A DNA stretch of 64,000 nt from Psammoneis japonica (taxonomy: Eukaryota), in NCBI GenBank assembly GCA_008632985.1, contig QPGO01000003.1, positions 682,001 to 746,000 of the forward strand. The letters run 5' to 3'. Under the pieces are notes generated by a model. The model ran no database searches. It was given only the letters and a program-made list of their open reading frames with translations, and was not told the DNA's origin. Within the stretch, counting starts at the first letter, position 1. Each line of letters starts with the position of its first letter. The position numbers were made by a program, and so were the translations under genes. Below, one piece after another: positions 1 to 64,000 of this stretch.

Positions 1-388
1 TCAGTATGATGTGTGCGTGGTGGCGGAGACTATGAACCTCTAGGGCTATCCCTCTGTAGAAAACTAGTAGAGAGTAGCTATACCCACAGAGCTTTACCCT
101 GCTTCAGCTGTTCCTTAACATAGACAAGGCATTGCAGGCAGATGCGCCCTCTAGAAAGCATTGTATTGCGAACTTGGCATGCGCACATGTTTCTAAAAAG
201 AGTTGGTTCCGATAGCAGTTTTCCGAATCAACGCTTCTTTGTCGCCGCCACGGAGACTCATGAGCTTACAGACTGGGCTATCAGCGAATACGATATCACC
301 TTCAGGACTGAGAATAATCGCGCGATCCAACCAGCCATCCGCCTGATTGCATATTAGACAAATCAAACTCTATGAAGTCCTTCCTCTT

Positions 389-2261
389 CTAGTCTGCTTT
401 TGCTTGACGAAACAAGACGATTCTCATTACGGTCCCCCCAAGAGCTGCCATGTCATGATTTTCTCGTGCGACAAGCTCCAAAACCCCACCCATGCTTGTC
501 ACGAGAGAACGCGCAATCTGAAGTCCCAATCCCGTACCCGAGACGGAACTTGTGGCCTTGCTCCGATAGCCGCGCTCAAACACAGCTTCATAGTCCGCGG
601 GTGGGATGCCTGGACCATTATCTTCCATCACTATTGTCACTCCCGGTGGAACGGGGGATTGGTTGGCGACAAGTCGAACGATTACACGGGGGTTCCGTGT
701 CGTTTCACCCTCTTTGGAGATCGTTACATACTTGAAGGCATTATCAAGCACATTTGAAACCGCTTCTTGCAATGACTTTTGGCACACCAAAACACCGGGA
801 AGCTCGTCATTCTCAGCGCCAATTACTTGGAAATCAATTCCACGTTCAGCGGCAAGCACGGTAAAGGTGGAAAAGATTGGCTCAAGAATGTCGGAAACAA
901 AAGCCATTTCTACCTCAACTTTGGACTTTTGTTTGGTCTTCTGTTTACGAACAGACAAACGGGTCTCGTCGTCCACTCGTTTCTTTTCCGTTTGAACCAT
1001 GTCAATGACGCTCGTATGATTCATCACAACATTGGTTCCAAGCTTTGATTCAGAAGTATCGTTTCTCCAGGGCGTTGGTTTCTTCTGATATTCTGCCAAG
1101 GCCGATGTGCCATCTAGATAAAACGGTGGCGACGACAAGGACGATGAGTCGCTGAGTGATGATACCAACGAGTCCATGGGTAAAAGCATGTCTGCCACGC
1201 GATCACTCTGAATCATCAAGTGCTGTGCCAATTCCATCAGTTCCGGCACATTAGTGCCTCCGGCACCCGTATCGACCGCATCGTCGTCTGTATCCGCAAC
1301 GCGTTGTTGCAATAATTTTCCAAACGTACGAAGCGCTTGCAAGGGGTTCTTTACCTGATGGACACTATCGGACAAGGAAAGACGAGCATTGTCAAGTCTG
1401 GTTTCGGCATCTGCCCGCTCCATATCCATGGAGAGTGCCAAGGACAAGCTTTGAGCCGCTCTGGATATTTGATCACGGTCCTCTTGTGTCCACGAAGCAT
1501 TGCTTTCCGTATCGCGTTGTTCGAGTTGGGGCGATGGCCAAACGAGTAGGACACCCACGGTTTGAGCTCCTAGAAAGAGTGGTACCGACAAGGCCGCTGG
1601 ACCACCCTTGGAACGGGTATCGCACAAGACTTCTTCCACGACACCCACACCAGCATCGCCCGAAGATGAAACCATGGGATATCCTGGTATAAGAGAAGAC
1701 GCATGAGCAAATCCTGGTAGTTTGGTGAGTGTTTTGGGTAGTGTCGGCGCAACTCCCGATTTGGCATGCGATGCAATAAAGACTCGTTCCGAAGAAGGGT
1801 GTGGGTATAAAACGGCCGGAACAAAATTCTAATTGTCCCGTTTCCATGTTTTCTTGTGGCAAATAAAGAGCAATGGATCCGATTTTGCGCCGCCCTTGTA
1901 GGGCATGGGCCAAGAGTTCCAGTTGGTTTTGTGCCAAATTGACAAACAGGGGGGACGGCATGGCTGGAATGGGACTCGGTAGCTGCTCCTGCTGAGCATC
2001 ACTGTCGTTCAGCATGTACAATGGAAACGGAGTTTCTCTCGCGCCATGGGAGAAAGTGCCGCTCCTGAACAATCTCGAGTCAAACAGACGACCAATTCTC
2101 GGCCTTCGCCTATCATCAATTCTATCCAGAGGTCGAGAAGGGGCGACAAAACTCATTCTCAGCATTGTTCCTGTCTTTGTCGCCGAGCCCATGGCCGACT
2201 TCATTCTCTGAAGCTGGAGAAGCAGAGGAATTAACACACACCAAAAAAGTCGAATCACCAT
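389..2261 (-). CDS. CSK: Chloroplast sensor kinase (CSK / cyanobacterial Hik2-like histidine kinase) with N-terminal signal/transit peptide; apparent +1 frameshift at the A4 run 1823-1826
   Basis: H-box LSDSVHQVKNPLQALRTFGKLL resembles Hik2/CSK. HATPase boxes NVLDNAFKY, EDNGPGI, FERGYR and GTGLGL are present. Removing one base at 1823-1826 joins GQLEF to VPAVLYPHPSSERVF...GYPMVSSSG in a single frame. The N-terminus MVIRLFWCVLIPLLLQ is hydrophobic. Confidence 0.8.
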
Positions 2262-2437
2262 TTTCTGATTCGCCTTCAAGACAACGTGTAGTGGCTAAAA
2301 TCATGTACTGTATTTGTTTTCCACTTGTGCCATTGAGCCTGAGAAGGTGAACGCTGAAACGTGCGGCGTTGTTGCATGGACACCAGACACAATCTCAAAT
2401 CGCGAAAAAGATCGCCACCAACCTAAATAAGCGTTGC

Positions 2438-2534
2438 GTAGGTTCTGGTACATTTCCACGAAGATCGCGCCAGCCTCAACCAAATTTTCAAAAAATGTTC
2501 AGACCCGTCTGTCCGTCTATCAATCGGCGGCAAA
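2438..2534. repeat. About 100 bp direct repeat, copy 1 (copy 2 at 5312-5411)
   Basis: GTAGGtTCTGGTACATTT...AGATCGCGCCAGCCTCAACCAAATTTT...AAAAAATGTTCA...GTCTGTCCGTCTA...ATCGGCGGCAAA is shared by both copies. Confidence 0.9.
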
Positions 2535-2670
2535 GTTTGCATACATAAAAATTTGCCGACGCGACGCGACATGATGATGACATGAAGCTGAGTGATGAGA
2601 GCTGAGATGAGTGAAGTTGCAGTTGTTGCTGTCGATGGATTGCTGGTATCGTATCAACTTTTTATGAAAC

Positions 2671-3906
2671 ATGACTGATAATGATAATCAGGATGAGTGT
2701 CGTGTGTTGGCGTGTGGATATCGTCATATTCGCAGCCCCAAGACGGGTTTGACCTTTCCAGCGTGGTTGGTTCAATTGTCGGGAGGTCATCAACAACAGT
2801 GGCGGTCCAAACGAGACTTTTTGGTGCTGGGACGCGCCTCCACCAAGATCATTCAATTGCCCAAGGCGGCACTGGAAAAGCTATCTCGACGAGCTCCTTG
2901 GAAACGACCAAGCAACCTCAAACTGCCGACCGATGGCGATGAAAAACCTCTTGCGAATCGTTTTGAAGTTTCCATGAAGAAGAGTTTGCTTCAGCTGGAT
3001 CAGTTTCTACAACAAATACACGACTACACGATAACAAATCCAGACGCAGACTCTGAACTAAAGGGAGCGTGGAAAGTCTTTTGTCGAAAACAAGATACCG
3101 AGTGTCTTTGTCAACACGACGAGACGGCGAACGATGCACAACGATCTGCACAATTGGGGCAATACTTTTGTACACCAGAAAATGCAATACAGGTGAGACG
3201 TTATACTCTATTTTGTGATTGTGGTGATTCGTATCCTCACGCTTGTCTGTGTGAGTATCCTTAGCTGGTCCAATTGGTTTTGAATCGAATCGACCTTTTG
3301 GATGCACATCGAACAGTGTTTTTGGAACCGTCATGTGGCCATGGAGATGTTGTTTTCACCTTGATCAAGGAACTTGAGCGCAACAATGTGCAGCCGGTTG
3401 AAAAGATTTTTATAGTGGCATGTGATATTGACTCTAATGCGATTCAGACTTGCAAGGAGAAAATGGCCACCATCACGTCAACAAGTAGTAGTGTCAATGT
3501 GGAATGGAGGTGCTGCGACTTTTTATCCACCACACCAAGCGACTTTGGCGTTACAGAAAAAGACACGATTGTATGTTTGGGAGGACCGCCGTATACCAGT
3601 GGTGCTGGAAGTGGAACCGACATGAAGCGTGACTTGTGCCAATTATTTCTCTGGCATACACTGCACCAGTGGAGAGCCAGTGTCGTGGCCTTTTTCTTAC
3701 CTCGACGGTATGCAACAAATCGATTGAAAGTACAACAAGACAATCATGATGGAGAAGAGGTGGGCTGGATATGCGAGACACAAGAGCTTTCCTCTAGCAC
3801 GTTTCTCTTTCAAGGGGCAACCAAAGTGATTCAGCCATCGATTCTTCAGTGCTGGTATTGTAACGAGAAAGAGGTAACGACAACCACTAGAGCCGATGAT
3901 GCTTGA
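2671..3906 (+). CDS. SAM-dependent amino (N6-adenine-type) methyltransferase-like protein, join(2671..3192,3265..3906)
   Basis: GT-AG intron 3193-3264 joins the two ORFs in phase 0. Motifs GQYFCTP, LEPSCGHG (motif I), ACDID, DFL and GGPPY (variant of NPPY motif IV) occur in gamma-class order. Confidence 0.7.
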
Positions 3907-4283
3907 CTCTTGCGGACTGTATGATGTAGTCGTCTAGCTTTTATGGCAATAAGCTGTGACTGATTGCCACCAATGTTTCTTACGGGCTGCCTGCACGTTT
4001 CATCTATTTCGAGTGCCTCTCCATCCAACCACTTTGAAAGCGGGCTCAAGGACCTCAATTTTCATGCGGTTTTTAGAGTAGATCTCATATCAAGTACATG
4101 CCATATCATATATACCTATTGAAGATGTTTGCTCTCTTTTGAGAAACGCAAATTCATATCTATGCAGTGACTGCCTACTCGGCAAATGAGAGCTACAAAA
4201 CATTTGAATTGAGGTATTGCCACATGCGAGAAGAAAAAAGACAAGAATTATAGGTATCATATACAATTAGCAAATGGAGAGCT

Positions 4284-5000
4284 TCAAGGCTGCAAGGCTG
4301 CCAATGCTGCAATGCCCTCCGAGATGGCGCGTGCGGCAAGGTCTCCAGAAAACACAATGTCCACAGCTTTCTGGATCTCCTGGCTGGAGAGCAAATCTTC
4401 ATTGTTGTAGGTGGCAATCCTTCCAGCCTGGGTGGCAATAAGGGTAAAGGCGCCCGTCATGATGGCGTCCATCATGGCCAGGCCCATCTTGGAGATACTG
4501 GCTTCGGGATCAACTTGCTCGAGAACCTTTGAAATGTAAGCCGAGTAAGAACTCTGAACCGGTTGTTCCCCTTTTGAAAGCCTGCCTCTGATACCTGGAA
4601 TGCTGGGAAGGTATGGGAGCACTCCTCCACTCGCAATCGTGACTCCTCCAAGAAGCTTCTTGAGCTCTTCACTGTTCATCACGGCGAGAAGAATGTGGCG
4701 AGGCACAATGCGGCTCTCGTTGTCGTCACGGGCGGCATTGCCGGCAAGCTCTAGAATCTCGGCACAAAGGTACTCCAACACGGCAGCAAGGTACACGGGG
4801 GCTCCGGCACCCATATGATCAGCGTATTGACGAAGATAACGCCCAATACGACCGACAGGGAACTGCAACCCGCCCGTCTCCCCGTTCGACTCAGGATCCG
4901 TTGATGGTAGGTGCCGTAACCCGGTGTTGTCTCCGTAAATGGGCTTGACGAGGAGCGCCACGAGGAGAAACAGAGGAAAAGCGAGATGGATGCGTTTCAT
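4284..5000 (-). CDS. Signal-peptide-bearing histone H2A-H2B fusion protein
   Basis: Hydrophobic [23 protein letters not shown] is followed by an H2A fold ([14 protein letters not shown]...[29 protein letters not shown]...IASGGVLP) and then an H2B fold ([15 protein letters not shown]...[10 protein letters not shown]...[11 protein letters not shown]), all in one uninterrupted ORF. Confidence 0.85.
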
Positions 5001-5311
5001 TTTCTTGTTGCTTATGTACTTGGTTGACAATCTGCAATATGATGGTATGGGTATGGGTTCGCAATGATTGCAATGTTATTTTGCATGATGCAATTATTTT
5101 CGAATTTCGAGACAACGCATGTTCTCGAGTTCTTGGCGCGGTGCCGCCAAAAAATCTGAAGGTCCCGCAAAATTTCACAATGCGCGTCATCATAGTTTAA
5201 GAAAACAATACACTTCCCTAAATATCTTTTTATTCAGTCATTTCAATCGAATCAAATATTTTACTATCGTTTTTAAGCGTATTAATTGCCGTTGAAAATT
5301 CTCTCTCTTAT

Positions 5312-5411
5312 GTAGGCTCTGGTACATTTTTAGGTAGATCGCGCCAGCCTCAACCAAATTTTAAAAAATGTTCACGTCTGTCTGTCCGTCTAGGTATCGA
5401 TCGGCGGCAAA
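5312..5411. repeat. About 100 bp direct repeat, copy 2
   Basis: Near-identical to 2438-2534. Confidence 0.9.
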
Positions 5412-8400
5412 CAAAATGCTTTTCCCCAGAACTTTTCTTGAGGGGGGTCATCCCCGCGTTTGTCCTCTCTAGAATTACCGTGGCATTTGAATAAGATCAT
5501 GTGGTGTTTATTTTTGAATGCAAAAACCAGGCCTGCAGGGAGCATTGATCACTTTTCCTTTTGCAGTGCTGAGTGTCGCAGCATTGCTGTGGGCGTGTGA
5601 GCACGCAGGAGTGTGAGTGTGTGCTGTTGTGTGGTGCGTGCATTGGTTGTTCCGGCAGAGGGACAGTCAGATGTCTGTGACACGATGACTGTTTTTGCAG
5701 GTGGCAATGCGAATGGTGGTGTGGATTGCCGTCATGCCAGATGGTTCATGTCGACACGAAAAAGTCTGCAGTCACCAGCCACTGAGTGGTTGATGAAAAG
5801 AAGGCAGGTTCGGCAATGTTCCTGGGTGACGAAGCTGCCTCTGCAGCAATTTGTTCTGCTTGACTGCTTTGTTCTGAACCAGAGGAGTGTTGTCTGTGAC
5901 ATGTTGTTTCTGTTCTGTTTTGTTTCCCTGCTGCATTTTGATTGCTCCGTGAGAGACCAGAGAAGCTCACAACAAAACAGGCCTCGTTTTAGATTTTCCT
6001 TGATCCAGAGCAGGCACCTTTTCAACTTGCCACAGCCTGCCTTGTCAGGAGAAAATCTTTTTGAATGCAAATGATCAAAACCACATGTTGCGTGCCTTTC
6101 TCCCAGATTTTGCCACACACAAGCATGCTCTTTTTTGTCGACCAAATCAAGGCATTTGTTCGCACGCCCTTTGTCCAGCCAGTCCACGACATGGGTGTGT
6201 CAACATGTTCCAGATCTTCTCCACCTGGGCTGGATGGGCCATTTCCTTCTAACTGTTCATCTGGTGGCATCTGGAGCATGTCCTCCACATGACTCAACAT
6301 TGCCGGCATGTTCATCTTTGCAATTTGAATGGCTTGGTTTGCCGATGAGCTCATGTTTGGCTTCTGGTGTTTCATTGGCTGGTGCAGCAACAGCTGAATT
6401 GCAACAAGTTTTGGGATGAGTTGCAAGGAGGGTGCCGAGGGTGTCGACTCCACATTGACTCTGCACTCCCACATGACACCATGTGTTTTGACCATTCAAC
6501 AATTTTTTGGCATGTTCAATGCCTGCCAAACAACACTGAAATTGTCGCTTCATTCCCCATTGCATCAACCCTGATGGAGCAAAATCAAAGCTGTTGGCAT
6601 TCCTGCATTGCTCTGCTTGCTCTTTGCACTTGCAATGATTTTTCTTTCATGTGCCCGTGTTCAACGCCTGGACCAAACAATGGAGCCATTGTTCATTGTC
6701 AATCCCAAGCAGTGTCAATCACATCAGAGCAAGATGAAAGAGCCATTGACTTGAAACCATCAACTCCAAACTCCCATGACACAAAACAGCACAATCCATG
6801 CTCTGCAAGACAAAGTGCAAGATGTGAAAGGCAATGGATGAGCCATCCATGTGTCAAGCAACAGTTGCATGCAATGATGTTGTTGTTTGACATGCAAGCT
6901 TTAACTCACCTGACCAAAGCTTCACACATGCTGACAGTGGAGTTTTCACCTTTGAGCAAAAGCACCCACTGTGCCCTCCAGACAACTGCTGGGTTGTCAT
7001 CCGTCCAAGCAAAGATGGCAAGGAGACACTGACTTTCCCTTTTAGTGGGATGACCCCAAGTGCAATGAAGACATCAAAGATTGTGAGTGAGATGGGCAAC
7101 TGCAAAAAAAGAGAAGATCATGATGCCATGCCATGTTGACGGTCCAAGAGGGCTTGAGGTGTTTGCCATCAAGACCAACTGCAAAGAGCTCAAGACTCTC
7201 CACATGGCAATGAAGGATGCCACCACATTCTTGCAAGGAGGACTCACCCATTCACTGAACGACAAATGGGGAAGAGCAGCTTGCACGGAGCTTGTCAGCA
7301 TCAATCAAAGGTCCTGTGTCATTGTCGCAGGGATGTCAACAGCAGTGTGTGCTTCTGTCATGTGTTTCTTTTCTGCTTTGCATGTCCTCCATTGCTGAAT
7401 GTAACACACAAAGAACAATTGCTTGCTGTGGAGTTGGCAGCCACAAATCTGACCCCCCACGAGATGGACCTGTGATGGTCAGATCAGCAATGTGCATGTT
7501 CTGCTGACCAAAGGTGACCTTGACATAAAACAACAGCATCTTAGAATGCCACCATTTGCATTTCTGAATTTCCTGGTTCATGCAGAATTTTGTTTTTTTT
7601 TTTGGGTGCACCCATGGATTTGGTGTCAATTGCCATTGAAAATTTGTGATGGAAGTTGCCCAGAATGCAAAGTCAAGGCAGCTCTGCAGGGGAGACACCA
7701 AGGAATCTGAGCTGAAAGGGCAGAGATTGGCCACCCACAAGAGAGTAAAATGAAAAAAAAGCTGGACATTCTGATCAATGTTGGAGTGCCTGTCACCTGA
7801 AGGCACAAAGTGAGAGCCTTCAGCAACAATTTTGCGGTGTGGAAACTGCAGAGAACATGCAGAGGCATGCAACAAAAAGCTCAAGACAGAAACTCACAAT
7901 GAAAAGAGTGGAGTTGTTGAAATGTTGTTGCACCCATGTTTTGAGAATCCCGGTGATGATGCCATGATTGGAGAACAATGTCATGATTGAAAAAAGGTGT
8001 CACAACTGGGGTCAGGGGGAAGTGCACCAACTGCATTTGGCAAAGGGCTGGACTCACAAGTTTTGTGTTTGTTGTTGTTCATGCACTGGCTGCACTCAAC
8101 ACTCATCATTTGCAACATTTGTTGTTGAAAAGCAAGTCAGTGCATTGTTTAAAAAAGCCCATTGCATCTCATTGTGAACAAGTTTTCTTGTGGCTGCCTT
8201 TCATGTTGCACCCATGATTGTGTCCAAGTTTGACCTCCATTTGCAGAAACAGACAATTCAAGCAAGACACTCTCATCAAGCAATGCAAATGTGGCAGGTT
8301 GTGTCAAAGGCTTCTGCAACACAGGGAACAGAGATGATGCATCAATTTTGACATTGTGTGGAGATCACTTGTGAGGCAGGAGCAGAAACAACAGAGCAAA

Positions 8401-9599
8401 TCCATGAGATTTGATCAAACAGCAAGAAGTTGCCTCATTGTGCAATGGCTGAAAGAGAAAAAGTGCACCCGACCATGAAAAATGTGTCAGTGCTCAAGTG
8501 GCTGGCAACTGGCAATGCAACAATGTTGTGGCTGCAAATGCAGGATGATTGCACAAAGTGATTTTGTGGTTGTGCAATTGCCACTGCGCAGCACTGTTTC
8601 CATCTGCACAAAAGATGTTGCACTCCAGCTCTTTTCAACAAGATCTGGGTTCCATCTTCATGAATCATGCTGCCACTTCTGACAAAGTGACAAGAGTTTC
8701 AGCATGTTTGCCATTTTTTGTGCAGGCTTCTTGAAGCATGTCATCATTGTGGCAAGGATTGTGTTTTTGATCACATCATGCAGCAGTGGTGTGTCAGCCA
8801 AAGGGCTCGAGATCTTTTGCAGCTGGGCACTCAGCCTCTGCAAATCAAAAACATTCCTGTAATTTAACACATGTTTGTTGTGGAAAGAGACAACATTTGC
8901 ATTCTTTGACATCTCAGTGCAAAATTCATGCAGATTTCTGTGCAACTTTGGGTCAATTTGTTTTTGCACGCCACTTTGTGGTGCAATCATTGGGCCATCC
9001 ACTCGACAACTTTTGCTCTCTGATGTCTGTGAGTGTGACTGTGTGCAAACAGATTTTCCAAGATTTCATGCATGAAGATGTTAAAGACAAATGCCACATT
9101 TGTCATGCACCTGACACATGAGCTGCAGAGCCCACACACAGAATTTTGTGGGACCAATGCCCCAAAAATTCCCACCCAGGCCCAGAGAGCTGGAGCATGT
9201 CCCCTGATGCATTGCATGTCAACTGCAGCCATGATGACATGATTTGTTGTGGAGCAGATTTTTCCTTTAGTTTGGGAGTTTTCTTGTGTTGCTGTCAGCA
9301 ACAGAGGGGGCAGCTTGCCCTGGCATTGTTGCCATTGTTGAAGATGTTGATTGTGAGGATGCAGCTTGGCAGCCATTTTTTTCTGGCAAACAGGCTTCTT
9401 TTTCTTCTTTCCTTCTTTTGTTCTGCTCTGTCTTTGCCATCAGCCTTTTGTTGAGTCCACACAATTTCCTGATCTTTCAGGCAGTTTTCACTGTCATTGT
9501 CTTCACACAGAATGTGGTGTTGTGTGGGCTCTTTTTGTCAGGATTGCCACTGTGCAATGCCATCACACAGGTTTCAAATGGATCTGCCCATGACAGCTC

Positions 9600-11770
9600 C
9601 CATGTCTGCACAGAATGATGCCATCACTGAGACCCATTTGCACCAGGAGGATGATCCAGATCCCTTTTAGTGAGCTGAAAACAGTGAGGCATCTCATTGC
9701 TGTGCCATCTGAAATGCACACAGGTTGAATGTGACAACCAGTCTGCACATTGAGATGACAGTTGAACAGGATGCACACCAAATGCTGGTGAGTGCATTGC
9801 TGGAATTCCCTGCTGCAGTGACCCAAGTGGACTGAGTCTTGTTCACCCCAATCTTGTAGAGCAAAGTGGCAGATGTCTGTGTGGTGAGTGCATCAGCAGG
9901 TTTGCTTGCATTGGCAATCAATGGGGAGGCAGCATTGTCATCATGCACAAGGGTGGCCAGCATTTGTGAAATGTGCAACTCATCAGGAATCAGTTGGAGG
10001 TGCAGTGCCATCTCACCTGCATCTGCAGGAGGCAGGTCAACACAGCCATGTGCTGCAGCCAAAGGAGGAGGGTGGGCCACTTTTGGAAATGTGCCATTGG
10101 CTGCAGTGTGCCAGCTGGTCAGTCCACAATCAGGATGAGCTGCAAGATGCTGGAGAACATGCTGGACTCGTTCACAGCAGTGACAGCCTGGATTGGAGCA
10201 GAGTTGGCTGAGCTTGGCAGTGGCAAAGCCGACACCCATCTTGGTTGTCATGTTGCCATTGCTCAGACAAGTTCTCTGACAGTGCACCAGCAAGAAAAAC
10301 CTTGTTTGCTCTGCAGTTGTTGAAAGCTGGTGGGGACATTTGATGGTGTCGCTGCCTTGTGCTTGGTGCACAAAGCCTCGCCCAGGATGCAGGGAGATCT
10401 GTTGGGAGGGAGATCCATCTGTGTTGGAACCCCAGGAGGACAAAAAAATTGGGGTGGTTGGTGAATGGGCTTGTGGGTTTAGGGGGGAGCACTTCCCAAC
10501 AAAAAGGGGAATCCCCCCAGTGAAAAAAGCAGGGGCCCAGTTTTTGGAGTGCGTCATCACAATGCCTGTTAAACCCAGAGGGATCACACCCTGCAGTGCA
10601 GGTCAAGCCATCATCATGCGATCCATTGCACACATTAAACTGCAGTCTGCTCCAGCTGGGCACCTGGACAGGCCTTTTGTTGCATGCAAGAAGGAGAGAG
10701 AGTGTGATCTTGTCTGAGACCTCTTGTTTGATTCTCATTGAACAAGTTCCTCAGGAGAGAAAGCCTCATCTGCAGCAGGCGCATCATGCTCCATGGCACA
10801 TTTGTTCAATGGCATCTTCTTGCAATGGATGGCATCTGCCATTGCGGTTCGTTTGCGTGCACTGTGTGCTGCACTGTGCACCATGCGCTCGTCGTGGTCC
10901 ATGCTGAGTGGTGCGGCACATGGCACTTGGCACGTCCCAGTGGCTCGTGACCCACCTCGCCAGACAAAATAAACTGGGGAGCCCCAGCTCCCCCCTGAAC
11001 CCACAAGCCCATTGGTGAAGGTGCATTTGATGCAAGACATGCCACAGATCTTGATGAAATCTTGGGTTGGCTCAACATTGCATGCCAAGAAACTAGATGA
11101 GGAGGGGAGACCTTGGTGTTTTGTGCTTCAACGCTTCAAGAGAAGATCAAAGACACTGCACATTTTGTGACAGGTCTCTTTGGGGGCAACCACCATGGCA
11201 AAGCTGTTGACTTGTTCAAGCACTGGAATGGATTCACCATTGATCTCTCCACCACAGATGATGCATGGTTCATGGGCAGTGAGCTTGAGACCAAGGTGAA
11301 ACTGGATGAAGGTCTGTTGACATGGATGTCCCACGCTTGGAGGTTGGAGGTGAGCATGAGATCAAGGAGGCAAGAAGGTGGGGTGCACATGTTGCTGCAG
11401 GAGTGAGGCATCAGCAAAGGGCTGAGGATTAAAAAAGGTCAGTGGAGTCTGTGTGCAGGGGCCTGAGGCAGGGCCTGGCTGGCATTTGGGCAGGGCTTTT
11501 TGGAAATTGGAGAGAGCAAACCAGTGCTTGGGAGAAGAGGGTGTCATGGGTGACAGGGAGTGAAGGATGCTTGTGCCAAGGGCTGAGAATGCAGTTTGCA
11601 GACTTTGTCATTGGGCTCCAGGGCAAGGGATGCAACTGAATGGAGGAAAGCAGCATGAGTGCAGGCAGCGCTGAAGTCATTTTGACCATGTGACGAGGTG
11701 TCAAAACCAGGTGGGCCATTGGAGGGTGTGTGGGGTGAAGCTGCCTGAGAGGCATGTCAGGCCGCATCTG
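9600..11770 (-). mobile_element. Decayed Ty1/copia (CoDi-like) pol: RT and RNase H remnants
   Basis: LKLTAHEPCIICGGEINGESIPVLEQVNSFA resembles the RT motif TTHEPCLY...LRQVDDFA. Also VEPTQDFIKI, GFATAKLSQLCSNP...VQHVLQHLAAHPDCGLTSW, and LVHDDNAASPLIANASKP (RNase H). Confidence 0.75.
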
Positions 11771-12149
11771 AGGAGAATGGATTGAGAGTCATTCTGGAAG
11801 AGGAGGAAGAGGCACTGGGCAACAACAGGAGCTGAGGGTGAGCAGAGTTGCTGGGAGGAGGTCTTGGGTTGAGAGCGCAGGGGTTGAAAAAGAAAAAGGA
11901 GTTTCCAGAGCAGGGCTCAAGAGGTTTGCCAGCAAAACTCACTGAGAGATGGAAGGTGGTGCACTCACACAGTGGCTTCTGGCACTGAAGTGAGGAAGAC
12001 AAATTGAGGGGGGTCATTTGCTGCCATTTTGGCTTGGATTTGGCCGGCAATTTTTCCTGAATTTTGCAGTGCTTTGCCATGGTGAAAACATGATCAAGCC
12101 ACAAGTCTGTGACAGAGAAGGTCTGTCTGCCAACTCTCATCTGTTTTAT

Positions 12150-14060
12150 GTCCGTTGTTCATCAAAGGTCACATGCACACCAAATGTTTGTGGGTGGATC
12201 ATTGTGTTTTGGAGAAATGTCAAGATTGCCATCATCATCATGCTTTGATGACGGTGCCTGATGTTCTTGTTTTTGTGAGTGATCGGGTGTGAATGTGAAC
12301 AATTTTTGTGTTCAAAAACAAACACTGCTCTTGCTCCAAAATGCCACACTGCTGGACCAATGTGAATTGCTTTGTCCCTTTTCTGGGTTTCCCAACATCC
12401 AGCAGCGCATGAGACTCCTTGAGCGGTGCAAGTCATTCTTCAGAATCACTGCGTGTCAACTTTTCAAATTGACAGTTCTCTTTGTTGAGCATGTCAGAGT
12501 CATGCTCCTTGTCCCTGTGCTTTGGATCATTGTTTGAGGAACTTGACTTGAACATTTTTTGAACTGCTCCATTGATCAGCATGGCATTTGGTTCTTCCCT
12601 GCAACTGGCATTTTATTGTCACAACATGGCCACAAGCAATTGCCATTCAAACAACGCCTTTTTGGATCACATTTGTGTTTTTCATTGCACTCTTTTGCCA
12701 GTCTTTTAATGACCCAGCAATTGTGTGTGTTGTGAGCATCCTTTTTGCAGCGGTCACACCACTTGTCAGACTCAGAACATTTGGCACCAGAATGGTGACC
12801 ATTTTTTGAACCATGATTGGGTCCATCCTTGGCTTTTGATCTAGACTTGCTGCTGGCATCAGCCTTGACATAAACAGAGTCAAAGATGACTTCAGCAACC
12901 TCCAAACACTCTAGAATCTTTGTGCCAACTTGTCACAGGCATGCTTCAAAATTTCAAAACCTTGAAGCATTGACTGGTGCTGCCATTTGCATGGTGCGAG
13001 ATTGTAGAGGTGATGTCCTTGAGCTTGTCATCCTCCATCTTCTGGTCTTCTTCAAAAGGAGGACAGTGCTTGAGGTCTTTGTTGACTTTTTGAACCCTGG
13101 CGGCAATTTCGCGGATCTTCATGGTCTCTGGTTTCTTGAGATCGTGACGCAGACAATGCTTCTGAATTTGGAGAGCATTTTTTGGGAAGGCATGCTTGGT
13201 GAGGTGCTGCAGTCATTTTTTGAAGGCTCCTTTGCTCTCTTCATCTTCAACATTTGTGGCGCCATTCTTGAATGCATGCAATGCATCTCCTTGCAACAAC
13301 ACATGCATCAAATGGAACTCATCTGATTGTTTCTTGATGTTCTGGCCCACCAAGAGTTGACCACAGCTCTTCAAAAATTCAAGGTGCTTGGGAACACCTT
13401 GCTTCTTGCAGTGCTTGACATTGATGGTGTGGGTGCAGCCATCCTTCATTTCTGGATGACAGCACTGCTCCATCTTGAGGTGCTGGATTGGTTTGAGCAT
13501 CTTTGGCTCAGAGATCGACTCCAACAATTGAGGAACAATTTTCTCCTGCTTGAAGGAAGACTTGGCCTTGGCAACATGAGGCAAATGCTTCATTTTCATC
13601 TTGTCAACTTCTGTGGTGTGCACACACAATGCACTGTGCTTGAAGAATGAGCACAAATGAAAGCAGAACAAAGCACAAAGAGTGAAAATTGTGAGATTAG
13701 ATCTTGCTCAATCATTTTGGGTTTCTCCAAACAAGTTCTCAATGGCCTGAAGCTTCTGCACAGCTTCTGCAGACAAGAGGCTTTTCAGAGAATGCAATCA
13801 TGACAACAGATTGTCCGGATGCAATGACTGTTGACACACAAGATGTCAACACCATCAAGCAATCACATTTGCAAATTTCGACATCCAATCAATTCTGTGT
13901 GATTGATCTGTCCTTCACATGAACCCATGACAGATGCACGATTGAAAGTGTGGTGACATTCAAAACCATGGACACACACGCAAATGCACGTGGCAATGCA
14001 TGTTGCATTTGTCCCACTTTTGTTCAGCATCAAGAACTTTGCATGTTGACAGAAAGACAT
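12150..14060 (-). mobile_element. Decayed Ty3/gypsy copy B (leader, gag, start of protease)
   Basis: Colinear with about 16200-18130 at DNA and protein level, e.g. AKSSFKQEKIVP and LLVGQNIKKQSD in both, plus a CxxC..H..C knuckle. Confidence 0.8.
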
Positions 14061-14099
14061 TGTCGCAGGATTTTGGTGGGAGCTTTTCAGCCAGCTCTT

Positions 14100-17000
14100 C
14101 TGTGCTGAGATTTTCCACAGGCACTGTTTTTCTCATGGCAAGTCAGCTGATTGCATCTGCAACAATGTCAGCCTTGCCCTCAAGGCAAATCATTTTGAGG
14201 TTCTTCGTTGTCAGATGCCAATGCACAACTCTGTCCATTGTGAAATTTTTGTGCACAAGATTTTTATGATCCGCACATGTGTTTGTCTGTTGGCCAAACA
14301 GCACATTCTGGAATTCTTTCAGTGTTTCTACAATGGACAGTGGCTCTTTCTTTTGTTGCAGCACATTGTGTCTGTGCTTCATTCAGCTTGCGGCTGCAGA
14401 AAGCAATGGGTCGGTTGTTCTGCGTGACCACCGCTCCCAATTGAGAATCACTCCTTGTGTCAGCATGTGTCTCAAAGGGCATGTCAAAATTTGGATGTGA
14501 CAACAACATGTCTTTGGAGATGATGTGCTTCACATTTTCAAAGGCTTTTTTGTTCTGTTTCTGTCCATTGCCACTTTACCTTAGATGAGGTGAGTTTGGC
14601 TGAAGGAGAAAAAAACATGAAATCATTGAGGCCACATGTCTTGACATCAGCTGATCATCCCAGTGAAGCATCACAATTCCTTGCAAGATTTGGGAGTTGC
14701 AACAGCGTGAATTGCTTCTGCTTTTTTGGCATCAGACTGATGCCATTGCAAGTGATGTGAAAGCCTGGATGGTCTGCTTTGGGTTTGGCAAAGAAGGACT
14801 TCTTGGCATTGACCTTCAACCCGGCTTGTTCAAGGTGTGTGAACACCGTTTCAAGCTTCTTGAGATGGTCTTGAAAATCACCTTTTGCAAAACACAGCAT
14901 GTCATCAATGCAAGTCCTGACAAACTGCAGACTTGCCATGAGCTCACTCATGTGCTCTCTTGGAAAACATCCAGAGCTCCGCAGATTGCCGCGGGCAATC
15001 TGCAGCACTCATGTTTGTCTCAAGGCATGACAATCTTGCACAAACAATGTGCGTGTGGAGTCAATTTGACATGACAGTGTCCTGCATTCAAATTGAGTGA
15101 AGCAGCACACATGAAGCCCTTGAGCTTCTGCAGCACATCTTGAGCGTTGGGCAGAGGAAATGGAGCATGCATCAACCACTCATTCAGCTCACGGAAGTTG
15201 GACAGAAGTTGAACTCAACTGTTTTTCTTTGGTTGAATGAAGGTTGGAGCAGCCCATTTGGAGCTGTTTTTTAAACCTTCAACTTGCACAGTCTTTCAAC
15301 CTCCTTTCAAGCAGTTGCCTCTGAGGCTTGTGGTGTGGGAAATGGCTTGGTGTGATGTGGGCTTGTGCCTGATTTCAACTTCAAATCCACTGGTTTCCCA
15401 GTCCATTTGCCCAGAGAACCATCAAAAAGGTTTCCAAATCTTTTTAAGAGGAAGTTCAGTTGCTTCTGCTCTTCTGGAGTTAGATGAGTTGCTGCTGCAG
15501 TTACATTGTCAAGGTTGGCAGCATGACAATCTGAGTCAAGGATCCAATTGACCCTGTCATTGAGACCAATCACAGCATGAGATTCCTCAACATGATTGGC
15601 AATCAACTTAACCCTTCAACCACCGGACTGCTCCCTTACATCACAAACACAGCAAAACAAGCAATTTCAGATGTGGGCGACATTTTGTTCACGCGATTTT
15701 GTTTTGGAACGTGCACTCGCCAAAAATCTGGGGGAACCCTTTTTGTAATTTAGAAAGTTCAATGTCGACTTTTAACACCGGGTTTTTTGCAAGCTTCATC
15801 TGTGAACAGAGAGGAACTAAATCTCAACCTGTGACAATGCAGGTTGTCATGAACTGCTGTCACAAACAGAGCAACAATGCCACACCCTTGGAGCAAATCT
15901 CCGCCGGTGGAGATTTGCTCCCAACAAGTGAGTGCACTTGGCATGCTTTACGTAGATTCTACGAGACATGACATTTTCGCTCCCCTGGTGGTTGAAGGGT
16001 TGAGAAACTGGCATTGAAGAGTGCACCAACATTCTTCATTGGTGCAGCCACATCCTCCCATTTGATTTCTTTGTTTGAGAAGTCCAATGTGATCCCAAGA
16101 TTGGGCATTGAGTTGTGTCCCATGATCACATCATAACAACTTGAAGAAGAAAGGGTGTTGTCAGCATGTTCTGTTGTTTTGATCATCTCATGTTTGTCAA
16201 ATTCAGGCGAGGCAAACTGGATTTTACACTGACTGTCAGTTGTGAAGAGCCCTCCTTTGGTTTCCCAAATTTTGGTGGTGGATTCCTTGGCTCTGAGTTT
16301 CTGCGTGAATTTGTGCAAAATTGTGGTTTGCAATCTTCCGCTGTTGAGGAGAACATGCAGAGGCTTTTTTGCTTTGCCCAAAGAGGCACTCATGTGAGCA
16401 ATGACTGCTGGACTGGCATGAGTTGCTTTGGCCTTTTTTCTTGGCTTTTTAACATCCAGCAGTGCACAAGACTCCTCAAGCAGAGTGAGTTGTTCTTCAG
16501 AATTGCTGTGCATGAGCTGCTCAAATTGACAGTTTTCCTCACTGAGGGTGTCAGAGTCACACTCCTTGCTCTTGCGCTTTGAATTGTTGTTCAAGGAACT
16601 TGCTTTGAACATTTTTTGAACTGCCTTTTTGATCATGGCATTCAGCTCTTCTTTGCGAGTGGCATTTTCATTGTTGCAACATGACCACGTGCCATTGCCA
16701 TTTGAGTGATGCCTTTTTGGATCACACTCACAATTCCCATTGCATTCTTTGGCCATTTGTTTAATGACCCAACACTTGTGTGCATCATGAGTGTCCTTTT
16801 TGCAGCAGCCACACTGCTCATCAGACTCAGATTGCTTGGCACCAGATTGGTGACCATTTTTGGAACCATGGTTGGATCCATCTTTGGCTTTTGATCCAGA
16901 CTTGCTGCTGGCACCAGCCTTGACATGAGTGGAGTCAAAGAGGTCTTCAGCAACCTCCAGATGTTCTAGAAACTCCACCAACTTGTCACAAGTGTGTTTC

Positions 17001-18130
17001 AAAATCTTGAAACCTTGAAGTGTCAACTGGCACTGCCATTTGCATGGTGCAAGATTGCAGAGGATGTCCTCAAGCTTGTTGTCCTTGATCTTCTGATCTT
17101 GCTTCTTTGAAGGGAGAGCAGCACTTGAGGTCAGCACTTGAGCTCTTCATTGACTTCTTGAACCCAAGCAGCAATTTCTTGGATCTTCATGGTCTCTGGT
17201 TTCTTGAGATTGCAGCGCAAATGATGTTTCTGAATTTGGAGAGCATTCTTCAGGAAGACATGCTTGGCAAGACACTGAAGGCATTTTTCAAAGGCTTCTT
17301 CACTCTCTTTGTCTTTAACATTTGTGGTGCCATTCTCAAATGCACACAGAGCATCTCCTTGCAACAACATGTGCATCAAATGGAGCATGTCTGATTGCTT
17401 CTTGATGTTCTGGCCCACCAAGAGTTGTTCAGAGTTCTTCAAAAATTCGAGGAACTTGGGAATGCCTTGCTTCTTGCAGCACTCAACATTGATTGTGTGG
17501 GTGCAGCTGTCCTTCTTTTCTGGATGAAACCGCTGCTGCATTTTGAGGTGCTGGCTTGGTTTGAGTGTCTTTGGCTTGAAGATTGATTCCAGTGGCACAG
17601 GAACAATTTTTTCCTGCTTGAAGGAAGACTTGGCATTGGCAACAGGAGGCAAAAGCTTCATTTTCATCTTGTTGCCTTCTGCAGTGTGTGTGCACAATGC
17701 ACTGTGCTTGAAGAACAAGTGTGAATGAAAGCAGAACAAAGTGCGAAAGTGAAAATCATGACAGCAGATTTTGCTCAATCATTTTGGGTTTCTCTGAACA
17801 AGTTCCAATGACCCAAAGCTTTTGCACTGCTTCCACAGACAAGAGGTCTCTGTCTGGTGGATGTGATTGCTGTTGACACATGAGATGTCAACATCGTCAA
17901 AAACATGCATTTGCAAATTTTGACATCCAACCAATTCTGTGTGATTGATCTGTCCTTCATGCAAACCCATGATTGACATGTGATTGAAAAAGCAACAATG
18001 TTGAAACACAAACACACACACGCACATGCAAATGCACACAACAATGCACGTTGCACTCCAGCAATGGTGTTTGTGTGCAGAATTCTGTGTGCAAGCTCTG
18101 CACTTTGCAGGTTTAGTCAATGGACACATT
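14100..18130 (-). mobile_element. Decayed Ty3/gypsy copy A (gag, protease, RT, RNase H; no integrase seen)
   Basis: Protease LLNSG...WETKGGLFTT...YDVIMG...LGITLDFS. RT FVRTCIDDMLC...LEQAGLKVNAKKSFF (YIDD->CIDD). RNase H HPNFDMPFETHAD...QLGAVVTQNNRPIAFCSRKLN...LSIVETLKEF...DHKNL...VADAIS. Confidence 0.9.
15612..15999. mobile_element. 388 bp piggyBac-type MITE inserted in gypsy pol
   Basis: 15 bp TIRs CCCTTCAACCACCGG / CTGGTGGTTGAAGGG (1 mismatch), flanked by TTAA (15608-15611) and TTGA (16000-16003). Confidence 0.8.
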
Positions 18131-19692
18131 TGTCTTCAACCTCTGATTAAACAACCAATTTTGCAGTGCCTTTGTGCCTCTCAATGCTTGAAGTTTTCAA
18201 AAATGCACCTGCCCTGCACAATTCCCAAGACATCAGAAAATTGTGCAGAAGAAAAAATGTGAAAATTTGTTGAATGGATCACCCAACAATGATGGCACTA
18301 CAAAACAATGCAAAATTTCTCCAAAGTCACATGGAAATGCACGTGCGCGAGACATGCGTTGCAATCCAAAAAACTGTTGATGTCACAGTTCAGCACTGCA
18401 AGGTTCCATCCACAGCTGGGGTGCATTTTCAATTTCTGTCACTGTGAAAAGCAATGGGCAAACCAGCCATTTTGTTGCTGGAGTTGTCACTCATGATTTG
18501 CAAGGGCCAAGCTCCAAACAAGTGATGAGATCTGCAGAGGCACTGCAACAGGAGAGAGTCGTGGCCCACTGTCCAGCTGGTGCAGCAAATTTGAAGAGCA
18601 AAGAAAGTGAGCAAGTTTTGTTCAAGTTCAACAGCAGAGCAGCATTTGTTGTTGGCAATGGGATGAATGAGCATTTTGATGAGACTCAAGCACCTGAAGA
18701 AGGGTGTTTGATTGGGCAGCCATGGACATTGCCATGCTTGGCTGCAAAGGATTTTAGGAGCTGTGCAGGAAACAAGCACGTCGGGGCACTTGGGTGTCAT
18801 TGAATTTTTTGGGACCACTCTGCATGCAACTCATGCATGTGCAATGATGAGACATGCAGAGCTTGAGCCCCTGCATGACAATGGTGTCACATTTGGCACT
18901 GCCCAGAGATCTCAGACAGCCTCTTCATGCAAGATGCGCCAAGTGTGCTCCTTGTTCCTGCTTGATCAGCTGTCTCAATGAGTCAGCTGATGGATGCAGG
19001 ACAGTGGCCTTGCTGCACCATCCAGGGTTGCCTGCTGTGCTTGCTCCTGTGATGAGATCAGTTGAGTGACGGAAGTGATCCAGTGCAAAGCAATGTGGCT
19101 GTGGCACATCTGACTGGAATTTGTCCTGAGTCTCCAACTTTTTATTTCAGATTCTGATGAGCACTGTCATCACATGTGTCTTTGTGTTGAACATGCAAAA
19201 AGCCAGAGTTTGTCATCTGAGACTTGTCATCTGGGCAACTCAAGCTCTGCTTTCATCCCTGTCAGACCTCTCTGCTCAATGCATCAAGCAACAGACAAGG
19301 CCATCAAAAAATTCTTCTCTCACAGCATGTTGTTTCTTGACCTCTGTGGAAAGAATGTGCATCAGCTGATTGTGGGCATGGCAGATTTTTTTGCAATCAG
19401 AACACCCAGCCATGTGTTGAAGTTTCTTTCTCTCCTGGGTGCACTCATCACTTTGTTCTTGTTGTTGGCCATGAGTGCTTGCCCACGGACATGTCAGCAT
19501 CACCGCACATGTTGTTCAAAGGCATTTTGGCACATTTGAGTCCCTTTTGTTGTTGACTTGCATCAATCAATCATGACAATGTTCAGTGCAGTTAATGGCA
19601 TGATTGAATGTGATCCACACACACAAAACAAGATGAAATTTGATGGCTTGTGTGCAGAAAACTGGCACAACAGTGGCCTGAACAAATGTGGA

Positions 19693-20149
19693 GGATCTGG
19701 TGCTTATGTTTGTTTTTCCCTTTCTCAGATCTCACACGAAGAACACAGTGGTGAGTCATTTTCATGCAAATGACTGTTCTTGTGTTGCATCTTCACAAGT
19801 GCAAACCACAAAACATCTGGTGGAGCAAGCAAAGGCCAAGGCAAAGCAGAGTCATGTGTGGCTGGTGTCAACATGGTGGGTTCAATGCCACAGTTCATTC
19901 TTCTCTTTCTCTGCCACAAGGGATCTGGTGTTCATGTTTGTTTTTCCTTTTCTCAGATCTCATATGAAGAACACAGTGTGGTGAGTCATTTTCATGCAAA
20001 CGACTGTTCCAGTCGTGTTGCACATTCACAAATGCAAGCCACAAAACATCTGGTGGAGCAAAGGCCAAGGCAAAGTAGAATCATGTGTGACTGGTGTCAA
20101 CATGGCAGGTTCAATGCCACAGTTCATTCTTCTCTTTCTCTGCCACAAG
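19693..20149. repeat. Tandem duplication of a ~228 bp unit
   Basis: 19693-19920 and 19921-20149 both start GGATCTGGTG and end CTCTGCCACAAG. Confidence 0.9.
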
Positions 20150-22440
20150 GGGCTGCTTTGAGGCAATGCGCCAATGCTGCGCCAGCCGTGGTCTTCGCCA
20201 CATGGTGGATTTGCACGTGGCTGGTTTTTTCTGAGTGTTTCACGAGCTTTCCTCAAGTGGTGAAATGAAAACATTTGCACGAGGACATGCACAAAGTGTG
20301 TGTTTTGTCACTTCATTGGAATGATGGGTGATTGTTGGAAGCCAAAAACTGCGAGCTGTGGCGGGTGACATGGCAAAACTGTCTGGTGCCAAAAGCTGCA
20401 CAAAAAATCATGCTTGACAGGTTTCATTTCACCTGGAGCTGGAGCTGGAGCTGGAACTGGCCTTTGGCGCACTTTAACATCATGAAGCATGCTTGCTGCA
20501 CAACACCCAAAATGCAATGAACGGCTGTTGCAAAGTGCGCAGCAGCTCCAAAGCACTGCCATGGGGCCCAACGCCATGCTTCCTCGTGCAATGTCAAACC
20601 TCCCAATTTTCACCAAAATGCATTTCCAGCCGACCAATGGCATAATAACACGAGGTTCCCGACAACTTTTGGGGTCGCAAGTAGAGAGTTGCGTTAGTCA
20701 CAGAGCTGTCACTAAAATTTGTCCCTCTTGCTTTCTCCCGTGCAACAGAGGTGCTCTGCGAAAAGCTGCTTCCATTTTCAAAAGCCGATGCCAGGAACAA
20801 CATGCACCCATTGCATTCTCATAAGATGCTGGTTTGAAGCGTAGGATGCCGACAATGTTCGTATCTTGGGCACTTCTGTCTCTAGCGGGGGGTCAAAGTC
20901 TAACCATTTTTAGTTTTTTGATTCTAGTCGAATGGATCCACGTTCATTCTCGAGTGGTGACTCGTTCAATCGAATGAGTCGTCAAAGTACATTCTCGACT
21001 CGTGATTCGAAGTCACGAGTAAAACTTGCACGAGCGTTCGTGCCATTTTGACAGCGTTGCACGAACAACAGGGTCGTTGCGGCATCCTCTAGGTGTTTGG
21101 CAAGGGTGACGATGCACACCGCTGTGCTACATTTACCATGTGATAGCTTGAAAACCTAAGATAATGGTGTGCTCATCACAGCTCGACAGGCCACACTTTG
21201 TGAAAACAACAGTCATTTTTCATTCCGAGACGCACTCACACATGGCACCCAACTTCGAATCTCGGCCTTCCCACAAGATAAAAAGCTGCATTCACGAAAG
21301 CATGAGACCAGCAATTAGGGAGAAGCAAAACACACTGTTGGGATTGTGTGTGGTTCGTGCCAAGCAAACACAGCGCGGTGTTGTTGTGCATTGCTGCAGG
21401 CTTCAAAGCAGTGCCGGTCAATTTCCGACCCAGCCACATCAAACAAACCCTGCACCGCCTCTTTTTTTTTGACTTTTCATTCTCAAGTCCAGCTGCAGCA
21501 GCCATGTTTGGTTTTGCAGCTGCTCCTTCAGCAGACAGCCAATCCTTTGTCAGAGCTCTCATGCCCGTCTTTGTGAGCTTCCCACTGCTGCTGCCTGGCT
21601 GAAGCTCTTGTGTCCCCGGGAAGACTTCTTGGCACACACCAAGATTTCCTCACAATGCAAACCATCTGCCCACGCCTTCCAACCAGCATCACATCTGAAA
21701 GCAATTTGTTTGTTCTTGAATCTGAATCCATGAATGTGAGAGCATGTCTTTTTCTGAATTTCCGTTTCAATGAAACCCTCTTCAATCCGACAACGCTTTG
21801 GCGGACGCACCACAATTGCTCCATTGGAAGTTGTGAAGGTTTCCTTGAAACCAAATGCTTGCTCTGTGCTCAAGAATCCTGGCATGGCATCTGTGGCTTG
21901 TGCAATGATGTGCCAGAGCTGGTCTCTGGCAGACTCATTCTCACAATCGCCGCCACACCAATCTCTTTGGCCAATGCTTTCTCATGCCACCACCATTTTG
22001 CACTTGTGTTTTCTAGCCTTTTTGTTGCTGCCAGCTTTGACTCAGTGGGTGCCAGAAATCTGGCTGGTGGCAGGCATGTGAAGAATTGTCACGTGACATG
22101 CTGTCACGACAAGTGAAGCAGCATGTTTCAACATTTCTCGCCAAAATGCACGTCTCCTGATGGATGATTGCAAGAGCACATTGATGAAGATCTAATGGAG
22201 CTTCTGTTGCAACGGTCCAGAAAATGATGACAGTTCAGATGCCTGTTGAAGCGATGCAATTGTTGCCATTGTCAGTGAGAGATTTGGTCAATTTCCCGTG
22301 GTGAGACCACGGTGATGGTCTGCACGCTCATCCGGAGTGCGCCTGCCACACCAGTTTGGAGTTGTTCAAGTTGGGACTCACAACTGCAAGATTTTGGTGA
22401 AAGAGTCATCAAGCATGAGAAACACACATTGTGTCAGCAA

Positions 22441-22975
22441 GCAAGTTGAGTCACATTCAAGCATGCTAAATTGACATGAGCTCAACAAAACACACCACAA
22501 GTTCTTGCACCTGAACCATCATTCAGCACTTTGATGAGTGCAAAATCAACACCACACTAGACACCTGCACACAAAGCAAGCAAGAAGCTCATCATTGAGT
22601 TGAGGAAAGTCCGGTCATTGCTGTTGGCTTTCTTGCTGCACTGGTGTCCATGGCTTGCTGTGCCACAAAACAGAATGCATTTCAAAATCAAGATGACAAC
22701 ACCTGTGAATGTAAGAGATGAAAGAGCTCAGTGGGGTGCATTGAGAGAAAAGAGACACAGAGACACAGGTTGGCACTCGTGACAGACACAGAGCATGAGC
22801 GCTAACATGCACATGTGTGTGAATTGCAGCAGATTGCAACAATGCACTCCAATGCCTCATCTTCCAAAAACCAACAACTCATCTTCCAACATCACACAAA
22901 GAACAGTGCAAACAAAGCATCCAGCATTTGAAAAGCATTGGCACCATTTCAAAAACTCATTTCAAAAACTCCTTT
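22441..22975. repeat. Diverged ~550 bp direct repeat, copy 1 (copy 2 at about 23968-24555)
   Basis: Shared blocks GCAAGTTGAGT, GCAAAATCAA.ACCACAC, TTCTTGCTGCACTGGTG, GCATTGAGAGAAAAG.GACACAGAGA, CATCTTCCAAAA and CCATTTCAAAAACT occur in the same order. Confidence 0.75.
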
Positions 22976-23967
22976 TGTTGCCATTGTCATCATGAGACTC
23001 TTGGTTCTTCACATCCTGGCCATTCTGAGTCTCTTGCTCTTTGCCTCAAGACTCGTGCAAAGCCTGCACAAAGTCCTGGCAGGGTGAGAAGAGACATTTT
23101 TGCCCAAGAGGTGAGTGACACCTCCCAGGCAAGGGAGGAGGAAGCATGGATGGGAGTTGTGGTGCATGAAGCCTCCTGGGTTTCTTTGGCCATGCAGAGA
23201 AAGACCCAAGTGATTGACAGGCCATTTTCAAAAAACATTTTTTGTTGTTTGCCACACACCCAGGTTTTCGTCAAATGTCTGCCACATGGAGTTGCAAAAC
23301 AGCTGGCAATGAGAGGCCAAACCACGGGTCTCTTCCTCAACATTTGTCTCCCAGGAACTTGGTGAGTTGTGAATGTCAGCAGGCTGCCAAGAGACTGAAT
23401 GTGGCAAGAAAAGTGAAGGCATTTTAGTGAACTTTGGCATCATGCAAAATGCACACTTGCAGTCAGAACAACGCCCAAAAGAAAGCAGTTTTGAGTTCTG
23501 TCATTGCAACCCAGATTCTGCAAGTTGCAGTTCTAAAATCCCATCACAGCAAGGTTTTCTTGAGTGGCTGCCAAGAGGCTTAACAAGACAAGACAAGCAG
23601 AATGACCAAAACACATGTTTTGGCTCACACTTCAATGTCACAACACTTGTTTTTGGCTGCAAAACAATGTCCCAAAGAAAGCCAGTTGGCGCAGTTGTCA
23701 TTTGCTTCCCAGATGCTGTGTGCTGCAATCATGGAATTTTGTCCATGAGTGGGGCCATCTTGAGTGACTGACAAGAGGCCAAGCATGGCAAGAAAAATGG
23801 GTTGAGCAAAACAGCATGCATTTTGGCACAATTTGGATGTCATGATGCACGCTTGCTGAACAGTGCACAAGAAAACTCAATGAACAGTTGCTGTGAAACT
23901 GCGCAGCTGCTGCAATGCAGTGCAAGACTTCAACAGAAGTGGCAAGCACAAGGAACACATGATGGTG

Positions 23968-24555
23968 AGCAAGTTGAGTGGCATGAGAGCACACACAAAG
24001 TTGGCGTGAGTTTCACAAAGCAAGCCACAAGCTCTTGCATTGAGCTGCAATTCAGTGGTTTGACACACGCAAAATCAAAACCACACAGGACACACAGCAT
24101 TTACAAAGTGAGCCACTTGTCACATTGAGATGAGCAAACCCATTGTTGCTGTGATTTTTCTTGCTGCACTGGTGGTGCGCTTGAAGCTTGCCGTGCCACA
24201 AGAAGGGCACAGAGCTCAGCACAAAAATGAATCTCAAGACAGCAATGCCCCATGCGAGTGCAAGAAGACATGAAAAGCTCAGCAGGAAGCATTGAGAGAA
24301 AAGTGACACAGAGAGGCAAAGATGTGGACAAACAACAGATGGAAAGCACACACACACTGACAAGTGCATGCGTGGGTTGCAGGGGGCTGCAACAGCGGTG
24401 CACTCAGACTCTTCTCACGCACCTCATCTTCCAAAACCAAAATGCTTTGTCTTCCCACACTCAGCTTGCCTCAATCAAGAATGTCACAAACAGCACAAAG
24501 AACAAAAAGCACAGTTTTTGAAAAGCAGTGACGCCATTTCAAAAACTGAAAACTC
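23968..24555. repeat. Diverged ~590 bp direct repeat, copy 2
   Basis: Colinear with 22441-22975. Confidence 0.75.
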
Positions 24556-24915
24556 TCGCTTTTTTGTCACGAAGTGCAGAGACACCCCCTGGTCATTTTG
24601 AGTGTTCACGTAGAACCCACACAAAATCCTCTCTCTAGCTAGAGTAGAGAGATTTATGCCCCGATGTGATTGAATGACGATTGGTCGCGTATTTAGTCGT
24701 GTCTGTATCTTTAACTGCAGTTTAATTCTACGTACACAAACGCTACAGCAACAGCAAGGTTCAAGGTGGAGTGAAAAGGCAAGAGAACATTGAATGACCA
24801 ATCCCCAAAATCACTGGGGCACTGCGCAAGCATTGAATTGACCAATCTCAAAATCAAAAATAGTAATGCCTTGTGTCCACGATCGCCTCATCAATGTTTG
24901 TGAATTGTGATCACG

Positions 24916-26698
24916 ATGATGTTTTGTGTTCCTAGAAACGGCTTTTTCCTCTTGTTTGGGAGTCTTCTTGCGCCGTCAGCGACGGAGGGGACACCTTGCG
25001 GTGACGGTTCGACCATTGTGAAGGACGTTGCGATTGTGGGGGGCGGCTTGGCGGGGTTGTTCGCAGCCAGCGTTCTCGACAAAAAGGACAAGTCCTACGT
25101 TGTTATTGAAGCCCAAGATTTCCTGGGAGGGCGCATTCATTCCACTGAATCTACTGAGTTTAACTTCGCGGGGACAACCAGTCCGGTAACTCTGGAAAGA
25201 GGCGCAAACTTTATGTACGGTGTCGGTGACAAGTAAGTTTGAACGATTTGCAAACAAGGGCATAGTAGCGGGGTGCTCGTTCTTTCATCAAATTTTATTC
25301 CTGTACTTTCTCAACCTCTCCTTCTCTCTATAACTATCTCCTTTACCGTAATCCGCGATCTCTCCACGCAGGTACGCCATCAACCCAATCTACGGTCTCT
25401 TCAAGAAGCACAATGTTACCTTCTTTGAATATTCCTACGATAATCAGGACGTCTTTCAAGAAGATGGAAGAAGATACCCAACTGGGCTATTGAGGCAGAA
25501 GCGAAGAGCCATTAAGCAAGCTGTGCGAAAATGCCTTGACAAGGAGGGAGAGAAATGGTTCGACGAATACCGCAAGGATGGCGTAACCACCACAAAGGAC
25601 AAGTCGGCTAAACAGCTCCTGAAGAAATGCTCTGGTTACAGCGATCCATCGGGATGTGATATCTTCGACAGGAATGCGCTCCTCCGAAAAGCCATGAGGT
25701 TCGTTTACGCCGGTGGGCAGGAGAATTTGAGCAAGCTGAAGGACATCGGAAAAGCGTCCTATCCCGAAGACTCTGAAGAAGAATTCGATGCACGCGACTT
25801 TTTCCAGAAAGATCAACATGGTGGCACCACCCGCATGATCACAGAATTTGTCGCCGAGCATCTTAATTCCCCGGATGGACTCATCCACATGAGCTCCGAG
25901 GTCACTTCTATTGACACTCACTCGCAGCCTAGTAAGGCGCTGCTCACGGCCACTCGGAAACATGCCGCGTCGATGTGTGAGCAGCGGTATGAGGCGGACT
26001 TCGTCATTGTTACGATGCCGCAGAATGTCATTGAAAAGGGACCGACCACGTTCAACCCACCCCTAAACATTAGCGAACACCCGATAAAGCAAAATATTGC
26101 GGAAAAGGTGTGGTTTCAGTGGGATTATCCCTGGTGGGATGAAAGCAAGCTATGGATTGTGGTTGCAAACAACCATAAAGATGGAAGAGGACTATTGTGG
26201 TTGAATTATAATCATCCAGATCTCTTGCCCGGAAGCAACCTTCTCATGACGTTTGTGGATGAGCATCAGTTGGATGCTATGGGTGGATCGATTAACACGT
26301 CCATGCTAGAGGCCGGATTGGAGAATATTAAGGATTACTACCCTTCCGATCGGTCCGAATCGACGTCTTGGACTACAGACCCTTGCTCTCTAGGAGGCTG
26401 GGAGGTTTGGCAACTCGGTAAAACCGCTGAGGAATTTGATGAAGCGATTGAACCTGAAGGAGTTCGCCATTTGGCAGGTGCCGCTCACTGCAGGAATTTT
26501 TATGGCTTTACGTGGGGCGCCATTTTCAGCGGGATCTTTAGCGCCGAATGGGTGTCGGGTCGTCTGGATAATCTTCCCTTGAATGCAGCCAAGCCTGCAT
26601 TTAATCCGTGCTTTGACAATGACGGCATAAGGAGAAAGGAATGGAAAGCTTTTTATAGACCTTACGACTGGTTCCCTGTTCCGCAAAACACGAACTAG
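24916..26698 (+). CDS. Flavin-containing amine oxidase (polyamine oxidase-like), probably secreted; join(24916..25232,25372..26698)
   Basis: FAD motif VAIVGGGLAGL...IEAQDFLGGRI..LERGANF. GT-AG intron 25233-25371 restores the frame (K-YAINPIY). C-terminal WTTDP...GGW and AGAAH...YGFTWGAIFSG. Confidence 0.85.
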
Positions 26699-27244
26699 CA
26701 CTTGCGCAGGCCTTCAGTGGCATGGAATGCAAAGAGACAATCGCATCAACCCTCGCGAACAGCTGCACGACATAAATGTGAACTTCGGTGCGGCCAGATT
26801 CGGCAATTCATCTTTGCATTTGAACTTGCATTTTTTTCTGTGTCGTCCCTTAGAGGTGTGTGCAACAGGAGCATAGAATTCTAGCAGGGAATAAATTCCA
26901 TGGTATTTAGCAATGCTCGTTTTCAGCTGAATGCGCAATAGCTCATGATTCAGAGCAGATCTATTCCTTTGCGACTTATATCAGAACGACGTACTGCGGG
27001 CAATCTCGTCGATCCGAAGGATCACACGATTGCTCCTCGAGCGTCAATCAGCACTTGCCAACTAAAACAGTGTGTGTACAAAAGGGATACCGGTAATAAG
27101 AAAGGCAACAAGAGTTCTTCTACAATTTCTTTAGTCAAAATGTTGAAATCCAAGGTCGGTAGAGCATTTGAACGCTTCCCCGCTTTCTTCAATGATGATA
27201 GGTATGTGGCATCTTTGCACTTCTCTGGTCCTATTCAATCCTCC

Positions 27245-27802
27245 CTATGACATGGCCGTCACTACAATCACTCGAAAAAAGACCAACATCACAAACCCCA
27301 AAGCTATGAAAATGCCACGCTCCTGCTGTTCTCTCGCACTGTACCAGCTGGAATTCACATCATAATTCTCGTCACTGTCGGATACAATTACAGCTTGTGC
27401 AACCTCCACATCAGCAACAGGTACAGACTGACTAAACCCTTTCTTGAAAAGTGCAATCTGTTCTTGAGGGATCCTGCTCAAGTCGTCGTTTGGATGGACG
27501 ATTTCGAGTTGAGGTTCAACACGAACGGTTCTGTCGCCCGAACAATGTGATGGTTTTGGCACGGCATCAGAACTAACAATTTCTACCTCATTGGGCAGAA
27601 GTATGGTGCAATCACTACCAGCATATGGATGTTGAACTTTTCCATTTTGTTCTACCGCATGAGCAACTCCAGCGATCATTTCTGAAATGCTTGGACAACC
27701 CTCTGAAGAATTTTCGTCTTGGTCACGACGGCGGTGGTTCTGGGCTGGTGGTATGGCACCGTAGTTTATCTTGATTGGAGGCTTGTTGGAATGGATCATC
27801 AT
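27245..27802 (-). CDS. Hypothetical protein with C-terminal hydrophobic segment; intact-composition relative of the decayed copy at 38468-38746
   Basis: 185 aa ORF in a normal-composition island with a C-terminal TM-like IFIALGFVMLVFF. A clear paralog lies elsewhere in the window. Confidence 0.55.
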   Translation of the reverse strand: MMIHSNKPPIKINYGAIPPAQNHRRRDQDENSSEGCPSISEMIAGVAHAVEQNGKVQHPYAGSDCTILLPNEVEIVSSDAVPKPSHCSGDRTVRVEPQLEIVHPNDDLSRIPQEQIALFKKGFSQSVPVADVEVAQAVIVSDSDENYDVNSSWYSAREQQERGIFIALGFVMLVFFRVIVVTAMS

Positions 27803-28439
27803 AATGTGTTGTCATTGTTGAGGTTGGTACTAGTAAGAACATTGCAATTCGCATTGTGGATTAGCTTGTGACAGAGGGATTCTTCTCGATTTTACAATTT
27901 TATTCTCGATTCTCGATTCAGCATTTCACATCTATTTAATCGCGATGCTGAGTCATGCTCGTGTAGAAATCTACACAAATGCCTGGTACAGAAATCGCAG
28001 AGCTGATGGTGGTCGCGAAAAGTGCCGGTAGTCGCGGTGACGATGTTGATCGCAACATTTATTGGTGGCGTTTTCATGAGTCGTGTGCGCAAATTTGGCG
28101 ATGAAGCAGTGTAGTGTGTGTTTTGCAAGTTCGAGAAGTGAAGCAGCATGATGTTTTGGAACTGCCTGACAAGCACAATCTGTGTCGAGTGAGACATGCT
28201 GCAGAAGTTGCCTTCACTTGGCAGGGTTGGTTGTGTGACTTAGAGACAATGTTCCAAATGTGGAGAATCTCTGCGCCTCATGCCCACGCATCATGCTGGA
28301 ATGGGGCCATGTGAAAATGACCCTGCCTTGGGTTGCCACTCTGTGAGCTGGGGAGGAACAGTGGTCTCCTGGTGACTGCTGGAGTGTCTGGAGATCAAAT
28401 GAGTGTGGTGCAGTTGTGCATCAGTTTGTTGCTGTTGCC

Positions 28440-28620
28440 ATTGAAGTCATTGCTGCTGCTGCTGCTGCTGCTGGCTGTCGTTGCTGCCGCTTTCTTTGCT
28501 GCTCAGAGCTGGCGCCATTGTCATCGCTGCAATTGTTGTTGCCATTCTTGTTGCCATTGCCGTGGCTGCTGCTGTTTTGTTGTTTTGTGGCTGCCACTGT
28601 CATCATCGTTGCTGTTGTTG
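28440..28620. repeat. Low-complexity GCT/GTT trinucleotide tract
   Basis: A run of GCT units followed by degenerate GTT/GCC/GCT repeats. Confidence 0.6.
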
Positions 28621-29519
28621 TCTCTCATTTCCATCTGCAAAAAAAGCTCCTTGGGGGGTGGCAACATGGCTTTTTTTCTCTTGAAACAGGTGTTGTTCAA
28701 TCAGCACTGGAAATTGATTGAGCAGAGACCCAAGTGTTGCCATTTCAAAAATGACCATGCTGCAAAGCACCTTTGAATTTGTTGCAACATCGTCAACAGT
28801 GTTGTGCAGCTGTGTGCCACCACACTGTGCTTCTTCCATCATGGCAGCCACAGCACGCGAAAACAGGGACTGAAAAAATCTCTGTTTCTTTGTCAAAGCC
28901 AAACACAGAGAGTGTGTGCCTCTTTCCCATCTTCTTGTTTTTTCCAGAAGATTCCAAGTTAGATGACACACCAACGTTGCTTCTTGCAGAAGGAGTGCAA
29001 TGGAGTTTGAATGACCAAAACAGCATGCCATCTGCAAATGCTCAAAAACACTCTCAAACTGAATGTTGTCCAGCAGCAAACTCCCACTGTCAAGCAGCAG
29101 AAGCTTGCCATGCCAAAAATTTTGTCTGCCACCATTTGGACCAAACCATTCTGGCACTGAGGCATTGCAGGATCTCAACTCAGAAACGTTTCAAAGCAAC
29201 AATCATGATCCCAGCCCTCAAATGCATCCACTGGTTTGAGAGCACCTTGTAGACTGACTGTGATGATTCCAAGCTCAGATGCAGTGGTTTTTTAACTGTG
29301 CAATCATGCTCACTCACAGCTGGGGGCATCCATGTTACACTTGGCAACCAAACATTGAAGCACATCCATGGCAATGCACTTCACAGGCATTTGATCAAAA
29401 TCCAAGCATGCAAACCATGGGAGCACTTGCCCAGAGCCATGTTGCACTTTGCAGTGTCAGAAACTCTTACAAAGGTTGCTCCATCAACAGTGTTGGACCA
29501 TCGTTAAATTGCCAAGCCC

Positions 29520-30460
29520 TTTTAGAGTTTGCCACAGAAGCTGAAAGCAGATCTGCCAGATTTGGCCACCCAAAACCAATCACAGAACCCCCCCACCACA
29601 CATTCTGTTGGTTGCAGCATGCTCATTGGGACCAATTTTCCCTCAGCATTAAGTGCAAAATGGTGCCTGAACAACGAACAACAAAATTGATCAAATCTGC
29701 TAGCACAGTTGGCAGGCATCATTCCAGACACCATCAATGGAAACTTTTCTTCAACAGCCTTCTCCAAAGATTTGCCCAAGACATCTGTTCACCCAGAAAG
29801 AATCTTGGCAAAGATGTGTGAGAACCCAATGCTGCCAGCTCTTTTTTTTGTGATCAGATCTCCAAGCAGATTGGCTGTGGTCAGCCAGTCTTCAAGTTTG
29901 CATTTCAACACTGGGCATTGATCTGGCAGTGCATCCCTTGTGCACTCTTTCCACTTTCTGTTTCACAGGTCAGCCTCAAAGCAAACAACTTTTGCACCCA
30001 AAGTTGTTGCGTTTCCATGTTCAGTCACAACTCCATTGATCTGAGACCTTTTGCCTCCATTTTTATGAGCTGAGGCTCTGTTTCAAAGGGACCACACTTG
30101 TGCTTGACACCTTCTTGCTCCATCCACTCTTTTGTCAAGCATGACATCACGCTGGCATTGGGGCCACAGAGATCACAGATTGATGAAGCCGCTGTTTCCC
30201 AGCCGGCTCTTTGGCCTTGGCATGGCTGACAAAGTCCAGCATCCAATCTCAAGCTTTGGCCAATGAGCTTGTGATGCATGGACTGAAGAGATGACAGCAA
30301 CCCAGTCAGTGGACACAGTGGCTGCGACATCGAACACTGACAAGACGCCTTCTTTGCACTTGCTGTGACAGTTTTTGTGAAGCCACATGGACAAATCAAC
30401 CCCAATGACAGTATCCTTGGCAATGCCAAAGGGTGCAGATGGTGTTGTTGACTGCTCCGA
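29520..30460 (-). pseudogene. Decayed Exo1/XPG-family (PIN + H3TH) nuclease
   Basis: TVIGVDLSMWLHK (XPG-N); EGVKHKCGPFETEPQL then INGVVTEHGNATTLGAKVVCF (XPG-I, APYEAD...TEDSD); LLG.DH..RAGSIG (H3TH). Frameshifted. Confidence 0.7.
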
Positions 30461-31071
30461 GTGCTTCCTTCCAAAGGTCTTTGATTCCCATCTGCAAAGT
30501 GCCAAGACCAGTGTGTTTGTGGTGGAGGTGCGATGCTCGAAAGCGAGGTTAGTTGTGGATGCTCCAGAAAAAAATTCCGAGAGTGACGAGCGGCTCTGGC
30601 ATGGTGTGACACTGCTCATTGATGTGTGCGAGTCATCATATATGCTGGTCTACTTTCTATGACTGTACTACTGCAGTTCTGAGACATCAGGACTGCAACA
30701 ATTCTAAATGAGGCAATGCTTCCAACCCATTGTCAAACTCGATTTGAAGGAAGGAACCAACAATGCTGGAGTGATGCTTTTTCTAGAAAATCTTGCCACA
30801 TGCTCGATTGCACAAGGAGCACCACTCTCGACATGGTAGCATTGGAATTGGCACTGCAGTGAAACCATGAATACTGAGCTTCGACAACATCTGTAGAACA
30901 CCGATAAGATCTCTTCGGAGAAGTACGAAAGGGCAGGAGCATCATAGTGGTAAAACTCGGTTTTTGCATTTAGAAAAAAGGCATTATCTTGTTTTGTACC
31001 ATCATGATGTTGCAAACGGTTGAAACGGAGAGGGGTCACAAGCCCACCAGATTAAAATCATTTCGAATCTC

Positions 31072-31527
31072 TTACTCTTCGTCCACGGGAATCTCATCGT
31101 GTACCTATCCACAAAAAGAACAGCAAGGAATGAACCTAAGACAATTATATGACGCAAATTAAAACAAGAGACAGGCTTCATACTCGATATAACTCACCGC
31201 TCGAGCCACGGCACACCACTGGAGAGCTTGCTGCGACGCATCAGCAGAATCATTAATTTTCGTTTCGTTGTGCTCATGATGCCACTCGCGTATGGTTTCA
31301 AACGAATTCAACACTTGTACAGACGTCGAAGACTTGGACTGAATCACGTGTCCTTCTAAATCTTGGTTGGAATTGGAAAGCAACTCTCGGCCTCGAAACT
31401 GGCATGCCAATGTGTCTTGAGAAATGGGTGTCGGTGAAAAATACTGATGAACGGGAGCCATGCCATTGTAGTCGATACTGCACGGGAGTAAGTGACACGT
31501 CGTCGTCTTTTTCGTTGCAGCAGTCAT
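31072..31527 (-). CDS. RNASEH2C: Ribonuclease H2 subunit C, complement(join(31072..31104,31198..31527))
   Basis: CHLLPCSIDYNGMAPVHQYF, FRGREL, F..I.EW.H and WCAVARA|VHDEIP after removing GT-AG intron 31105-31197. Confidence 0.85.
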
Positions 31528-31685
31528 TGTAAGGACACTGAACGGGAAGAGTGTTGTTGTTGTTGCTGCTGTCGTACAACCATCAACAACAAGAAGTGTT
31601 GTTATGGTTAGAAGTGGCCTATGGTACGTCGGACGTCGGCACTTCTGTCAGCTCTCTCACCTCGCACAAAGCGAAAGGGTCTCGC

Positions 31686-31693
31686 GCGCCAAA
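31686..31693 (-). promoter_or_regulatory. Possible E2F-type site TTTGGCGC upstream of RNase H2C
   Basis: Matches the TTTSSCGC consensus about 160 bp upstream of the ATG. The motif is short, so a chance match is possible. Confidence 0.3.
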
Positions 31694-32835
31694 AAAAAAA
31701 GCAAGAGCGAGGGGCATCCGTCCGCCCGGCCGCACGCCCGGCCGGCAAATCGACAAGTGGAGGAGGCAAATGGTGGAGACATCTGGTGGAGACAGGTGCA
31801 GAAGGAGACACCTGAAGACAAGACAAATGGAGATGGAGACAAAACAGATGGGACATGGAGACAAATCAAGCAAAACCAAGAGCACAAAGAGCACATGATC
31901 CACCCAAAACATCATTGAACTGATCCACTCTCTGTTTGGCATTGAATCAAGATGCGCGTGGCTTCAAAAGCAAGAGGATGCTTTTGAAACCCACGCCTGA
32001 TTTTGTCTTGAATGGAGCAGAGAAAAATGGCAAAGCACAGATGGTGCTGACACACAGCAGCAGTTTCAATTCACAGCTTGGTGCTGCTGCACTGCAACAC
32101 ATGATGCCCAAATCCTGTTGCTTTGGCTCCATCTGTCTCTGTCAGAGAGACAAGATTTTTTCCCTTCTGTCTCCATCCATTTTCATCTGTCTCCATTTGT
32201 CTCTGTTTGTCTCCCAACATTTTGTCTCAGCTGAGTGACAAGATGGAGACAAAATGCTTGCATGGTTCAAAAACAGAGAGACAAGTTGCCAAATGAAAAC
32301 TTGCACGCCAAACAATGTGGCGCACATGTTGAGCAGCAACACCACAACAACTGACCCAAATGATTGGACATGAAAACAATCATTTGTTTGTCCTTGACAG
32401 TCATTTCACTGAAAAGTTGTCACTCAATCTTTGTCAGAAGCAAGACAGTTGCCATGTGTCAAGGTGGCAACACAAGGTGCACTCACAAGCAAGCTTGAGG
32501 TGTCATCAACAGTTGACCGAAGGTCTTGGAAGCTTGTGTTCATTCAAGAAAAGAATGGCATCATGCATTCTTGGACTTCCGCAAGAAGTTCAAATGTTCC
32601 AAGCCTTGGCTGGACATTCAGGGTGGTGTCCGCCTTGACAGGTGCCAATGTGTGCATGCTTGCAGCAGCAGATCATGAGCCACTGGGGTTGTTGGTCTCC
32701 ATCAGGTGAGTGGCACATGCATCTGCCAATGCTTCATCTTCTTGTGCTGCTTCCATTGGTGTGAAGCATCACTCAAAGGCAAGTTGCCAAGGTCTCAGAT
32801 GAGATGTCAGCATTTGGGAAGAGTGTTGTGGCTGC

Positions 32836-33145
32836 AATGAGGACTGCTGTTATCCCGACCTCTTCCGAGGTGTGATTGTCCTTGCTGGTGACAAGGGAAC
32901 TGACATTGCCATGTGCACGGGTTCCGCCACTGGTGCCACCTGCAAAAATGGTGTCTGCTCCCGCTTTCCGCCTGTCATGTGGCAGGTTGACCGAAAGTGC
33001 CACCTCATTTCTGCTTCGAGCTTTGAGAACATGTGCTTTGACATGATGTCCCGGGCCGACAACATGAACGATAACCTCTATGCTCACGGATCTCGGGAGC
33101 AATGCTGATAACGTCGCAAACAACCAGCAGCTCCACCGTGCTTAG
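32836..33145 (+). pseudogene. C-terminal fragment of delta-class carbonic anhydrase
   Basis: NEDCCYPDLFRGVIV...GTDIAMCTGSATG...CSRFPPVMWQVDRKCHLISASSFENMCFDM...LYAHGSRE...VANNQQ matches the delta-CA C-terminus as recalled, with Tyr->Cys changes. Confidence 0.85.
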
Positions 33146-33499
33146 ACAAGAGCACTGTGAACTGCTCGTTTTCATGTCAAGAGAACAACAACAAGTATTT
33201 TGATAAATGTTGTTCTCTGTTTACGTTATTCAACAGCGACATGTCTACTTTGTACGCCGTCAAGCCATTCTGCACAATGACATTGACGTGTTTAAGGTTT
33301 TAGATAACTACATTTTTTATACACCGGTAAACAAGAATTATGTGTTGATACGACATGCGTTCCGACTTAATGTCAATGAAGTTCGTTGTCCACATACACG
33401 ACCTCAGACGACCACTCTTTGGATAAAATGTTCGGGTCCAGCGCCATCCTTATCCGACGACTTGTACGCCGCAGAGGCAGCCTTGGCGGCTTCTACTTC

Positions 33500-33845
33500 A
33501 TCGGTTCATTACATGCCCGAGGGGCGCAGCTTTTACCTTTATTCCAGTGATCGGGCCTTCATGTTGCCACCATTCCCTGATGAGCACAACAATCCCACTG
33601 GCGAGCTGTGGCTGCCGCTGGTACCAACAAATGATCTGGTTCTTGGAGTGAATCTCTCCCAGAACAGCACAGTGGAACCGTTCGAATTAGAGATTGGAGA
33701 AATCATAAGTGGCTTTCTTTCTCATCCTTTAACAATGATAGAAACCTTTCGGTCTGGTAGCTGTAACGTTGACGTTTCTTGTTCGGTGGCGGACGAGTGG
33801 AGATAAGAGGTCAGGTCCATGGCAGTCTATGTGTACGGCGGCCCG
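33500..33845 (+). pseudogene. Fragment of lysyl-endopeptidase-like serine protease (pro-region and mature N-terminus)
   Basis: MPEGRSFYLYSSD...NNPTGELWLPLV...LEIGEI..GF...SGSCNVDVSC...EWR*EVRSMAVYVYGG. Internal stop, no catalytic domain. Confidence 0.55.
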
Positions 33846-36522
33846 TCATTGCTGGAATGCATCATATCATCGTCCACACTGGCTACAGACTGCCGAGCCT
33901 GACTGTCCACCCCTGATACCTGTACTCCAGACCGTTCGCCTCGCTTTTTCTGTGGTTTCTCGTGTCCACTTCGTTCGGATTTGTAATAGGCAAGCACTTT
34001 CGGAAGAATAATCAAAGAAAGTGTACTCATCGGGAACGTCCACTGCATGAATGCCAATCCAATGTATCGACCGTCCGACGATACATCACGGAGAACGACC
34101 ACAATGGGGGTGGCAATGAAAACCACCTCGAGCTGCACGGCAATTAAGGAAACGATCCACCAACTCTCCGCATATGAATCATCCACATCTGCTGTCTTCC
34201 AAGCAAATACCGCAGTGAGTATGGCTGGGATTACCATAACGATGAGGAGAGGAGCAATGAATGCGGCGACATGGTCACCATTGCACTCGCCGATACTTTC
34301 TCCAGTCACGTCATTTATTTCCACTCGAGTCCACCGAAGGGGGTCCAAACCATTCCACAGGCTCAATATGACCAAAGCCATTATCATCAAAAGCGCCATT
34401 GGTCCAGCCACGTGACGAATCTCAATTTTCCTTCGAGAAAACTGTAGCACCTTATTCACACGCCATAGCTTGGTAAACAAAGCACTGTAAGTAATAATGT
34501 GGCCAAGAGATATCAGCCAAACGCCAGCCATACCTGAAGTAGCAATAAAAATCATCGTCCAGGTTGAGCTTGCAAGATCGCACATTCGTTTAACGACACA
34601 ATGTCAGCAAATCCTAGTTGCGTTTGAATGCAGCTCTAAATGGAACTTACATGCACTGCCAAGCTGGGATTCGTTCCATCCATAGCTTTCGTCGAAAGAA
34701 ATCGTAAAAATAGCGGCTCCTTGCACCACAGCACCGAAAGCCAATATATAAAGAAACTCTGGTTGCGCTGCTCGAAGTATCCTATGGCTCCTATGAAGGT
34801 ATACCCATACTGAAGCGCACATTGCAAGGAATATCACAATCGCCATGAGAGAAAGACCAAACGCTCTCAGGCCCGAACTCAGGTAGTTTTGCTCTGGTGT
34901 TGTGCGCAGCAAATCAGGTGGAACGTTTCGCCCATCCCGATAAACAAAAGGCATGAGAGATTCCCAGCTGTTTGACCCAGCAATGCACTGATCAGTCAAT
35001 TCGAAAAAGACAGACTGATTCCCATCCGATTGAGGTGGAAGTACGTTGACAGCAGCATAGGACAAAGATTCTGCCACTCTCGATCCCCTTCGTGCTCCTT
35101 GACCTAGAAATTCGACACGACCGCTTGCTCCCGTGAATTTTGACGTGGCAATGCTATTATAGTGGGACTCTCCCTGAACAACACCATTCTCATGTTTAGC
35201 TGCACATGCTCCAAGACCGATACTCATCACAGCATCATAAAGGAAGCTCGAACCAAAATCGGGAAGATACTTCTGGAAAAAGCCATCTTCCGCAAAAACA
35301 TAACCTGGCTCACCCGGAGCCATGGGATTGGCTTTGTTGACTAGGTCAACTAAATCGTTTCCCTGACTTTTCCAAGCAATGGCAAAGGGGTCATTGGCAG
35401 GATCCAGATCGGCTCCTGTATATGGGAAGATCCACGCAGAACCACTCAGAATTTTTCGAACATTGGGGTTGTCACTCATGCTAAGAGATCCATCAAAGTT
35501 TCCAAGCCAGAGCCACATGTGGTCGCCCTTGTTGAGACCCAACTCCTCTGCCGCATCAGCAATGAGGGGTAATTCCGTAAAGGGGTCTTCCATGGCAATC
35601 ACAACCGTTCGGTACCCGCTCTCTTTTATTCTGCCGAGTGCCCCGAGGACAGTCTGATCGTCTTCCACGGATTTGACTCCGTCACTTTTTTGAATATAAG
35701 GAGCCGCCATCCATTTGATTCCAAAGGCTTCTAAAATGATGCCGTACACCTCACGACGCTGACTGCCCAAGTCAGTCAAAGCGTATGCAAAGGCAAGGAA
35801 ATTGTTCCTTCCCTTGTTGATGAGAAATTCAATAGCTTTCATTGTCACCGCAACTACATCAGGATATGTCTGGAGACTGAATGGGTTATACTCATGAGAA
35901 ACAACCCGAAGATTTGTTGCTCGATGCGCCACGAGCGGGAACAACGATGCTTGAGCCATGATGGACAATTCAATGGCAGGCACATCGTTGAACGGTCCGG
36001 CAATGGCGCAAGGTTTTCGTTCTTGCGCCGCCAAGGATCGACTCGCCTCATGGGTGATGGACCCAGAATTAAATACCAAGGATTTGTTCAATCAAAACGG
36101 ATTTCGCAATCCGAAATGTTTGCTAATTCAGGAACAACAGTGCTGTTGCGAGTGTTAAAATGTTCCATAGCCATGAAGGCTGCTGCCATGTGCGAGATCC
36201 CAGATGATGCTGAGAAATCTAAAAGTGGCACTGTAGCAGTCTTACTGTAGATAAGAACGGACAGTACGTGATGAAGAGTGAGCAAAAGGGCAGCATATTC
36301 TGGTAAAAGACCGCAACTACGGACATGTGATCTAACAGCAACCCAAGAGAACCCGCAAGAATCAGCATGAGTTCGTTCTTACTTTATAGTAAACGGCACA
36401 TATATGTACAAAGCACACAGCCCATCAGTGTCAATCAAACCTAGGGCGCAGTGGAGCAGTAGAAACAAGAAGAAAAGAAAACACCACATCTTTCGTGCAC
36501 AAGTCATGATGATCGTCGCCAT
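33827..36522 (-). CDS. Class C (GABA-B-like) GPCR with Venus-flytrap ectodomain and 7TM; introns 36245-36382 and 34534-34650; 1-nt frameshift near 36090
   Basis: Signal peptide; HMAAAFMAMEHFNTRN; FLYDAVMSIGLGAC; FTGASGRVEF; RILRAAQPEFL; LGHIITYSALFTKLWRV; LIILPK. Introns are GT-AG and phase-consistent. Confidence 0.85.
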
Positions 36523-38467
36523 GGTGTGCAGCAAGTGAAAAGTGGAAGTGCAGGAACTGAGAACAAACAATACGGGGTCGTTTTGTATTTCATAAACGGC
36601 ATATTACCTAATGTACGTTATTTTTGAATAAGGAAATTACTCCGATGAGAATGATCCACTCAGTAACGCGAACTTGTTTTTGGAATTTTGACTGGGCTAC
36701 CAGCCTCCACCGTACCACGATGACGTGCAAAGCAAGCGCAATCAACTCATCACCCGTCTCCACTTTGAACCGCTCGCTCTCTCAGCCAGTTCATTGTCCT
36801 TGCAATTGTGAGTTGGCAGAACAGGTGCAAACTGAGTGGGTGGCAGGATGAGATAGATTGACAGCGTTTTGTGGCTCATGCAAAGACGAAAAGCTTGCAA
36901 GAGCCAACTGAGTGATGCTGGGCGGCTGCACACACAAAGGTGAGTTGTTGGGCGGCACTGCTGGCCCAGCTTTGATGCTGCAGCTTGCTTCTGTTGTTCT
37001 TCAACCAAGCTGGCAATTGCAACAATGGCTCTCCTGTGACATGAGGAGCAACAACATGAAGTTGCCATCCCCTCACTCCTCGGGCTGCACCAGCAGCAGC
37101 ATGCCTTCCAACTTTTGTGCAAGCCAGGCGAGATCTCAGCTGTGGCGTCGCTCAAGCTGCTCCCACTGAAACCTTTGATGACATGCTCTTTTTGGCTGGA
37201 CTCATGTTGTGAGTGGAAGGGAGGGCTGCAGCCATTAGAAGGGTTGCAAAGCTGCTGCCAAATGAAGGGCAGGCGCACGCGCCATGTGGCGCAGCTGAGG
37301 CAGCAGCCATTTTGCGCAATGCTGCGCCAGCAGCCACGGCCACAAGTGACCATGCTGCACCTGGCAACATGGTCAGTTAGCAGATGTGTGACATGCATGC
37401 CACACAAAGTGTGGAAGCTGGCAAGAACTTTGTCTTTGCAGCTGGGCAGCCAGAGAGCAGCCTGGAGTCGGAGAGCAGATCGCAGCACGAAAATCACTGC
37501 CTTGCTGTTGCATGGTGGCATGCTCACACTGCTGGGTCAGACTCACTGCATGGAAAAAGCTTGTAAAAGGAACAACAGTTGACAGATGAAGCACAGAAAG
37601 GTCACAGAGCACAGGAAAGCTTGCCAGTTCTGCAAGCAGTGTGGGAAACAGACAGATGAGTGCGGCAGAAGAGTCAATGTCCACCATCCTCATGCTTTTT
37701 GAGCAGCATTTGACACTGACAATGGTCCACCATCAGTGTCATTTCTGCTTGCTCACCATGGCTGTGTTGGGGCCAGCATGCTGCAAAAGGACCAGCTCAT
37801 TTTGAGAAGAGACTGAGGGGGGTTGTCCCCGCATTTGTCCTGGAGCTGCCACGACATTTGAGTGAGGTCATTTGCTGAGTCTGTTTTGAACACAAAATTT
37901 GTTCATGTTCCTTCCACCCAATTGTGCACAAAAATGAGAGCACCATGGGTGTCATGATTGAAGCATGACAATGGTGCAGCCCTCCATTGACATTTCTCCA
38001 AATCACAGAGGGGCATCTGCAAACTGCTTTTGATGCAGATCGGACCTTTGGCGCACAAGGAACACAAAACAAATGAGAATTGACAGATGGACCACATCTG
38101 CCACAGACTCACAACTTGGTGTTTTGGTGACAGTGAAGCATGGTGAAGCTTGGGAAAAGCCGCGCAAATGTTGAGCTGCTGTTTGGCCAAATTTGAGTCA
38201 AAAAAAGAGTGGCAAATGACCCCCCTTTTAAGGAAATTAGGTGCCAGAGAGTCATGCACAGGATGTGCGGCAGAGATTGGTGGGAAGCAGAGAGGTGAAG
38301 GGGTGGAGGGAAAAAAGGGGCACCTGAGGTGTGGACATGCAGATGGGGGGGGGGGGGGGGGATGAACTGGGGTTGCATGACTCCTGAAAATGCCACCAAC
38401 AAATGTTGTGATCAGCACTGCTTCTTGCAACTGCCATCAGAAGACAGCTCTGCAATTTTTTCAGTGG

Positions 38468-38746
38468 CATGCTGGCAGTGATTGCACCATGCTCCTGCCC
38501 AATGAGGCAGAAATTCTTGGCTCTGATGCTGTGCTGTCGCCAACACATTGTTTGGGCAATGGAGCCATTCATGTTGAAGCTCAACTCAAAATTGTCCAAA
38601 CCAACCAAAACGGTGACTTGAGCAGGAGCCCTCAAGAACAGATTGCACTTTTCAAAAAAGGATTTGGGCAATCTGCACCTGCTGCTGATGTGGAGGTTGC
38701 ACAAGCTGCACTTGCATCTGTCAGTGATGACAATTGTTGTGATGTG
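38468..38746 (+). pseudogene. Hypermutated paralog fragment of the gene at 27245-27802
   Basis: Codon-by-codon alignment to the reverse complement of 27356-27625: AGSDCT.LLPNE.EI..SDAV...PQEQIALFKKGF.QS.P.ADVEVAQA. Confidence 0.9.
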
Positions 38747-39749
38747 AGACTGGCAGTGGGCACAGGTGTAAAAAAAAACAGCATGAGCATGGCATTTTAC
38801 AGCATTGTGGATGAGTGTCCATCCATGGAAGCAAGATGCTCATCAAGAACAAGTCATGTGATCACTCATGTGGTGCCAGCACACTGGTCTCTCTAGAAAA
38901 AGGAAAAAGAAATGTGCGCCAAACTCTGCAGCTGGCTTGGCAGCTCTTCTTTGCTTGTGCCTGTGACCAGCTCCTTTGGGCATCTTTTGCTGCACATCCT
39001 GATTGTCACAAAAATGTTGATCAAACCAGGAGGTGTTGTGCATCTTAAAGTGAGCACACATGGAGTTGATGTGCCAAGCCTGTTGCAAGAGGAGAGAACA
39101 AGAAAGTGCAGGAAGTGAGCATTGTTGGGCCAAGATGTGACAAATTGTGATGCATCATTTGTCAGTGCACTGTTCTTTCTGCATTTCAGCTTGTCAGCAG
39201 CTGCACCACCTTTGGGGTCTCTCTGCCAGCTTTTGGGAAACCTGGACATCAAATCTCACATGGCCTGGGGGGCACAAAGCCAGGAAAAGTGTTGGGAAGG
39301 AGCACTGCCAAGGAGTTCTTTCTCAATCATGGCAGCAGCAGTGGGGCAACAAATCAGTGTTTCAGGGTCATGTGGTGGTTTCTCCATTTGAGACTTGTGT
39401 GGTGGTGCTGCAGCAGTGCTGCACAAAAAATGACCCCTCACTGCCACACTCTGCATGAGGACTCCAGCTCTGCAAGAGATCAGAGGGCCAGCCACTTTCC
39501 CATGCATGGCAACAGCCTTGCACAAATCAAAACTCTCAACAAGATGCCAAAAAAGAAGGATGGAAGAAAAGAAGGAAAACAAGAAAAGCAAAGAAGAAGC
39601 AGAAGCCTGTGTGCCAGAAAATGCACAACCGCTGATCCTCTCTGTGCCACCTGCAGACTTCTCTGGCACACTTGTGTGCACTTTCTCAGCACAGTGGTTT
39701 CCTCTTTGTGCAACGATGCTCAGCTGGGTGCTCGAATTTTTCAAAGCAA

Positions 39750-41400
39750 AATGAGATTTTGGGCATTTTTGCAGTGGTCCTGGTCATGGTTGCAGATGAG
39801 AATGCAGGCAGTCTCTCACAGTGCACCTGCAGTGAGAGGTGGCATCAGGTGGGCAGATGGTGTGGTGCTGTTAAGGACATGGTGGCCATCTGGCCATGGC
39901 ACTGCACTGCATCATGCCAGTGAGCACACGGCTGTTCATCTTTCATGTTTGCACAAAATGTGAAATGTTGCTGTTTGGCGCAACAATGCAAAGTTTGCAA
40001 CCATGATGAAATGAGTCTTTTTTGTTGAGCGTGTGCTCCAGCAACCCAGCTCATGAACCACACCACCAGTGCCTGCTGGATCACTCAGGAAACATGGGAT
40101 CCAGTCATTTGTGCAGCACACACATCAACACATTGACTGCTGCAAAAAAAAAAAGCCAAACAAAAACTTTTGAACATGTTGATGCACCCTGTTTGAAGAA
40201 CTTTTTTGAAAATGTTCAATGCTGATCCAGTGTCTGAAGCACATGGCATGACACCAATGGACCTGATGCATGTGCTTGATGAGGGGTTGTGAAGAAGATG
40301 CTTGAGGTGTTTTGTGGTCATCTGGGTCAGAACAGAAGTGCTGATCTTGACCACATTTTTCAGCTGACAGTCAACACAAAGGTGTGGGCAGATTTGTCCA
40401 GCCACCCTTGGGCTGAGTTCTCTGCCAGTGTCACCAGCCTCCATTGCCTGCAAGCTGCAGAGCATGTCAGAGTCCTGTTTTGCACTTGTGTTCTTCTTTG
40501 AATGGGAGTTAGAAAGAGGCAATTTATGGATCTGCTTGAGAATTGCCACATGAAATTGGCACGCACTGCAGCCACTTGAGAGACAACTCCTGTTCCACCC
40601 ATGAGATGTCATCAAACCACATGGATCAACCATGACAATGCCAAGACACGTGCCATTGACAACTGGTCAAAACTTTTGGAAACATTGCTTTGCTTCCATG
40701 CTTGGGCAAAGAGACCCCTGCTGGGTTTTGGAGTGCAGCTGACATCAAAGAAAGAGCAGCTGCAAGGCAAAGGCAGCTGTGTCATTGGTGCAATGACAAA
40801 GGGCATTCTGGGAATGTCTCCAAAAAGTGGGACAAAGAGGAAGAGCAGCAAGTTGAGTGTGCATTGGAATGGATGGGATCTACAAAAGACAGGATGATGC
40901 CTGAAGCACTTGCTGAGAATTGTTTTGTGGTTCCCTGAAATGACACTGGAGCAAGAACCACAAGTGCTTTGCAAAAGACCTGGGCCTGCAGGCATGGAAT
41001 TGACACTCCTTGTTTCTTTTTCAAGCCATGAAAAACCTGCACAGGAAAGTGTTTGTAGAAACACCAAGGTTGGATTTTGGTCTGTCTTCCAGGCAAACCA
41101 AAAACAAAAGGAGAATGAGGATGGTGGTGGCACTGAGCTCCAAACAACTTTCATGCCTCCTGTCCACATGGTCAGTGCCACAGGAGAGGCTGAGATGTGG
41201 GCACATGCACTGCAGCAGTGGTTCTTGAAAATGCAAGGCCTGGAGCTTCTGCCCACGGCTGCAAGCCATTTGTGCTGTTTCATCCAAATGATGCACTCTC
41301 CCCATGCATCCTCCATTCTCTGTGCCACAGAGGCGCACACAGAAGGTGCAGGTTGAACAAGGGCTCACCCAAGTTGCCAGCCCAGGAAACCTGTGTGCAG
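39750..41400 (+). mobile_element. Decayed Plavaka/CACTA-related transposase
   Basis: KNFFENV..ADPVSEAHGMTPMDLMHVLDEG, LLETLLCFHAW and WNGWDLQK resemble Plavaka-type transposase motifs as recalled. Limits are approximate. Confidence 0.5.
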
Positions 41401-44400
41401 TTGGGTCAAGTTTGTGCAGGTGCGTTGCCGCTGGCAACATTGCATTGCAGCAATGGCTGTTTGTTTTGTGCTTCAAACAGGAGGAGAACAACTCAACCTG
41501 CCATGGGCATTGGTCCACTGGTGCAATCATCTTCTGACTGGCAAGCCCAGCTGGCTTGAGCCCTCCCTGTTGGAACAATGTGCAAAGGCACACCCAGGAC
41601 AAGGCCATTGTTTGACCTCACTGAGCTGACACAGACAAAAACAAAGATGTGCCAGTGTTTGAGGACAACCCAATTTTGAAGGAGATGGAGCCATGGTGGA
41701 ACATGGTGACAAGAGAGAAGGTGGGACAGCCAGGCTGCAAATTGTTGGAGCAGGATGCACCAACTTTGCATGAGGAAGTCAAGCCAAGATTGTGCACATG
41801 ACACAAAAAGATGAGTGTGACAAAGAGGCTGAACATGTCTGTTGGAGAGCCACTCTGCACAGTTGTGGCAGGTGCCACATGATTCACCTGGGGTGCTGTT
41901 GAAAGAATGCAGGTTTGCAGCTGCACTTGTGGGGTTGTTTGTTCATTTAGCATGGGAAAACCCAATGGAAAAATGAGAGCTGCATGGATCACCCCTCTGA
42001 CAAAGTCACAAAGAACCAAGCTTGTGGGGATGGGAAAAATTTCCTGATGTGATCAGCCCCTTTCCATCCCCAAGCTGGGATGGCATGGCCACTCCAGCAC
42101 CACCAACATGTGCTGCAATGTGAGCTTGCCAGCACATTTGGGGGGGGGGGGGACAGGGTGGGCCCAGATGGAGAGCTGTGGCCAAGGCTGCATGGCCAAG
42201 GTTTGGTGGCAGTGAACAGCACTTCAATGCTGGGATGAAAGACAAAGTTGCAGAGCCAGCAAGTGTGCAGCTGGCAAAGTTGTGCACAGCTGGCTCCACC
42301 TGCCCAAGAGCTGGTCATCAGTGCCCACATGGGCACACAACAGCACCATGGCCCCAACTGTTTGGGGGGGCAACGAGTGCACAAATGTCTGACTTGGCAT
42401 GTGAGAGCTCAAGCAGGGCACAGATTGGATGAAGCCACACCAGTCCATTCTCCCAGGCACAAAGAGGAACAAGAAAGCCAGCACAGTCATGCAATGGCTT
42501 GCGTTCCTGGGTTGGTGCTTGCAAATGTGGCATGGATGATCCATGCCAAAGGACAGCAAGGTTCCAGAACCCCTGGGGTGAAAGATCAAAGCTCTCCTGG
42601 AAGCTTTTGTAAATTGGCAGTCTTGTGCAAGGAAAGTCCTGAATCAGCTTGTCCAAAGGTGTCCACGTTGATGTGGCATGAGGCAAATGGTCATGGAAAT
42701 GGCATCAATGATCCGCCCCAGTTCTTCTTTTCTGTGTGGTCCAAGTCACGTCCTCTTGTCTGAGCTTCTCAACACTCATGTGTTCTTTTGCGGGTGATGT
42801 GATCTTGGGAATTGAGTGGTTGGAAGACGTTGTTGATCACGAGGTGGAGAAAATGTTGTGTTCTGCAATTCGTGACGCATGCCGAAAGAAGCTTTCAAAC
42901 CCTCTAAGGGCACATTTGTGCTCGTCAAATTCAGGAATCCTACAAATGACGATGGTTTTTTCTGCTGTGGTGGCGATGGCACCTTCCTGCACTCAGGAGT
43001 CACTCTCGAAATTGCCGGAGAAAAGTGCTTTCCCATTCCTGCCAGCCCCAGCATCCAACCCCTGACACGCATTCATCCAGGTGCATCCTGCACATTCTTT
43101 TGGCAGTTGTCCATTGGTGCTCCGACCCTCCGACAAAAACTTCCAGCTCATTTGCACAAGATTTGCTTTGAAACCCCCAAAAGACTGGAACCCAGGCATG
43201 CTGTCATTGTCATTTGTCAGCATCCTTTTGTCACATTTTCGGGTTTGTTCCAAACTGAACGTCAGTGAGGGCACTGTTTTTGCTCACAACACAGGGATTC
43301 TTACGACCAGTGTGCCGATCGGGGACATGGGATCTGCTGGTTCTCTGCCTCCATGGATTTGCCAGGTGTCCTTGATGGAATGCAAAAGCACTGTGGCGCT
43401 CTGTCCACTTCTTTGGACATTGCAAGCAAAGGGGCGTGCATCGAAGAACCCCTTGCAATTGTTTCCAGACAGTGTCAGCCCGCGCCAGAAGTCCATGTCT
43501 AGCCAAGCCCACTTTGGTCCCATTTCCAATTGCTGCTTCACACAAAAGTAGTTCATCTCCATCAATCCGTCTCACTCTGTGACATCGGATCTCTGCTGAG
43601 TGTGTGAATGCCTTCACCCAGCTTTGTGACAAATTGACGTCCCCAGAGGGCAAGCGCATTCATCCCAATGTCATTTGGGGGCTGACGGTTGTGAGAAACC
43701 AAGTGACGAAGATTGACAATGACTCCAGCCCCTGAAGCTGCAATCAAAGGACCCAAGGCAGTGTTTGCTGCAGTGGTGGCATGCGCCATTGCCAATCCCC
43801 CCTGGAAAGATGTCAACCCCGCAATGACGTGTGGCGATGCCGTGGTGCCATGGTTCACTGCGATTGCTGTCACAATGGCAGCGGCCAAGAGAGACGGAGT
43901 CATTGGCATGGTGCCCCCAAGGAATGCTGGCAAGGCCGCAATGGCAAGTGTGCCAAGATGCGTGTGAAGAGTGTTCAACGAGACATTGTGGGCACACGGC
44001 AGTTTGCACCGCAGAGATAGAAACAGCAACAGCAGACAACTTGGGAGGTGTAAATTGACCAGTTGCTAAATTGTGAGAACAAAACTGCTCCACTCGACAA
44101 CCAACGAGAATTTGTAAAGAACAACAAGTGACCCGCATTTGCACCAGACTCAACACAGATGAATGTGGTGTAAAGACTTGTCAGGAACAAGAAGTTCTTG
44201 ATTGCACAAAAGAAGAACAGAAGTGAGGCTCGATTCTCGATTTGAACCCCAGACCTCCGATCTCATTTGTTTCTCGATCTGTGATTGGGTGAGTCGCTGG
44301 TGGTGGTTGATGGCAGTTTCTGAGCGGTCATTGTCACACGCGGGACTTGATGGTGTGCTGATGCATGAATGTGTGTGTTCTCACAGACATCATGATGGTC

Positions 44401-46029
44401 CATGACAATCACCAGGTCCAGATCCAGAAGCATGGATTCTTTGGAGAGACTGGTGACAATCTTGGATTTTTCAGTGCTGCGAAGCTTGGACCAGACCCCA
44501 TCAAAGGAATCCTCTCCAGGGCTTGAAGGCGGGGAACACAAATCCAGACATTTCAACTCTGGAACACCTGCAGATCTGCTGAGTTTGACATCTTGTGGTT
44601 GGGGCAGTGTCGGCAATGGGAGGAGGATCAAGCAAAGACACAAACGGCAATGGGGTCGTGAAGGACAGTGCGCTTCAGTGCCCGTTGCTCTTTGCTTTCG
44701 ACACATGACTTTGAGCTTTCAATTTCTCCAAGAACACAGAACACAAAACGCAAATTGACACAAAAGCCATTCTTGCTGCCCCTCCATGCACTTGCCGTGG
44801 CAGGGACGGATGCAAGTGCAAAATGCCGCATGCATGCATGGAAATTGTCGCACACAGACAGACTGCCACTTCGATTTTCCTTGCAAGTGGCAACATCCAT
44901 GTTGTTCATGTTGGGTGTGTTTTCTCATTGGAGCAATTTCCTTGATCAAAAAGAAGTGTGTTTGGGTTTGATGTGTCCACCCAACTCATGCGGCAGCCAC
45001 TTCCTGCAGGAAAAGCTGCTGGAGGTTGGTTGGTGGCAGGTGGTGTGCAGCCAAAGAAATGGCCAAGAGCCTCTCCACTCAAATGAACCATGCACCTGCA
45101 GTGTTGACCACTGCTGAGGCCCTCAGAAGCTCAGTGAGTGCTCTGCTCTAGAAACGTGCATCAGAGACCTGCAGAAGGGGCCATGAATCACAGGTTGTCA
45201 AACCCCGCCATCTCATGGCACGTGCATGCACGCAAACATTCATTGACCCCCCTCCAGATTGAAATCAACATTCACTTGTTGGGAGTGCAACATTTTTATT
45301 TATTTTCACCATCCTGATTGGTGCACATTTTTGGGCTTGTTGCTCCCAGACGTGTGTGATTTAATGTGCACTCATTGACTTGAGTGCCAAATGCTTGTGT
45401 TTCTTTCCAACTGAAAAATGTTCATTTTCACATTGCATGTGGTGTTTTTGCCAAAAGCACTGCATTTCCGTCCTCATGATGAATGTCAGTCATTCAGCAA
45501 AATTTTCACCTTTTTCTGTTTCTCCTTCAAAGCCCATCCTCGCCGTTGTCTCACAACTGTTCCGTTTGCAACATTTGTCTGACCAATTGTGCACAGGGCA
45601 TTTGTCCCTTCCACTTGTGATCTGCAGATCCAATCCCCTGTGTTTTTGGTGAATCAGTGCAGAACCACAAAAGCAGTGTGACGAGGAGTCTGCAGGATTC
45701 CACGTCCACTGTTTTTGTCATGATTGCGCATGGCGGTTTGCCTCTTCCGCCTTTGCAATCATGCCGACAACAATGTGCAATGTACAAAGAAACAAAAAAT
45801 GTCAAGACATCAATTGTCAACTGTTGTTGCTCAAAACCACAGCCCACTTGACATGATTCTTCAGGACTTGTCCATTTGGATTTTGACTTGCTGATGGCGA
45901 TCCAATGTTTTGACGTGTGTTTGCAAATGATGCTGCAAAGCACATCTCAATTTTGCAAGTTGGTGGACAACCACCATGTTGTTGATTGTGCATGGTGTTT
46001 GGTGTTGAGCAGCTGAACAAGTGTCACAA

Positions 46030-46400
46030 AGATGTGGCTGCATTGTTGTGAACTCCATCTCTCTCAAGGTCAGAGAAGAGTTGTTCAAGGAACAAGCAAC
46101 ACAGTTGAAGAAGCATGGTGCTGCAGTGGCAGTTGTGGTGTTTGACAAACAAGGACAAACTGCAGCCAAGGAGGACAAGGTTTGTGTGTGCAAACACTTG
46201 CACAACATTCTTGAAGTGGGTTGCCCTCCAGAAGATGTTGTGTTTGATCCCAGTGTGTTTGATGATTGGCACCAGCATGGAGGAACATGCAAACTGTGGA
46301 GTGGACTTCATCAACACAACAAAGACCATCAAGGAACAGCATCTGCATGCAAAGGTTGGTGATGGCATTTCAAACCTTTCATTTGGATTCCAAGGAGGCA
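46030..46400 (+). pseudogene. METH: Fragment of cobalamin-dependent methionine synthase (pterin-binding domain)
   Basis: CIVVNSISLKVREELFKEQATQLKKHGAAVAVVVFDKQGQ...PPEDVVFDP, then IGTSMEEHANCGVDFINTTKTIKEQ..HAKVGDGISNLSFGF. Confidence 0.9.
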
Positions 46401-49400
46401 AGCTTTTTTGGTGGATGTCATGTTGCAGGTTCTGCATGAAGCAATGTGGGGGGGCATGGGGTGCACCATGTGGTTTGTTTTGGAAAAGGCAAGAAGAACT
46501 GCAATGTGCACAAATCATCCTCTCTTGTGTTGCCAACACACTGATGCACATTCCTCTTGTTCAAAATGCAATCTGTCTCATTGATGCTTTCTTTGGAATG
46601 GGTCAAATGTGGATTGCGTTGTGCGGTGTGTCCGGGCACTCTAGCCAAGATTGGTTTGCAGAAGCTGGATTGGCATCCATGGGGATGGACTCCAATGATG
46701 TCTCAGCCAGTGCTTCAATCATGCTCACCCTGCACTGGTGTGCTCATCATTGCAGACACAGGTGAGTTGCATCCTTCACCAAAGACATTTGGAGATTTGC
46801 AGCCCAAAAGTGTGCTCTCTTTGGTTTCTGACTGGCATGGAGTTTTGTTTCTAATCTCAGTTTTCATTCCATTGCAGTTCATTTCCCATCACAGTCAGCA
46901 TCTTTGTGCCAGAAATGGACAAGCAGCAGTGCAGCAAATGACAAGCTGTGCACAGGTTTGATCCTCAAATTGCTTTGCATTTGATTTCAACATCACTTTG
47001 CCTCACAAAAAACAGAGTGAGGGGTTTGTCCCATGGAAATGTCACAGCAGTTGGCAGGGAACTTGTCAACACATTCATGATGTTGCAACAAAGAATTGCT
47101 GTCATGCAAGTGGCACCACCTCCTTTTCCATCACCAGGGCAGGCAAAATTTGATGAGTTGGTTGTGCAGAAACAAAACCGCAAGTTGTTTGAGCTGCTCA
47201 CAAATGCTCATGGCACAGCTTAGAAGAAAATGAATCAGCAATGATGCCTGCAAGCATGGCTTTCTTACAAGCATTGCAAAGCTCTTTGTGGAGAAGCAAC
47301 CCAACAAGTCACAACAAGAATTTGAAGCCAGGCTCAACTGTTTTGAGAAACCTCATGTCAAGCAATGTCAAGTTTGATGCAAGGAGAAACTTTTTTTGAA
47401 GACTGGAACAACAGGCAGCTGTGCGGAGAGCAAGAGACAGCATTTTTTGCAAGCCCTTCAAGTGCCACACGAGAATGCAACCAAATTGCTCCAATGAAAA
47501 CAGCCTGTTCTGGGGAAGCATGCAAAGTGCAATCAATGACAGCATTGAGATTGCACTTGCATCTTTGCAATTGATTCCAAACAATCACCATGATTTGATG
47601 CATCCAAGGTTCCAACACTGCATTGGATGCAACGGCGCACTGCTTCTTCTTTTTTGTGAAAAGCACAGACAAGATCATTGACCCCAGCATGGGCAGGAGT
47701 GCAGTCATGGAACTGTCACCGGTTCTCAGAGGCACTGGTTCTGTCTGAGGGCCATGCACAAGGTGGTGGCACAATGATGTTTAGATTGAACCAGCTCCTC
47801 ATGGGAAATGGCATGAAAGCCTCCCTTCCCAGGCTTTCAAATGATCATGATGCAAAAGCTGCAGCAGACTCCTTTGATGCACTGGCAAATTTTGTGTGTG
47901 GAGATGAAATGATGGAGTCACAGCACACACGTGCAATTGTGGCTTTTGAAACAATGGTTGGAAATGCAAGCTCAACTCAGGAGCAATCACGGTGTCTCAA
48001 AAGTTTTTGTTTGGTGCGTTGTCATTGAGTCAGGACAAAATCAATGAAACTGCTGCTGCCTGTTACAAGGTTGTTGCTGGGGTTGACACGATTGTCACAC
48101 AGGAAGCTGCCATGAGAAAAATGGTTTCCAGCAAAGCTCTTTCTCAGTCTGATGAAATTCTTGCCTTGGAGGTGCATCGAAACATTGCTGCAAGAAAACA
48201 TGCAAGACTGTCCATTGAAAGCAAGCATCAACCTTCAAAATCCTGCCACCCAAAAGTGGTGAGCAACACAAGGAAAAGCTTTGATCCAATGAATTTCTGC
48301 TTCTTGCAAAATCTTTGTAACAGGGCAAGCAACTGCCCGCAAAATTGACAGGCTGCACCGGAGTTGTCACACAGTGCAATCAGCTCCAACCAAACTTCCT
48401 GCACAAGTGAAAAGGTTGGTGGACCAGGTGCCTTGTCCAAGGGATCAGAGTTGGTGGTGGTGGGAGGGATCATGATGGGTGGATCTGGGGGCAAGGTGGA
48501 TTCTTCAGAAGCCTCATCCAGAGGAGAGGAAAAAGAAGCACCAAGAGTGCCAGGGAACATTTCACAAGAAAAAGAGTCATTGTCACATTTGTTGCTGTCC
48601 TCCTCCTCTTCCTCCTCTGCTTCTTCATTGCGGGTGGGGTGGGCTCCAAGTCTTCTTTGGGTGGGAAACTGGGTGGGTCATCATCTCCATTGAAATCTGT
48701 GCTGGGATTTGCTGACTTGTCTTTCTCAGAGGCAGCAATGGATGGCTGACAAGCATTTTGCTGTTCTTGGAAAACAAAAATGGCAGCTTGCAACAACTGG
48801 CTCAATTGAGTTGTGGCAGATGCACTGGGACAGGCTGCATTTTGCCTGATGCTACATTGGCAGCAACAATGGCAAGGAAGCATGCCAAACAAAGCATCCA
48901 GTTGGAAAAGGAAGGCTGTGGAAGTGGGATGAAACAATTTGATGCTTGCTCACAACCATTTGTTGGCAAGCAGATGTCTGACATTTTTGAATCAAACCAT
49001 TGAGTGGAGACTCAGTTCATTTTTGAATGAGACTCAATTGGCATGCTGGCAACAGCCGTTAGAGAGTTGGCCACAAAGAGACATTTCACATCATGTCACA
49101 CACACATGCAGACATTGATGCACAGATTGGATTGCATGGAGGATCCATTTAAATTCCAATGTAGATGTGCAGCCAAATAAAAAAATGTGGGGAGGAAATG
49201 CCCTTTTCAGGCAAGCAAAAAAACACAAAGAAGGGAAAAAGACAACTGTCACATGCACATGATCTGCCAGACTCAACCGCATCCATCACCTTGCTCACTT
49301 CAGTGCACTTCAGCACACACCAGAAAAATCACTGCAGCAGCAGTGGAGGATGATGGTCATCATGGAGTGGCAAATGAGCTGCACCAAATGGATGGCGGAT

Positions 49401-51309
49401 CATGCCAAGGCAATGCAGGACACAGCAAAGGTGAGAGAACATGTCAAGGAAACATCATTCCCAAGTGTCACGCCCATGTTCAACAACAAGGAAATGGAGG
49501 AAACAGGGATGCTCTGCAGAGACAATGAACAGAAAAATGTGGCCCAAGATGATGGATGGGATGCTGCAGGAACTGCCCGAGACAGAGCAAAAAATGCAGC
49601 TGCTCCACCTGTGGCTTACGATGAAACAAAAAAAGATGTGTCAGGAGTGGCTGGCAACAAAGAGGTCCAATGCATGCCAGGCACAGCAGGACAAGTTCCA
49701 CAGTGAGTGCAACCAGAGGGTGCAATGAGAGTGGCCATTGCAGCTGCCAACAGTGTTGTCACTTGCTTTCCCTGCTGCAAGAAATGCAGCTCTTTGTGCA
49801 TGCTGTGATGACAACAATTGCATCTTGCCATCCACAGACAGATTCCAAGATCACTTGGGAAACCCAGCTTTGCAGACAGTGTTCTGCAACTGCATGCTGC
49901 ATCTGATTGTTGGAGACACACACTGGAAAGATGAAAGATTGCATTTCCAAGGACAAGAGGATGAGTGCAGCATGTGCCAAGGCGCTTGCCCACATGTTCC
50001 TTAAGAACAACTGCAATGCATGGCATGCCAACTGCAAGAGCAAAAACAAGGATGGGACTCAGATGCCAGATGACAATGTGGAGGTTGATGATGAAGGAGG
50101 CCTGACAGTCCAAGAGGGAAGCAAGGGCTTGCATGAGACCATCATGCCAGACCCGACAGCTGAGGAGCAGGATGACTAGGACAAGAGCATGTTTGCACTC
50201 CTCCAGAAAGATCCACAAGAGCCGTCAGAGGAAGATGCATCTGCACAAGAACCAAAACAGAAGTTCAAGGATGCAAGGAAGAGTCCATCACAAAATGGGA
50301 CACGATGGTGAAGAAGATCAGAGACAAGCCAAAGATGACTGTGGCACAAGTCACAGCTCTGACTGAGGTTACAAAAGGGGTTGTTGACATCCAAAACAAT
50401 GTGGGTGCATCTGGCAAGAAGAGAAAGGTTGTCAGGAAACTCAAGCATTTTGCGGCAGCAAAGCCAAAAGACACAGACAGGAATGCGGAAGCACAAGACA
50501 CCAAGGGAAGAGCAAAGGGTGGTTGCCAAAGGCCAACAAGTTCTTTGTTGACATGGTCATGGAGATCAAGCAAGATGTTGCATGTGGATGCCTTGGCCGG
50601 TGGGAAGAGCTCTACAAAGCCATTGCAACTGAGCAAGATCAACGGGCAGCAAAAGAAGCACAAGATGGCTCGGATGATGAAGAGATGACCACCAGGTGAC
50701 TCTGCCAAAATCTGTGAACTGGAGTTGGTGGCAGTTTAGTTGAGATTAACTCTGCAGCAATGACTTGCATGCACGCATGTTGACAATCAATTGCAGCAGC
50801 ACAATGCATGCAACAAATGGATTGGACAATGGAGGTGATTGTTTGAACATGAAAGTCAACTGATTGACTTTGACAGCAAAGATTGAAAATGAATCCAAAT
50901 GTCACATTTGATCATCACCTGGTTGGCAACAACAATCCAAATGAAATCCCACAAAGCAACTTGTTCAGTGTTGCAAACTGATTGAGTTGCAGCTCACTCA
51001 TTGGGATCAATGGATGGCTGTTTGTTGATGTCTCCAGACATTTGTTGGTTTGCATGAACATTTGTTCATTTTCAATCACACCTGTTCATGGCAAACAGGT
51101 GTGACTCATGTTAAATGACAACAAGTCTTCATCACAAAATAAATTGTGTGCTGACACTCACACACGCTGTCTGCAACATTGTCCGTTGGTCTGACCACAA
51201 GACAATTCATGAAAACAGGCCTCTGATGTGCTGTGGGCTGCTGCACCATGACTGTGCATGGCATGAGTGAGCAGTGGGAGGCTGGACTCGGCAACTGCAC
51301 TGACAAGTT

Positions 51310-52340
51310 GGCATGCTCTTTCCAAGGCAGGCACTCTGGCGACACTTTGCTTGCTCCCTCATGCCCCACTGCTCTGCAATGTTGACAGTTCAACAGTTGT
51401 TGGTGACTTCCAAGTTCAAATTGGTTCTTCGATACAAGGCCTCCAGTCCAGCCCTTGTCACACATGTGAAGGAGAAGTGCGGGTGGTCTGATGAGGTGTG
51501 TGACTCAATCGACTGGCAGGTTCATTCCAAACTGATGTCTCACAACATCCGACGCAAGGTGACGGGCACTGTGAAACTCATCCAAGATTTGCCACCTGCA
51601 AATGAAATTGTCCACCAATGCAATCCTGCGTGCCCCAACTGCTGCACACATTGCCAACATCCCCTCAAAGATGGGGACCATGTTTTGAGTTGCCACTGCA
51701 ATGAATCATGTCGGCGCACTTTCCTGCAAGGCTTGTGGAAGAAATGTGACAACATCAATGCCTCTCCCTTGACAAGGGACCTGTTGTTACATGCCTTGGA
51801 AGGTTGGTTTCATGAAGACATGCTTTGCTCCAAAGAAGTCCACCACAGCGTTGCAGATGTGTTTCGATCTCAGGATGCAACAGGCTGGCGACATGTTTTC
51901 AGTGGTTGGTTTTCTTCCTTGTGGAATGAGGCCCAAACATCACATTTGATGTCCTCCAGCACGTGTTGCTCCTTGTCAGATAAAGACCAATGTTTGGGCT
52001 GGACGGCAATGATTGGCAGCTGCATGTGGTCACAATGGTGGGATCCATGGATGACCACAACGATGCAGTGCACGGACACGATTCGAAACAAGACAGTCTT
52101 TGCAATGGCAAGATGCTGAAGCAGAGGTCCAACAATCTGTTCCAGAGCTGACAGTGCTCAGCCCATGACCAAGCTCAGTTGTTTGATTCAGCAGATGAGC
52201 ATCTCACTCACTCTACCCACAGAATCCAAAATTGGCTGGCCATGACAAGGCCAATGTTCAAGTGAGTGTCCGCAAAGCCTGCATCTGGCAGTTCAAGGCA
52301 CGCATGCCATTGCAAGCCACTTTGGTGCAGCATCACCTGA
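51310..52340 (+). mobile_element. 3' part of a non-LTR retrotransposon ORF (C-terminal CCHC region)
   Basis: KEKCGWSDEVCDSIDWQVH...VKLIQDLPP...CTHCQHPLKDGDHVLSC...QDATGWRHVFSGWFSSLW resembles diatom LINE C-termini. Confidence 0.7.
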
Positions 52341-52510
52341 GGGTGATGCCGATCTTGGCTAATTGACACATGCTCCTGCCACACCTGGTGTGCTGGGAGT
52401 GTGGGTTAGCTTGTTGCCGGAGTTGCAGGGTGGAAGCACAGCAGCACTTAAAAATTGGACTTTGGGTTTTGTTTTGGACTCAGCAACTGCACTCAACATT
52501 TTGCACTTTA

Positions 52511-52765
52511 ACCTCAGTCAATGCAGAGGTGTGATGTTTGCCTGCACTCAGAGGTGGCCATCAGCTGTGTTTGGCACACCGTCTGCGCAGTCTTCACCAG
52601 ACAGACACACTCTGTGTGGGTGTGTCATTTTGCACCTCAGTCTTGGCAAACACAGAGGTGTGACAGGCAACTCTTTCAACAGGATTGCTGTTGTGCTGCG
52701 GGCTGATTGCACATTGGACAACCCCAAAACCAGTCTTGGCAAACACGGAGGTGTGATGTTTGCAA
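52511..52765. repeat. Three short related repeats (CAGTCTTGGCAAACACRGAGGTGTGA) about 100-120 bp apart
   Basis: Copies begin near 52511 (degenerate), 52634 and 52729. Confidence 0.6.
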
Positions 52766-53369
52766 CAGATGCTGCACAAAAAGCTTTCATCCAACCTGGC
52801 CACTGAGTGGCCAATGAGGGCGACAATTTTTCAAAATTGAAGCGTGCCAAAAACCAAGCATTTGTGACTTTTTGCATCAAAAGTGAAAAACAAAGTTGTC
52901 AAAATCCAAGTTCACCCAATCTTTCAGCTGCACAAACAGACAAACATGGCTTCAGTCTCAGCAACATGGCCTCAATCATCTGATCAGGCAGCACATGCAG
53001 CACATGCAGTGGTGCTTTCAGCCCCTTTTTCCTCTTTGGGATGAATTTTGTTGAGAATGATCATCACAACACTCTCCATGCAGTCAATGATGTCAATTGA
53101 ATGTGGCACACAGCAAAAAAGACAAGGTAAAATGTGGTGGCTTTTGTGTGCAAAAATGCAACAGATCGTTTGTCTCACAAAAAATTGTTCCTGTGTCATG
53201 TTGACACAAGTGCATTCCTAAATCCTGTGTCATGTTGACACAAGTGTAAGCCACAAAGCATCCAGAGCAAAGGCCGAGGCAAAAGCAGAGCCTTGTGAAG
53301 CTAAAACCAAAGTGGCAGATCCAATGCCCCCACATTGTCCCTTTTTTGCACCTTGTGTGCAGAATGCAA

Positions 53370-54830
53370 CAGCTCATTTGTTGAAAAAAATCAACATTGC
53401 ATCATGTGACCACAAATGCAAGCCATGAGGCACCCAGAGCAGTTGACACAGCAAGGGATGCAGGCAAACCAGAGTTGTGATTGCTCTGAATGTCAAAAAA
53501 GATTGGAGTGATGTCCTCGACAATTTTGGTGCCTCGGGATGAAAAACTGGGTGTGCTGAAATCAAACATTGGCAAACAGATGTCTTGTTGGTCAAGAGAC
53601 CCAACAAACAAGGGAAAAGTCAAAAAAGTGTACCTTGTCAAGTGCACTTGAGTGCACTGTGACCCTTGCGTGCATTTCTACGTGGGACCACACCAGCTGC
53701 AGCATGGCCAAATTTTGCAAGTGTGTTGTGCACTGTGCCACATTCCACACTGGTGTGTGCTGGCAAATGATGAAACGCATTGCACCAAGCAGTGGACAAT
53801 GCTCCAATGAACATGACAAAAGCCAACAATGTGCAGACAAAGCAGTTCTAAATTGGACAAAGAAAAGAGTTGTTGTTTGCAGAAAACTTGAAAACTCAGC
53901 CTCAAATCACATGCTGCACATTTTTGCAGAAGTTTTGCCAAACAAGATGGAAATGCAGACTGGGACCCACTGCTGCAACATTGCATCAAACTGCAAAGAG
54001 AAGGTGACATTGATCTGCCCCTGGAAGTCAGCATCAACAACAAATCCCTCCACAGAGTCAGTTTGCATGGGCGATGCTGCCTCTCTCAGCATGTCAATCA
54101 TGTCTTGGTCTTGCATGACAATGTGAGCATCATCTGTGGTGAGCTGCTCAGAAACAATGAAGCTCTGGTTCACTTCCTTTCGGAAACTCACAAGGCTGGC
54201 AATGGTGGAGCTCATCCCTGTTTCCTTTGAGATCTTCTTCCTCATGTTTTTCACATGGTCTTTGTTGTGAAGAGCGGGATGAATCTGTGACACTGCACTT
54301 GAGGCCTGGTTGCAGCCCCAAGTCTCAGCTGTGCTGGAGTCAACTCAGGAGCAGCTCTGACAAGCTCTGCAAGCTTTCCTTGTGCTGCCATTGGGAGCTT
54401 TGATGGTGGGGGTCTTGGGTGTTGGTGCCTCCCTTTGTGGCTCATGAGCCAAGAGATGGCACTGACTTCTTGACAGGTCAGCAGGCAGGTGCACTCTTTG
54501 TGCTCCAATTTTGACTCTTGCTCATGATTGGGGCACACCAGCTTGGGAGGGAGTGGTGACCCAAACTTCTTCCTTCCTGTCTGAGGCTGCGGGGCCTTTC
54601 AAGAAACTCTCCACAAAGGGAGCAAACAAAGACACCCATGCAGCATTTGCAAACTTTTCTCAAGCCCTCTGTGGATTTTTTAGTTGAGCAAGTGCCCATT
54701 GCCCAGCCTGTTGTGGGGGAGAATGCACCCAAGCCTTTGGCCCACCACTGCATCTTGCAGTTCGGAAACTCATGCTCTTCCACCACAGCCTTTTTTGAGC
54801 TCATGACAGGGGGCTTGACAGCCTCAGAAG
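53370..54830 (-). mobile_element. Decayed Mutator-like transposase with N-terminal GCM-like zinc domain
   Basis: GWAM...KVCKCCMGVFVCSLC...ERP, CP...LEHKECTC...HKGRHQHPRPP (GCM pattern), then QTDSVEGFV...INVTF...WVPVCISILFGKTS (DDE core start). Confidence 0.55.
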
Positions 54831-56966
54831 CAGCAGCTGAGGGGTGCCTGTCCTCTGCATGGGTGAACCCTGGGCTGGGTGTGCCTGGAGCTGACCTCAG
54901 CCTCCATCACCCGGAAGATTTCAGTCACCCTCTGCTGAGACTGAATCTGCTCCATTCTTGCTTGTGACAAAAGAAACTGGTGGAAAAAATTCCTGTCTAG
55001 AGCACATTCTTCATGCTGGGACAAGCTTCTCCCATCATCTTGTGAGTCATCCCCATCCATTGTGGTGGCAACAGGTGCTCTCCTCTCCCTGGAAGAATGA
55101 GAGTGTGTGGCTGTGGCTGACGGTCCTCTGCAAAAAACAAAATTGGGATGCCACATTTGACAGGTTGGTCAGACAAACAGCCCACATGGTGCAACTGTGA
55201 AGAAATTGGGGGGTTTTCACTCACCAAGCAGTGCTGCAGTGCTGCAGTGCTGCAGTGCTTCTTTACAAGGCGGGAAAGGCAAATCAAATGCAAGATGTGG
55301 AACATGTGGAATTCAACAGAAATTTTGTGCGGCATGGAAACACCGCATGTTGCATGATTTGTGTTGCATGCACACAGAGCAGAAACAGCACTGCAGCAAC
55401 AATGGCAAATGAATCAGACAAACAACGAAAGATGATGCAAATGCGACAAATGCGCAAAATGACAAACAAAAACATTGACATGAAGGGAAAAAATCAAGGC
55501 AGACAATGGCGGCTGCAGTCACCTTGTTGATTGCACTTTGCGCTGTGGACAATTTCGGTTGAGTTGTGTGTGGTTGTGTGCGATGCACAGCACAGGAAAT
55601 TCTGCTGAGTTTTCGTGGGACTTGGTGTTGGACGTCAACAACAACAACAACACTTTCTGCATGGAAACTCAGTGCAGTGACACACAGAGTGCACTCAATT
55701 GATCAATCACCACCTGTGCAGAAATGTGCAGGACATGCACCAAAAACCTCCAACTTTGCTTTTTGGGTGATCTGGTTGCAATCAAGACAGTGCCAAAAGG
55801 CCAAAGCAACTGACAATGAAAACTTGTGCATCACATCGTGTGACACATGATGGAATTTTGGGAGAAAAAATGGGCTGAAATTGATGCATTGACCAGTCTC
55901 AACAATTGCAAATCAAGGTGCACTTAGTTTGCCATTTGCGACCAAGCCACGACTTGCGCAGGAATGCACAGAAAATGTGCCAGGCTCCAGAATTTTCACT
56001 TTTTGATGATCTAGTTGCGATTGAAATGGTGCCAAATGACCAAAGCAATTGACCACCTGCACTTCTGCGGATGATGGAAAACCACATTGCAGAACTCTGG
56101 GAGAAAAACTGGGCTGAAAATGATGACTGTGTTGGACTTGTCGAATGGAACACAAAGCACACTAAAAAGCACACTTACGACTGAAAAGCACACTTGCGAC
56201 TGAAGTCGCACGTAGAATTCCACATGGTCATCTGGTGCACAAAAAAGGGTACACTTCAAGTGCACTTGAGTGCACTCATTTGTCTTTCCTCAACAAACAA
56301 CCACATCTGCCTCAAATCTCCACACTGTGAATCTGGAGTGTGCAATGGTCAATTCCATGACCATGGTTCCCACCCCTTTCTGTTGCTTTTGCACTGACAG
56401 TGTTCCTCACAGGTTTGCAGAAACAAACTGTGTCCTCATGCTGACCCAGGAGCTGAAGGTTGATGTGTCACTTGGATCAAACTCTTCATTCACTCCTGCT
56501 GTGAAGATTGTTGAACACTGGGCAGCAAGAGACAAAGGAATTGGATGCCACCAAACGTGCCCTGATGGAGTGCTTTGAACGCAATGAGTCACAAAAGCAC
56601 GATCATGACGGCAATCTCAAAACAATGGCAAGCGACAATAAGAAGAAATCAGAAACGCCGGTGAGTGTCAACAAGCAAGAGGCGTCCAAACACACGGTGG
56701 AAGAAGCGCGCAAAACGCGACAAGCACACAATGCAAGTAAAAAGACGGAACAAATAAAGACCAAAGAAGCCAAGGAGGCCAAGCAAAAGCTAAAGGAAGA
56801 ACGAGAGTGTTTATTAAAATACGAAGGGTAGTTGCTGAATCTCCCTTGCAAGCTAATTTTCATGCAGTGTCGTAATTCAGTGCTTCGATCCTTGGTCCAA
56901 CTGTAGGCATTTGACTTCCCAGTTCAGTCGCTGTACAAGAACCAGAGGCAGTGTGCCAACACCACT

Positions 56967-58294
56967 CTATTCTACTAAATGAAAGAGCTTCCGTAGCTCT
57001 TTGTCAGTAGTTTTCTTTTCCTGTTTACTCCATTCAATCACTTTCCCAAACGCTTGACTCAATCTTAGTGCCGTTGGCCTGTTATTTGGATCGGACTGAA
57101 AGCAAGCTTTGTACGCAGTGATCAAGCCCCGCTCCTCAATCATTGTAGAGTTGGCAATTCTTTCTGGCAAGAAGGGCAAGATACCGTTCAATTTGTTTTG
57201 CACCATTGTTTCCTTGGGTGGCGGTCCACCCGGTTCCCAATGGAACGGGTCATGCTTGGTCAAGATAAGAAAGTATATATTACCCAGAGCGAAGATATCA
57301 ACTTTCTCGCTCACGAAAGCCTGATTTCTGATTTCTTCTGGGGCGTTCCATCGTGAATTGATGTAGGAGGGAGGGAATCCACAGGGTTTTTTGGAAGTTG
57401 CGTTGCGCCGAAGTAGCACACCAACATTGAAATCGTTGTATTTGATAAAGCATTTCGAATCTCGAATGAAGTTGGCAATCTTCACATCGTTGTGGCAAAA
57501 TGTTGGCTGTGATGCATTGCCAATGTAATGCAAATCACGCATTCCAATGGCCAAGTCCCGCGCTAAGAAAATGCCATCATGTTTGCTTGTAAAGTTCACG
57601 TTCTGAATCAAAGGGTTCAGTGGCGTTTGACCAAATTCGGTAACAACCGATTGTCCACAAAAGCCATAAACATTTGCTACAAATGGTGAAGATGTGAGTC
57701 TCTCCATTACAATCGCGTCCACAATGGCATGTGGGTACGACACCTCATTGAATTCCTGTTCGAAACGCAACGTTTTCAATACGAACCACTTCTCACCCAG
57801 ACGAACTTTCCAAACCAATCTCCACGAACCTCGTCCAAGAACTTGCATTTCTGTACTATCACGTTCGAAAGCCCCATCAATATCAATTTCATGGAAAGAA
57901 TTGCACGTTGAATGAAATTGCGTCTGCCAATCACCATAAGGTTCGCAATCTTCATAGAAAGGACGATCGAATTTATTGATTGGGATCGGTTTAGATATGC
58001 AAACATTCGTACCAATGGGATAAACCGATCTGAGAGTATGATTTGTTGGTTTTGAAGCAAGAGACGGATACAGCAGTATGATTCTTGGTCTTGCTACAAA
58101 TGTTGAGTTCGCTTGTTTCTTTTGTGCCTCGACTGTGGTGTTGAAATCGAAATTCTTACGTACTCGACAACACCAGAGTCACCGATGAGAAAGAAGGCAT
58201 AACAGAGAGCTAGAATTGCTGTGGACCGTCGCCACGTGCTCCATGAACATCTACTTTGACGCGGTTCTCCGGTTGACAACATTGCTTCGACCAT
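56967..58294 (-). CDS. Protein kinase with N-terminal membrane anchor; probable intron at about 58090-58160 (exact junctions uncertain)
   Basis: LGRGSWRLVW, VLKTL, HNDVKIANF, NDFN, WNAPEE, EKVDIFALG, DPNNRP. The upstream frame continues DCEPYGDWQTQFHSTCNSFHEI. Confidence 0.8.
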
Positions 58295-58625
58295 GACAAC
58301 TTGCTGTAAGAGAAGGAATCGAAAACACCTAACACCCAACACCCAGCTACTGTAACTAACTAACACGTCGTACCTATTTTGTTACGACTGTCGATTGATT
58401 GTCGTGGTGTCGGTTGTCGGTTGTCGTTGCCGGCGGCAAATTTTAATAGTATGTATTTATATACGTACATTTGAATAAGAATATATATTAAAATCATACT
58501 GGCATACAGTAAGGACTTCGGGGCGGATTTCAGATTGCGGCGATGAGCGATGAGGATGAGGCGATGACGCCGTAGTACGTCGTTGAGGTTTTTCCCTTTA
58601 CGCCATCTTCATTCTCCAGCTGATC

Positions 58626-60291
58626 ATGGCAGAAACTCAAGCGGCCACAAGCGCCTCCGACCATGATGTTGACGGTCAACTTGACAGCAAGTTTGTTCGC
58701 GTCATGAATTTGCATGAGACTGGGATCAGTGTCGAACAGTTCGTCAAAGGTGGAGCGTCGACAGATTGTGACGGACTGTCACATTGGACTGGTCGATGGG
58801 CTTCCTGGAACTGGCAAATCATCCACGTTGTGGTGGTCACTTTGACAACTGCTGGCAGAAGGCATTTGGCTTCTCTGGACACACCTCGATCGGTGCGGAA
58901 ACGTCCATGATGTGGTCCACAGCAAACGGAAGTTTGCTCATCCGACCGACGGATTAGGTCGAATGGGATGCCCTGATCAAATCTTTGGATGATCTGTCCG
59001 AACAATGTTCAGCCATTGTGTTTGACGGGGTCAACCACATGAACTTCAACCAAGCAGTTCTCGCTTTGCGCAAATTTGCACTGAAAAGAACTTGTCTGAC
59101 CGCTGCGGTTTCACTGCAATGTCCAACAAAATTTAGAGAGAGCATGAACACAACCTGGACAAATGGGTGGAAAAACAGAAAGATGGAGTTTTTGTGGCAC
59201 AATTCTGTCATGCGCAGCACTCATGGACTCTTCTGGAAGAACATTTGAGCGCACGCGCAAACACCGATGGATCTGCTGCTGCACTCTTGGAGGAAGTGCT
59301 CCCTTCATTTGAGAAGGAGTGGAACACAGACATGACAGGCCAGAAAGCTTTGAAAACAAAAAAACATCAAAGCAACAGGAAGGCCAAACAACATGTGTCA
59401 GTCCAAGAAGCAGTGACCCAGAAACATGCATGTGCTGGCGGTTCCATGCGATGGATGGCATCGGAAACGGCAGAGTCGATGTCTGACTTGATTGCGGGTT
59501 GCCTCACAGAATGCATCCAATTGGACACTCTGGCAAACATCACGCTTGGACAGGAGTCACCCCACTGAAAAACTCATCTTCATTCTTCCACACCAGATGA
59601 CCATGGTCTGCCAGTTCGTTCATTGCTCAGCCAGCATGCAACTGTTTTGGCCGTTCAACTCCTTGGATCAGCTGAAACTAAAACCTTGCATCAACATGCA
59701 ATGAGACTCAAGAATCCACCATTCCTGGGTTGGGTGATTGAAGCAGATGTGATGCAGCAGTGCAAGAGTGGACCTTTGTTTCTTCAGGGGAGGGATCAAA
59801 CACGCGTCCAGTTTGCAATGAAGGGAGAAGATCCCACTGAATTCAACCCCAACTTGCTTGACGATGCAGCTTTGGCAAAATTGATGGCCCCACCAGGCAT
59901 GGAATCATGTGCATGGAAGTCTATGTGGTGGAACCAAGGTGGGCATGACACAGTTTTTGTGACGGCTGCTCCTGGTGTGGCGTTGCATCTTCGGTTTGGA
60001 CAAGTGACGAAATCATTGACACACTCCTTGAAGCTCCAGCATTTTTCTGAAGCAGTCAGCTCTCTTGTTGGAGCTGGCCACAGAATCGTCAAAGTTGAAA
60101 TTGCTCTCATTGCTTTGAAGGATGACATGCAGGGATTTTGTGTGATGCCAAGTGAAGCATTTGGTCGTGGTCTCCTGTCACATGCCAACTCACCAACACA
60201 GAACAAGAAGTGTGGGCAAAGGGCAAAGAGGAAAAGCTTTGTCGCTGTGTGCGGCATTGATTTGAGCCAGATGGGCCACATTTCACAGTGA
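58626..60291 (+). pseudogene. Decayed Crinkler-like P-loop NTPase plus restriction-endonuclease-fold gene
   Basis: Walker A VDGLPGTGKSS (about 58792-58824), AIVFDG, AGGSMRWM, GWVIEAD, and WNQGGHD...LRFGQVTKSLTHSLKL. Frameshifts and stops present. Confidence 0.6.
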
Positions 60292-61962
60292 CAAGATTCC
60301 ATGTGCCTGGCATTGGTGCAAGTGGCTCAAAATGACAGGATTGATGCAATGCACCCCCCGCATCACTGTGTCCAATTCACCTCTCAAGTGAGAATTTTTT
60401 TCTAGAAACTCAGTGCTTGGAGAATCAGCAATGTCCTCAGCATCATTTGAATCTTCATAAGTTAGATCCTCTCTGCTCCCCAAGAAGGTGAGACGATCAC
60501 CTCCCAGTGCTTCAAGTTCCTCTGCATTCTCACAGAAAAGAGCCGGAGCTTGTTTACATCCTGGTTTGGCATGGGGGGCTTCAGTGTTTGTGTTGCCCAG
60601 ATGAGTCCCTGCCAGTCTCATCTTCATTGAAAGCATTGAGATTTCCATTGTTGACAGCATCCAAAAACAAGGGATCACTTCCCACTGCTTCAATTTCAAA
60701 CTGCCATCTGTCACAAAACTTGCACATCATGTGAACAAACACATTTCCCATCTGCCTTTTCAGCTTCTGACCACCATCTTTCTCATTGTTGGCAATGCTG
60801 GAGGCTCAAAAAATTGACACATGGGCCCCAGCATGTCATCCACAGTGTTGGTGCGGGGTCACAAATTGAAAACATGCACAGCCGATGGCCCAGATGCAGA
60901 TGAAAGTGGAACAGATTGGGGTGCCGTTGGCCAAAAAATGACAAAAACAATCACTCTTAACTTGTGACAAAACAGTGGCACAATGGATTTTTGACCAAGG
61001 AGACTTTTCTCTTTTCTGTGAGCAGCACAAAATTGGCAAGAAGTGTGGAGCTGAGCTGTGAGCACATTTTGCTCAGCACAGGCTGGATGCAATTTTGAAG
61101 CCCACCATTGTCTGTGGATGATTGTGGCAAGTCTGCCAGCCATTTTCAGACTTGAAGAGTTGGGAATGCTGTGGTTGCTTTGGGGCATCATCTCCTCTTT
61201 TTGTGAGAACTTGCACAACAAACGCAAGCACTGCACTTGTTTTGACCCCCCACATGCAACAGCAGAATTGCAATCACAACTGCACTTGTTGTTGACATTT
61301 GCAAAAAGGCAAGTGCAAAATTCATGCTGGTGTCAAGGAGCCATGCCAAAAATCTGCCAGGGAACTCTTCAATTTTTCCACTTGGTGAGTCAACATTTCC
61401 AACCAAATGAAGCTTGAGCATTTTGTGTTGCTCAAATTTGCAACCGCAAAACCATTTTGCAGACTCAGCAAGTTGGACAGTTTTGTGGTGCTGCTGGCAC
61501 ATGTGGGAGGAGCAAGTGTGTCAACATGGTTTTGTGTGACAACCAACACCTGAGCAAGATTGGCGCAGTTGCTCCTTTTTGTCATGGTTTCCATTGTCCC
61601 AAAAAGGGACACCTGAAATGCATTCAAAGTGAAAGAAAGTCATGGCAAGTGCCATTTCTTCAGTCTGTGCAATTTGTTGTTCACTCTGTTTTGTGTTTTT
61701 GTGAGCTCTTGCTCTTTGCTCTTTAGCCCATGGCTTCTCGTCTGAATTTTGGGGGCTTCTTGGAAGATTGGAAGCCAGGCAAACAGCAACAGCTCTGCTG
61801 AGTTGGTGCAGTGCCTGGTGACAGAGAAAGAAAGAGAGGGAGAGAGAGGGAGCCATTTGAGAAGCCAGCAATGTGTGTGTTGTGGTTGTTCAAGGAGACA
61901 GCAAGTGTTGCAATTTGTTGTGCTTCATCAACTTGTGTCTCAACAAGAATGATCTTAGGATC

Positions 61963-62233
61963 TGTTGGAATGTTGGGGTGAGAGGCAGTTTTCACAACAC
62001 AGACAGACAATGTTGCAGTGCATGAGGTGCTGACAATTGTGAACAACATGGTGAATTTTCACTTGCAACTTGGGTTGAGTTGCAGGTCTTGTGCTCACCT
62101 TTTAGCTTCTGCACCCAGTTGACACAGTGACAGCAGTTGACAGCATTGGGGAAATGTGTTTGTGAGCCATGTGGTGAGTTTGGAGTTGGTGAGACCATGC
62201 ACACACCTGTTGGCAAACTGACAAACTCCAACA
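61963..62233 (+). repeat. 5' LTR (271 bp)
   Basis: TG...CA termini with a 7 bp terminal inverted repeat. Confidence 0.9.
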
Positions 62234-63610
62234 CAGAAGCTGAAAATTCAAAGCACAATGCTCAAAGAAGTGGCATTGTTCAAAGGCCAAGGATTGGAAG
62301 TCATCAAGAATCAAAGAGCACACCAGGCTAGGAAGTTGTCAGGAATCCAAAGATGCACCTCATGTTGGCAGATTGTTGTAAACAAGCTGGCTGGATGAGG
62401 GTGAAGAAACAATCTCTGGAGGGCCTTGCTGCAAATGAGCTGTCAAGAAGGGTCTGATGAAACAGGGTGTGGCAAAGTTGTGTTGGCATCAGTGAGACCA
62501 AGTGTGCAACAGTCGGCAAGTCAAATGTTGGTCTGAAACAACATGGGCAAGGAGACAACTGAGTGCAGAACCACAAAAGATTTGAAGAGTGGGTGCATGA
62601 CATCATTGCTGAACCAAGACTGCAGGCAGATGGTTGCACAGAAACTGCAAGGAAGATTGGTGAGTGTGCCGGAAGAATGTTCAGGCTGGAGATGCAGGTG
62701 TTGGCATCTCTGCTGAGGCAGGAGAGTGCACCAAATGAGCCAGAGCATCTGTCAGGAGACAGCACATTGAAACAGGAAAAAGCAACCTGGTGCAAGCAAT
62801 GTGATCACCATGCAAAACAGAATGCAACAACCTGCAAGACACAGAAGGCAAAGGCATTTGATGCAACCATGGGACAATGTGCAAAGGCCACCCACAACAA
62901 GACTGCTGAAAGAGTGATGGAGTTCATGAGAGTCATGAAGGAGTGGGACATGGCAACACTGTTGGCAATTGCTTCTCAAGTCAATCTTGTTTGATGCAAA
63001 TTATGAGAAGATGTGTTTGCATGTCCAGGTGGTCAAAGCTTGGAGAAGCAGTTGGCACCAATTTGTCAAGATGAAGGAGAGGCACTTCAAGGTCAACACA
63101 ATTGGCTCACAAGCATTGTTGAGATGGCAGAAACATCCTGTGGCAGGATCATCTTAGAGGAAATCACCAAGACAGAAGATGGGTTCAGCAAGAATGCTGA
63201 CAACACCTGGAACAAAGAAAGAAACAAGTTGTCAGTGGCAATGCTGATGGAAGGCATCAAGGCACATTGGCACATCTTGAACAAAGACCTGCATTGGCAG
63301 TTTGCACTGGGGGCAGACAACAATTGTTCCAATTCAGCTGAGGAGGCACTGCAGGTGTTGAACACATGTGAGACTGACAAGAAGCCCAAGGGCACAAGTT
63401 TTGCACAGAACAAGAAGAAGCAGGTTAAATGCTGGAAATGTGGGTGAGGCTGGCCATGTGAAAAAGGGTTGCCCTGACAACAATGATGTGGGCCACAGAA
63501 ATTGGCAGAGCAGTTGAAGTGGTGTTGGGTGGCATGGTTTCCAAGTGTCATCCTCCTGTGCTGCTTGATGTGTGTGAGGTGAGTCAATTGACGGCTTGTG
63601 TGAAGGAGTG

Positions 63611-63883
63611 TGTTGGAAAACATTGGGATGGTGAGAGGCAGTTTTTGCAGGACAGACAGGTGGTGTTGCAGTGCAAGATGCACTGATGATTGTGGACAAT
63701 GTGGCAAATTTGCACTTGCAACTTGGGTTGAGTTGCGGGTCTTGTGCTCAATTTTTGGTTTCTGCACCTGGTTGACATGGGGCAATGGTGGCTGGCAGCA
63801 AATGTGTGTGTGAGCCATGTGGCCAGCTTGGAGTTAACAGGACCAAGCGCACACCTGTCAGCAAGTGCCATGAAACTCCAACA
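63611..63883 (+). repeat. 3' LTR (273 bp)
   Basis: Colinear with the 5' LTR, same termini. Confidence 0.9.
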
Positions 63884-64000
63884 GGATCTTCTTGCTGCAT
63901 TTTGAATTTCTGGCAGCAGTGGCAACTGGAAACAAAGAAGCAGTGTTGGGGTGTGGGTGCGCGCAGAAAGAGGGGCAAGAGAAAAGGGCCAGGCTGCATC

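Follow-up and report, generated by a model that had tools for sequence, protein, structure and literature searches.

A window of 64,000 bp from the diatom Psammoneis japonica, the whole stretch analysed here, alternates between islands that carry ordinary genes and have a normal composition, and long domains from which the dinucleotide TA has almost disappeared. The question raised by this locus is what erased TA from some of the DNA and spared the rest. Most probably, the domains consist of old transposon and pseudogene sequence that a context-specific, region-targeted mutational process rewrote in place, with a separate decay of CpG alongside.

Composition and relics of the depleted domains

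To call the domains, TA was counted in 100-bp bins over the 64,000-bp window and a two-state HMM was applied to the counts. The depleted segments total 47,100 bp (74%). A prior examination, based on the sequence only, had described five sharply bounded TA-poor domains covering about three quarters of the window; this description holds, the number being five if both leaky patches (Table 1) are ignored.

The pooled depleted DNA has 175 TA (observed/expected ratio, o/e, 0.05) and 571 CG (0.22), where 1853 TA and 2363 CG are expected at the island rate, and it contains 5271 CA (o/e 1.86) and 5432 TG (1.79). The pooled islands (16,900 bp) have 665 TA (0.55) and 848 CG (0.93), with CA at 1.23 and TG at 1.22. 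G+C is 0.474 in depleted DNA vs 0.466 in the islands. No trinucleotide is lost unless it includes TA or CG. A:T contexts other than TpA are unaffected (TT o/e 1.25, AT 0.86), and AA is not depleted (1.21 vs 1.15 in the islands). In six-frame translation, Tyr is at 0.09% in depleted DNA vs 2.32% in the islands, Cys at 6.36% vs 3.71% and His at 5.31% vs 3.63%. When 1-kb windows with a TA o/e <0.2 plus a CA+TG o/e >1.5 are flagged, 89/127 windows of the 64-kb stretch are found, and 0/333 among 25 diatom-like metagenome loci (184 kb) and 0/729 among 42 other loci.

Relics of an LTR retrotransposon and of two cellular genes are present in the domains. As the sequence-only reading had noted, Tyr is replaced by Cys or His in their motifs: CIDD, AFCSRK, HPNF and CCYP are all found, and domain matches support the identities of the relics (Table 1). 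The usual reverse transcriptase motif is YxDD. A retroviral reverse transcriptase chain, 'pvaYlskkl', aligns to 'piafCsrkl' of the RNase H relic (a weak match, E 0.33). In the alignment of the methionine synthase fragment to human MetH (E 3.7e-14), the two Tyr residues covered are both His in the relic.

Table 1. Coordinates of domains, repeats and relics in the window
Feature	Position	Strand	Remarks
Depleted, first large domain, part 1	5501..15400		TA 35 (o/e 0.05), CG 0.18, CA 1.96, TG 1.71
Leaky patch, intermediate depletion	15401..16000		TA o/e 0.26, CG 0.44; ORF 15612-15968, no Pfam match
Depleted, first large domain, part 2	16001..20600		TA 16 (o/e 0.05), CG 0.17, CA 1.97, TG 1.78
Small normal-composition patch within first domain	20601..21200		TA o/e 0.48, CG 0.96; ORF 20486-20821, no Pfam match
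Depleted, first large domain, part 3	21201..24600		TA 12 (o/e 0.05), CG 0.29
Depleted domain	28101..30600		TA o/e 0.08, CG 0.22
Depleted domain	31701..33000		1 TA (o/e 0.01), CG 0.31
Largest depleted domain, 20 kb	36701..56700		TA 79 (o/e 0.06), CG 0.22, CA 1.81, TG 1.86
Depleted domain, continues past window end	58601..64000		TA 18 (o/e 0.05), CG 0.24
Direct repeat copy A, LTR-like	12348..14007	+	80% identical to 16404-18055 over 1625 aligned bases
Direct repeat copy B, LTR-like	16404..18055	+	partner of 12348-14007
Tandem duplication, 229 bp, youngest repeat pair	19693..20151	+	93% identical
Hypermutated copy of island gene fragment	38469..38810	-	78% identical to 27296-27624
Unmutated island counterpart	27296..27624	+	proxy for ancestral state; island 24601-28100; within ORF 27248-27811(-), no Pfam match
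Reverse-transcriptase relic	14658..15008	-	RVT_1 E 2.8e-6, 27.6 bits, under 29.6 cut-off; CIDD at YxDD box
CIDD motif	14901-14912	-	reverse-transcriptase relic
RNase H relic of LTR retrotransposon	14312..14572	-	RT_RNaseH_2 E 2.7e-13
AFCSRK motif	14387-14404	-	RNase H relic
HPNF motif	14486-14497	-	RNase H relic
Delta carbonic anhydrase relic at domain edge	32803..33105	+	PF10563 CA_like E 6.4e-7, 30.1 bits, cut-off 26.3
CCYP motif	32845-32856	+	delta carbonic anhydrase relic
Methionine synthase (pterin-binding) pseudogene fragment	46009..46359	+	Pterin_bind E 1.3e-5

Direction of change and action on both strands

The direction of change can be read from a gene fragment of an island that has a counterpart in a depleted domain. 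Each of the 12 TA in the island copy is changed in the depleted copy, 8 to TG and 4 to CA and all by transitions, and 11 of 13 CG are changed (TG 5, CA 6). Island CA is kept at 30/34 sites and TG at 23/28. A second comparison is that of the methionine synthase relic with the X2 contigs, where 8 of the 10 differences listed (of 859) have TA or CG in X2 and TG or CA here: TA to TG 2, TA to CA 1, CG to CA 4 and CG to TG 1. The change of TA to TG or CA had earlier been described as a directional A:T to G:C change, and it is so at 12/12 TA sites of the island pair and at 3/3 TA sites of the methionine synthase relic, within a small set of polarised sites (12 TA and 13 CG, plus the 10 listed differences). 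In the core of the island/relic pair, changes of the TA/CG type account for only 22 of 60 substitutions; the relics therefore carry much ordinary divergence too.

The 1.6-kb direct repeats differ by 261 transitions vs 62 transversions. CA/TG makes up 76 of their 129 adjacent double differences, and the next class, AC/GT, only 11. From these 76 doubles it follows that each copy was mutated separately, in place and on both strands. By estimate, about 90% of the TA+CG copies in these repeats were resolved after the duplication, vs a pairwise divergence elsewhere of about 11%. Four further repeat pairs display 1, 11, 8 and 9 CA/TG doubles. The 229-bp duplication has 16 substitutions, of which 3 are TA/CA, 3 are CG/TG and 2 form one CA/TG double.

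Sequence context, boundaries and competing explanations

Survival of TA depends on the flanking bases over a range of about 60-fold. It is 0.006 for ATAT, 0.007 for ATAC/GTAT, 0.026 for GTAC and 0.20 for CTAG, and reaches 0.32 for CTAA/TTAG and 0.38 for TTAA. This dependence fits a T-A*-Y target (order T>C>G>A). Consistent with such a target are 5/5 informative polarised sites and a YTGY/YCAY ratio of 1.43 in depleted DNA vs 1.04 in the islands (Fisher p 4e-4). The flank rule is not clean, as CA/TG discordant sites are even across flank classes (14, 17, 19, 18) and the Y__R class has a TG excess (54 vs 29) without explanation.

In the most probable reading, chromosomal TpA became TpG wherever the A on one strand was altered, and CpA wherever it was the opposite strand's A. 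Which strand is hit depends on the flank, an A that precedes a pyrimidine being preferred (5'-T-A*-Y-3', T>C>G>A), and rewriting went on until the domains had lost about 91% of TpA relative to the gene islands. The sequence itself shows the direction and context of the change, its occurrence on both strands and after duplication, the boundaries and the distinctness from CpG loss. The agent would be an enzyme, for which a DNA adenine deaminase (A to hypoxanthine, read as G) is the likeliest candidate; it may be guided by silent chromatin and act as a genome defence. A forward model with island TA and CG converted 50:50 to TG/CA reproduces the depleted DNA in CA (1.83 vs 1.86), TG (1.86 vs 1.80) and G+C (0.464 vs 0.474), with misfits in the GC dinucleotide (1.07 vs 1.26) and AT (0.98 vs 0.86).

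A T-A*-Y motif reads R-T*-A from the opposite strand, and thus sequence alone cannot separate an A target from a T target. The sequence evidence fits equally a T of 5'-R-T*-A-3' that is modified or oxidised in silent chromatin, e.g. to a 5-substituted uracil mispairing with G, with T>C as the outcome. Lesions of the 5-formyluracil type cause T:A to C:G transitions, and some protists modify T, preferentially at TpA. This explanation is nevertheless considered unlikely. It has no direct support, and a 5' U/T before the target A fits the tRNA A34 deaminases. The sole published treatment of the signature, a preprint, also proposes adenine deamination and an ADAT2-like candidate (10.64898/2026.01.13.699255).

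The domain boundaries separate the loss of TA from that of CG. At the left edge of the first domain the TA boundary is at 5509 and the following TA only at 5990; at the right edge the boundary is at 24611 and the preceding TA at 24102. Over nine boundaries TA o/e drops from 0.68 to 0.11 within 100 bp, a step that is partly by construction because boundaries were placed on TA positions. CG o/e inside the same nine boundaries is 0.91 in the first 100 bp and 0.57 at 100-200 bp, then about 0.3 at 200-800 bp and about 0.15 farther in. At the left edge of the domain that runs past the window end, normal TA stops at 58599 and dense CG persists to about 59100. CG loss begins about 200 bp inside the TA boundary and is therefore a process separate from TA loss. 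About three quarters of CpG was lost to this second process, which in its simplest form would be deamination of methylated CpG and also yields TG/CA. The effects of the two processes on G+C are opposite and cancel, so the domains keep a normal G+C.

The sharing of the same domains by both losses might suggest a single origin in error-prone repair, which the sequence-only reading had put forward, whereby deaminated 5mC leaves a T:G mismatch and a low-fidelity polymerase patch gives A>G at nearby TA. This is quite improbable, as TA has already vanished from the outermost 100-200 bp of the domains, a zone in which CG remains at 0.91-0.57, the polarised TA changes are transitions in 12/12 cases, AA is not depleted (o/e 1.21 vs 1.15), and the 60-fold flank effect includes ATAT vs TTAA, which are equal in composition. 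The low-fidelity polymerase of the antibody A:T phase also makes transversions and hits AA as well as TA. Its action at WA motifs was rejected on the AA o/e of 1.21 and on the 12/12 transitions.

Targeting probably tracks the contiguous domain, whose edge is sharp at a scale of ≤100 bp, rather than single elements or homology. The island copy of the 343-bp duplicate retains 12/12 TA and the domain copy 0/12, in a comparison whose shared length is only 343 bp; together with the fact that whole multi-element domains are hit, this looks like domain (chromatin) targeting. The term 'repeat-targeted', used previously for the process, is appropriate in that the changes lie inside transposon and pseudogene domains. 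It may not extend to a RIP-like sensing of homology, as the island copy keeps all its TA.

An error of base calling or assembly on modified DNA (5mC read as T, modified A as G), with TA and CG really intact, was raised in the sequence-only reading but is highly improbable. In a public run, X1, 0.99 of 858 sampled words from 24601-33000 are present, and both depleted and normal parts are represented in its contigs, with an exact 31-letter word depth of about 50-65x. Thus the depleted sequence is found in X1 at gene-like depth, with 2 differences from the assembly over 28001-29371 and 0 over 29531-31845 (both at about 61-65x), none over 33670-36046, and a single difference and 3 gaps over 36110-37585. 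This almost exact match makes miscalling of modified bases unlikely, although X1 may itself be the source of the assembly and so not independent, and its status as accurate short reads rests on word depth only. Noisy direct-detection reads would be unable to give such agreement. In addition, the relics hold frameshifts, stops and about 12% ordinary divergence, and depletion varies 60-fold with flanks.

Editing of element transcripts by ADAR-/ADAT-like enzymes, followed by reverse transcription and integration, would suit the LTR-retrotransposon relic and the preference of RNA adenosine deaminases for U before the edited A (10.64898/2026.01.13.699255), but it can be dismissed almost entirely: as argued from the outset, both DNA strands are hit (CA 5271 vs TG 5432), a single strand carries A>G together with T>C (Tyr to Cys plus Tyr to His; TG 8 vs CA 4 in one fragment), the direct-repeat copies were resolved independently (76 CA/TG discordances), and the non-retroelement MetH, delta carbonic anhydrase and island-ORF fragments and all spacer are equally depleted to a common sharp boundary.

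Related systems and significance

The process had been taken for one outside the described genome-defence pathways. This no longer stands, as a 2026 preprint (Mettrop et al., bioRxiv 10.64898/2026.01.13.699255) describes how viral DNA integrated in the genome of Bigelowiella natans is hypermutated by A>G/T>C changes at TpA only; in the literature the signature is reported in this one preprint only. In B. natans mutation-accumulation lines, 231/302 mutations lie in two integrated viral regions; all but one of the 231 are A>G/T>C, and every one of these A>G/T>C changes is at TpA. The B. natans genome has 124 TpA-depleted, CpA+TpG-enriched clusters, and reverse transcriptase and DDE endonuclease domains are over-represented among its low-TpA sequences. 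The preprint proposes adenine deamination and cites ADAT2 enzymes acting on DNA (10.64898/2026.01.13.699255).

The P. japonica process is most probably of the same kind, in a second lineage. In both, A>G/T>C changes strike TpA alone and leave TpG or CpA, depending on the strand; they stay within delimited silent or foreign regions, outside which the genome has a normal composition, and in the long term TpA becomes depleted and CpA+TpG enriched. There are also differences. B. natans is a chlorarachniophyte (Rhizaria), whereas the host here is a diatom (Stramenopila), and its targets are giant-virus and virophage insertions, where those here are transposon relics, pseudogene fragments and multi-element domains. 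Depletion is near saturation here (o/e 0.05), unlike that in the B. natans NCLDV region (Rho 0.45). CpG loss is co-located here, and 'CpG' occurs 0 times in the preprint text. The T-A*-Y flank rule is derived from the diatom DNA and is not stated in the preprint's abstract, Results or Discussion. The de novo rate was measured in B. natans; in P. japonica only the footprint is seen (10.64898/2026.01.13.699255).

Fungal RIP (repeat-induced point mutation of ascomycetes) is similar in that it hypermutates transposons and duplicated genes by heritable transitions at a specific dinucleotide, acts on both strands of chromosomal DNA, and leaves dead relics with a strong dinucleotide footprint. RIP creates stop codons, whereas the process here removes TAA/TAG and Tyr codons. 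RIP senses duplication, and here the island copy of the 343-bp duplicate is untouched; 343 bp falls below the duplication length that RIP requires. RIP also converts CpA to TpA, raises TpA and makes AT-rich regions (PMC2621366). Fungal RIP as such is rejected for this locus, as it needs raised TpA and lower G+C, and here TA is erased (o/e 0.05), CA/TG is at about 1.8 and G+C is unchanged (0.474 vs 0.466), in accord with the earlier view of a process opposite to RIP.

Decay of CpG through 5mC probably explains the CpG half of the signature: CG goes to TG/CA, with CG o/e at 0.22 in the same domains and 11/13 polarised CG sites changed. Diatom transposons are CG-methylated. Such decay cannot give the TA loss, and it sets in about 200 bp farther into the domain than the TA loss does. 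As to the adenine step, the tRNA A34 deaminases (TadA, ADAT2/ADAT3) target A after U/T, and the bacterial substrate is U-A-C. In these enzymes and the base editors derived from them, the T/U before A and the U-A-C motif resemble T-A*-Y, but natural TadA and ADAT2/ADAT3 act on RNA loops and not on chromatin domains.

To our knowledge, no enzyme is known for natural, programmed A:T to G:C hypermutation of chromosomal DNA. The diatom footprint extends the process to a second, ecologically dominant lineage and adds transposons and pseudogenes to viruses as targets of TpA hypermutation. The T-A*-Y preference and a boundary distinct from that of CpG loss provide handles for finding the enzyme and the chromatin cue; a natural DNA adenine deaminase, if real, would be of interest to base-editing work. 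A more speculative possibility is that diatoms and chlorarachniophytes share an ancient chromatin-guided DNA adenine deaminase (T-A*-Y), a natural adenine base editor whose erasure of TpA permanently disables transposons, captured gene fragments and integrated viruses, as a second heritable defence arm beside cytosine methylation across SAR. If so, its effect on G+C would cancel that of CpG decay, and the system would therefore be invisible to G+C-based genome scans.

The signature also bears on annotation. The changes of Tyr to Cys/His mask transposon-protein homology, and among stop-to-stop ORFs of at least 110 aa in the depleted domains, including the two leaky patches, 2/133 have Pfam matches at E<=1e-3. 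Normal G+C and the absence of TAA/TAG stops result in many long spurious ORFs, and ORFs of at least 150 aa are spread through the depleted domains.

Depleted domains and their edges

Two processes have altered chromosomal DNA in the window on both strands: a directional, TpA-specific A:T to G:C process within sharply bounded, silent-looking domains, and a CpG to TpG/CpA process in the same domains with a distinct edge. Sliding 1-kb statistics and a two-state HMM on TA counts separate these TA- and CG-poor, CA- and TG-rich depleted domains from islands of gene-bearing DNA with normal composition. The islands total 16,900 bp and have observed/expected (o/e) ratios of 0.55 for TA, 0.93 for CG, 1.23 for CA and 1.22 for TG, with a G + C content of 0.466. 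The depleted DNA totals 47,100 bp (74% of the window) and retains 175 TA (o/e 0.05) and 571 CG (o/e 0.22), where the island rate predicts 1853 and 2363; CA and TG o/e are 1.86 and 1.79, at a G + C content of 0.474. The sequence-only reading had proposed five depleted domains, and the HMM segments are the same five once two small leaky patches are ignored.

Coordinates of depleted segments, relics and LTR-like repeats
Feature	Position	Strand	Basis or remark
Depleted segment	5501-15400		HMM on TA counts
Depleted segment	16001-20600		HMM on TA counts
Depleted segment	21201-24600		HMM on TA counts
Depleted segment	28101-30600		HMM on TA counts
Depleted segment	31701-33000		HMM on TA counts
Depleted segment	36701-56700		HMM on TA counts
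Depleted segment	58601-64000		HMM on TA counts
RVT_1 relic	14658-15008	-	E 2.8e-6, below Pfam cut-off
RT_RNaseH_2 relic	14312-14572	-	Pfam match
Delta carbonic anhydrase relic	32803-33105	+	Pfam match
Methionine synthase relic, pterin-binding part	46009-46359	+	Pfam match; alignment to human methionine synthase structure
Direct repeats, LTR-like, flanking RT relic	12348-14007 and 16404-18055		80% identical over 1625 aligned bases

Both patches lie within the first depleted domain. The one at 20601-21200 has normal composition (TA 0.48, CG 0.96) and that at 15401-16000 is intermediate (TA 0.26, CG 0.44). Neither has a match in Pfam, Rfam or tRNA scans, and both could be more recent insertions or stretches under local protection. 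Rfam and tRNA scans gave no matches in the window, and a tandem-repeat scan found a single 229-bp duplication.

With the signature defined per 1-kb window as TA o/e <0.2 together with CA+TG o/e >1.5, it is present in 89 of 127 such windows of this stretch. A metagenome comparison, with a histidine-kinase-like protein alignment as query, yielded 67 loci, and the signature was found in 0 of 333 1-kb windows from the 25 diatom-like loci and 0 of 729 from the 42 others; as these contigs are gene-centred, the comparison barely addresses its absence from other diatoms.

The TA edges are sharp to 100 bp or less, with flanking TA positions at 5509 then 5990, 24102 then 24611, and 58599 then 58955. Averaged over nine boundaries, CG o/e inside the edge is 0.91 in the first 100 bp, 0.57 at 100-200 bp, ~0.3 at 200-800 bp and ~0.15 past 800 bp, whereas TA o/e has dropped to 0.11 within those initial 100 bp. 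How the boundaries were constructed accounts for part of the TA step but not for the CG lag. Because CG lags TA inside the edges, TA conversion does not require CG loss nearby, and each process can be separated from the other. Just inside one TA-depleted domain, at 31719-31743, seven CG occur, one per 4 bases, where CG is otherwise lost.

Each depleted domain covers several unrelated relics and spacers, and the island copy of a 343-bp duplicate is unmutated, so targeting looks domain-based and not homology-based. The process had been described as repeat-targeted; its confinement to relic-bearing domains stands, and the island duplicate, short at 343 bp, points away from targeting by homology.

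Relics and conversion in duplicated sequences

Island genes detected with Pfam encode a histidine-kinase-like ATPase, histone H2A, an amine oxidase, RNase H2 subunit C, a family-3 GPCR and a protein kinase, and exons of the host genes are long. Among the best 120 matches of the histidine-kinase-like ORF, every named relative is a diatom, in most cases a raphid pennate, with identities of 46-51%; the top unnamed match reaches 58%. The host is a diatom and not B. natans, the organism of the precedent discussed below.

The depleted DNA contains relics only and no ordinary genes. The relics carry frameshifts, stops and ordinary divergence, and the coding effect of the process itself is missense rather than nonsense, with Tyr changed to Cys or His, ATA to ATG or ACA, and Arg codons lost. 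All four peptide examples of Tyr replacement offered earlier are present in the window, and the proposed change of Tyr to Cys or His in relics is borne out by six-frame translation, in which Tyr is 2.32% in islands and 0.09% in depleted DNA while Cys and His are increased. Both Tyr of the stretch aligned to human methionine synthase are His in the relic, and at one position a retroviral RT/RNase H structure has Tyr where the relic has Cys, in a weak match (E 0.33). As TAA and TAG are nearly absent, depleted DNA has many long stop-free frames that are false ORFs; among 133 stop-to-stop ORFs of 110 aa or more scanned in the depleted domains, leaky patches included, only 2 have a Pfam match at E ≤1e-3. 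Gene predictors can be misled by such stop-free DNA.

The delta carbonic anhydrase relic spans a depleted-domain edge (TA boundary about 33072), and contigs of X2, one of two public sequencing runs compared with the window, start near 32980-33100 in the adjoining island. The relic may be a gene with its upstream part engulfed by the depleted domain.

The direction of change was determined from copies. BLAST of the window against itself gave one island-to-depleted pair, 27296-27624 and 38469-38810 (reverse strand), 78% identical, with the island copy taken as a proxy for the ancestral state. In the depleted copy, each of the 12 TA of the island copy has become TG (8) or CA (4), and the 13 CG of the island copy have become TG (5), CA (6) or TT (1), with 1 kept; CA is kept at 30 of 34 sites and TG at 23 of 28. 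TA/CG-type changes make up 22 of the 60 substitutions in the core alignment, so much ordinary divergence is also present in the depleted copy. The methionine synthase relic shows 859 differences from X2 contigs, and 8 of the 10 listed are, from X2 to relic, TA to TG (2), TA to CA (1), CG to CA (4) or CG to TG (1), with 2 misfits. Judging from spliced contigs, the X2 sequences at this locus are probably transcripts of a working gene.

Substitutions between the LTR-like direct repeats comprise 261 transitions and 62 transversions. Their 129 adjacent double differences include 76 CA/TG, and the next class, AC/GT, has 11. These 76 would be the expected result of independent resolution of ancestral TA or CG in each copy; the corresponding 152 sites (2 x 76) represent 9.4% of dinucleotides in the repeats, close to the 9.0% TA+CG of islands. 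Half-resolved sites number 24 for CG and 6 for TA, which points to a slower or later conversion of CG. Four further repeat pairs inside depleted DNA have 1, 11, 8 and 9 CA/TG doubles, and a pair inside normal DNA has 0.

That both DNA strands are hit, as the sequence-only reading argued against RNA editing, is upheld: editing of element RNA before integration is excluded by the independent resolution of repeat copies to CA or TG and by the equal depletion of non-retroelement DNA. Natively TA-poor elements are ruled out, as conversion from TA is seen in the gene-fragment copy, in the methionine synthase relic and between discordant repeat copies.

Flank preference, putative agent and precedent

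A forward model in which island sequence undergoes three rounds of conversion, with per-round probabilities of 0.6 for TA and 0.4 for CG and a 50:50 outcome of TG or CA, is nearly sufficient. Modelled and observed values are 1.83 and 1.86 for CA, 1.86 and 1.80 for TG, 0.04 and 0.05 for TA, 0.20 and 0.22 for CG, and 0.464 and 0.474 for G + C, the G + C gained by TA loss being offset by that lost through CG decay. The model misses the GC (1.07 vs 1.26 observed) and AT (0.98 vs 0.86) dinucleotides, which indicates a strand rule.

Strand-symmetrised survival of NTAN in depleted DNA relative to islands is 0.006 for ATAT, 0.007 for ATAC/GTAT, 0.015 for ATAG/CTAT, 0.026 for GTAC, 0.071 for ATAA/TTAT, 0.075 for CTAC/GTAG, 0.12 for GTAA/TTAC, 0.20 for CTAG, 0.32 for CTAA/TTAG and 0.38 for TTAA, a ranking in which RTAY is struck most and YTAR least, and which fits either a rule on the base 3′ of A or one on the base two before A. 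ATAT and TTAA have equal composition and a 60-fold difference in survival, which argues for protein recognition over duplex breathing. The favoured reading of the preferred target, from sequence evidence, is 5′-T-A*-Y, where A* is the target. It is supported by the GC excess and AT deficit in depleted DNA (TAC to TGC, TAT to TGT), by all five polarised sites at which one strand is favoured (CTAT to CTGT, ATAA to ACAA, TTAC to TGC, and CTAC to CTGC twice) and by a YTGY(=RCAR)/YCAY(=RTGR) ratio of 1.43 in depleted DNA vs 1.04 in islands (p 4e-4). Two observations speak against a strict rule: the flank classes share the discordant sites evenly (14, 17, 19, 18), and TG is in unexplained excess in the Y__R class (54 vs 29). 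CG survival ranges from ~0.16-0.18 with TCG on either strand up to 0.42 for GCGC; TCH trinucleotides show no depletion, and the loss of C is hence limited to CG.

Processive single-strand tracts are ruled out by a runs test, in which the order of CA and TG in depleted DNA shows no clustering (5483 runs vs 5347 expected, z +2.7; islands, z -2.8).

The agent would be an enzyme preferring T-A*-Y, with a DNA adenine deaminase as the likeliest candidate, and it might be guided by chromatin and act as a genome defence. A thymine-modifying enzyme acting at R-T*-A, the complement of the same target, would fit the sequence evidence equally; it is considered unlikely.

The pathway had been taken to be undescribed, which no longer holds: a signature of the same kind has been reported for B. 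natans (bioRxiv 10.64898/2026.01.13.699255). According to this preprint, 231 of 302 mutations in mutation-accumulation lines fell within two integrated viral regions; with a single exception these were A>G/T>C, and every such A>G/T>C change lay at TpA, at a rate of about 6e-7 per site per generation. It also describes 124 clusters depleted in TpA and enriched in CpA+TpG, reports low-TpA genes enriched for RT and DDE domains, and names an ADAT2-like protein as candidate; its text mentions neither 'CpG' nor 'diatom' (bioRxiv 10.64898/2026.01.13.699255). Full-text searches of literature outside subscription journals found this preprint alone on a TpA-erasing signature and nothing for diatoms. The diatom process is of the same kind as this very recently described TpA hypermutation, but it differs in that transposons and pseudogenes are targeted, depletion is at saturation and CpG decay occurs alongside. 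The diatom is a second lineage for it, next to B. natans.

Read support and variation

X1, the other public run, contains 0.99 of 858 sampled 31-letter words from 24601-33000, and its contigs on 28001-48000 have a word depth of ~50-65, whether the DNA is depleted or normal. Compared with the window, these contigs show 2 differences over 28001-29371, 0 over both 29531-31845 and 33670-36046, and 1 difference with 3 gaps over 36110-37585; the comparison is not independent, since X1, of unrecorded library type, may be the source of the assembly itself. Exact words at this depth suggest accurate sequencing-by-synthesis reads, unlike noisy direct-detection reads. That the depletion is an artefact and the true DNA retains its TA and CG is thus highly improbable: X1 words match the depleted sequence exactly, and the relics show ordinary divergence as well as frameshifts and stops.

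Although labelled 'DNA?', X2 is interpreted as RNA on the grounds that 93 and 117 bases within island genes are missing from two X2 contigs. Its contigs are absent over most depleted parts of 28001-48000, which has no bearing on expression.

At 44009-46009, X1 word depth is 300-960, vs ~60 elsewhere, with many contigs 80-99% alike. This is a high-copy family, itself TA-depleted; either the hypermutated words are common to many copies or the family spread after TA loss.

Differences between a lone X1 contig and the window in depleted DNA include 3 CA/TG doubles, 1 TA/CA and 3 CG/(CA or TG), which look like allelic or strain variation of the same kind. Where sole X1 contigs cover 38837-42134, one departs from the window at 9 letters and 6 gaps over 1036 bp and another at 16 letters and 10 gaps over 2103 bp, compared with 0 differences in the 2315 and 2377 bp of the contigs at 29531-31845 and 33670-36046; some of the depleted DNA seems to have elevated allelic or strain divergence.

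Follow-up and report, generated by a model that had tools for sequence, protein, structure and literature searches.

Results

Depleted domains and gene islands

The analysis covers one window, a 64-kb stretch of Psammoneis japonica DNA, in which five domains (47,293 bp) were compared with four gene islands of normal composition (14,753 bp; Table 1). TA has an observed/expected ratio of 0.06 across 74% of the window: 202 TAs are left in the 47.3 kb of domains, versus 581 in the 14.75 kb of islands. The ratio for CG is 0.22 in the domains, where TG and CA reach 1.78 and 1.86; in the pooled islands the ratios are 0.56 for TA and 0.93 for CG. Taken kilobase by kilobase, domain 1 has ratios of 0.01–0.24 for TA, 0.02–0.60 for CG, and 1.6–2.0 for TG+CA. 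The other steps ending in A are spared, including AA (1.21 in the domains, 1.15 outside) and GA (0.98). The G+C content is the same in domains and islands (0.473 versus 0.469).

Table 1. Position and character of the features of the window
Feature	Position	Strand	Remarks
Control gene island	1..5450		normal composition; histidine kinase, methyltransferase-like gene, histone H2A (Pfam)
TA/CG-depleted domain 1	5510..24610		flanking TAs at 5509 and 24611
Direct repeat (1.65 kb), left copy	12348..14007	+	77% identity over 1687 columns (self-BLAST)
Retroelement pol remnant (RT + RNase H), frameshifted	14146..15008	-	between the two repeat copies
Direct repeat (1.65 kb), right copy	16404..18055	+	partner of 12348..14007
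Further control islands	24700-28000, 33050-36900, 56600-58750		normal composition
Reference copy, normal composition	27296..27624	+	in gene island; segment also present in domain 4
TA/CG-depleted domain 2	28100..30550		TA contexts YTAR 8, YTAY 3, RTAR 2, RTAY 1
TA-depleted domain 3	31626..33071		sole TA at 32851; left 125 bp still CpG-dense; counts taken over 31900-33000
TA/CG-depleted domain 4	36950..56400		TA contexts YTAR 37, YTAY 18, RTAR 17, RTAY 4
Mutated copy of 27296-27624	38469..38810	-	inside domain 4
Pterin-binding enzyme gene relic	46009..46359	+	Pfam Pterin_bind E 1.3e-5, 25.4 bits, just under the cutoff of 25.5
TA-depleted domain 5	58600..64000		extends past the window end; first 500 bp CpG-dense; TA contexts (counted over 58800-64000) YTAR 13, YTAY 3, RTAR 2, RTAY 0

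The domains are gene-free, silent DNA containing a retroelement relic, pseudogene fragments and unrecognisable single-copy sequence. Among the 212 domain ORFs of at least 90 aa, three have a Pfam match (two of them are pieces of retroelement pol, the third is Pterin_bind), as does one of the 135 ORFs of 55–89 aa in 5520-24608 (RNase H). No viral hallmark gene was found with Pfam among these domain ORFs, and the ORFs of the window scanned against Pfam yielded neither a CDA-fold deaminase with its HxE...PCxxC core nor any other candidate enzyme. The pol remnant matches RVT_1 (E 2.8e-6, 14658-15008), RT_RNaseH_2 (E 4.3e-13, 14267-14575) and RT_RNaseH (E 5.7e-6, 14146-14382). It lies between two direct repeats that are possibly LTRs. 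Many related copies of the retroelement relic exist elsewhere, from which this stretch differs by transitions at 1134 places and by transversions at 349. The pterin-binding relic indicates that DNA other than transposons is affected too.

Depletion does not depend on repetition: with 3.2 TA per kb, a single-copy stretch (5520-10552) has lost TA as thoroughly as the repeat-rich part has (5.0 TA per kb). A single run contig matches 5437-10552, with a depth equal to that of other unique pieces; the depth of the bins in 7657-10312 is little above that of this contig. Contigs of run X1 differ from the domain at 2 of 5116 bases; the run may be the source sample of the assembly, so that this agreement is not independent.

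Sequence context of the remaining TA steps

The first-pass annotation held that the target appears to be TAY (RTA on the other strand), that YTAR survives, and that the remaining TAs are mostly TTAA, TTAG, CTAG or CTAA. The predominance was borne out, since the 94 TAs in 5520-24608 are made up of 53 YTAR, 22 RTAR, 16 YTAY and 3 RTAY. Its remarks on particular motifs were also borne out: in the same interval GTAC, ATAT and GTAT occur once each and ATAC is absent, TTTAG and TTTAA occur 10 and 11 times, and TCTAGA is present at 12840, 12910 (given as 12911) and 16965.

All 16 NTAN tetramers were counted in the domains and in the islands, and uniform depletion was rejected (chi2 335, 15 df, p 2e-62). 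The counts, given as domains/islands, are for YTAR: TTAG 38/18, TTAA 35/25, CTAG 19/23, CTAA 18/27; for YTAY: TTAC 19/37, CTAC 10/31, TTAT 11/41, CTAT 1/37; for RTAR: GTAA 16/38, GTAG 12/37, ATAA 13/55, ATAG 2/26; and for RTAY: GTAC 4/45, GTAT 2/48, ATAC 1/44, ATAT 1/49. With the ancestral composition of the domains approximated by the neighbouring islands, the survival ratio (density relative to the islands) is 0.088 for YTAY, 0.086 for RTAR, 0.013 for RTAY, and 0.369 for YTAR, the last being possibly inflated up to about 2-fold if avoidance of stop codons has lowered TAR in the islands. YTAR and RTAY differ strongly (Fisher OR 27.5, p 8e-31). YTAR is thus the best-surviving class but is not immune, as it is still depleted about 2.7-fold. 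The same order of contexts was obtained with a flat expectation that makes no use of the flanks, and the pattern recurs in each of the four domains with more than one TA. A null model in which TA is regenerated at random from TG and CA was rejected (chi2 134, p 8e-30).

Loss is faster with a pyrimidine 3′ of the adenine on either strand, in agreement with the proposed TAY target, but the dependence is graded in the order T > C > G > A (LRT p 4e-5) and there is no clean switch between pyrimidines and purines.

Two-strand kinetics and products

If each strand is exposed independently, the survival of RTAY should be 0.088 × 0.086 / 0.369 = 0.021, to be compared with the observed 0.013. An additive two-strand model fits the tetramer data (chi2 20.7, 12 df, p 0.055). 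The apparent rates (block-bootstrap 95% CI) are 2.44 (2.05–2.96) for TAT, 1.80 (1.58–2.08) for TAC, 0.69 (0.51–0.87) for TAG and 0.29 (0.20–0.43) for TAA; such figures stand for apparent exposure in a system at or near equilibrium, where TA is formed again from TG and CA, and are not measured rates. In likelihood-ratio comparisons, the distinction of purine and pyrimidine neighbours improves on a uniform rate by a chi2 of 215, and the distinction of all four bases by a further 20.4. The order of the neighbours was unchanged in a fit with a flat prior.

The contexts exposed mainly on one strand reveal the direction of change. The domains have lost 18.7 per kb of YTAY+RTAR and gained 28.2 per kb of the predicted products YTGY+RCAR, versus 9.1 per kb of the opposite class YCAY+RTGR (Fisher OR 1.36, p 1.4e-6). 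CG loss in the same flanks amounts to 21.7 per kb, or about 10.8 per class if evenly split. Once this share is subtracted, some 17 per kb of the YTAY/RTAR loss, out of 18.7, falls in the predicted class. Almost all of the lost YTAY and RTAR have therefore become YTGY and RCAR, that is, TAY has become TGY.

Losses and gains balance overall (74 versus 75 per kb). When only two rules, one for TA and one for CG, were applied by simulation to island DNA of the window, the k-mer spectra of the domains were reproduced with r of 0.993, 0.986 and 0.976 for k = 2, 3 and 4, versus 0.82, 0.80 and 0.75 with unmutated island DNA. The worst deviation of a trinucleotide was at most 27%. Transversion products were apparent neither in the product counts nor in the k-mer simulation of the domains. 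The strands are equally changed: TG and CA occur in balanced numbers in each kb, and the comparison of RTGY with RCAY gives |z| < 2 for 12 of the 14 segments.

CpG loss and domain borders

The loss of CpG is a separable second process, almost independent of context. Heterogeneity among contexts is small for CG (chi2 28) compared to that for TA (chi2 335), with a slightly lower survival of TCG (0.15–0.20 versus 0.20–0.35). The borders of TA loss are sharp to within about 100 bp, as at both ends of domain 1 (5509 and 5990 on the left, 24611 on the right), and CpG remains at full density for 125–500 bp inside the TA-free edge. At 43000-45400, CG is only half lost, with 5 TA and 27 CG per kb. None of the domain borders matches a recognised repeat or element.

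Paralogous copies

One segment is present both in a gene island and in domain 4, which allows the changes to be polarised, albeit on a small sample (one pair, 11 TAs). All 11 TAs of the normal copy are altered in the domain copy, 7 to TG and 4 to CA, as are all 12 CGs (5 TG, 6 CA, 1 TT). The seven sites that are informative as to direction all changed as predicted; YTAY gave TG in 4/4 cases, RTAR gave CA in 1/1, and CTAA gave CCAA in 2/2. The last change is that of TAG rather than of TAA on the other strand. Eight of 10 TA changes had been said to fit TAY→TGY on one strand; upon recounting, 9 of 11 do so, but with a chance expectation of 0.58 the binomial p is only 0.09.

Between the two copies of the direct repeat within domain 1, only 1 of 6 TA differences fits TAY→TGY. 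By their nature, such differences mark slow sites, since a TA is counted here when it has persisted in one of the two copies. Pyrimidine–purine steps are concordant at 240 positions (128 TG/TG and 112 CA/CA), and TG stands against CA at 80. These 80 discordances between adjacent copies indicate that each copy changed independently, in place, after the duplication. Outside the pyrimidine–purine steps the copies diverge by 16%.

Discussion

The first-pass annotation argued that the motif points to an enzyme rather than to drift or GC-biased gene conversion. The latter two are ruled out by the confinement to domains, the borders sharp to about 100 bp, the loss of CG and the unchanged G+C content. 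For gene conversion, the change of CG to TG or CA also runs from strong to weak, and TA is the sole step containing A or T that is affected. An enzymatic cause of the TA loss is inferred, and is backed by the TpA-only hypermutation that a preprint describes in another protist. A mutator with such context dependence and direction of change, acting symmetrically on both strands of DNA in place after duplication and within sharp limits, very probably exists; whether its chemistry is adenine deamination is judged to be an even bet.

The sequence itself fits two chemistries, since A→G at TAY and, on the opposite strand, T→C at RTA are formally one and the same change. Thymine might thus be attacked in R-T-A, for instance by an enzyme of the TET/JBP type that oxidises it to 5-hydroxymethyl- or 5-formyluracil; the product mispairs with G and gives T→C. 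5-Formyluracil is mutagenic, and thymine is hydroxylated at TpA in other protists; as a description of the data, RTA→RCA is neither better nor worse than TAY→TGY. 5-Methylcytosine in CpG might be a further substrate of this enzyme. As TpA and mCpG are both 5-methylpyrimidine–purine palindromes, one agent could explain both losses, which share the same domains. The two losses differ, however, in their borders (by 125–500 bp), in their dependence on context and in their completeness (0.06 for TA, 0.22 for CG), which makes two agents more likely than one. Base-excision lesions would also be expected to leave some transversions, whereas only transitions are seen here, and the gains fully balance the losses. 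Attack on thymine is therefore considered unlikely. The co-localisation of TA and CpG loss could alternatively reflect repair, if frequent deamination of 5-methylcytosine in methylated domains led to patch repair, and the polymerase engaged in it were error-prone and misread TA steps, much as polymerase eta is biased towards WA motifs. This is quite improbable, as AA is not depleted, TA is gone both at edges with intact CpG and where CG is only half lost, TA is more fully removed than the CG that supposedly drives its loss, and transversion products are absent.

A-to-I editing of transposon transcripts by an ADAR- or ADAT-like enzyme, fixed by reverse transcription and insertion, would be in keeping with the retroelement pol relic in domain 1 and with the excess of transitions over transversions among its related copies. 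This origin is already contradicted, and is the least probable of the alternatives. The strands are equally changed, even in the pol relic (TG 89 and CA 75 in 14267-15008), adjacent copies are discordant, the changes extend to single-copy DNA, to a pseudogene relic and to the copy of an island segment, and the sharp borders match no recognised element. In addition, the neighbour order T > C > G > A is not the 3′ G of ADAR. It is only marginally less improbable that no mutator is involved, and that the pattern results from selection against TA and CG, from context-specific regeneration of YTAR, or from an artefact of assembly or base calling at modified bases. The domains are old, given the divergence of the repeat copies, and some YTAR could stem from TG and CA; likewise, the run that confirms the assembly may be its source sample. 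Random regeneration, however, predicts 45 YTAR, 51 RTAY and 106 mixed contexts, versus 110, 8 and 84 observed, and it is not plausible that selection acted site by site on 47 kb of relic DNA. An artefact is countered by the near-identity of the run X1 contigs, and by the same signature arising de novo in Illumina-sequenced lines of Bigelowiella natans, as stated in the preprint (10.64898/2026.01.13.699255).

The preferred reading is a TpA mutator targeted to domains, with a 3′ preference and probably an adenine deaminase, acting beside CpG decay; the probability of this explanation as a whole is put at about 0.55. The process is confined to silent tracts and has run nearly to completion, converting TpA to TpG or CpA by A:T→G:C transitions in resident DNA, each strand being mutated independently. 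The rate per strand depends on the 3′ neighbour of the adenine, in the order T > C > G > A and with a span of about 8-fold between TAT and TAA; the base two positions away has a further effect. RTAY is the first to vanish because it is exposed on both strands, YTAR lingers, and YTAY and RTAR are lost through one strand only, to YTGY and RCAR. CpG is removed by a second process, most simply deamination of 5-methylcytosine. The agent would be an enzyme directed against chromatin that is silent or foreign; the likeliest candidate is a polynucleotide adenine deaminase generating inosine that is read as G. The adenine-methyltransferase-like gene at 2668-3906, conserved with an invariable GPPY in place of the catalytic (D/N)PPY motif, might conceivably help to recognise the adenine, but this is a far weaker speculation with very little probability.

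The closest known system is that of B. natans, in which two silent viral inserts acquired 231 de novo mutations, 230 of them A→G or T→C on TpA, at a rate of about 6e-7 per site per generation, the larger insert being single-copy; these were seen in mutation-accumulation lines, and an ADAT2-like adenine deaminase was proposed as the agent (Mettrop et al., 10.64898/2026.01.13.699255). As far as that preprint describes it, the likeness extends to the restriction to TpA, the exclusive transitions to TpG or CpA, the targeting of particular silent regions with normal flanks, single-copy DNA included, and the long-term trace of clusters poor in TpA and rich in CpA+TpG. Unlike the NCLDV insert of B. 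natans, where TpA is 1.8-fold lower, the domains are at the end state, and no viral genes are recognisable in this window. The parallel loss of CpG, the 3′ preference and the two-strand kinetics are found here; the main text of the preprint reports neither a 3′ preference nor a co-loss of CpG. A collection of 5.8 billion proteins contains no identical protein, its best hit to the amine oxidase having 69% identity, in keeping with an organism that is probably not B. natans.

Among deaminases, TadA and ADAT2-ADAT3, as well as the base editors derived from TadA, convert A to inosine and hence to G with T or U directly 5′ of the target. The 5′ T holds here, TA being the only one of AA, CA, GA and TA that is depleted. 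The natural site of TadA is the UACG of tRNA-Arg, with a 3′ C; ADAR favours G on the 3′ side and accepts A on the 5′ side. TAC is indeed fast in the domains, but TAT is faster and TAG and TAA are also hit; TAT would not be expected to be the best site from either the UAC of TadA or the 3′ G of ADAR. The natural substrate of TadA and ADAT2-ADAT3 is also a tRNA anticodon loop rather than DNA. The likeness to TadA should be taken as a resemblance only. Amphioxus ADAT2/3 does deaminate A and C in DNA, but the sites given for ADAT2 are TCG and GAA, not TA (PMC10354150). ADAR hyperediting and APOBEC3 similarly leave clustered deaminase-type transitions in foreign or repetitive sequence, but they act on a single strand, that of an intermediate made of RNA or cDNA, in contrast to both strands of resident DNA here; moreover, APOBEC alters C, whereas the changes here have a strict 5′ T and a preferred 3′ pyrimidine. 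The decay of CpG in methylated transposons is matched by the change of CG to TG or CA in the same domains with weak context dependence, but deamination of 5-methylcytosine covers only the CG half, the borders of which lie inside those of the TA-free DNA.

With RIP of Neurospora and relatives, the process shares a defence-like character, the restriction to transitions tied to a dinucleotide, the action on both strands of bounded segments and the degradation of transposons. RIP itself was rejected. It changes CpA to TpA, renders DNA AT-rich and requires duplicated sequence, according to PMC2621366; here TA is destroyed, CA is created and G+C is unchanged, while the single-copy stretch 5437-10552 is fully depleted and the duplicated island copy 27296-27624 is untouched.

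P. japonica may be a second eukaryote, apparently beyond B. natans, with a natural, chromatin-targeted DNA adenine deaminase beside the decay of methylated CpG, although the odds are put somewhat below even. If so, the footprint of the deaminase would be readable at base resolution, with its strict 5′ T, its 3′ order T > C > G > A and its independent action on the two strands, saturated over tens of kilobases. Both self-complementary pyrimidine–purine steps would be erased from silenced DNA, in a RIP-like genome defence with two arms that leaves G+C constant. The near-total erasure of TA would then be the footprint of a targeted DNA-mutating defence that has so far been described in one alga only.

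Dinucleotide composition of the tracts

In the five tracts of the window, TA is almost gone, CG is scarce, and TG and CA are nearly doubled. Observed/expected ratios over 47,293 bp of tract DNA were 0.06 for TA, 0.22 for CG, 1.78 for TG and 1.86 for CA; those over 14,753 bp of the islands, the gene stretches of normal composition that serve as controls and are only a proxy for the ancestral tract DNA, were 0.56, 0.93, 1.21 and 1.22. G+C content is equal (0.473 in tracts, 0.469 in islands). All evidence comes from this one 64-kb window, the sequence of which was confirmed by contigs from three sequencing runs of one sample, which may be the source sample. The less fully depleted patches (see the table) may have been inserted more recently or been less exposed.

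Survival of TA depends on the neighbouring bases

The first-pass annotation had proposed that TAY is the target (RTA on the other strand), that YTAR survives, and that such a motif points to an enzyme rather than to drift or GC-biased gene conversion. Uniform depletion of the 16 NTAN tetramers is rejected (χ2 335, 15 df, p = 2e-62). The 202 TA left in the tracts comprise 110 YTAR, 43 RTAR, 41 YTAY and 8 RTAY (Y, pyrimidine; R, purine); the islands hold 93, 156, 146 and 186, respectively. The YTAR-rich pattern is present in each of the four tracts holding more than one TA. The density in tracts relative to islands is highest for TTAG (0.66) and TTAA (0.44), and lowest for ATAC (0.007) and ATAT (0.006). 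As a flat prior yields the same order of contexts, this order is independent of the use of the islands as expectation. The examples cited in the annotation were recovered: TCTAGA occurs at 12840, 12910 and 16965 and, within 5520-24608, TTTAG and TTTAA occur 10 and 11 times, GTAC, ATAT and GTAT once each, and ATAC is absent. Random regeneration of TA from TG or CA was considered and rejected, the expectation being 45 YTAR, 51 RTAY and 106 mixed sites, for 110, 8 and 84 observed.

By comparison, the depletion of CG is nearly uniform across contexts (χ2 27.9, p = 0.02). The most over-depleted CG context is TCG, with a survival of 0.15-0.20 versus 0.20-0.35 for other 5' bases; it stands at 0.73 of a simulation with uniform loss, a mild bias for a 5' T.

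A kinetic model was set up in which hits on the two strands are independent events and the nucleotide 3' to the A on the struck strand determines their rate. It fits the 16 NTAN counts (χ2 20.7, 12 df, p = 0.055). The fitted "rates", which are to be read as equilibrium-blurred exposures, are 2.44 for TAT (block-bootstrap 95% interval 2.05-2.96), 1.80 for TAC (1.58-2.08), 0.69 for TAG (0.51-0.87) and 0.29 for TAA (0.20-0.43). The purine/pyrimidine split accounts for most of the effect (likelihood-ratio χ2 215). Since four separate base values improve the fit over this split (χ2 20.4, p = 4e-5), the 3' preference comes in degrees, and YTAR is lost slowly but not spared. With these refinements, the motif is confirmed and its enzymatic reading is supported.

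When a script with two rules only, one for the loss of TA and one for that of CG, was run on the island DNA of the window, the tract spectra were obtained with correlations of 0.993, 0.986 and 0.976 for 2-, 3- and 4-mers, compared to 0.82, 0.80 and 0.75 for the island spectra before simulation, and every trinucleotide was within 27%. Further mutational contexts are unnecessary.

Survivors are also T-rich at two and three bases upstream, T at position -2 reaching 0.49 versus 0.27 across YR steps in general; because the count was symmetrised, its p-value is inflated. A strand asymmetry among survivors, with 38 TTAG versus 18 of its reverse complement CTAA, lies outside the two-strand model.

Direction of the changes

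The model predicts that YTAY changes to YTGY only, and RTAR to RCAR only. The loss of YTAY and RTAR amounts to 18.7 TA per kb. The products YTGY and RCAR gained 28.2 per kb, and YCAY and RTGR only 9.1 (odds ratio 1.36, p = 1.4e-6). The CG loss in the same flanks is 21.7 per kb, or about 10.8 to each product class if split evenly. After subtraction of this even share, essentially all the TA loss is found in the predicted class. Summed over all classes, 74 per kb were lost and 75 gained.

A single pair of paralogues could be polarised, consisting of an island segment and a copy within a tract. None of the 11 TA and 12 CG of the normal copy persists in the tract copy: the TA became TG (7) or CA (4), and the CG became TG (5), CA (6) or TT (1). 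YTAY went to TG in 4/4 cases and RTAR to CA in 1/1, and both CTAA became CCAA, the change lying on the TAG side and not on the TAA side. All seven direction-informative sites thus behave as predicted (p = 0.008). The change from TAY to TGY that had been noted in the paralogue alignment does fit 9 of the 11 sites of the polarised pair, a count that by itself is not significant (p = 0.09).

Both strands of resident DNA are affected

Two direct 1.65-kb copies, possibly LTRs, flank a frameshifted pol relic whose reverse transcriptase and RNase H parts run in minus-strand orientation; no clear ends or target-site duplication could be made out at these repeats. Their aligned YR steps comprise 128 TG/TG, 112 CA/CA and 80 positions with TG against CA, and 2 TA/TA and 1 CG/CG are left. 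The 80 differences indicate that ancestral TA or CG was resolved independently in each copy, so that the changes post-date the duplication and took place in resident DNA.

TG and CA occur in similar numbers in almost all kilobases and over the pol relic (89 versus 75), and RTGY and RCAY are balanced in 12 of 14 four-kb segments; therefore both strands were struck. Edited RNA as a vehicle is ruled out by this change on both strands.

Many related contigs pile up over 12.0-18.9 kb; over 7.7-10.3 kb there are none, the summed depth not being a copy number. A single contig of the runs matches the stretch 5437-10552; it differs at 2 positions, and its depth equals that of other unique pieces. Over most of its length the stretch attracts no other contigs of at least 80% likeness, and its depletion of TA nonetheless equals that of the repeat-rich part. 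Because this unique stretch and a relic of a pterin-binding enzyme gene are also affected, what matters for the process is location in a tract, and neither being repeated nor being a transposon. The pterin-binding fragment probably represents a defunct copy of a cellular gene.

Borders of the tracts and separability of the two losses

The TA borders are abrupt. The last TA before tract 1 is at 5509 and the next at 5990; the first TA past this tract is at 24611. Inside three TA-free edges, CpG remains at full density for 125-500 bp. Together with a removal that is more complete for TA than for CG, these edges make the two losses separable. They may be promoter regions that were spared CpG loss but not TA loss.

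Gene content

The window is eukaryotic, and ordinary short GT...AG introns are found in two island genes. A ciliate-type genetic code, raised by in-frame stops in two genes, was discarded, both stops sitting inside such introns. In a collection of 5.8 billion proteins, the window proteins have no identical entry, and the closest relative of the amine oxidase is 69% identical. Two metagenome scans, one with each of these two proteins as query, returned no locus. No tRNA or Rfam matches were found in the window. The tracts contain long open frames (up to 395 residues) without family matches. With so few TAA and TAG left, such frames are bound to arise by chance, and they are not to be taken for genes.

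The methyltransferase-like protein has EPSCGHG as motif I and GGPPY in place of (D/N)PPY as motif IV. It weakly matches the NCBIfam family of Alw26I/Eco31I/Esp3I adenine DNA methyltransferases (E = 2e-7, 30 bits, far under the cutoff). EPSCG and GGPPY are kept in all 43 aligned sequences (the window protein and 42 relatives, including three named diatom proteins). For one relative, P0004, the structural model (pLDDT 77.6) shares no more than its general fold with METTL5 and with the DNA adenine methyltransferase M.BseCI. To connect this gene with the TA process would be pure speculation.

Features of the window, with positions in nucleotides unless marked kb
Feature	Position	Strand	Remarks
Island genes			histidine kinase, histone H2A, flavin amine oxidase, RNase H2 subunit C, class C receptor, protein kinase
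Tracts between islands	~5.5-24.6, 28.1-30.6, 31.6-33.1, 37.0-56.4, 58.6-64.0 kb		
Methyltransferase-like gene	2668-3906	+	amino-methyltransferase-like, adenine-specific type; 72-nt intron 3193-3264
TA-free, CpG-dense edge	5510-5830		just upstream of minus-strand H2A gene; full CpG density 5577-5830
TA-free, CpG-dense edge	31626-31751		just upstream of minus-strand RNase H2C gene; full CpG density 31627-31751
TA-free, CpG-dense edge	58600-59106		just upstream of minus-strand kinase gene; full CpG density 58601-59106
(CGNN)n run	31719-31743		at tract edge; CG every 4 bases, seven times
Direct repeats	12348-14007, 16404-18055		
Open frames in tract, examples	9694-10602, 15959-17146	-	
Less depleted patch	15250-16250		15-19 TA per kb
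Less depleted patch	20300-21500		15-19 TA and still 27-42 CG per kb; RTAR 9 vs YTAY 2, TG/CA skew pointing the opposite way, numbers too small to interpret
Less depleted patch	43000-45400		still 27-42 CG per kb; TA down to 5 per kb while CG only half lost
Island open reading frame	27245-27811		no relatives in Pfam, NCBIfam, PDB or sequence searches
Polarised pair, island segment	27296-27624		330 bp, normal composition
Polarised pair, tract copy	38469-38810	opposite to island segment	carries, somewhere within 38250-38900, a run of ~18 C missing from island copy in the alignment
Pterin-binding enzyme family fragment	46009-46359	+	inside tract

Discussion

What the window establishes about the changes is their context and direction, their symmetry between strands, their origin in place and their borders. 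The preferred explanation is an enzyme aimed at silent chromatin that would turn the A in T-A-(T>C>G>A) into a G-pairing base on either strand, most simply by deaminating adenine; a separate decay of methyl-CpG would run alongside. A natural enzyme for the deamination of adenine in chromosomal DNA is not known, and the adenine base editors used in the laboratory are evolved derivatives of TadA. A serious rival is a thymine-directed enzyme converting T to C at R-T-A, which would leave formally the same signature as A to G. RIP, editing by ADAR or APOBEC, and GC-biased gene conversion each fail a defining test.

Hypermutation at TpA has a close precedent. In mutation-accumulation lines of Bigelowiella natans, according to a preprint, two silent viral inserts, the larger of them single-copy, accounted for 231 of the 302 nuclear mutations; 230 of these 231 were A to G or T to C changes at TpA, with a rate of about 6e-7 per site and generation, and the authors proposed an ADAT2-like adenine deaminase as the agent (10.64898/2026.01.13.699255). 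The process in these lines is of the same kind as that seen in the window, and adds live evidence that a sequence scan cannot give. The main text makes no mention of flanking bases, context or CpG, whereas the window shows both a context and a CpG component. No description of a joint loss of TA and CG, or of a neighbour preference for TA, was found in the literature searched. An amphioxus ADAT2/3 is reported to act on DNA by deaminating A as well as C, its sites being TCG and GAA (PMC10354150).

Since the TpA phenomenon has already been reported in B. natans, it is no longer unknown, and the window is a further case of a very recently described kind, with new quantitative detail. A natural mutator that erases TA in silenced DNA was first described in 2026, from about 230 new mutations in a single alga; the window presents the end state, at saturation, of a process of this type, apparently in a different organism. 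Beyond the main text of the live experiment, the window adds a quantitative neighbour preference, independent hits on the strands, sharp borders and a separable CpG partner. These are specifications that any candidate enzyme must meet, so that candidates are directly testable on TAT, TAC, TAG and TAA oligonucleotides. They also provide a marker for scanning the genomes of other eukaryotes: low TA, high TG and CA, and enrichment of YTAR among the surviving TA.

Follow-up and report, generated by a model that had tools for sequence, protein, structure and literature searches.

Loss of TpA and CpG between gene islands in a 64 kb window of the Psammoneis japonica nuclear genome

In E. coli, very-short-patch (Vsr) repair imposes a T:G mismatch-repair bias, tied to cytosine methylation, that depletes CTAG and leaves an excess of CCAG/CTGG. 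Adenosine deaminases of the ADAR and ADAT/TadA types prefer a 5'-U/T and have RNA as their natural substrate, and hydroxymethyl-uracil is found at TpA in dinoflagellate DNA. Deamination of 5-methylcytosine is among the fastest spontaneous routes of mutation; in vertebrates, methyl-CpG decay turns bulk CG into TG or CA while gene-associated islands keep CpG. A diatom methylome showed methylation at 84% of the CpGs in transposable elements (TEs) and at 24.9% of those in genes (PMC11842555, available portion of the text). Repeat-induced point mutation (RIP) of filamentous fungi consists of C>T transitions, chiefly at CpA, and depends on a sexual stage and a cytosine methyltransferase of the RID/DIM-2 type. 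RIP turns CpA into TpA, enriching A+T (PMC2621366), and acts on both copies of a repeat (PMC2621366, PMC3318451), according to the available portions of these papers. The full-text literature searched yielded no description of a joint conversion of TpA and CpG to CpA/TpG in a genome compartment, and no counterpart of the TpA half of such a conversion. Here, we describe a window (the whole 64 kb stretch of DNA that was analysed; all coordinates refer to it) in which both dinucleotides have been lost from the DNA between the genes.

The window is eukaryotic nuclear DNA, as indicated by contigs of run X2 that skip GT..AG-ended stretches within ORF-bearing regions. Its base composition is bimodal, with gene islands of normal composition set in a TA/CG-depleted remainder, which we call the sea. 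The seven islands (1–5500, 15500–16000, 20500–21300, 24500–28100, 30500–31750, 33000–36750 and 56500–58650) total 17,556 bp and have observed/expected ratios (o/e) of 0.54 for TA, 0.93 for CG and 1.24 for CA/TG. In the sea (46,444 bp), the corresponding values are 0.05 for TA, 0.20 for CG, 1.87 for CA and 1.79 for TG. The G+C content is nearly equal (0.474 in the sea and 0.468 in the islands) and the base frequencies are nearly identical. TA and CG together reach a density of 8.9% in the islands. The stop trinucleotides TAA and TAG are about sixfold rarer in the sea (0.15% and 0.13% of trinucleotides) than in the islands (0.97% and 0.73%), and this near-absence fills the sea with long spurious ORFs that will mislead gene finders; ORFs of at least 160 codons without a Pfam family are common there. 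One sea block runs continuously for ~20 kb (36750–56500), with per-kilobase o/e values of 0.03–0.09 for TA and 0.06–0.48 for CG. All recognisably non-genic DNA of the window is depleted in TA and CG.

Recognisable genes in the ~17.6 kb of islands encode a histidine-kinase ATPase domain, an H2A-like histone, an amine oxidase, RNase H2 subunit C, a family-3 GPCR with an ANF-receptor domain and a protein kinase. The two-exon amine oxidase gene (Amino_oxidase, E = 7e-22, Pfam) lies in the island at 24500–28100, and its intron (25233–25371, with GT..AG ends) is skipped by a spliced X2 contig. The intron and spacers of this island have a TA o/e of 0.55–0.93. Across the islands, introns and spacers are normal in both dinucleotides (TA o/e 0.55–1.18, CG o/e 0.87–1.43), so selection on coding sequence is not the cause of the difference. 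None of the runs listed is recorded as RNA; X2 behaves like cDNA, with four GT..AG-ended joints that skip 139, 93, 117 and 138 bases. Those of its pieces that are listed map to islands, as do the bins in which it has depth, apart from one bin of low depth that begins at 24001; the stretches 27336–30670 and 36674–44000, which take in most of the 188-codon ORF described below and its sea copy, are without X2 cover and were not counted as evidence. The ORF at 4287–5075 (minus strand, 263 codons) has an unusual histone layout: the H2A core and H2A C-terminus fall within its first 160 residues, behind a hydrophobic, leader-like stretch, and ~100 further residues come after them.

Pfam was scanned with the 45 ORFs of at least 160 codons in the whole window and then with 150 + 67 sea ORFs of 80–159 codons. 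The ~46.4 kb of sea gave three matches among ~250 ORFs of at least 80 codons; the scan works by ORF, so that relics split into ORFs of fewer than 80 codons fall outside it. Scanning for tRNAs and for Rfam families gave no matches in the window. Self-BLAST of the window gave eight repeat pairs in 64 kb, one of which joins an island to the sea.

The island member of this pair belongs to an orphan ORF of 188 codons (27245–27811, minus strand) that shares its island with the amine oxidase gene and ends in a hydrophobic stretch. The first-pass annotation had treated it as an intact gene; its length in DNA of normal composition suggests a putative gene. Local alignment matches its segment 27296–27624 (minus strand; 11 TA, 13 CG) to a decayed paralogous fragment of ~340 bp in the 20 kb sea block, at 38469–38810 on the plus strand (BLASTN, 78% over 343 columns, E = 6e-73). 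The first-pass annotation had paired 27356–27625 with 38468–38746 by eye, and reported that all ten TA dinucleotides and nine unambiguously aligned CGs had become CA or TG, with most other positions conserved. A global alignment of these ranges (270 columns) bears this out. All ten TAs are changed (six to CA and four to TG), and each of the contexts given is recovered: TAT>CAT, GGTAGT>GGCAGT, ATA>ATG, TAT>TGT, two instances of TTAG>TTGG and four of GTA>GCA, the latter in GGTAGA, TGTACC, TGTAAT and TGTATC. Ten of 11 CGs are changed (six to TG and four to CA), that at 27488 being kept, and 225 of the 270 columns are identical; the sea copy has no TA and two CGs in this range.

Over the full homology (328 columns, 268 identical), all 11 TAs are changed (seven to CA and four to TG), as are 11 of the 13 CGs, again to TG or CA, and 36 of the remaining 280 sites differ. 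The island's CA and TG dinucleotides are mostly kept (21 of 25 and 28 of 31, respectively). Chance is ruled out by the rates, since ~95% of the TA and CG sites changed, all by single transitions to CA or TG, compared with ~13% per site elsewhere. In the sea copy, the three codon positions carry similar numbers of differences (6, 7 and 7 at TA/CG sites; 7, 7 and 11 at the other sites), and the reading frame is kept for ~262 columns and then lost; the fragment thus evolves as a pseudogene. This is the only homology between island and sea in the window; tblastn of 16 island ORFs against the window gave this pair as the sole match other than to self. Loss of TA and CG is expected for any sequence in the 20 kb block, as the block is nearly devoid of both; what the pair adds is the identity of their products.

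Relatives of the 188-codon ORF were sought widely. It has no Pfam family, and neither 5.8 billion proteins, searched by word index, nor a metagenome DNA scan yielded a relative. HMMER gave two matches at E ≤ 0.001 among 1.84 billion representatives, a tandem-repeat protein and a WD40 protein, which were rejected as orthologs because both are long repetitive proteins with 26–29% identity to tandem units or to WD40. For relatives of the amine oxidase next to it, a search for the surrounding DNA found none.

Some features of the surroundings of the sea copy may be recorded here. A 226 bp piece of a repeat family ~360 bp from it (37884–38109) is 70% identical to 12104–12317, which adjoins the LTR-like repeat described below. 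One contig from the DNA run X1 connects 38205 straight to 38470, which is exactly where the decayed copy has its left end. The bin 38008–38674 has a summed X1 depth of 152, compared with ~50–65 in most other bins. The fragment may be part of a unit with further copies elsewhere in the genome. At ~110 bp upstream from the copy is a homopolymer of 17 G (38345–38361), at which X1 contigs terminate in loose G runs.

The pair had also been taken to polarise the change. The direction itself stands, on three other tests within the window, and the part played by the pair is weak. In a reverse model, with a sea-like ancestor, TA and CG gained by the island copy and rates set by the pair's own background, 70% of new TAs and 75% of new CGs are expected to arise by transition. 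All ten new TAs would then arise by transition with P = 0.03 and ten of ten CGs with P = 0.06, and the reverse direction has a joint P of about 0.002 from the pair alone. The direction from TA and CG to CA and TG is settled by a metH relic, a reverse transcriptase (RT) relic and a pair of direct repeats.

The metH relic (cobalamin-dependent methionine synthase, pterin-binding region; 46036–46396, plus strand) lies in the same sea block as the decayed copy and comprises 122 codons with one frameshift near 46250–46255. It contains no TA and no CG in 361 bp. The ORF part at 46009–46359 matches Pterin_bind in Pfam (E = 1.3e-5) and the relic matches human methionine synthase (4ccz; E = 1e-12). With eight intact MetH proteins as queries, tblastn finds 122 residues in two frames (46036–46254 and 46250–46396); the best source-named matches are diatom proteins (61–66% identity). 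Sixteen intact MetH proteins served as the outgroup, and 91 positions are the same in 15 or more of them. Of these residues, 65 persist in the relic and 26 are replaced; for 21 of the 26, changes of the types TA>CA/TG or CG>TG/CA alone suffice to derive the replacement from a codon of the invariant residue. All three invariant tyrosines are replaced (by His, Cys and His), as are all three invariant arginines (by Cys, His and Gln). Further replacements of this type are Val(GTA)>Ala, Met>Val after T, Ala(GCG)>Val, Ser(TCG)>Leu, Thr(ACG)>Met and Pro(CCG)>Leu and, after C, Glu>Lys, Asp>Asn and Gly>Ser/Arg; the other five (L>Q, A>T, F>C, C>H and G>D) do not come down to a simple change at TA or CG. 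A matched control, in which the procedure was unchanged and the neighbouring base was swapped to any other, explained 0–1 replacements in the T>C/A>G half, compared with nine for TA, and 0–1 in the C>T/G>A half, compared with 12 for CG. The outgroup comparison that had been proposed for the pair thus gives the expected direction in a sequence that is undoubtedly not a TE, 7.5 kb from the sea copy. The claim that copies of non-TE genes are mutated as well is supported, with the metH relic as a stronger case than the pair, which involves an orphan fragment of a putative gene.

The RT relic (14267–15008, minus strand) is a Ty3/gypsy-type reverse transcriptase with RNase H (RT_RNaseH_2, E = 4e-13; RVT_1, E = 3e-6) that lies in the sea. 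It matches the Ty3 RT (4ol8; E = 1e-5) and aligns with Ty3 and foamy-virus RTs. Its YxDD motif (14901–14915) reads C-I-D-D, with the codon TGC in place of the catalytic tyrosine, and it reads H-P-G (CAT CCA GGC) where the Ty3 and foamy-virus RTs carry F-L-G; its ORF contains no TA and six CGs. Two direct repeats of ~1.65 kb on the plus strand (12348–14007 and 16404–18055) flank the relic in an LTR-like arrangement (77% over 1687 columns by self-BLAST; 80% identical over 1625 columns when aligned). At 76 dinucleotides, one copy has CA and the other TG; the remaining types of adjacent double transition number 2–11 each. Such CA:TG discordances arise when an ancestral TA or CG is resolved independently in each copy. 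When doubled, they give ~150 ancestral TA/CG sites in 1625 columns, near the island density; the duplication hence carried normal DNA, and both copies decayed later, in place. Within the retroelement remains, the mini-island at 15500–16000 partly retains TA and CG; it contains a hairpin (15890–15921) with a 13 bp perfect inverted repeat around GCCGG.

Loss of TA and loss of CG differ in their boundaries and contexts. Across the island edges (mean of nine), TA falls from 12.6 to 1.2 and then to 0.3 per 250 bp, and CG runs through 11.4, 9.7, 4.3, 4.2, 2.9 and 2.1 per 250 bp, a taper over ~1 kb outside the edge. The loss of TA is abrupt and is already complete where CG still tapers (for example, at 28100–29000 and 58650–59500), and at 43–45 kb a TA o/e of 0.05–0.07 is found with a CG o/e of 0.48. 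Retention of TA, expressed as the fraction of the island level for each pair of flanking bases, spans 60-fold; the values rest on equilibrium counts of 173 residual TAs, and the multiplicative flank effect and the relative rates are rough. It is lowest for ATAT (0.007), ATAC/GTAT (0.008), ATAG/CTAT (0.017) and GTAC (0.02), intermediate for ATAA/TTAT (0.07), CTAC/GTAG (0.08) and GTAA/TTAC (0.13), and highest for CTAG (0.20), CTAA/TTAG (0.31) and TTAA (0.42). RTAY is thus lost most, to near-extinction, and YTAR least, and the residual TAs of the sea are mostly in YTAR words (TTAA, TTAG/CTAA and CTAG). Retention of CG varies only threefold (0.15–0.44) and is highest with GC-rich flanks, as expected for deamination of 5-methylcytosine. 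We read the two losses as two co-located processes, given their separate boundaries, the TA-poor blocks in which CG is kept and their unequal dependence on flanking bases.

The X1 data support the assembled sequence. This run holds 91% of the sampled 31-mers of the window, and its contigs cover 30 of 30 bins of 24001–44000 at 35–152×, in sea and island alike, and reproduce the TA/CG-free sequence; a 4856-base contig over 24516–29371, for example, has four differences. Of 102 X1 contigs, 67 match the window at less than 99% identity and 46 at only 90–95%, which points to related copies elsewhere and to members of repeat families in the sea. Differences between the window and X1, which comes from the same sample, are more frequent in the sea (nine over 1042 bases; 16 over 2107, plus indels) than in islands (none in 2315 and none in 2377 bases). 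Among the 40 of 132 differences listed, most are transitions in the sea. They include changes at residual TA (TA>CA at 38798 and 41948, TA>TG at 40511) and residual CG (CG>CA at 38918 and 41257), four CA<->TG doubles (28854-5, 37946-7, 39414-5 and 40313-4) and, inside an island, TA>CA at 36074. Such differences may be signs of a recent process; alternatively, they may be alleles or assembly errors.

The pattern resembles RIP in that context-specific transitions wreck non-genic or duplicated DNA, in that dinucleotide-skewed blocks lie beside normal gene regions and in that the changes are read out by aligning a mutated with an intact copy. In contrast to RIP, TpA is lost here, the changes fall at TpA and CpG with CA and TG largely kept, half of the changes are A:T>G:C, A+T enrichment is absent, and the island copy is untouched. 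Where both members of a duplicate lie in the sea, both are mutated; in the island/sea pair, which shares ~330 bp, the island member is unmutated. This sparing had been set against RIP. The sparing holds, and extends to the introns and spacers of the islands, but as a contrast with RIP it is weak, as the shared segment is ~330 bp long and 18% diverged and RIP in Neurospora needs longer and closer repeats.

Methyl-CpG decay provides a likeness for one half of the pattern. As around vertebrate CpG islands, the change of CG to TG or CA is confined to non-island DNA (o/e 0.20 versus 0.93; 10 of 11 sites in the pair; 12 metH replacements), depends weakly on flanking bases and tapers at the island edges, so that the CG decay looks like ordinary methyl-CpG decay. 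Such decay accounts for the CG half only; TpA is the more depleted dinucleotide (0.05 versus 0.20) and has a sharper boundary and an RTAY preference of its own. Vsr repair is similar in driving T:A>C:G at a TA-containing word, but is specific to CTWGG-like words, whereas here CTAG is well retained and RTAY is lost most. The chemistries of ADAR, ADAT/TadA and hydroxymethyl-uracil would yield A>G or T>C at TpA; the deaminases, however, act on RNA in nature. ADAR-edited retrocopies were considered as a source and rejected, because the conversion affects both strands of contiguous blocks, non-TE DNA included. GC-biased gene conversion was rejected as well, half of the changes being S>W.

A homology-triggered, RIP-like defence that leaked into unique neighbours and so gave rise to isochore-like blocks, and from which the island copy escaped because its segment is short and diverged, is unlikely in our judgement but is a live rival. 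It would suit the TE relics in the sea, the mutation of both members of sea duplicates, the related copies elsewhere implied by the X1 contigs below 99% identity and the contig that joins 38205 to 38470, as if the sea copy lay within a repeated unit. Its target would nevertheless have to be the opposite of that of RIP, as the product here, CpA/TpG, is what RIP removes, and G+C is unchanged. Conversion is uniform over blocks of ~20 kb with single-copy depth, in a window with only eight repeat pairs, the edges of conversion coincide with gene islands, and the metH and island-ORF fragments are converted but the island copy is not. It is quite improbable that the sea represents a neutral mutational equilibrium of the whole genome, from which the islands are held back by selection or by repair coupled to active chromatin or transcription. 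The depletion of every recognisably non-genic stretch of the window and the TA>CA difference at 36074, within an island, fit such an equilibrium, but the normal TA and CG content of island introns and intergenic spacers argues against coding selection and the step at the edges takes place within 250 bp. In its repair-coupled version, this explanation is indistinguishable, by sequence alone, from the one that we favour.

It is very improbable that the island copy is the derived one, having gained TA and CG from sea-like DNA. The protein and metagenome searches supplied no outgroup for the ORF and, seen from the sea copy, transitions at CA/TG run at only about twice the background rate. Against this, 20 of 20 changed sites are single transitions (the joint P of about 0.002 given above), placing all of the background divergence on the island lineage predicts 7.0 new TAs compared with the ten seen, and the direction is the opposite in outgroup-polarised relics at distances of 7.5 and 24 kb. 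We give almost no credence to a sequencing or assembly artefact, such as modified bases miscalled as CA/TG. The denser X1-versus-window differences in the sea, with their CA<->TG swaps, are what such an artefact might leave; yet X1 holds 91% of the sampled 31-mers and its contigs give the TA/CG-free sequence at normal depth, the amino-acid replacements and frameshift of the relics fit real, old mutations, and paralogous copies have resolved identical sites differently.

Taking together the observed substitution pattern, its direction, the independence of the copies, the regional limits and the context preference, we consider that the window is probably a mosaic of gene islands in a sea where in-place, region-limited processes erase TpA and CpG by transitions. 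TpA becomes CpA or TpG (a T:A to C:G change) and CpG becomes TpG or CpA (a C:G to T:A change). In this mosaic, the processes hit whatever DNA sits in the sea, be it retrotransposon remains, the fragment of the housekeeping gene metH or the ~340 bp fragment of the island ORF, and stop sharply at the island edges, so that the homologous sequence within an island retains TA and CG. A link to silencing or methylation, like all of the enzymology, is something that we infer. The sea may be silenced, CpG-methylated DNA that loses CG by ordinary methyl-CpG deamination. A separate and stronger T:A>C:G process would act at TpA, with a preference for RTAY, faster than the decay of CpG. In its likeliest chemistry, an enzyme would deaminate (A>I, read as G) or modify the adenine, or the thymine would be modified, in silent chromatin; other candidates would be a mispairing modified adenine or thymine at TpA, or biased mismatch repair. 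An enzymatic process seems to us more likely than a spontaneous one, because TpA appears to be lost faster than by deamination of 5-methylcytosine. A>G on one strand and T>C on the other are indistinguishable from sequence alone.

The first island contains a two-exon gene (2672–3903, plus strand; intron 3194–3264), the second exon of which carries the amino-methyltransferase motifs EPSCGHG and GGPPY. NCBIfam matches it to the Alw26I/Eco31I/Esp3I adenine-specific DNA methyltransferases (E = 8e-8; 31.5 bits against a cut-off of 353), its atlas neighbours are N6_Mtase/Eco57I clusters (score 0.92), and the PDB match, M.BseCI, is not significant (E = 0.89). TpA is lost in this genome, and the gene is a lead for a candidate DNA adenine methylase.

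A more far-reaching reading, which we offer tentatively and as a possibility only, is that this alga runs a DNA mutator across whole chromatin domains, converting T:A to C:G at TpA (best at RTAY), alongside methyl-CpG decay. If so, adenine or thymine would be deaminated or modified by an enzyme in silent DNA, a genome defence that runs opposite to RIP, and tyrosine codons, TAA and TAG stops and TA-requiring transposon target sites would be erased outside the islands; we know of no organism with a TpA-directed genome-defence chemistry of this sort. A TpA process that is real and enzymatic would constitute a second, chemically distinct route of mutational silencing beside RIP and methyl-CpG decay, and a natural A:T>G:C editing of DNA. 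Decayed genes and TEs in the sea evade homology searches. The density of TA and CG would provide a map, at base-pair resolution, of long-term active versus silent chromatin, and the island/sea pair, the relics and the repeat pairs are a ready means of measuring the spectrum and rate of the process genome-wide.

What the first reader, a model, noticed from the sequence alone, without database searches (positions are those of the whole stretch)
58600..59500. TA loss and CG loss are uncoupled at domain edges
Seen: 58621-58980 has more than 20 CGs by manual count but only one TA (a TTAG). The same CG-retaining, TA-poor fringe occurs at about 5540-5830, 31630-31750, 32860-33130 and 36720-37500. Domain cores lose both. 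Inference: TA conversion is faster or spreads further than CpG decay, so it is not a simple by-product of completed 5mC deamination, and it may mark recently silenced DNA.
Basis: partly seen in the sequence, partly recalled or inferred. Interest (0 to 1): 0.7.

Follow-up and report, generated by a model that had tools for sequence, protein, structure and literature searches.

The report
TA loss outruns CpG decay
In the silent, repeat-filled stretches of this eukaryotic genome nearly every TA has been rewritten to CA or TG right up to a sharp border, while CG disappears more slowly and patchily, so two different mutation processes appear to share one territory.

Summary
58621-58980 holds 22 CG and one TA (a TTAG), against 14.7 TA expected at the island rate. 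TA and CG were segmented separately. At all 11 island/domain borders of the window the CG-normal state reaches 20-666 bp (median 182) into TA-free DNA. No base is CG-poor but TA-normal. Simulated coincident borders never gave this (0 of 20,000 resamples).

What is there: gene islands alternate with silent domains. The domains hold retrotransposon remnants, repeats and gene fragments. In them TpA (rho 0.055) and CpG (rho 0.22) were converted to CpA/TpG (rho 1.82).

TA loss matches the TpA-specific A:T>G:C hypermutation measured in Bigelowiella natans (2026 preprint). It is all-or-none, blanket and flank-dependent (RTAY gone, YTAR partly kept). CG loss is slower, graded over 1-2 kb and strongest at TCG. 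It leaves survivors spaced about 175 bp apart, which points to nucleosome-phased CpG methylation.

CG-retaining TA-free DNA also occurs inside domains. "Recently silenced" remains untested against a hypomethylated-shore reading.

The parts
58600..59265 (.). The flagged fringe: TA-poor but CG-normal DNA directly behind the border
   Evidence: HMM states. 100-bp profile shows CG 6,7,4,7,3,2,5 and TA 0,0,0,1,0,1,0. 22 CG and 1 TA in 58621-58980. CA+TG is raised to 19-21 per 100 bp. Present as single-copy sequence in run X1 contigs.
56738..58599 (-). Gene island with a protein kinase gene (ORF 56967-58178). Its promoter side faces the fringe.
   Evidence: Pkinase E=7e-19. TA 88 and CG 91 in 1,862 bp.
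58600..64000 (.). TA-poor domain, running off the window end
   Evidence: 18 TA and 71 CG in 5,401 bp. 0 of 6 read-through frames hit Pfam.
36714..56737 (.). Largest TA-poor domain (20 kb), with an interior CG-retaining patch at about 42500-45000
   Evidence: 78 TA and 253 CG in 20,024 bp. Bins 42501-45000 have CG o/e 0.46-0.50 and TA o/e 0-0.14.
5510..20642 (.). TA-poor domain (15 kb) with CG-retaining fringes at 5510-5830 and 20169-20642
21163..24610 (.). TA-poor domain; fringes 21163-21456 and 24532-24610
28113..30638 (.). TA-poor domain; fringes 28113-28132 and 30531-30638 (the narrowest)
31626..33071 (.). TA-poor domain; fringes 31626-31751 and 32856-33071
14146..15008 (-). Decayed, frameshifted Ty3/gypsy-type reverse transcriptase and RNase H inside a domain
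   Evidence: RT_RNaseH_2 E=4e-13 (14267-14575), RT_RNaseH (14146-14382), RVT_1 E=3e-6, just under the curated cut-off (14658-15008).
12348..14007 (+). Copy A of a 1.65-kb duplicate; copy B is 16404-18055. Both lie in the domain.
   Evidence: blastn 77% identity. 80 CA<->TG double differences in 1,627 aligned bases, split 40:40 and in random order.
16404..18055 (+). Copy B of the duplicate
46036..46399 (+). Hypermutated, frameshifted fragment of a methionine synthase (pterin-binding domain)
   Evidence: phmmer against PDB: 4ccz_A E=3e-12 (frame of 44002) and E=3e-6 (frame of 44003). Pterin_bind E=1e-5, 25.4 bits against a cut-off of 25.5. Tyr>His/Cys and Arg>Gln/Cys at conserved positions.
38469..38810 (+). 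Domain copy of an island sequence (reverse complement of 27296-27624)
   Evidence: blastn 78%. Of 17 island TA, 8 align to CA and 6 to TG. Of 17 island CG, 5 align to CA, 6 to TG and 1 is kept.
61943..62209 (.). High-copy repeat inside the domain
   Evidence: X1 word depth 2,219 against about 65-70 in flanking single-copy domain DNA.

Best explanation
Two point-mutation processes act on one sharply bounded, silent, repeat-rich chromatin compartment, and they run at very different speeds.

(1) A compartment-wide A:T>G:C hypermutation strikes TpA, giving TpG on one strand and CpA on the other. It goes to completion everywhere in the compartment, up to a border defined to within about 25 bp. RTAY is fully lost and YTAR partly spared. 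It is most probably the same kind of process that was measured in Bigelowiella natans. Its agent is inferred, not shown, to be a DNA-acting adenine deaminase of the TadA/ADAT2 type.

(2) CpG>TpG/CpA decay is much slower and uneven. It is absent in the first ~100 bp behind the border, about half complete by 100-300 bp, and deepest more than 1.5 kb inside. It is stronger at TCG. Surviving CpGs are spaced about 175 bp apart. This is best read as deamination of 5-methylcytosine laid down in a nucleosome-phased (linker, DNMT5-like) pattern on silent repeats.

Because TA is a fast, digital mark of membership and CG a slow, analogue one, any DNA with a short or weak exposure to process 2 is TA-free but CG-rich. 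At the edges I think this most likely reflects weaker CpG methylation close to active genes. Recent incorporation is the main alternative.

Shown: the conversions, their direction, the nesting, the gradient, the periodicity. Inferred: the enzymes, the methylation, the cause of the gradient.
For: Direction and nature of the changes:
- In the island/domain paralogue, 14 of 17 island TA align to CA or TG, and 11 of 17 island CG align to CA or TG.
- Decayed methionine synthase shows Tyr>His/Cys and Arg>Gln/Cys.
- TA+CG+CA+TG stays about 23-24 per 100 bp, and GC is 0.466 against 0.474.
- The changes came after duplication and are independent per site. The commonest difference between the two domain copies is CA<->TG: 80 in 1,627 bases, 40:40, runs z=-1.1.

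Separate kinetics:
- 11 of 11 borders are offset in one direction, and 0 bp are CG-poor with TA normal.
- TA sits at its floor regardless of CG.
- No partly converted TA zone exists. Even the nine clusters of residual TA hold 1 RTAY among 43.

Different spatial grain:
- CG survivors are periodic at 175 bp: power 3,557 against a maximum of 1,153 in 300 block shuffles. Both halves of the window show it (170 and 180 bp).
- CG in islands is not periodic (P=0.59), and residual TA alone is not (P=0.17).

Different flank rules:
- TA: RTAY about 1% of island density, mixed flanks 7%, YTAR 31%.
- CG: survival 0.33 without TCG against 0.18 and 0.165 with TCG on one or two strands, chi-square P=1e-8.

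Precedents:
- B. natans mutation-accumulation lines gave 230 of 231 hypermutable-region mutations as A>G or T>C, all of them at TpA, at about 1000x the background rate (preprint Results).
- DNMT5-linked linker methylation occurs in marine algae, and DNMT5a-dependent CG methylation of transposons occurs in a diatom (passages).

The sequence is real: X1 contigs at word depth about 62-70 match 58511-62089 with 5 differences in 3,482 bases. Of those 5, three are CG<->TG/CA and one is GTAC>GTGC at 58577, 23 bp outside the border.
Against: - There are no methylation, chromatin or expression data for this organism, and no whole genome is held. Neither DNMT5 nor a deaminase can be looked for.
- Only 11 borders in one window were examined.
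- A single deaminase with a fast A activity and a slow C activity is not excluded. The TCG bias and the strict nesting would fit it.
- Base composition itself is periodic around surviving CG: GC is in phase, while AT and residual TA are in antiphase. Part of the CG periodicity could therefore be a composition effect rather than CG-specific.
- Fringe width does not depend on whether a promoter or a 3' end faces the domain, by my tabulation of gene orientation against the offsets. Promoter-facing offsets are 321, 79, 20, 126, 216, 62 and 666 bp; 3'-facing are 108 and 182 bp. This gives no special support to a promoter-shore effect.
- Interior CG-rich TA-free patches are not explained by closeness to genes.
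- The expected TAY product asymmetry is seen domain-wide (R-CA-R gain 14.3 against R-TG-R 4.7 per kb). It is not seen in the CG-retaining fringes (gains 37 against 35).
Confidence: 0.65

Rival explanations
1. One reading: the fringes and interior patches are DNA that joined the silent compartment recently, with the domains creeping outward. TA conversion has already run to completion there, while the slow CpG clock has only just started. CG content of TA-free DNA would then date the silencing.
For: - CG is fully retained in the first 100 bp (58 against 56 expected) and falls monotonically inward.
- Interior CG-rich TA-free patches far from any island (42500-45000) are easier to explain by age than by position.
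- One edge TA (58577, GTAC) reads GTGC in X1 contigs.
- CG<->TG/CA differences between the window and X1 lie in this very fringe and domain (59468, 60243, 61078).
- My arithmetic from the preprint's counts gives about 1e-5 per TpA per generation in B. natans. At that rate TA would saturate long before CpG decays.
Against: - All 11 borders show a fringe, including those tight against promoters of intact genes. Creeping there would soon destroy the gene.
- No partly converted TA zone is caught anywhere in 48 kb.
- There is no outgroup or LTR-pair series to date the fringes.
- The evidence from 58577 is a single site.
Confidence: 0.3
2. One enzyme does both. A TadA/ADAT2-like deaminase recruited to the compartment deaminates A in T-A(-Y) quickly and C in T-C-G slowly. 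The CG gradient would then report enzyme dose, and TA saturates even at the low dose near the border.
For: - CG loss is strictly nested in TA loss.
- CG is lost about twice as much where a TCG is present.
- Both targets have T at -1.
- Amphioxus ADAT2 deaminates DNA at 5'-TCG-3' as well as at A (passages).
- TadA recognises U-A-C-G (passage), and TAY contexts are the most depleted.
Against: - CG without any TCG is still about 67% lost.
- Flank rules are opposite: R-TA-Y is most lost, while R-CG-Y is most kept.
- The dose would have to step from 0 to saturating for TA within about 25 bp, then rise at least another order of magnitude over 1-2 kb.
- B. natans hypermutable regions gave 230 of 231 mutations at A:T and only 1 at G:C.
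- Amphioxus ADAT2 prefers GAA, not TA, for adenine.
Confidence: 0.15
3. The fringes are native, functional CpG-rich, TA-poor promoter or regulatory DNA of the neighbouring genes, kept by selection and not mutated at all.
For: - Several fringes abut promoters: H2A at 5510, RNase H2 subunit C at 31626, the kinase at 58600.
- 31626-31751 is 66% GC with CG o/e 1.32.
Against: - CA+TG rises by about the amount of TA lost already in the first 100 bp (19.4 against 14-16 per 100 bp).
- Fringes also flank 3' ends (30638, 56737).
- The same state occurs kilobases inside domains.
- CG>TG differences between the window and X1 occur in the 58600 fringe.
- The 58600 fringe reads as frameshifted ORF pieces with no family match.
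Confidence: 0.05
4. Artefact: modified bases made a basecaller or assembler miscall TA and CG as CA/TG in heavily modified DNA.
For: Methylation-dependent systematic miscalls are known for some long-read basecallers (recalled, not checked here). Random CA-versus-TG outcomes could arise from strand-dependent miscalls.
Against: - Contigs of run X1, built from 31-letter words at depth about 62-70, reproduce the TA-free sequence over 58511-62089 with 5 differences in 3,482 bases. That needs accurate reads.
- The domains also carry frameshifts, about 11% non-target divergence between duplicates and decayed genes.
- Caveat: X1 may be the data the window was assembled from.
Confidence: 0.02

Closest known systems
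TpA-specific hypermutation of integrated viral and other foreign DNA in Bigelowiella natans (Mettrop et al., bioRxiv 10.64898/2026.01.13.699255; abstract, Results and Discussion read)
   Same: - A>G/T>C exclusively at TpA, giving TpG/CpA.
- Confined to discrete silent regions.
- Long-term signature of TpA depletion with CpA+TpG enrichment in clusters of 1-kb windows.
- Depleted regions are mostly unannotatable, with RT and transposase remnants.
- Both strands are hit.
   Different: - Here the depletion is saturated (rho TpA 0.055, against 0.45 for their NCLDV region) and covers 75% of a 64-kb window. They report 124 clusters in 95 Mb.
- No viral hallmark gene was found here.
- Flank dependence (RTAY against YTAR), border sharpness and any relation to CpG are not described in their text ('CpG' 0 occurrences, 'boundar' 0). 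Their supplements were not readable here.
- No mutation-rate measurement exists for this organism.
- The organism seems different: intron-poor genes, and island TpA at 4.1% of dinucleotides against 6.0% for their non-viral nuclear genome. This is not proven.
Repeat-induced point mutation (RIP) of Neurospora and other fungi, and the TCG-targeted RIP-like hypermutation of basidiomycetes. RIP abstracts were seen in the listings; the TCG detail is recalled.
   Same: Irreversible point-mutation defence that riddles repeats and duplicated genes with transitions and leaves a dinucleotide signature. The CG component here is also strongest at TCG.
   Different: - RIP is C>T at CpA and enriches TpA. Here TpA is destroyed and CpA/TpG accumulate, the opposite direction.
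- DNA that is now single-copy (58.5-61.9 kb) is converted.
- Outcomes are site-independent, with no strand runs.
CpG decay of methylated transposons, and DNMT5-linked nucleosome-linker methylation of marine algae and diatoms (passages of PMC9246332 and PMC9998398; the primary paper, Huff & Zilberman 2014, is recalled and was not seen)
   Same: CG>TG/CA loss restricted to silent repeat-rich DNA beside unmethylated-looking gene islands. Surviving CG shows a nucleosome-scale (~175 bp) periodicity.
   Different: Methylation itself is unobserved here. The periodicity is seen in sequence, not in a methylome. The coupling with a TA-erasing process is not part of that system.
DNA deamination by tRNA adenosine deaminases (TadA / ADAT2-ADAT3; passages of PMC10586758 and PMC10354150)
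   Same: T (U33) at -1 of the edited A. TadA's U-A-C-G motif resembles the most depleted TAY contexts. Amphioxus ADAT2 deaminates C at TCG in DNA, the CG context most depleted here.
   Different: No enzyme could be identified, because no genome is held. Amphioxus ADAT2 prefers GAA for adenine. The natural enzymes act on single strands or tRNA loops. The product asymmetry expected for a strict TAY rule is not seen in the fringes.
ADAR hyperediting and APOBEC editing fossilised in retroelements. The ADAR neighbour preferences are recalled, apart from the upstream-U preference stated in the preprint's Discussion.
   Same: Deaminase-type transition clusters in mobile DNA. ADAR favours a 5' U.
   Different: Contexts with G after the TA, such as TTAG, which ADAR's recalled 3'-G preference would edit best, are among the best-preserved TA contexts here. 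CA and TG are balanced with no strand runs. Non-retroelement DNA is converted, with sharp borders next to genes.

Membership tests
B. natans-type TpA hypermutation of silent/foreign DNA | Substitutions are A>G/T>C at TpA, yielding TpG/CpA | tested here: met
   14 of 17 island TA align to CA (8) or TG (6) in the domain paralogue and none is kept. There are 80 CA<->TG discordant sites between domain duplicates. Domain rho is TA 0.055 and CA+TG 1.819.
B. natans-type TpA hypermutation of silent/foreign DNA | [quoted passage not shown] | tested here: met
   Six TA-poor segments of 1.4-20 kb. Pooled over the domains, rho is TA 0.055 and CA+TG 1.819. TA o/e in 500-bp bins is mostly 0-0.14. CA+TG was not computed per 1-kb window.
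B. natans-type TpA hypermutation of silent/foreign DNA | Targets are integrated viruses, transposons or other foreign DNA, and are transcriptionally silent | tested here: inconclusive
   RT/RNase H remnants and a high-copy repeat are present. So are fragments of ordinary genes (methionine synthase; an island paralogue). No viral hallmark was found: 0 of 108 domain ORFs >=120 aa and 3 of 296 ORFs of 65-119 aa gave a hit above Pfam's cut-off, all three RT-related. Expression could not be tested.
B. natans-type TpA hypermutation of silent/foreign DNA | Directly measured, about 1000-fold raised de novo mutation rate in the regions | not testable with these tools
   No mutation-accumulation or population data. 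Only 5 differences between the window and X1 contigs in 3,482 single-copy domain bases, one of them TA>TG at the border.
B. natans-type TpA hypermutation of silent/foreign DNA | Host encodes an ADAT2-like candidate deaminase | not testable with these tools
   No whole genome is held for this window.
Fungal RIP | C>T at CpA (or TCG) in duplicated DNA, enriching TpA | tested here: not met
   TpA is depleted about 10-fold and CpA/TpG are enriched. The direction is shown.
Fungal RIP | Acts on repeated sequence only | tested here: not met
   58472-61942 has single-copy word depth (60-83) yet is fully TA-converted. Past copy number is unknown.
5mC-driven CpG decay with DNMT5-type linker methylation | CG>TG/CA transitions confined to silent repeat DNA | tested here: met
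   11 of 17 island CG align to CA/TG in the domain copy. At 25 sites one duplicate keeps CG while the other has TG or CA. Domain CG rho is 0.224 against 0.938 in islands.
5mC-driven CpG decay with DNMT5-type linker methylation | Nucleosome-scale periodicity of the methylated / spared CpG | tested here: met
   Seen in sequence only. CG-CG spacing has a 175-bp period, power 3,557 against a shuffle maximum of 1,153 (0 of 300). It is replicated in both halves and absent from islands. The confound with periodic GC content is noted.
5mC-driven CpG decay with DNMT5-type linker methylation | 5-methylcytosine present on these CpGs; DNMT5 encoded | not testable with these tools
   No methylome, no bisulfite or raw-signal run listed, no genome.
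ADAR-type RNA hyperediting fixed through reverse transcription | 3' G preferred and strand-coordinated clusters on one strand of retroelements | tested here: not met
   TTAG (36) and CTAG (16) of 185 residual TA are among the best preserved, and RTAY are lost. CA 6,593 against TG 6,695. 40:40 outcomes in random order.
TadA/ADAT2-like DNA deamination | T at -1 and pyrimidine (C) at +1 of the edited A; C editing at TCG | tested here: inconclusive
   TAY-containing contexts are most depleted and TCG is about twice as depleted as other CG. The one-sided-context product asymmetry is absent in the fringes (37 against 35). Context totals do not balance exactly: GCAG is over-enriched.

The most novel reading that the evidence does not exclude
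This eukaryote marks every stretch of non-protected DNA for chemical rewriting. A chromatin-guided nucleic-acid deaminase erases all TpA, and more slowly TCG/CpG, from silent DNA with near base-pair-sharp borders. The result is a permanent 'TA-free alphabet' for heterochromatin, with no TATA, TAA/TAG or Tyr codons, that cannot be reactivated. The CG-retaining fringes and interior patches would be the moving front and recent conquests of this compartment. TA (fast) and CG (slow, nucleosome-phased) would then form a built-in two-hand clock that dates silencing events across the genome.
Probability: 0.15. Interest if true: 0.85.

Novelty: new member of a known kind. Interest (0 to 1): 0.6.

Why it matters
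TpA-targeted hypermutation of silent DNA has so far been reported once, in one chlorarachniophyte (2026 preprint). That report says nothing about CpG or about borders.

This window shows the same signature run to saturation, apparently in another organism. The nearest protein-model neighbours of its kinase are diatom clusters, which is a lead only. It adds three things that make the mechanism testable:
- A flank rule: RTAY is lost, YTAR is spared.
- Borders sharp to about 25 bp beside intact genes.
- A slower CpG decay nested strictly inside, graded from the border, with survivors spaced about 175 bp apart.

If the reading holds, TA status tells whether DNA belongs to the silent compartment. 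CG content of TA-free DNA tells either how long it has belonged or how strongly it is methylated. That would be a natural pair of clocks for dating silencing, for finding domain spreading, and for separating deaminase-based from methylation-based genome defence.

There is also a practical point. TA-free DNA lacks TAA/TAG stops. It yields 22.5 spurious ORFs of >=120 aa per 10 kb, against 12.5 in the gene islands, and Cys/His-rich 'zinc-finger-like' translations. Gene callers will over-predict there.

Tried and rejected
- Whole genome: none held, so no genome-wide border profile and no search for DNMT5 or deaminases.
- Rfam (0 matches) and tRNA scan (0): nothing in the window.
- Earlier scan notes: none for this genome or its look-alikes. 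A word search returned only unrelated phage and bacterial notes.
- Relatives elsewhere. The island amine oxidase found 2 proteins (69% and 38% identity) among 3,283 candidates. Two metagenome scans, with the window protein and with the 69% relative, returned no confirmed locus (137 and 40 pattern matches, 0 confirmed). No related border could be examined.
- A 395-aa domain ORF (15959-17146) had no homologue among 2,169 candidates.
- The fringe's content could not be identified. 0 of 6 read-through frames of 58591-64000 hit Pfam. PDB phmmer of 58708-58989 and 58958-59245 gave only E>0.5. A 'GLPGTGKSS' P-loop-like string is my recognition only.
I replaced it by standard-code ORF scans.
- Sequencing runs: no RNA holder listed. 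X2 covered only 8 of 30 bins (the island) and X3 covered none. These blanks are not used as evidence on expression.
- A strand or 3'-flank product asymmetry (TAY rule) is seen domain-wide but not in the fringes. Discordant sites are spread evenly over flank classes. I do not claim it.
- Residual-TA clusters as 'unconverted mini-islands': rejected. They hold 1 RTAY of 43.
- Correlation of residual TA with CG: none.
- Phasing of CG relative to the borders: weak. Rayleigh p about 0.008 at 180 bp, uncorrected and confounded by the gradient. Not claimed.
- Taxon: Atlas neighbours gave diatom clusters for the kinase but a rotifer-labelled cluster for the amine oxidase. This is a lead only.
- Literature. 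Searches combined TpA and CpG with terms such as hypermutation, transposable elements, genome defence, diatom, endogenous viral elements, adenosine deaminase and A-to-G. They found only the B. natans preprint on TpA hypermutation, and nothing linking it to CpG decay or to domain borders.
Full report
**What the window is.** The 64-kb window is eukaryotic and no whole genome is held for it. Global dinucleotide odds are extreme: TA 0.19, CG 0.40, CA 1.69, TG 1.65.

A two-state HMM on TA positions alone divides the window into six TA-normal islands (16,022 bp; 4.09 TA and 5.09 CG per 100 bp) and six TA-poor domains (47,978 bp; 0.38 TA and 1.26 CG per 100 bp).

The islands carry ordinary, intron-poor genes: a histidine-kinase-type ATPase, histone H2A, an amine oxidase, a class C GPCR, a protein kinase and RNase H2 subunit C. 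6 of 13 ORFs >=250 aa have Pfam families, and all six lie in islands.

The taxon is not established. The kinase's nearest protein-language-model clusters are diatom-labelled, but the amine oxidase's nearest cluster is rotifer-labelled. I treat 'diatom-like' as a lead only.

**What the domains are.** They are decayed, silent-looking DNA.
- 0 of 108 domain ORFs >=120 aa reach a Pfam cut-off.
- Among 296 ORFs of 65-119 aa, three adjacent minus-strand ORFs at 14146-15008 carry RT_RNaseH_2 (E=4e-13), RT_RNaseH and RVT_1. This is a frameshifted Ty3/gypsy-type pol.
- One ORF carries a pterin-binding fragment. phmmer against the PDB identifies it as methionine synthase, in two frames over 46036-46399 (E=3e-12 and 3e-6).
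- Word depth in run X1 shows a high-copy repeat at 61943-62209 (2,219 against about 65-70).
- No viral hallmark was seen.

**The domains were made by point mutation of normal sequence.**
- A domain segment (38469-38810) is a paralogue of island sequence (27296-27624). Of 17 island TA, 8 align to CA and 6 to TG, and none is kept. Of 17 island CG, 5 align to CA and 6 to TG, and 1 is kept.
- In the methionine synthase remnant, conserved Tyr read His or Cys and conserved Arg read Gln or Cys. This is what TAY>CAY/TGY and CGN>CAN/TGN predict.
- The sum TA+CG+CA+TG stays near 23-24 per 100 bp. G+C is unchanged (0.466 against 0.474).
- Two domain copies of a 1.65-kb segment (12348-14007 and 16404-18055) differ most often by the double change CA<->TG: 80 sites in 1,627 aligned bases, split 40:40 and in random order (runs z=-1.1). 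Each copy therefore resolved ancestral TA or CG independently, site by site, after duplication, on either strand.
- CA and TG are balanced window-wide (6,593 against 6,695).
- The sequence is not an assembly or basecalling artefact. Contigs of run X1, at 31-letter-word depth about 62-70, match 58511-62089 with 5 differences in 3,482 bases. X1 may, however, be the source data.

**The observation.** 58621-58980 has 22 CG and one TA, a TTAG at 58955. At the island rate 14.7 TA are expected (P=6e-6). The four other named fringes are also TA-poor and CG-retaining.

Separate HMMs on TA and on CG give 11 borders. At every one the CG-normal state extends into TA-free DNA, by 20 to 666 bp (median 182). 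2,548 bp are TA-poor and CG-normal, and 0 bp are the converse.

A simulation of 300 borders at which both densities change at the same base gives offsets centred on 0 (sd 94, 95th percentile 124). None of 20,000 resamples of 11 reaches the observed mean or median.

Averaged over the 11 borders, TA falls from about 5.6 to 0.18 per 100 bp in one step. CG is 5.4, 3.5 and 2.0 in the first three 100-bp bins. It is about 1-2.4 out to 1.5 kb and mostly under 1 beyond that. 9 of 11 borders individually exceed the domain-wide CG rate in their first 300 bp.

The uncoupling is not peculiar to edges. 35 of 157 300-bp domain bins keep >=6 CG, at a median 1.1 kb from a border. A 2.5-kb interior stretch (42500-45000) has CG o/e about 0.47 with TA at the floor.

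TA is 'digital'. Residual TA density is 0.40, 0.38 and 0.38 per 100 bp in CG-high, CG-mid and CG-low bins (Spearman 0.006). No partly converted region exists. Even the nine clusters of residual TA contain 1 RTAY among 43.

**Rules of the two processes.**

TA loss depends on flanks. Relative to island density, RTAY survives at about 1%, mixed flanks at about 7% and YTAR at about 31%.

CG loss has a different rule. Survival is 0.33 where neither strand reads TCG, and 0.18 and 0.165 where one or both do (P=1e-8). R-CG-Y is the best kept, whereas R-TA-Y is the most lost.

The most telling difference is spatial. Surviving CGs in the domains are spaced with a ~175-bp period (power 3,557; maximum of 300 block shuffles 1,153). 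It is seen independently in both halves of the window (170 and 180 bp, P<=0.003). It is absent for CG in islands (P=0.59), for GC (0.60), for CC/GG (0.14) and for residual TA alone (0.17).

Around surviving CG, GC dinucleotides are in phase, while AT, CA/TG and residual TA are in antiphase. Part of the signal may therefore be a periodic base composition. Either way it is nucleosome-sized.

**Comparison with what is known.**

The library holds one report of TpA-targeted hypermutation, a 2026 preprint on Bigelowiella natans. I read its abstract, Results and Discussion.
- In mutation-accumulation lines, two integrated viral regions mutate about 1000-fold faster than the rest of the genome.
- 230 of 231 mutations there are A>G or T>C, all of these at TpA.
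- The genome holds 124 TpA-depleted, CpA+TpG-enriched clusters.
- An ADAT2-like deaminase is proposed as the agent.
- The text never mentions CpG or borders.

From its figures the AT>GC rate in the NCLDV region exceeds the GC>AT rate 176-fold. The per-TpA rate comes to about 1e-5 per generation, by my arithmetic. This makes 'TA saturates long before CpG decays' quantitatively plausible.

Other comparisons:
- CpG decay of methylated repeats is commonplace.
- Passages I read state that DNMT5 is linked to periodic, linker-confined methylation in marine algae. Loss of DNMT5a removes CG methylation from transposons in a diatom.
- TadA recognises U-A-C-G, and amphioxus ADAT2 deaminates DNA at TCG. 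These echo the TAY and TCG biases here, but the enzyme cannot be sought without a genome.
- RIP is excluded as a family, because it runs the other way (CpA>TpA).
- ADAR-type editing is excluded. TAG contexts are spared, both strands are hit equally, and single-copy non-retroelement DNA is converted.

**Best explanation and its rivals.**

I conclude, with confidence about 0.65, that two processes share one sharply bounded compartment. The first is a fast, blanket, flank-dependent TpA>TpG/CpA hypermutation. The second is a slow, graded, nucleosome-phased CpG decay, probably through 5mC. TA-free but CG-rich DNA is simply DNA on which the second process has acted little.

Why it has acted little at the edges is open.
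- I lean to weaker CpG methylation near active islands. All 11 borders show the fringe, including those tight against intact genes, and no moving front of half-converted TA is ever caught.
It is hinted at by a border TA (58577, GTAC) that reads GTGC in X1, and by CG<->TG/CA differences at 59468, 60243 and 61078.
- Fringe width does not depend on whether a promoter or a 3' end faces the domain. This comes from my tabulation of gene orientation against the offsets. It gives no extra support to a promoter-specific shore.
- A single deaminase with fast A and slow C activity (about 0.15) fits the strict nesting and the TCG bias. It does not fit the opposite flank rules, the 67% loss of non-TCG CpG, or the dose profile it would need.
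- Native CpG-island promoters (about 0.05) and an artefact (about 0.02) are unlikely.

**Limits.** The analysis covers one window and 11 borders. There is no methylome, expression data, outgroup or genome. The TAY product asymmetry seen domain-wide is not reproduced in the fringes, so I do not claim which flank is read. The periodicity is confounded with composition.

**Verdict.** The main inference is supported. The 'recently silenced' part is untested.

The thing itself is a new, saturated instance of a just-described kind of genome defence, coupled here to CpG decay in a way not yet in print.

Noticed in passing
all TA-poor domains (5510-20642, 21163-24610, 28113-30638, 31626-33071, 36714-56737, 58600-64000): Surviving CpGs are spaced with a ~175-bp (nucleosome-sized) period, replicated in both halves of the window. 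GC dinucleotides are in phase with them. AT, CA/TG and residual TA are in antiphase. CG in the gene islands shows no such period.
   Followed up: partly
all TA-poor domains: Residual TpA is strongly flank-dependent. TTAG, TTAA, CTAG and CTAA make up 102 of 185 survivors. ATAT, GTAT, ATAC and GTAC make up only 6, although they are the commonest TA contexts in the islands (205 of 655).
   Followed up: yes
all TA-poor domains: CpG loss is about twice as deep where a TCG is present on either strand (survival 0.17-0.18 against 0.33). GCGC and GCGG are the best-kept contexts.
   Followed up: partly
46036-46399 (+): A roughly 120-residue fragment of methionine synthase (pterin-binding domain), frameshifted, with Tyr>His/Cys and Arg>Gln/Cys changes, sits deep in a domain. 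The rest of the gene was not detectable, so it may be a captured gene fragment.
   Followed up: partly
14146-15008 (-), with duplicates 12348-14007 and 16404-18055: Decayed Ty3/gypsy-type RT and RNase H lie next to a 1.65-kb segment that recurs 4,056 bp away at 77% identity. Whether the pair are LTRs or two tandem element copies was not resolved.
   Followed up: partly
44678-44905 (-): A sub-threshold C2H2 zinc-finger hit falls in a TA-free ORF. TAY>TGY/CAY turns Tyr into Cys or His, so TA-free DNA may mimic zinc fingers. The B. natans preprint also reports a zinc-finger family enriched among TpA-depleted CDS, which might be the same artefact (speculation).
   Followed up: no
whole window: Without TAA/TAG stops, the domains give 22.5 ORFs of >=120 aa per 10 kb against 12.5 in the gene islands, on both strands. 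Gene predictors are likely to call false genes there.
   Followed up: partly
58577: The last-but-one TA before the border (GTAC, 23 bp outside the TA-free side) reads GTGC in all X1 contigs covering it. In the single-copy domain behind it, 3 of the 4 other differences between the window and X1 are CG<->TG/CA (59468, 60243, 61078).
   Followed up: partly
34604-34606 (-): An in-frame TGA splits the 7tm_3 domain of the class C GPCR into two adjacent ORFs. The Pfam coordinates leave about 45 extra residues between the two matches, so this is most simply a short intron (~135 nt) and not a recoded stop.
   Followed up: partly
19693-20151: A 229-bp tandem duplication (2 copies, about 90% identical) has only 1 CA<->TG discordant site. 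It therefore arose after TA conversion. Its copies differ mainly by transitions, including 3 CG/TG and 3 CA/TA.
   Followed up: no
28001-30000: Strong local CA/TG skew of opposite sign in adjacent kilobases (CA 82 / TG 145, then CA 139 / TG 89). Whether this is ancestral strand composition or strand-biased conversion is unknown.
   Followed up: no
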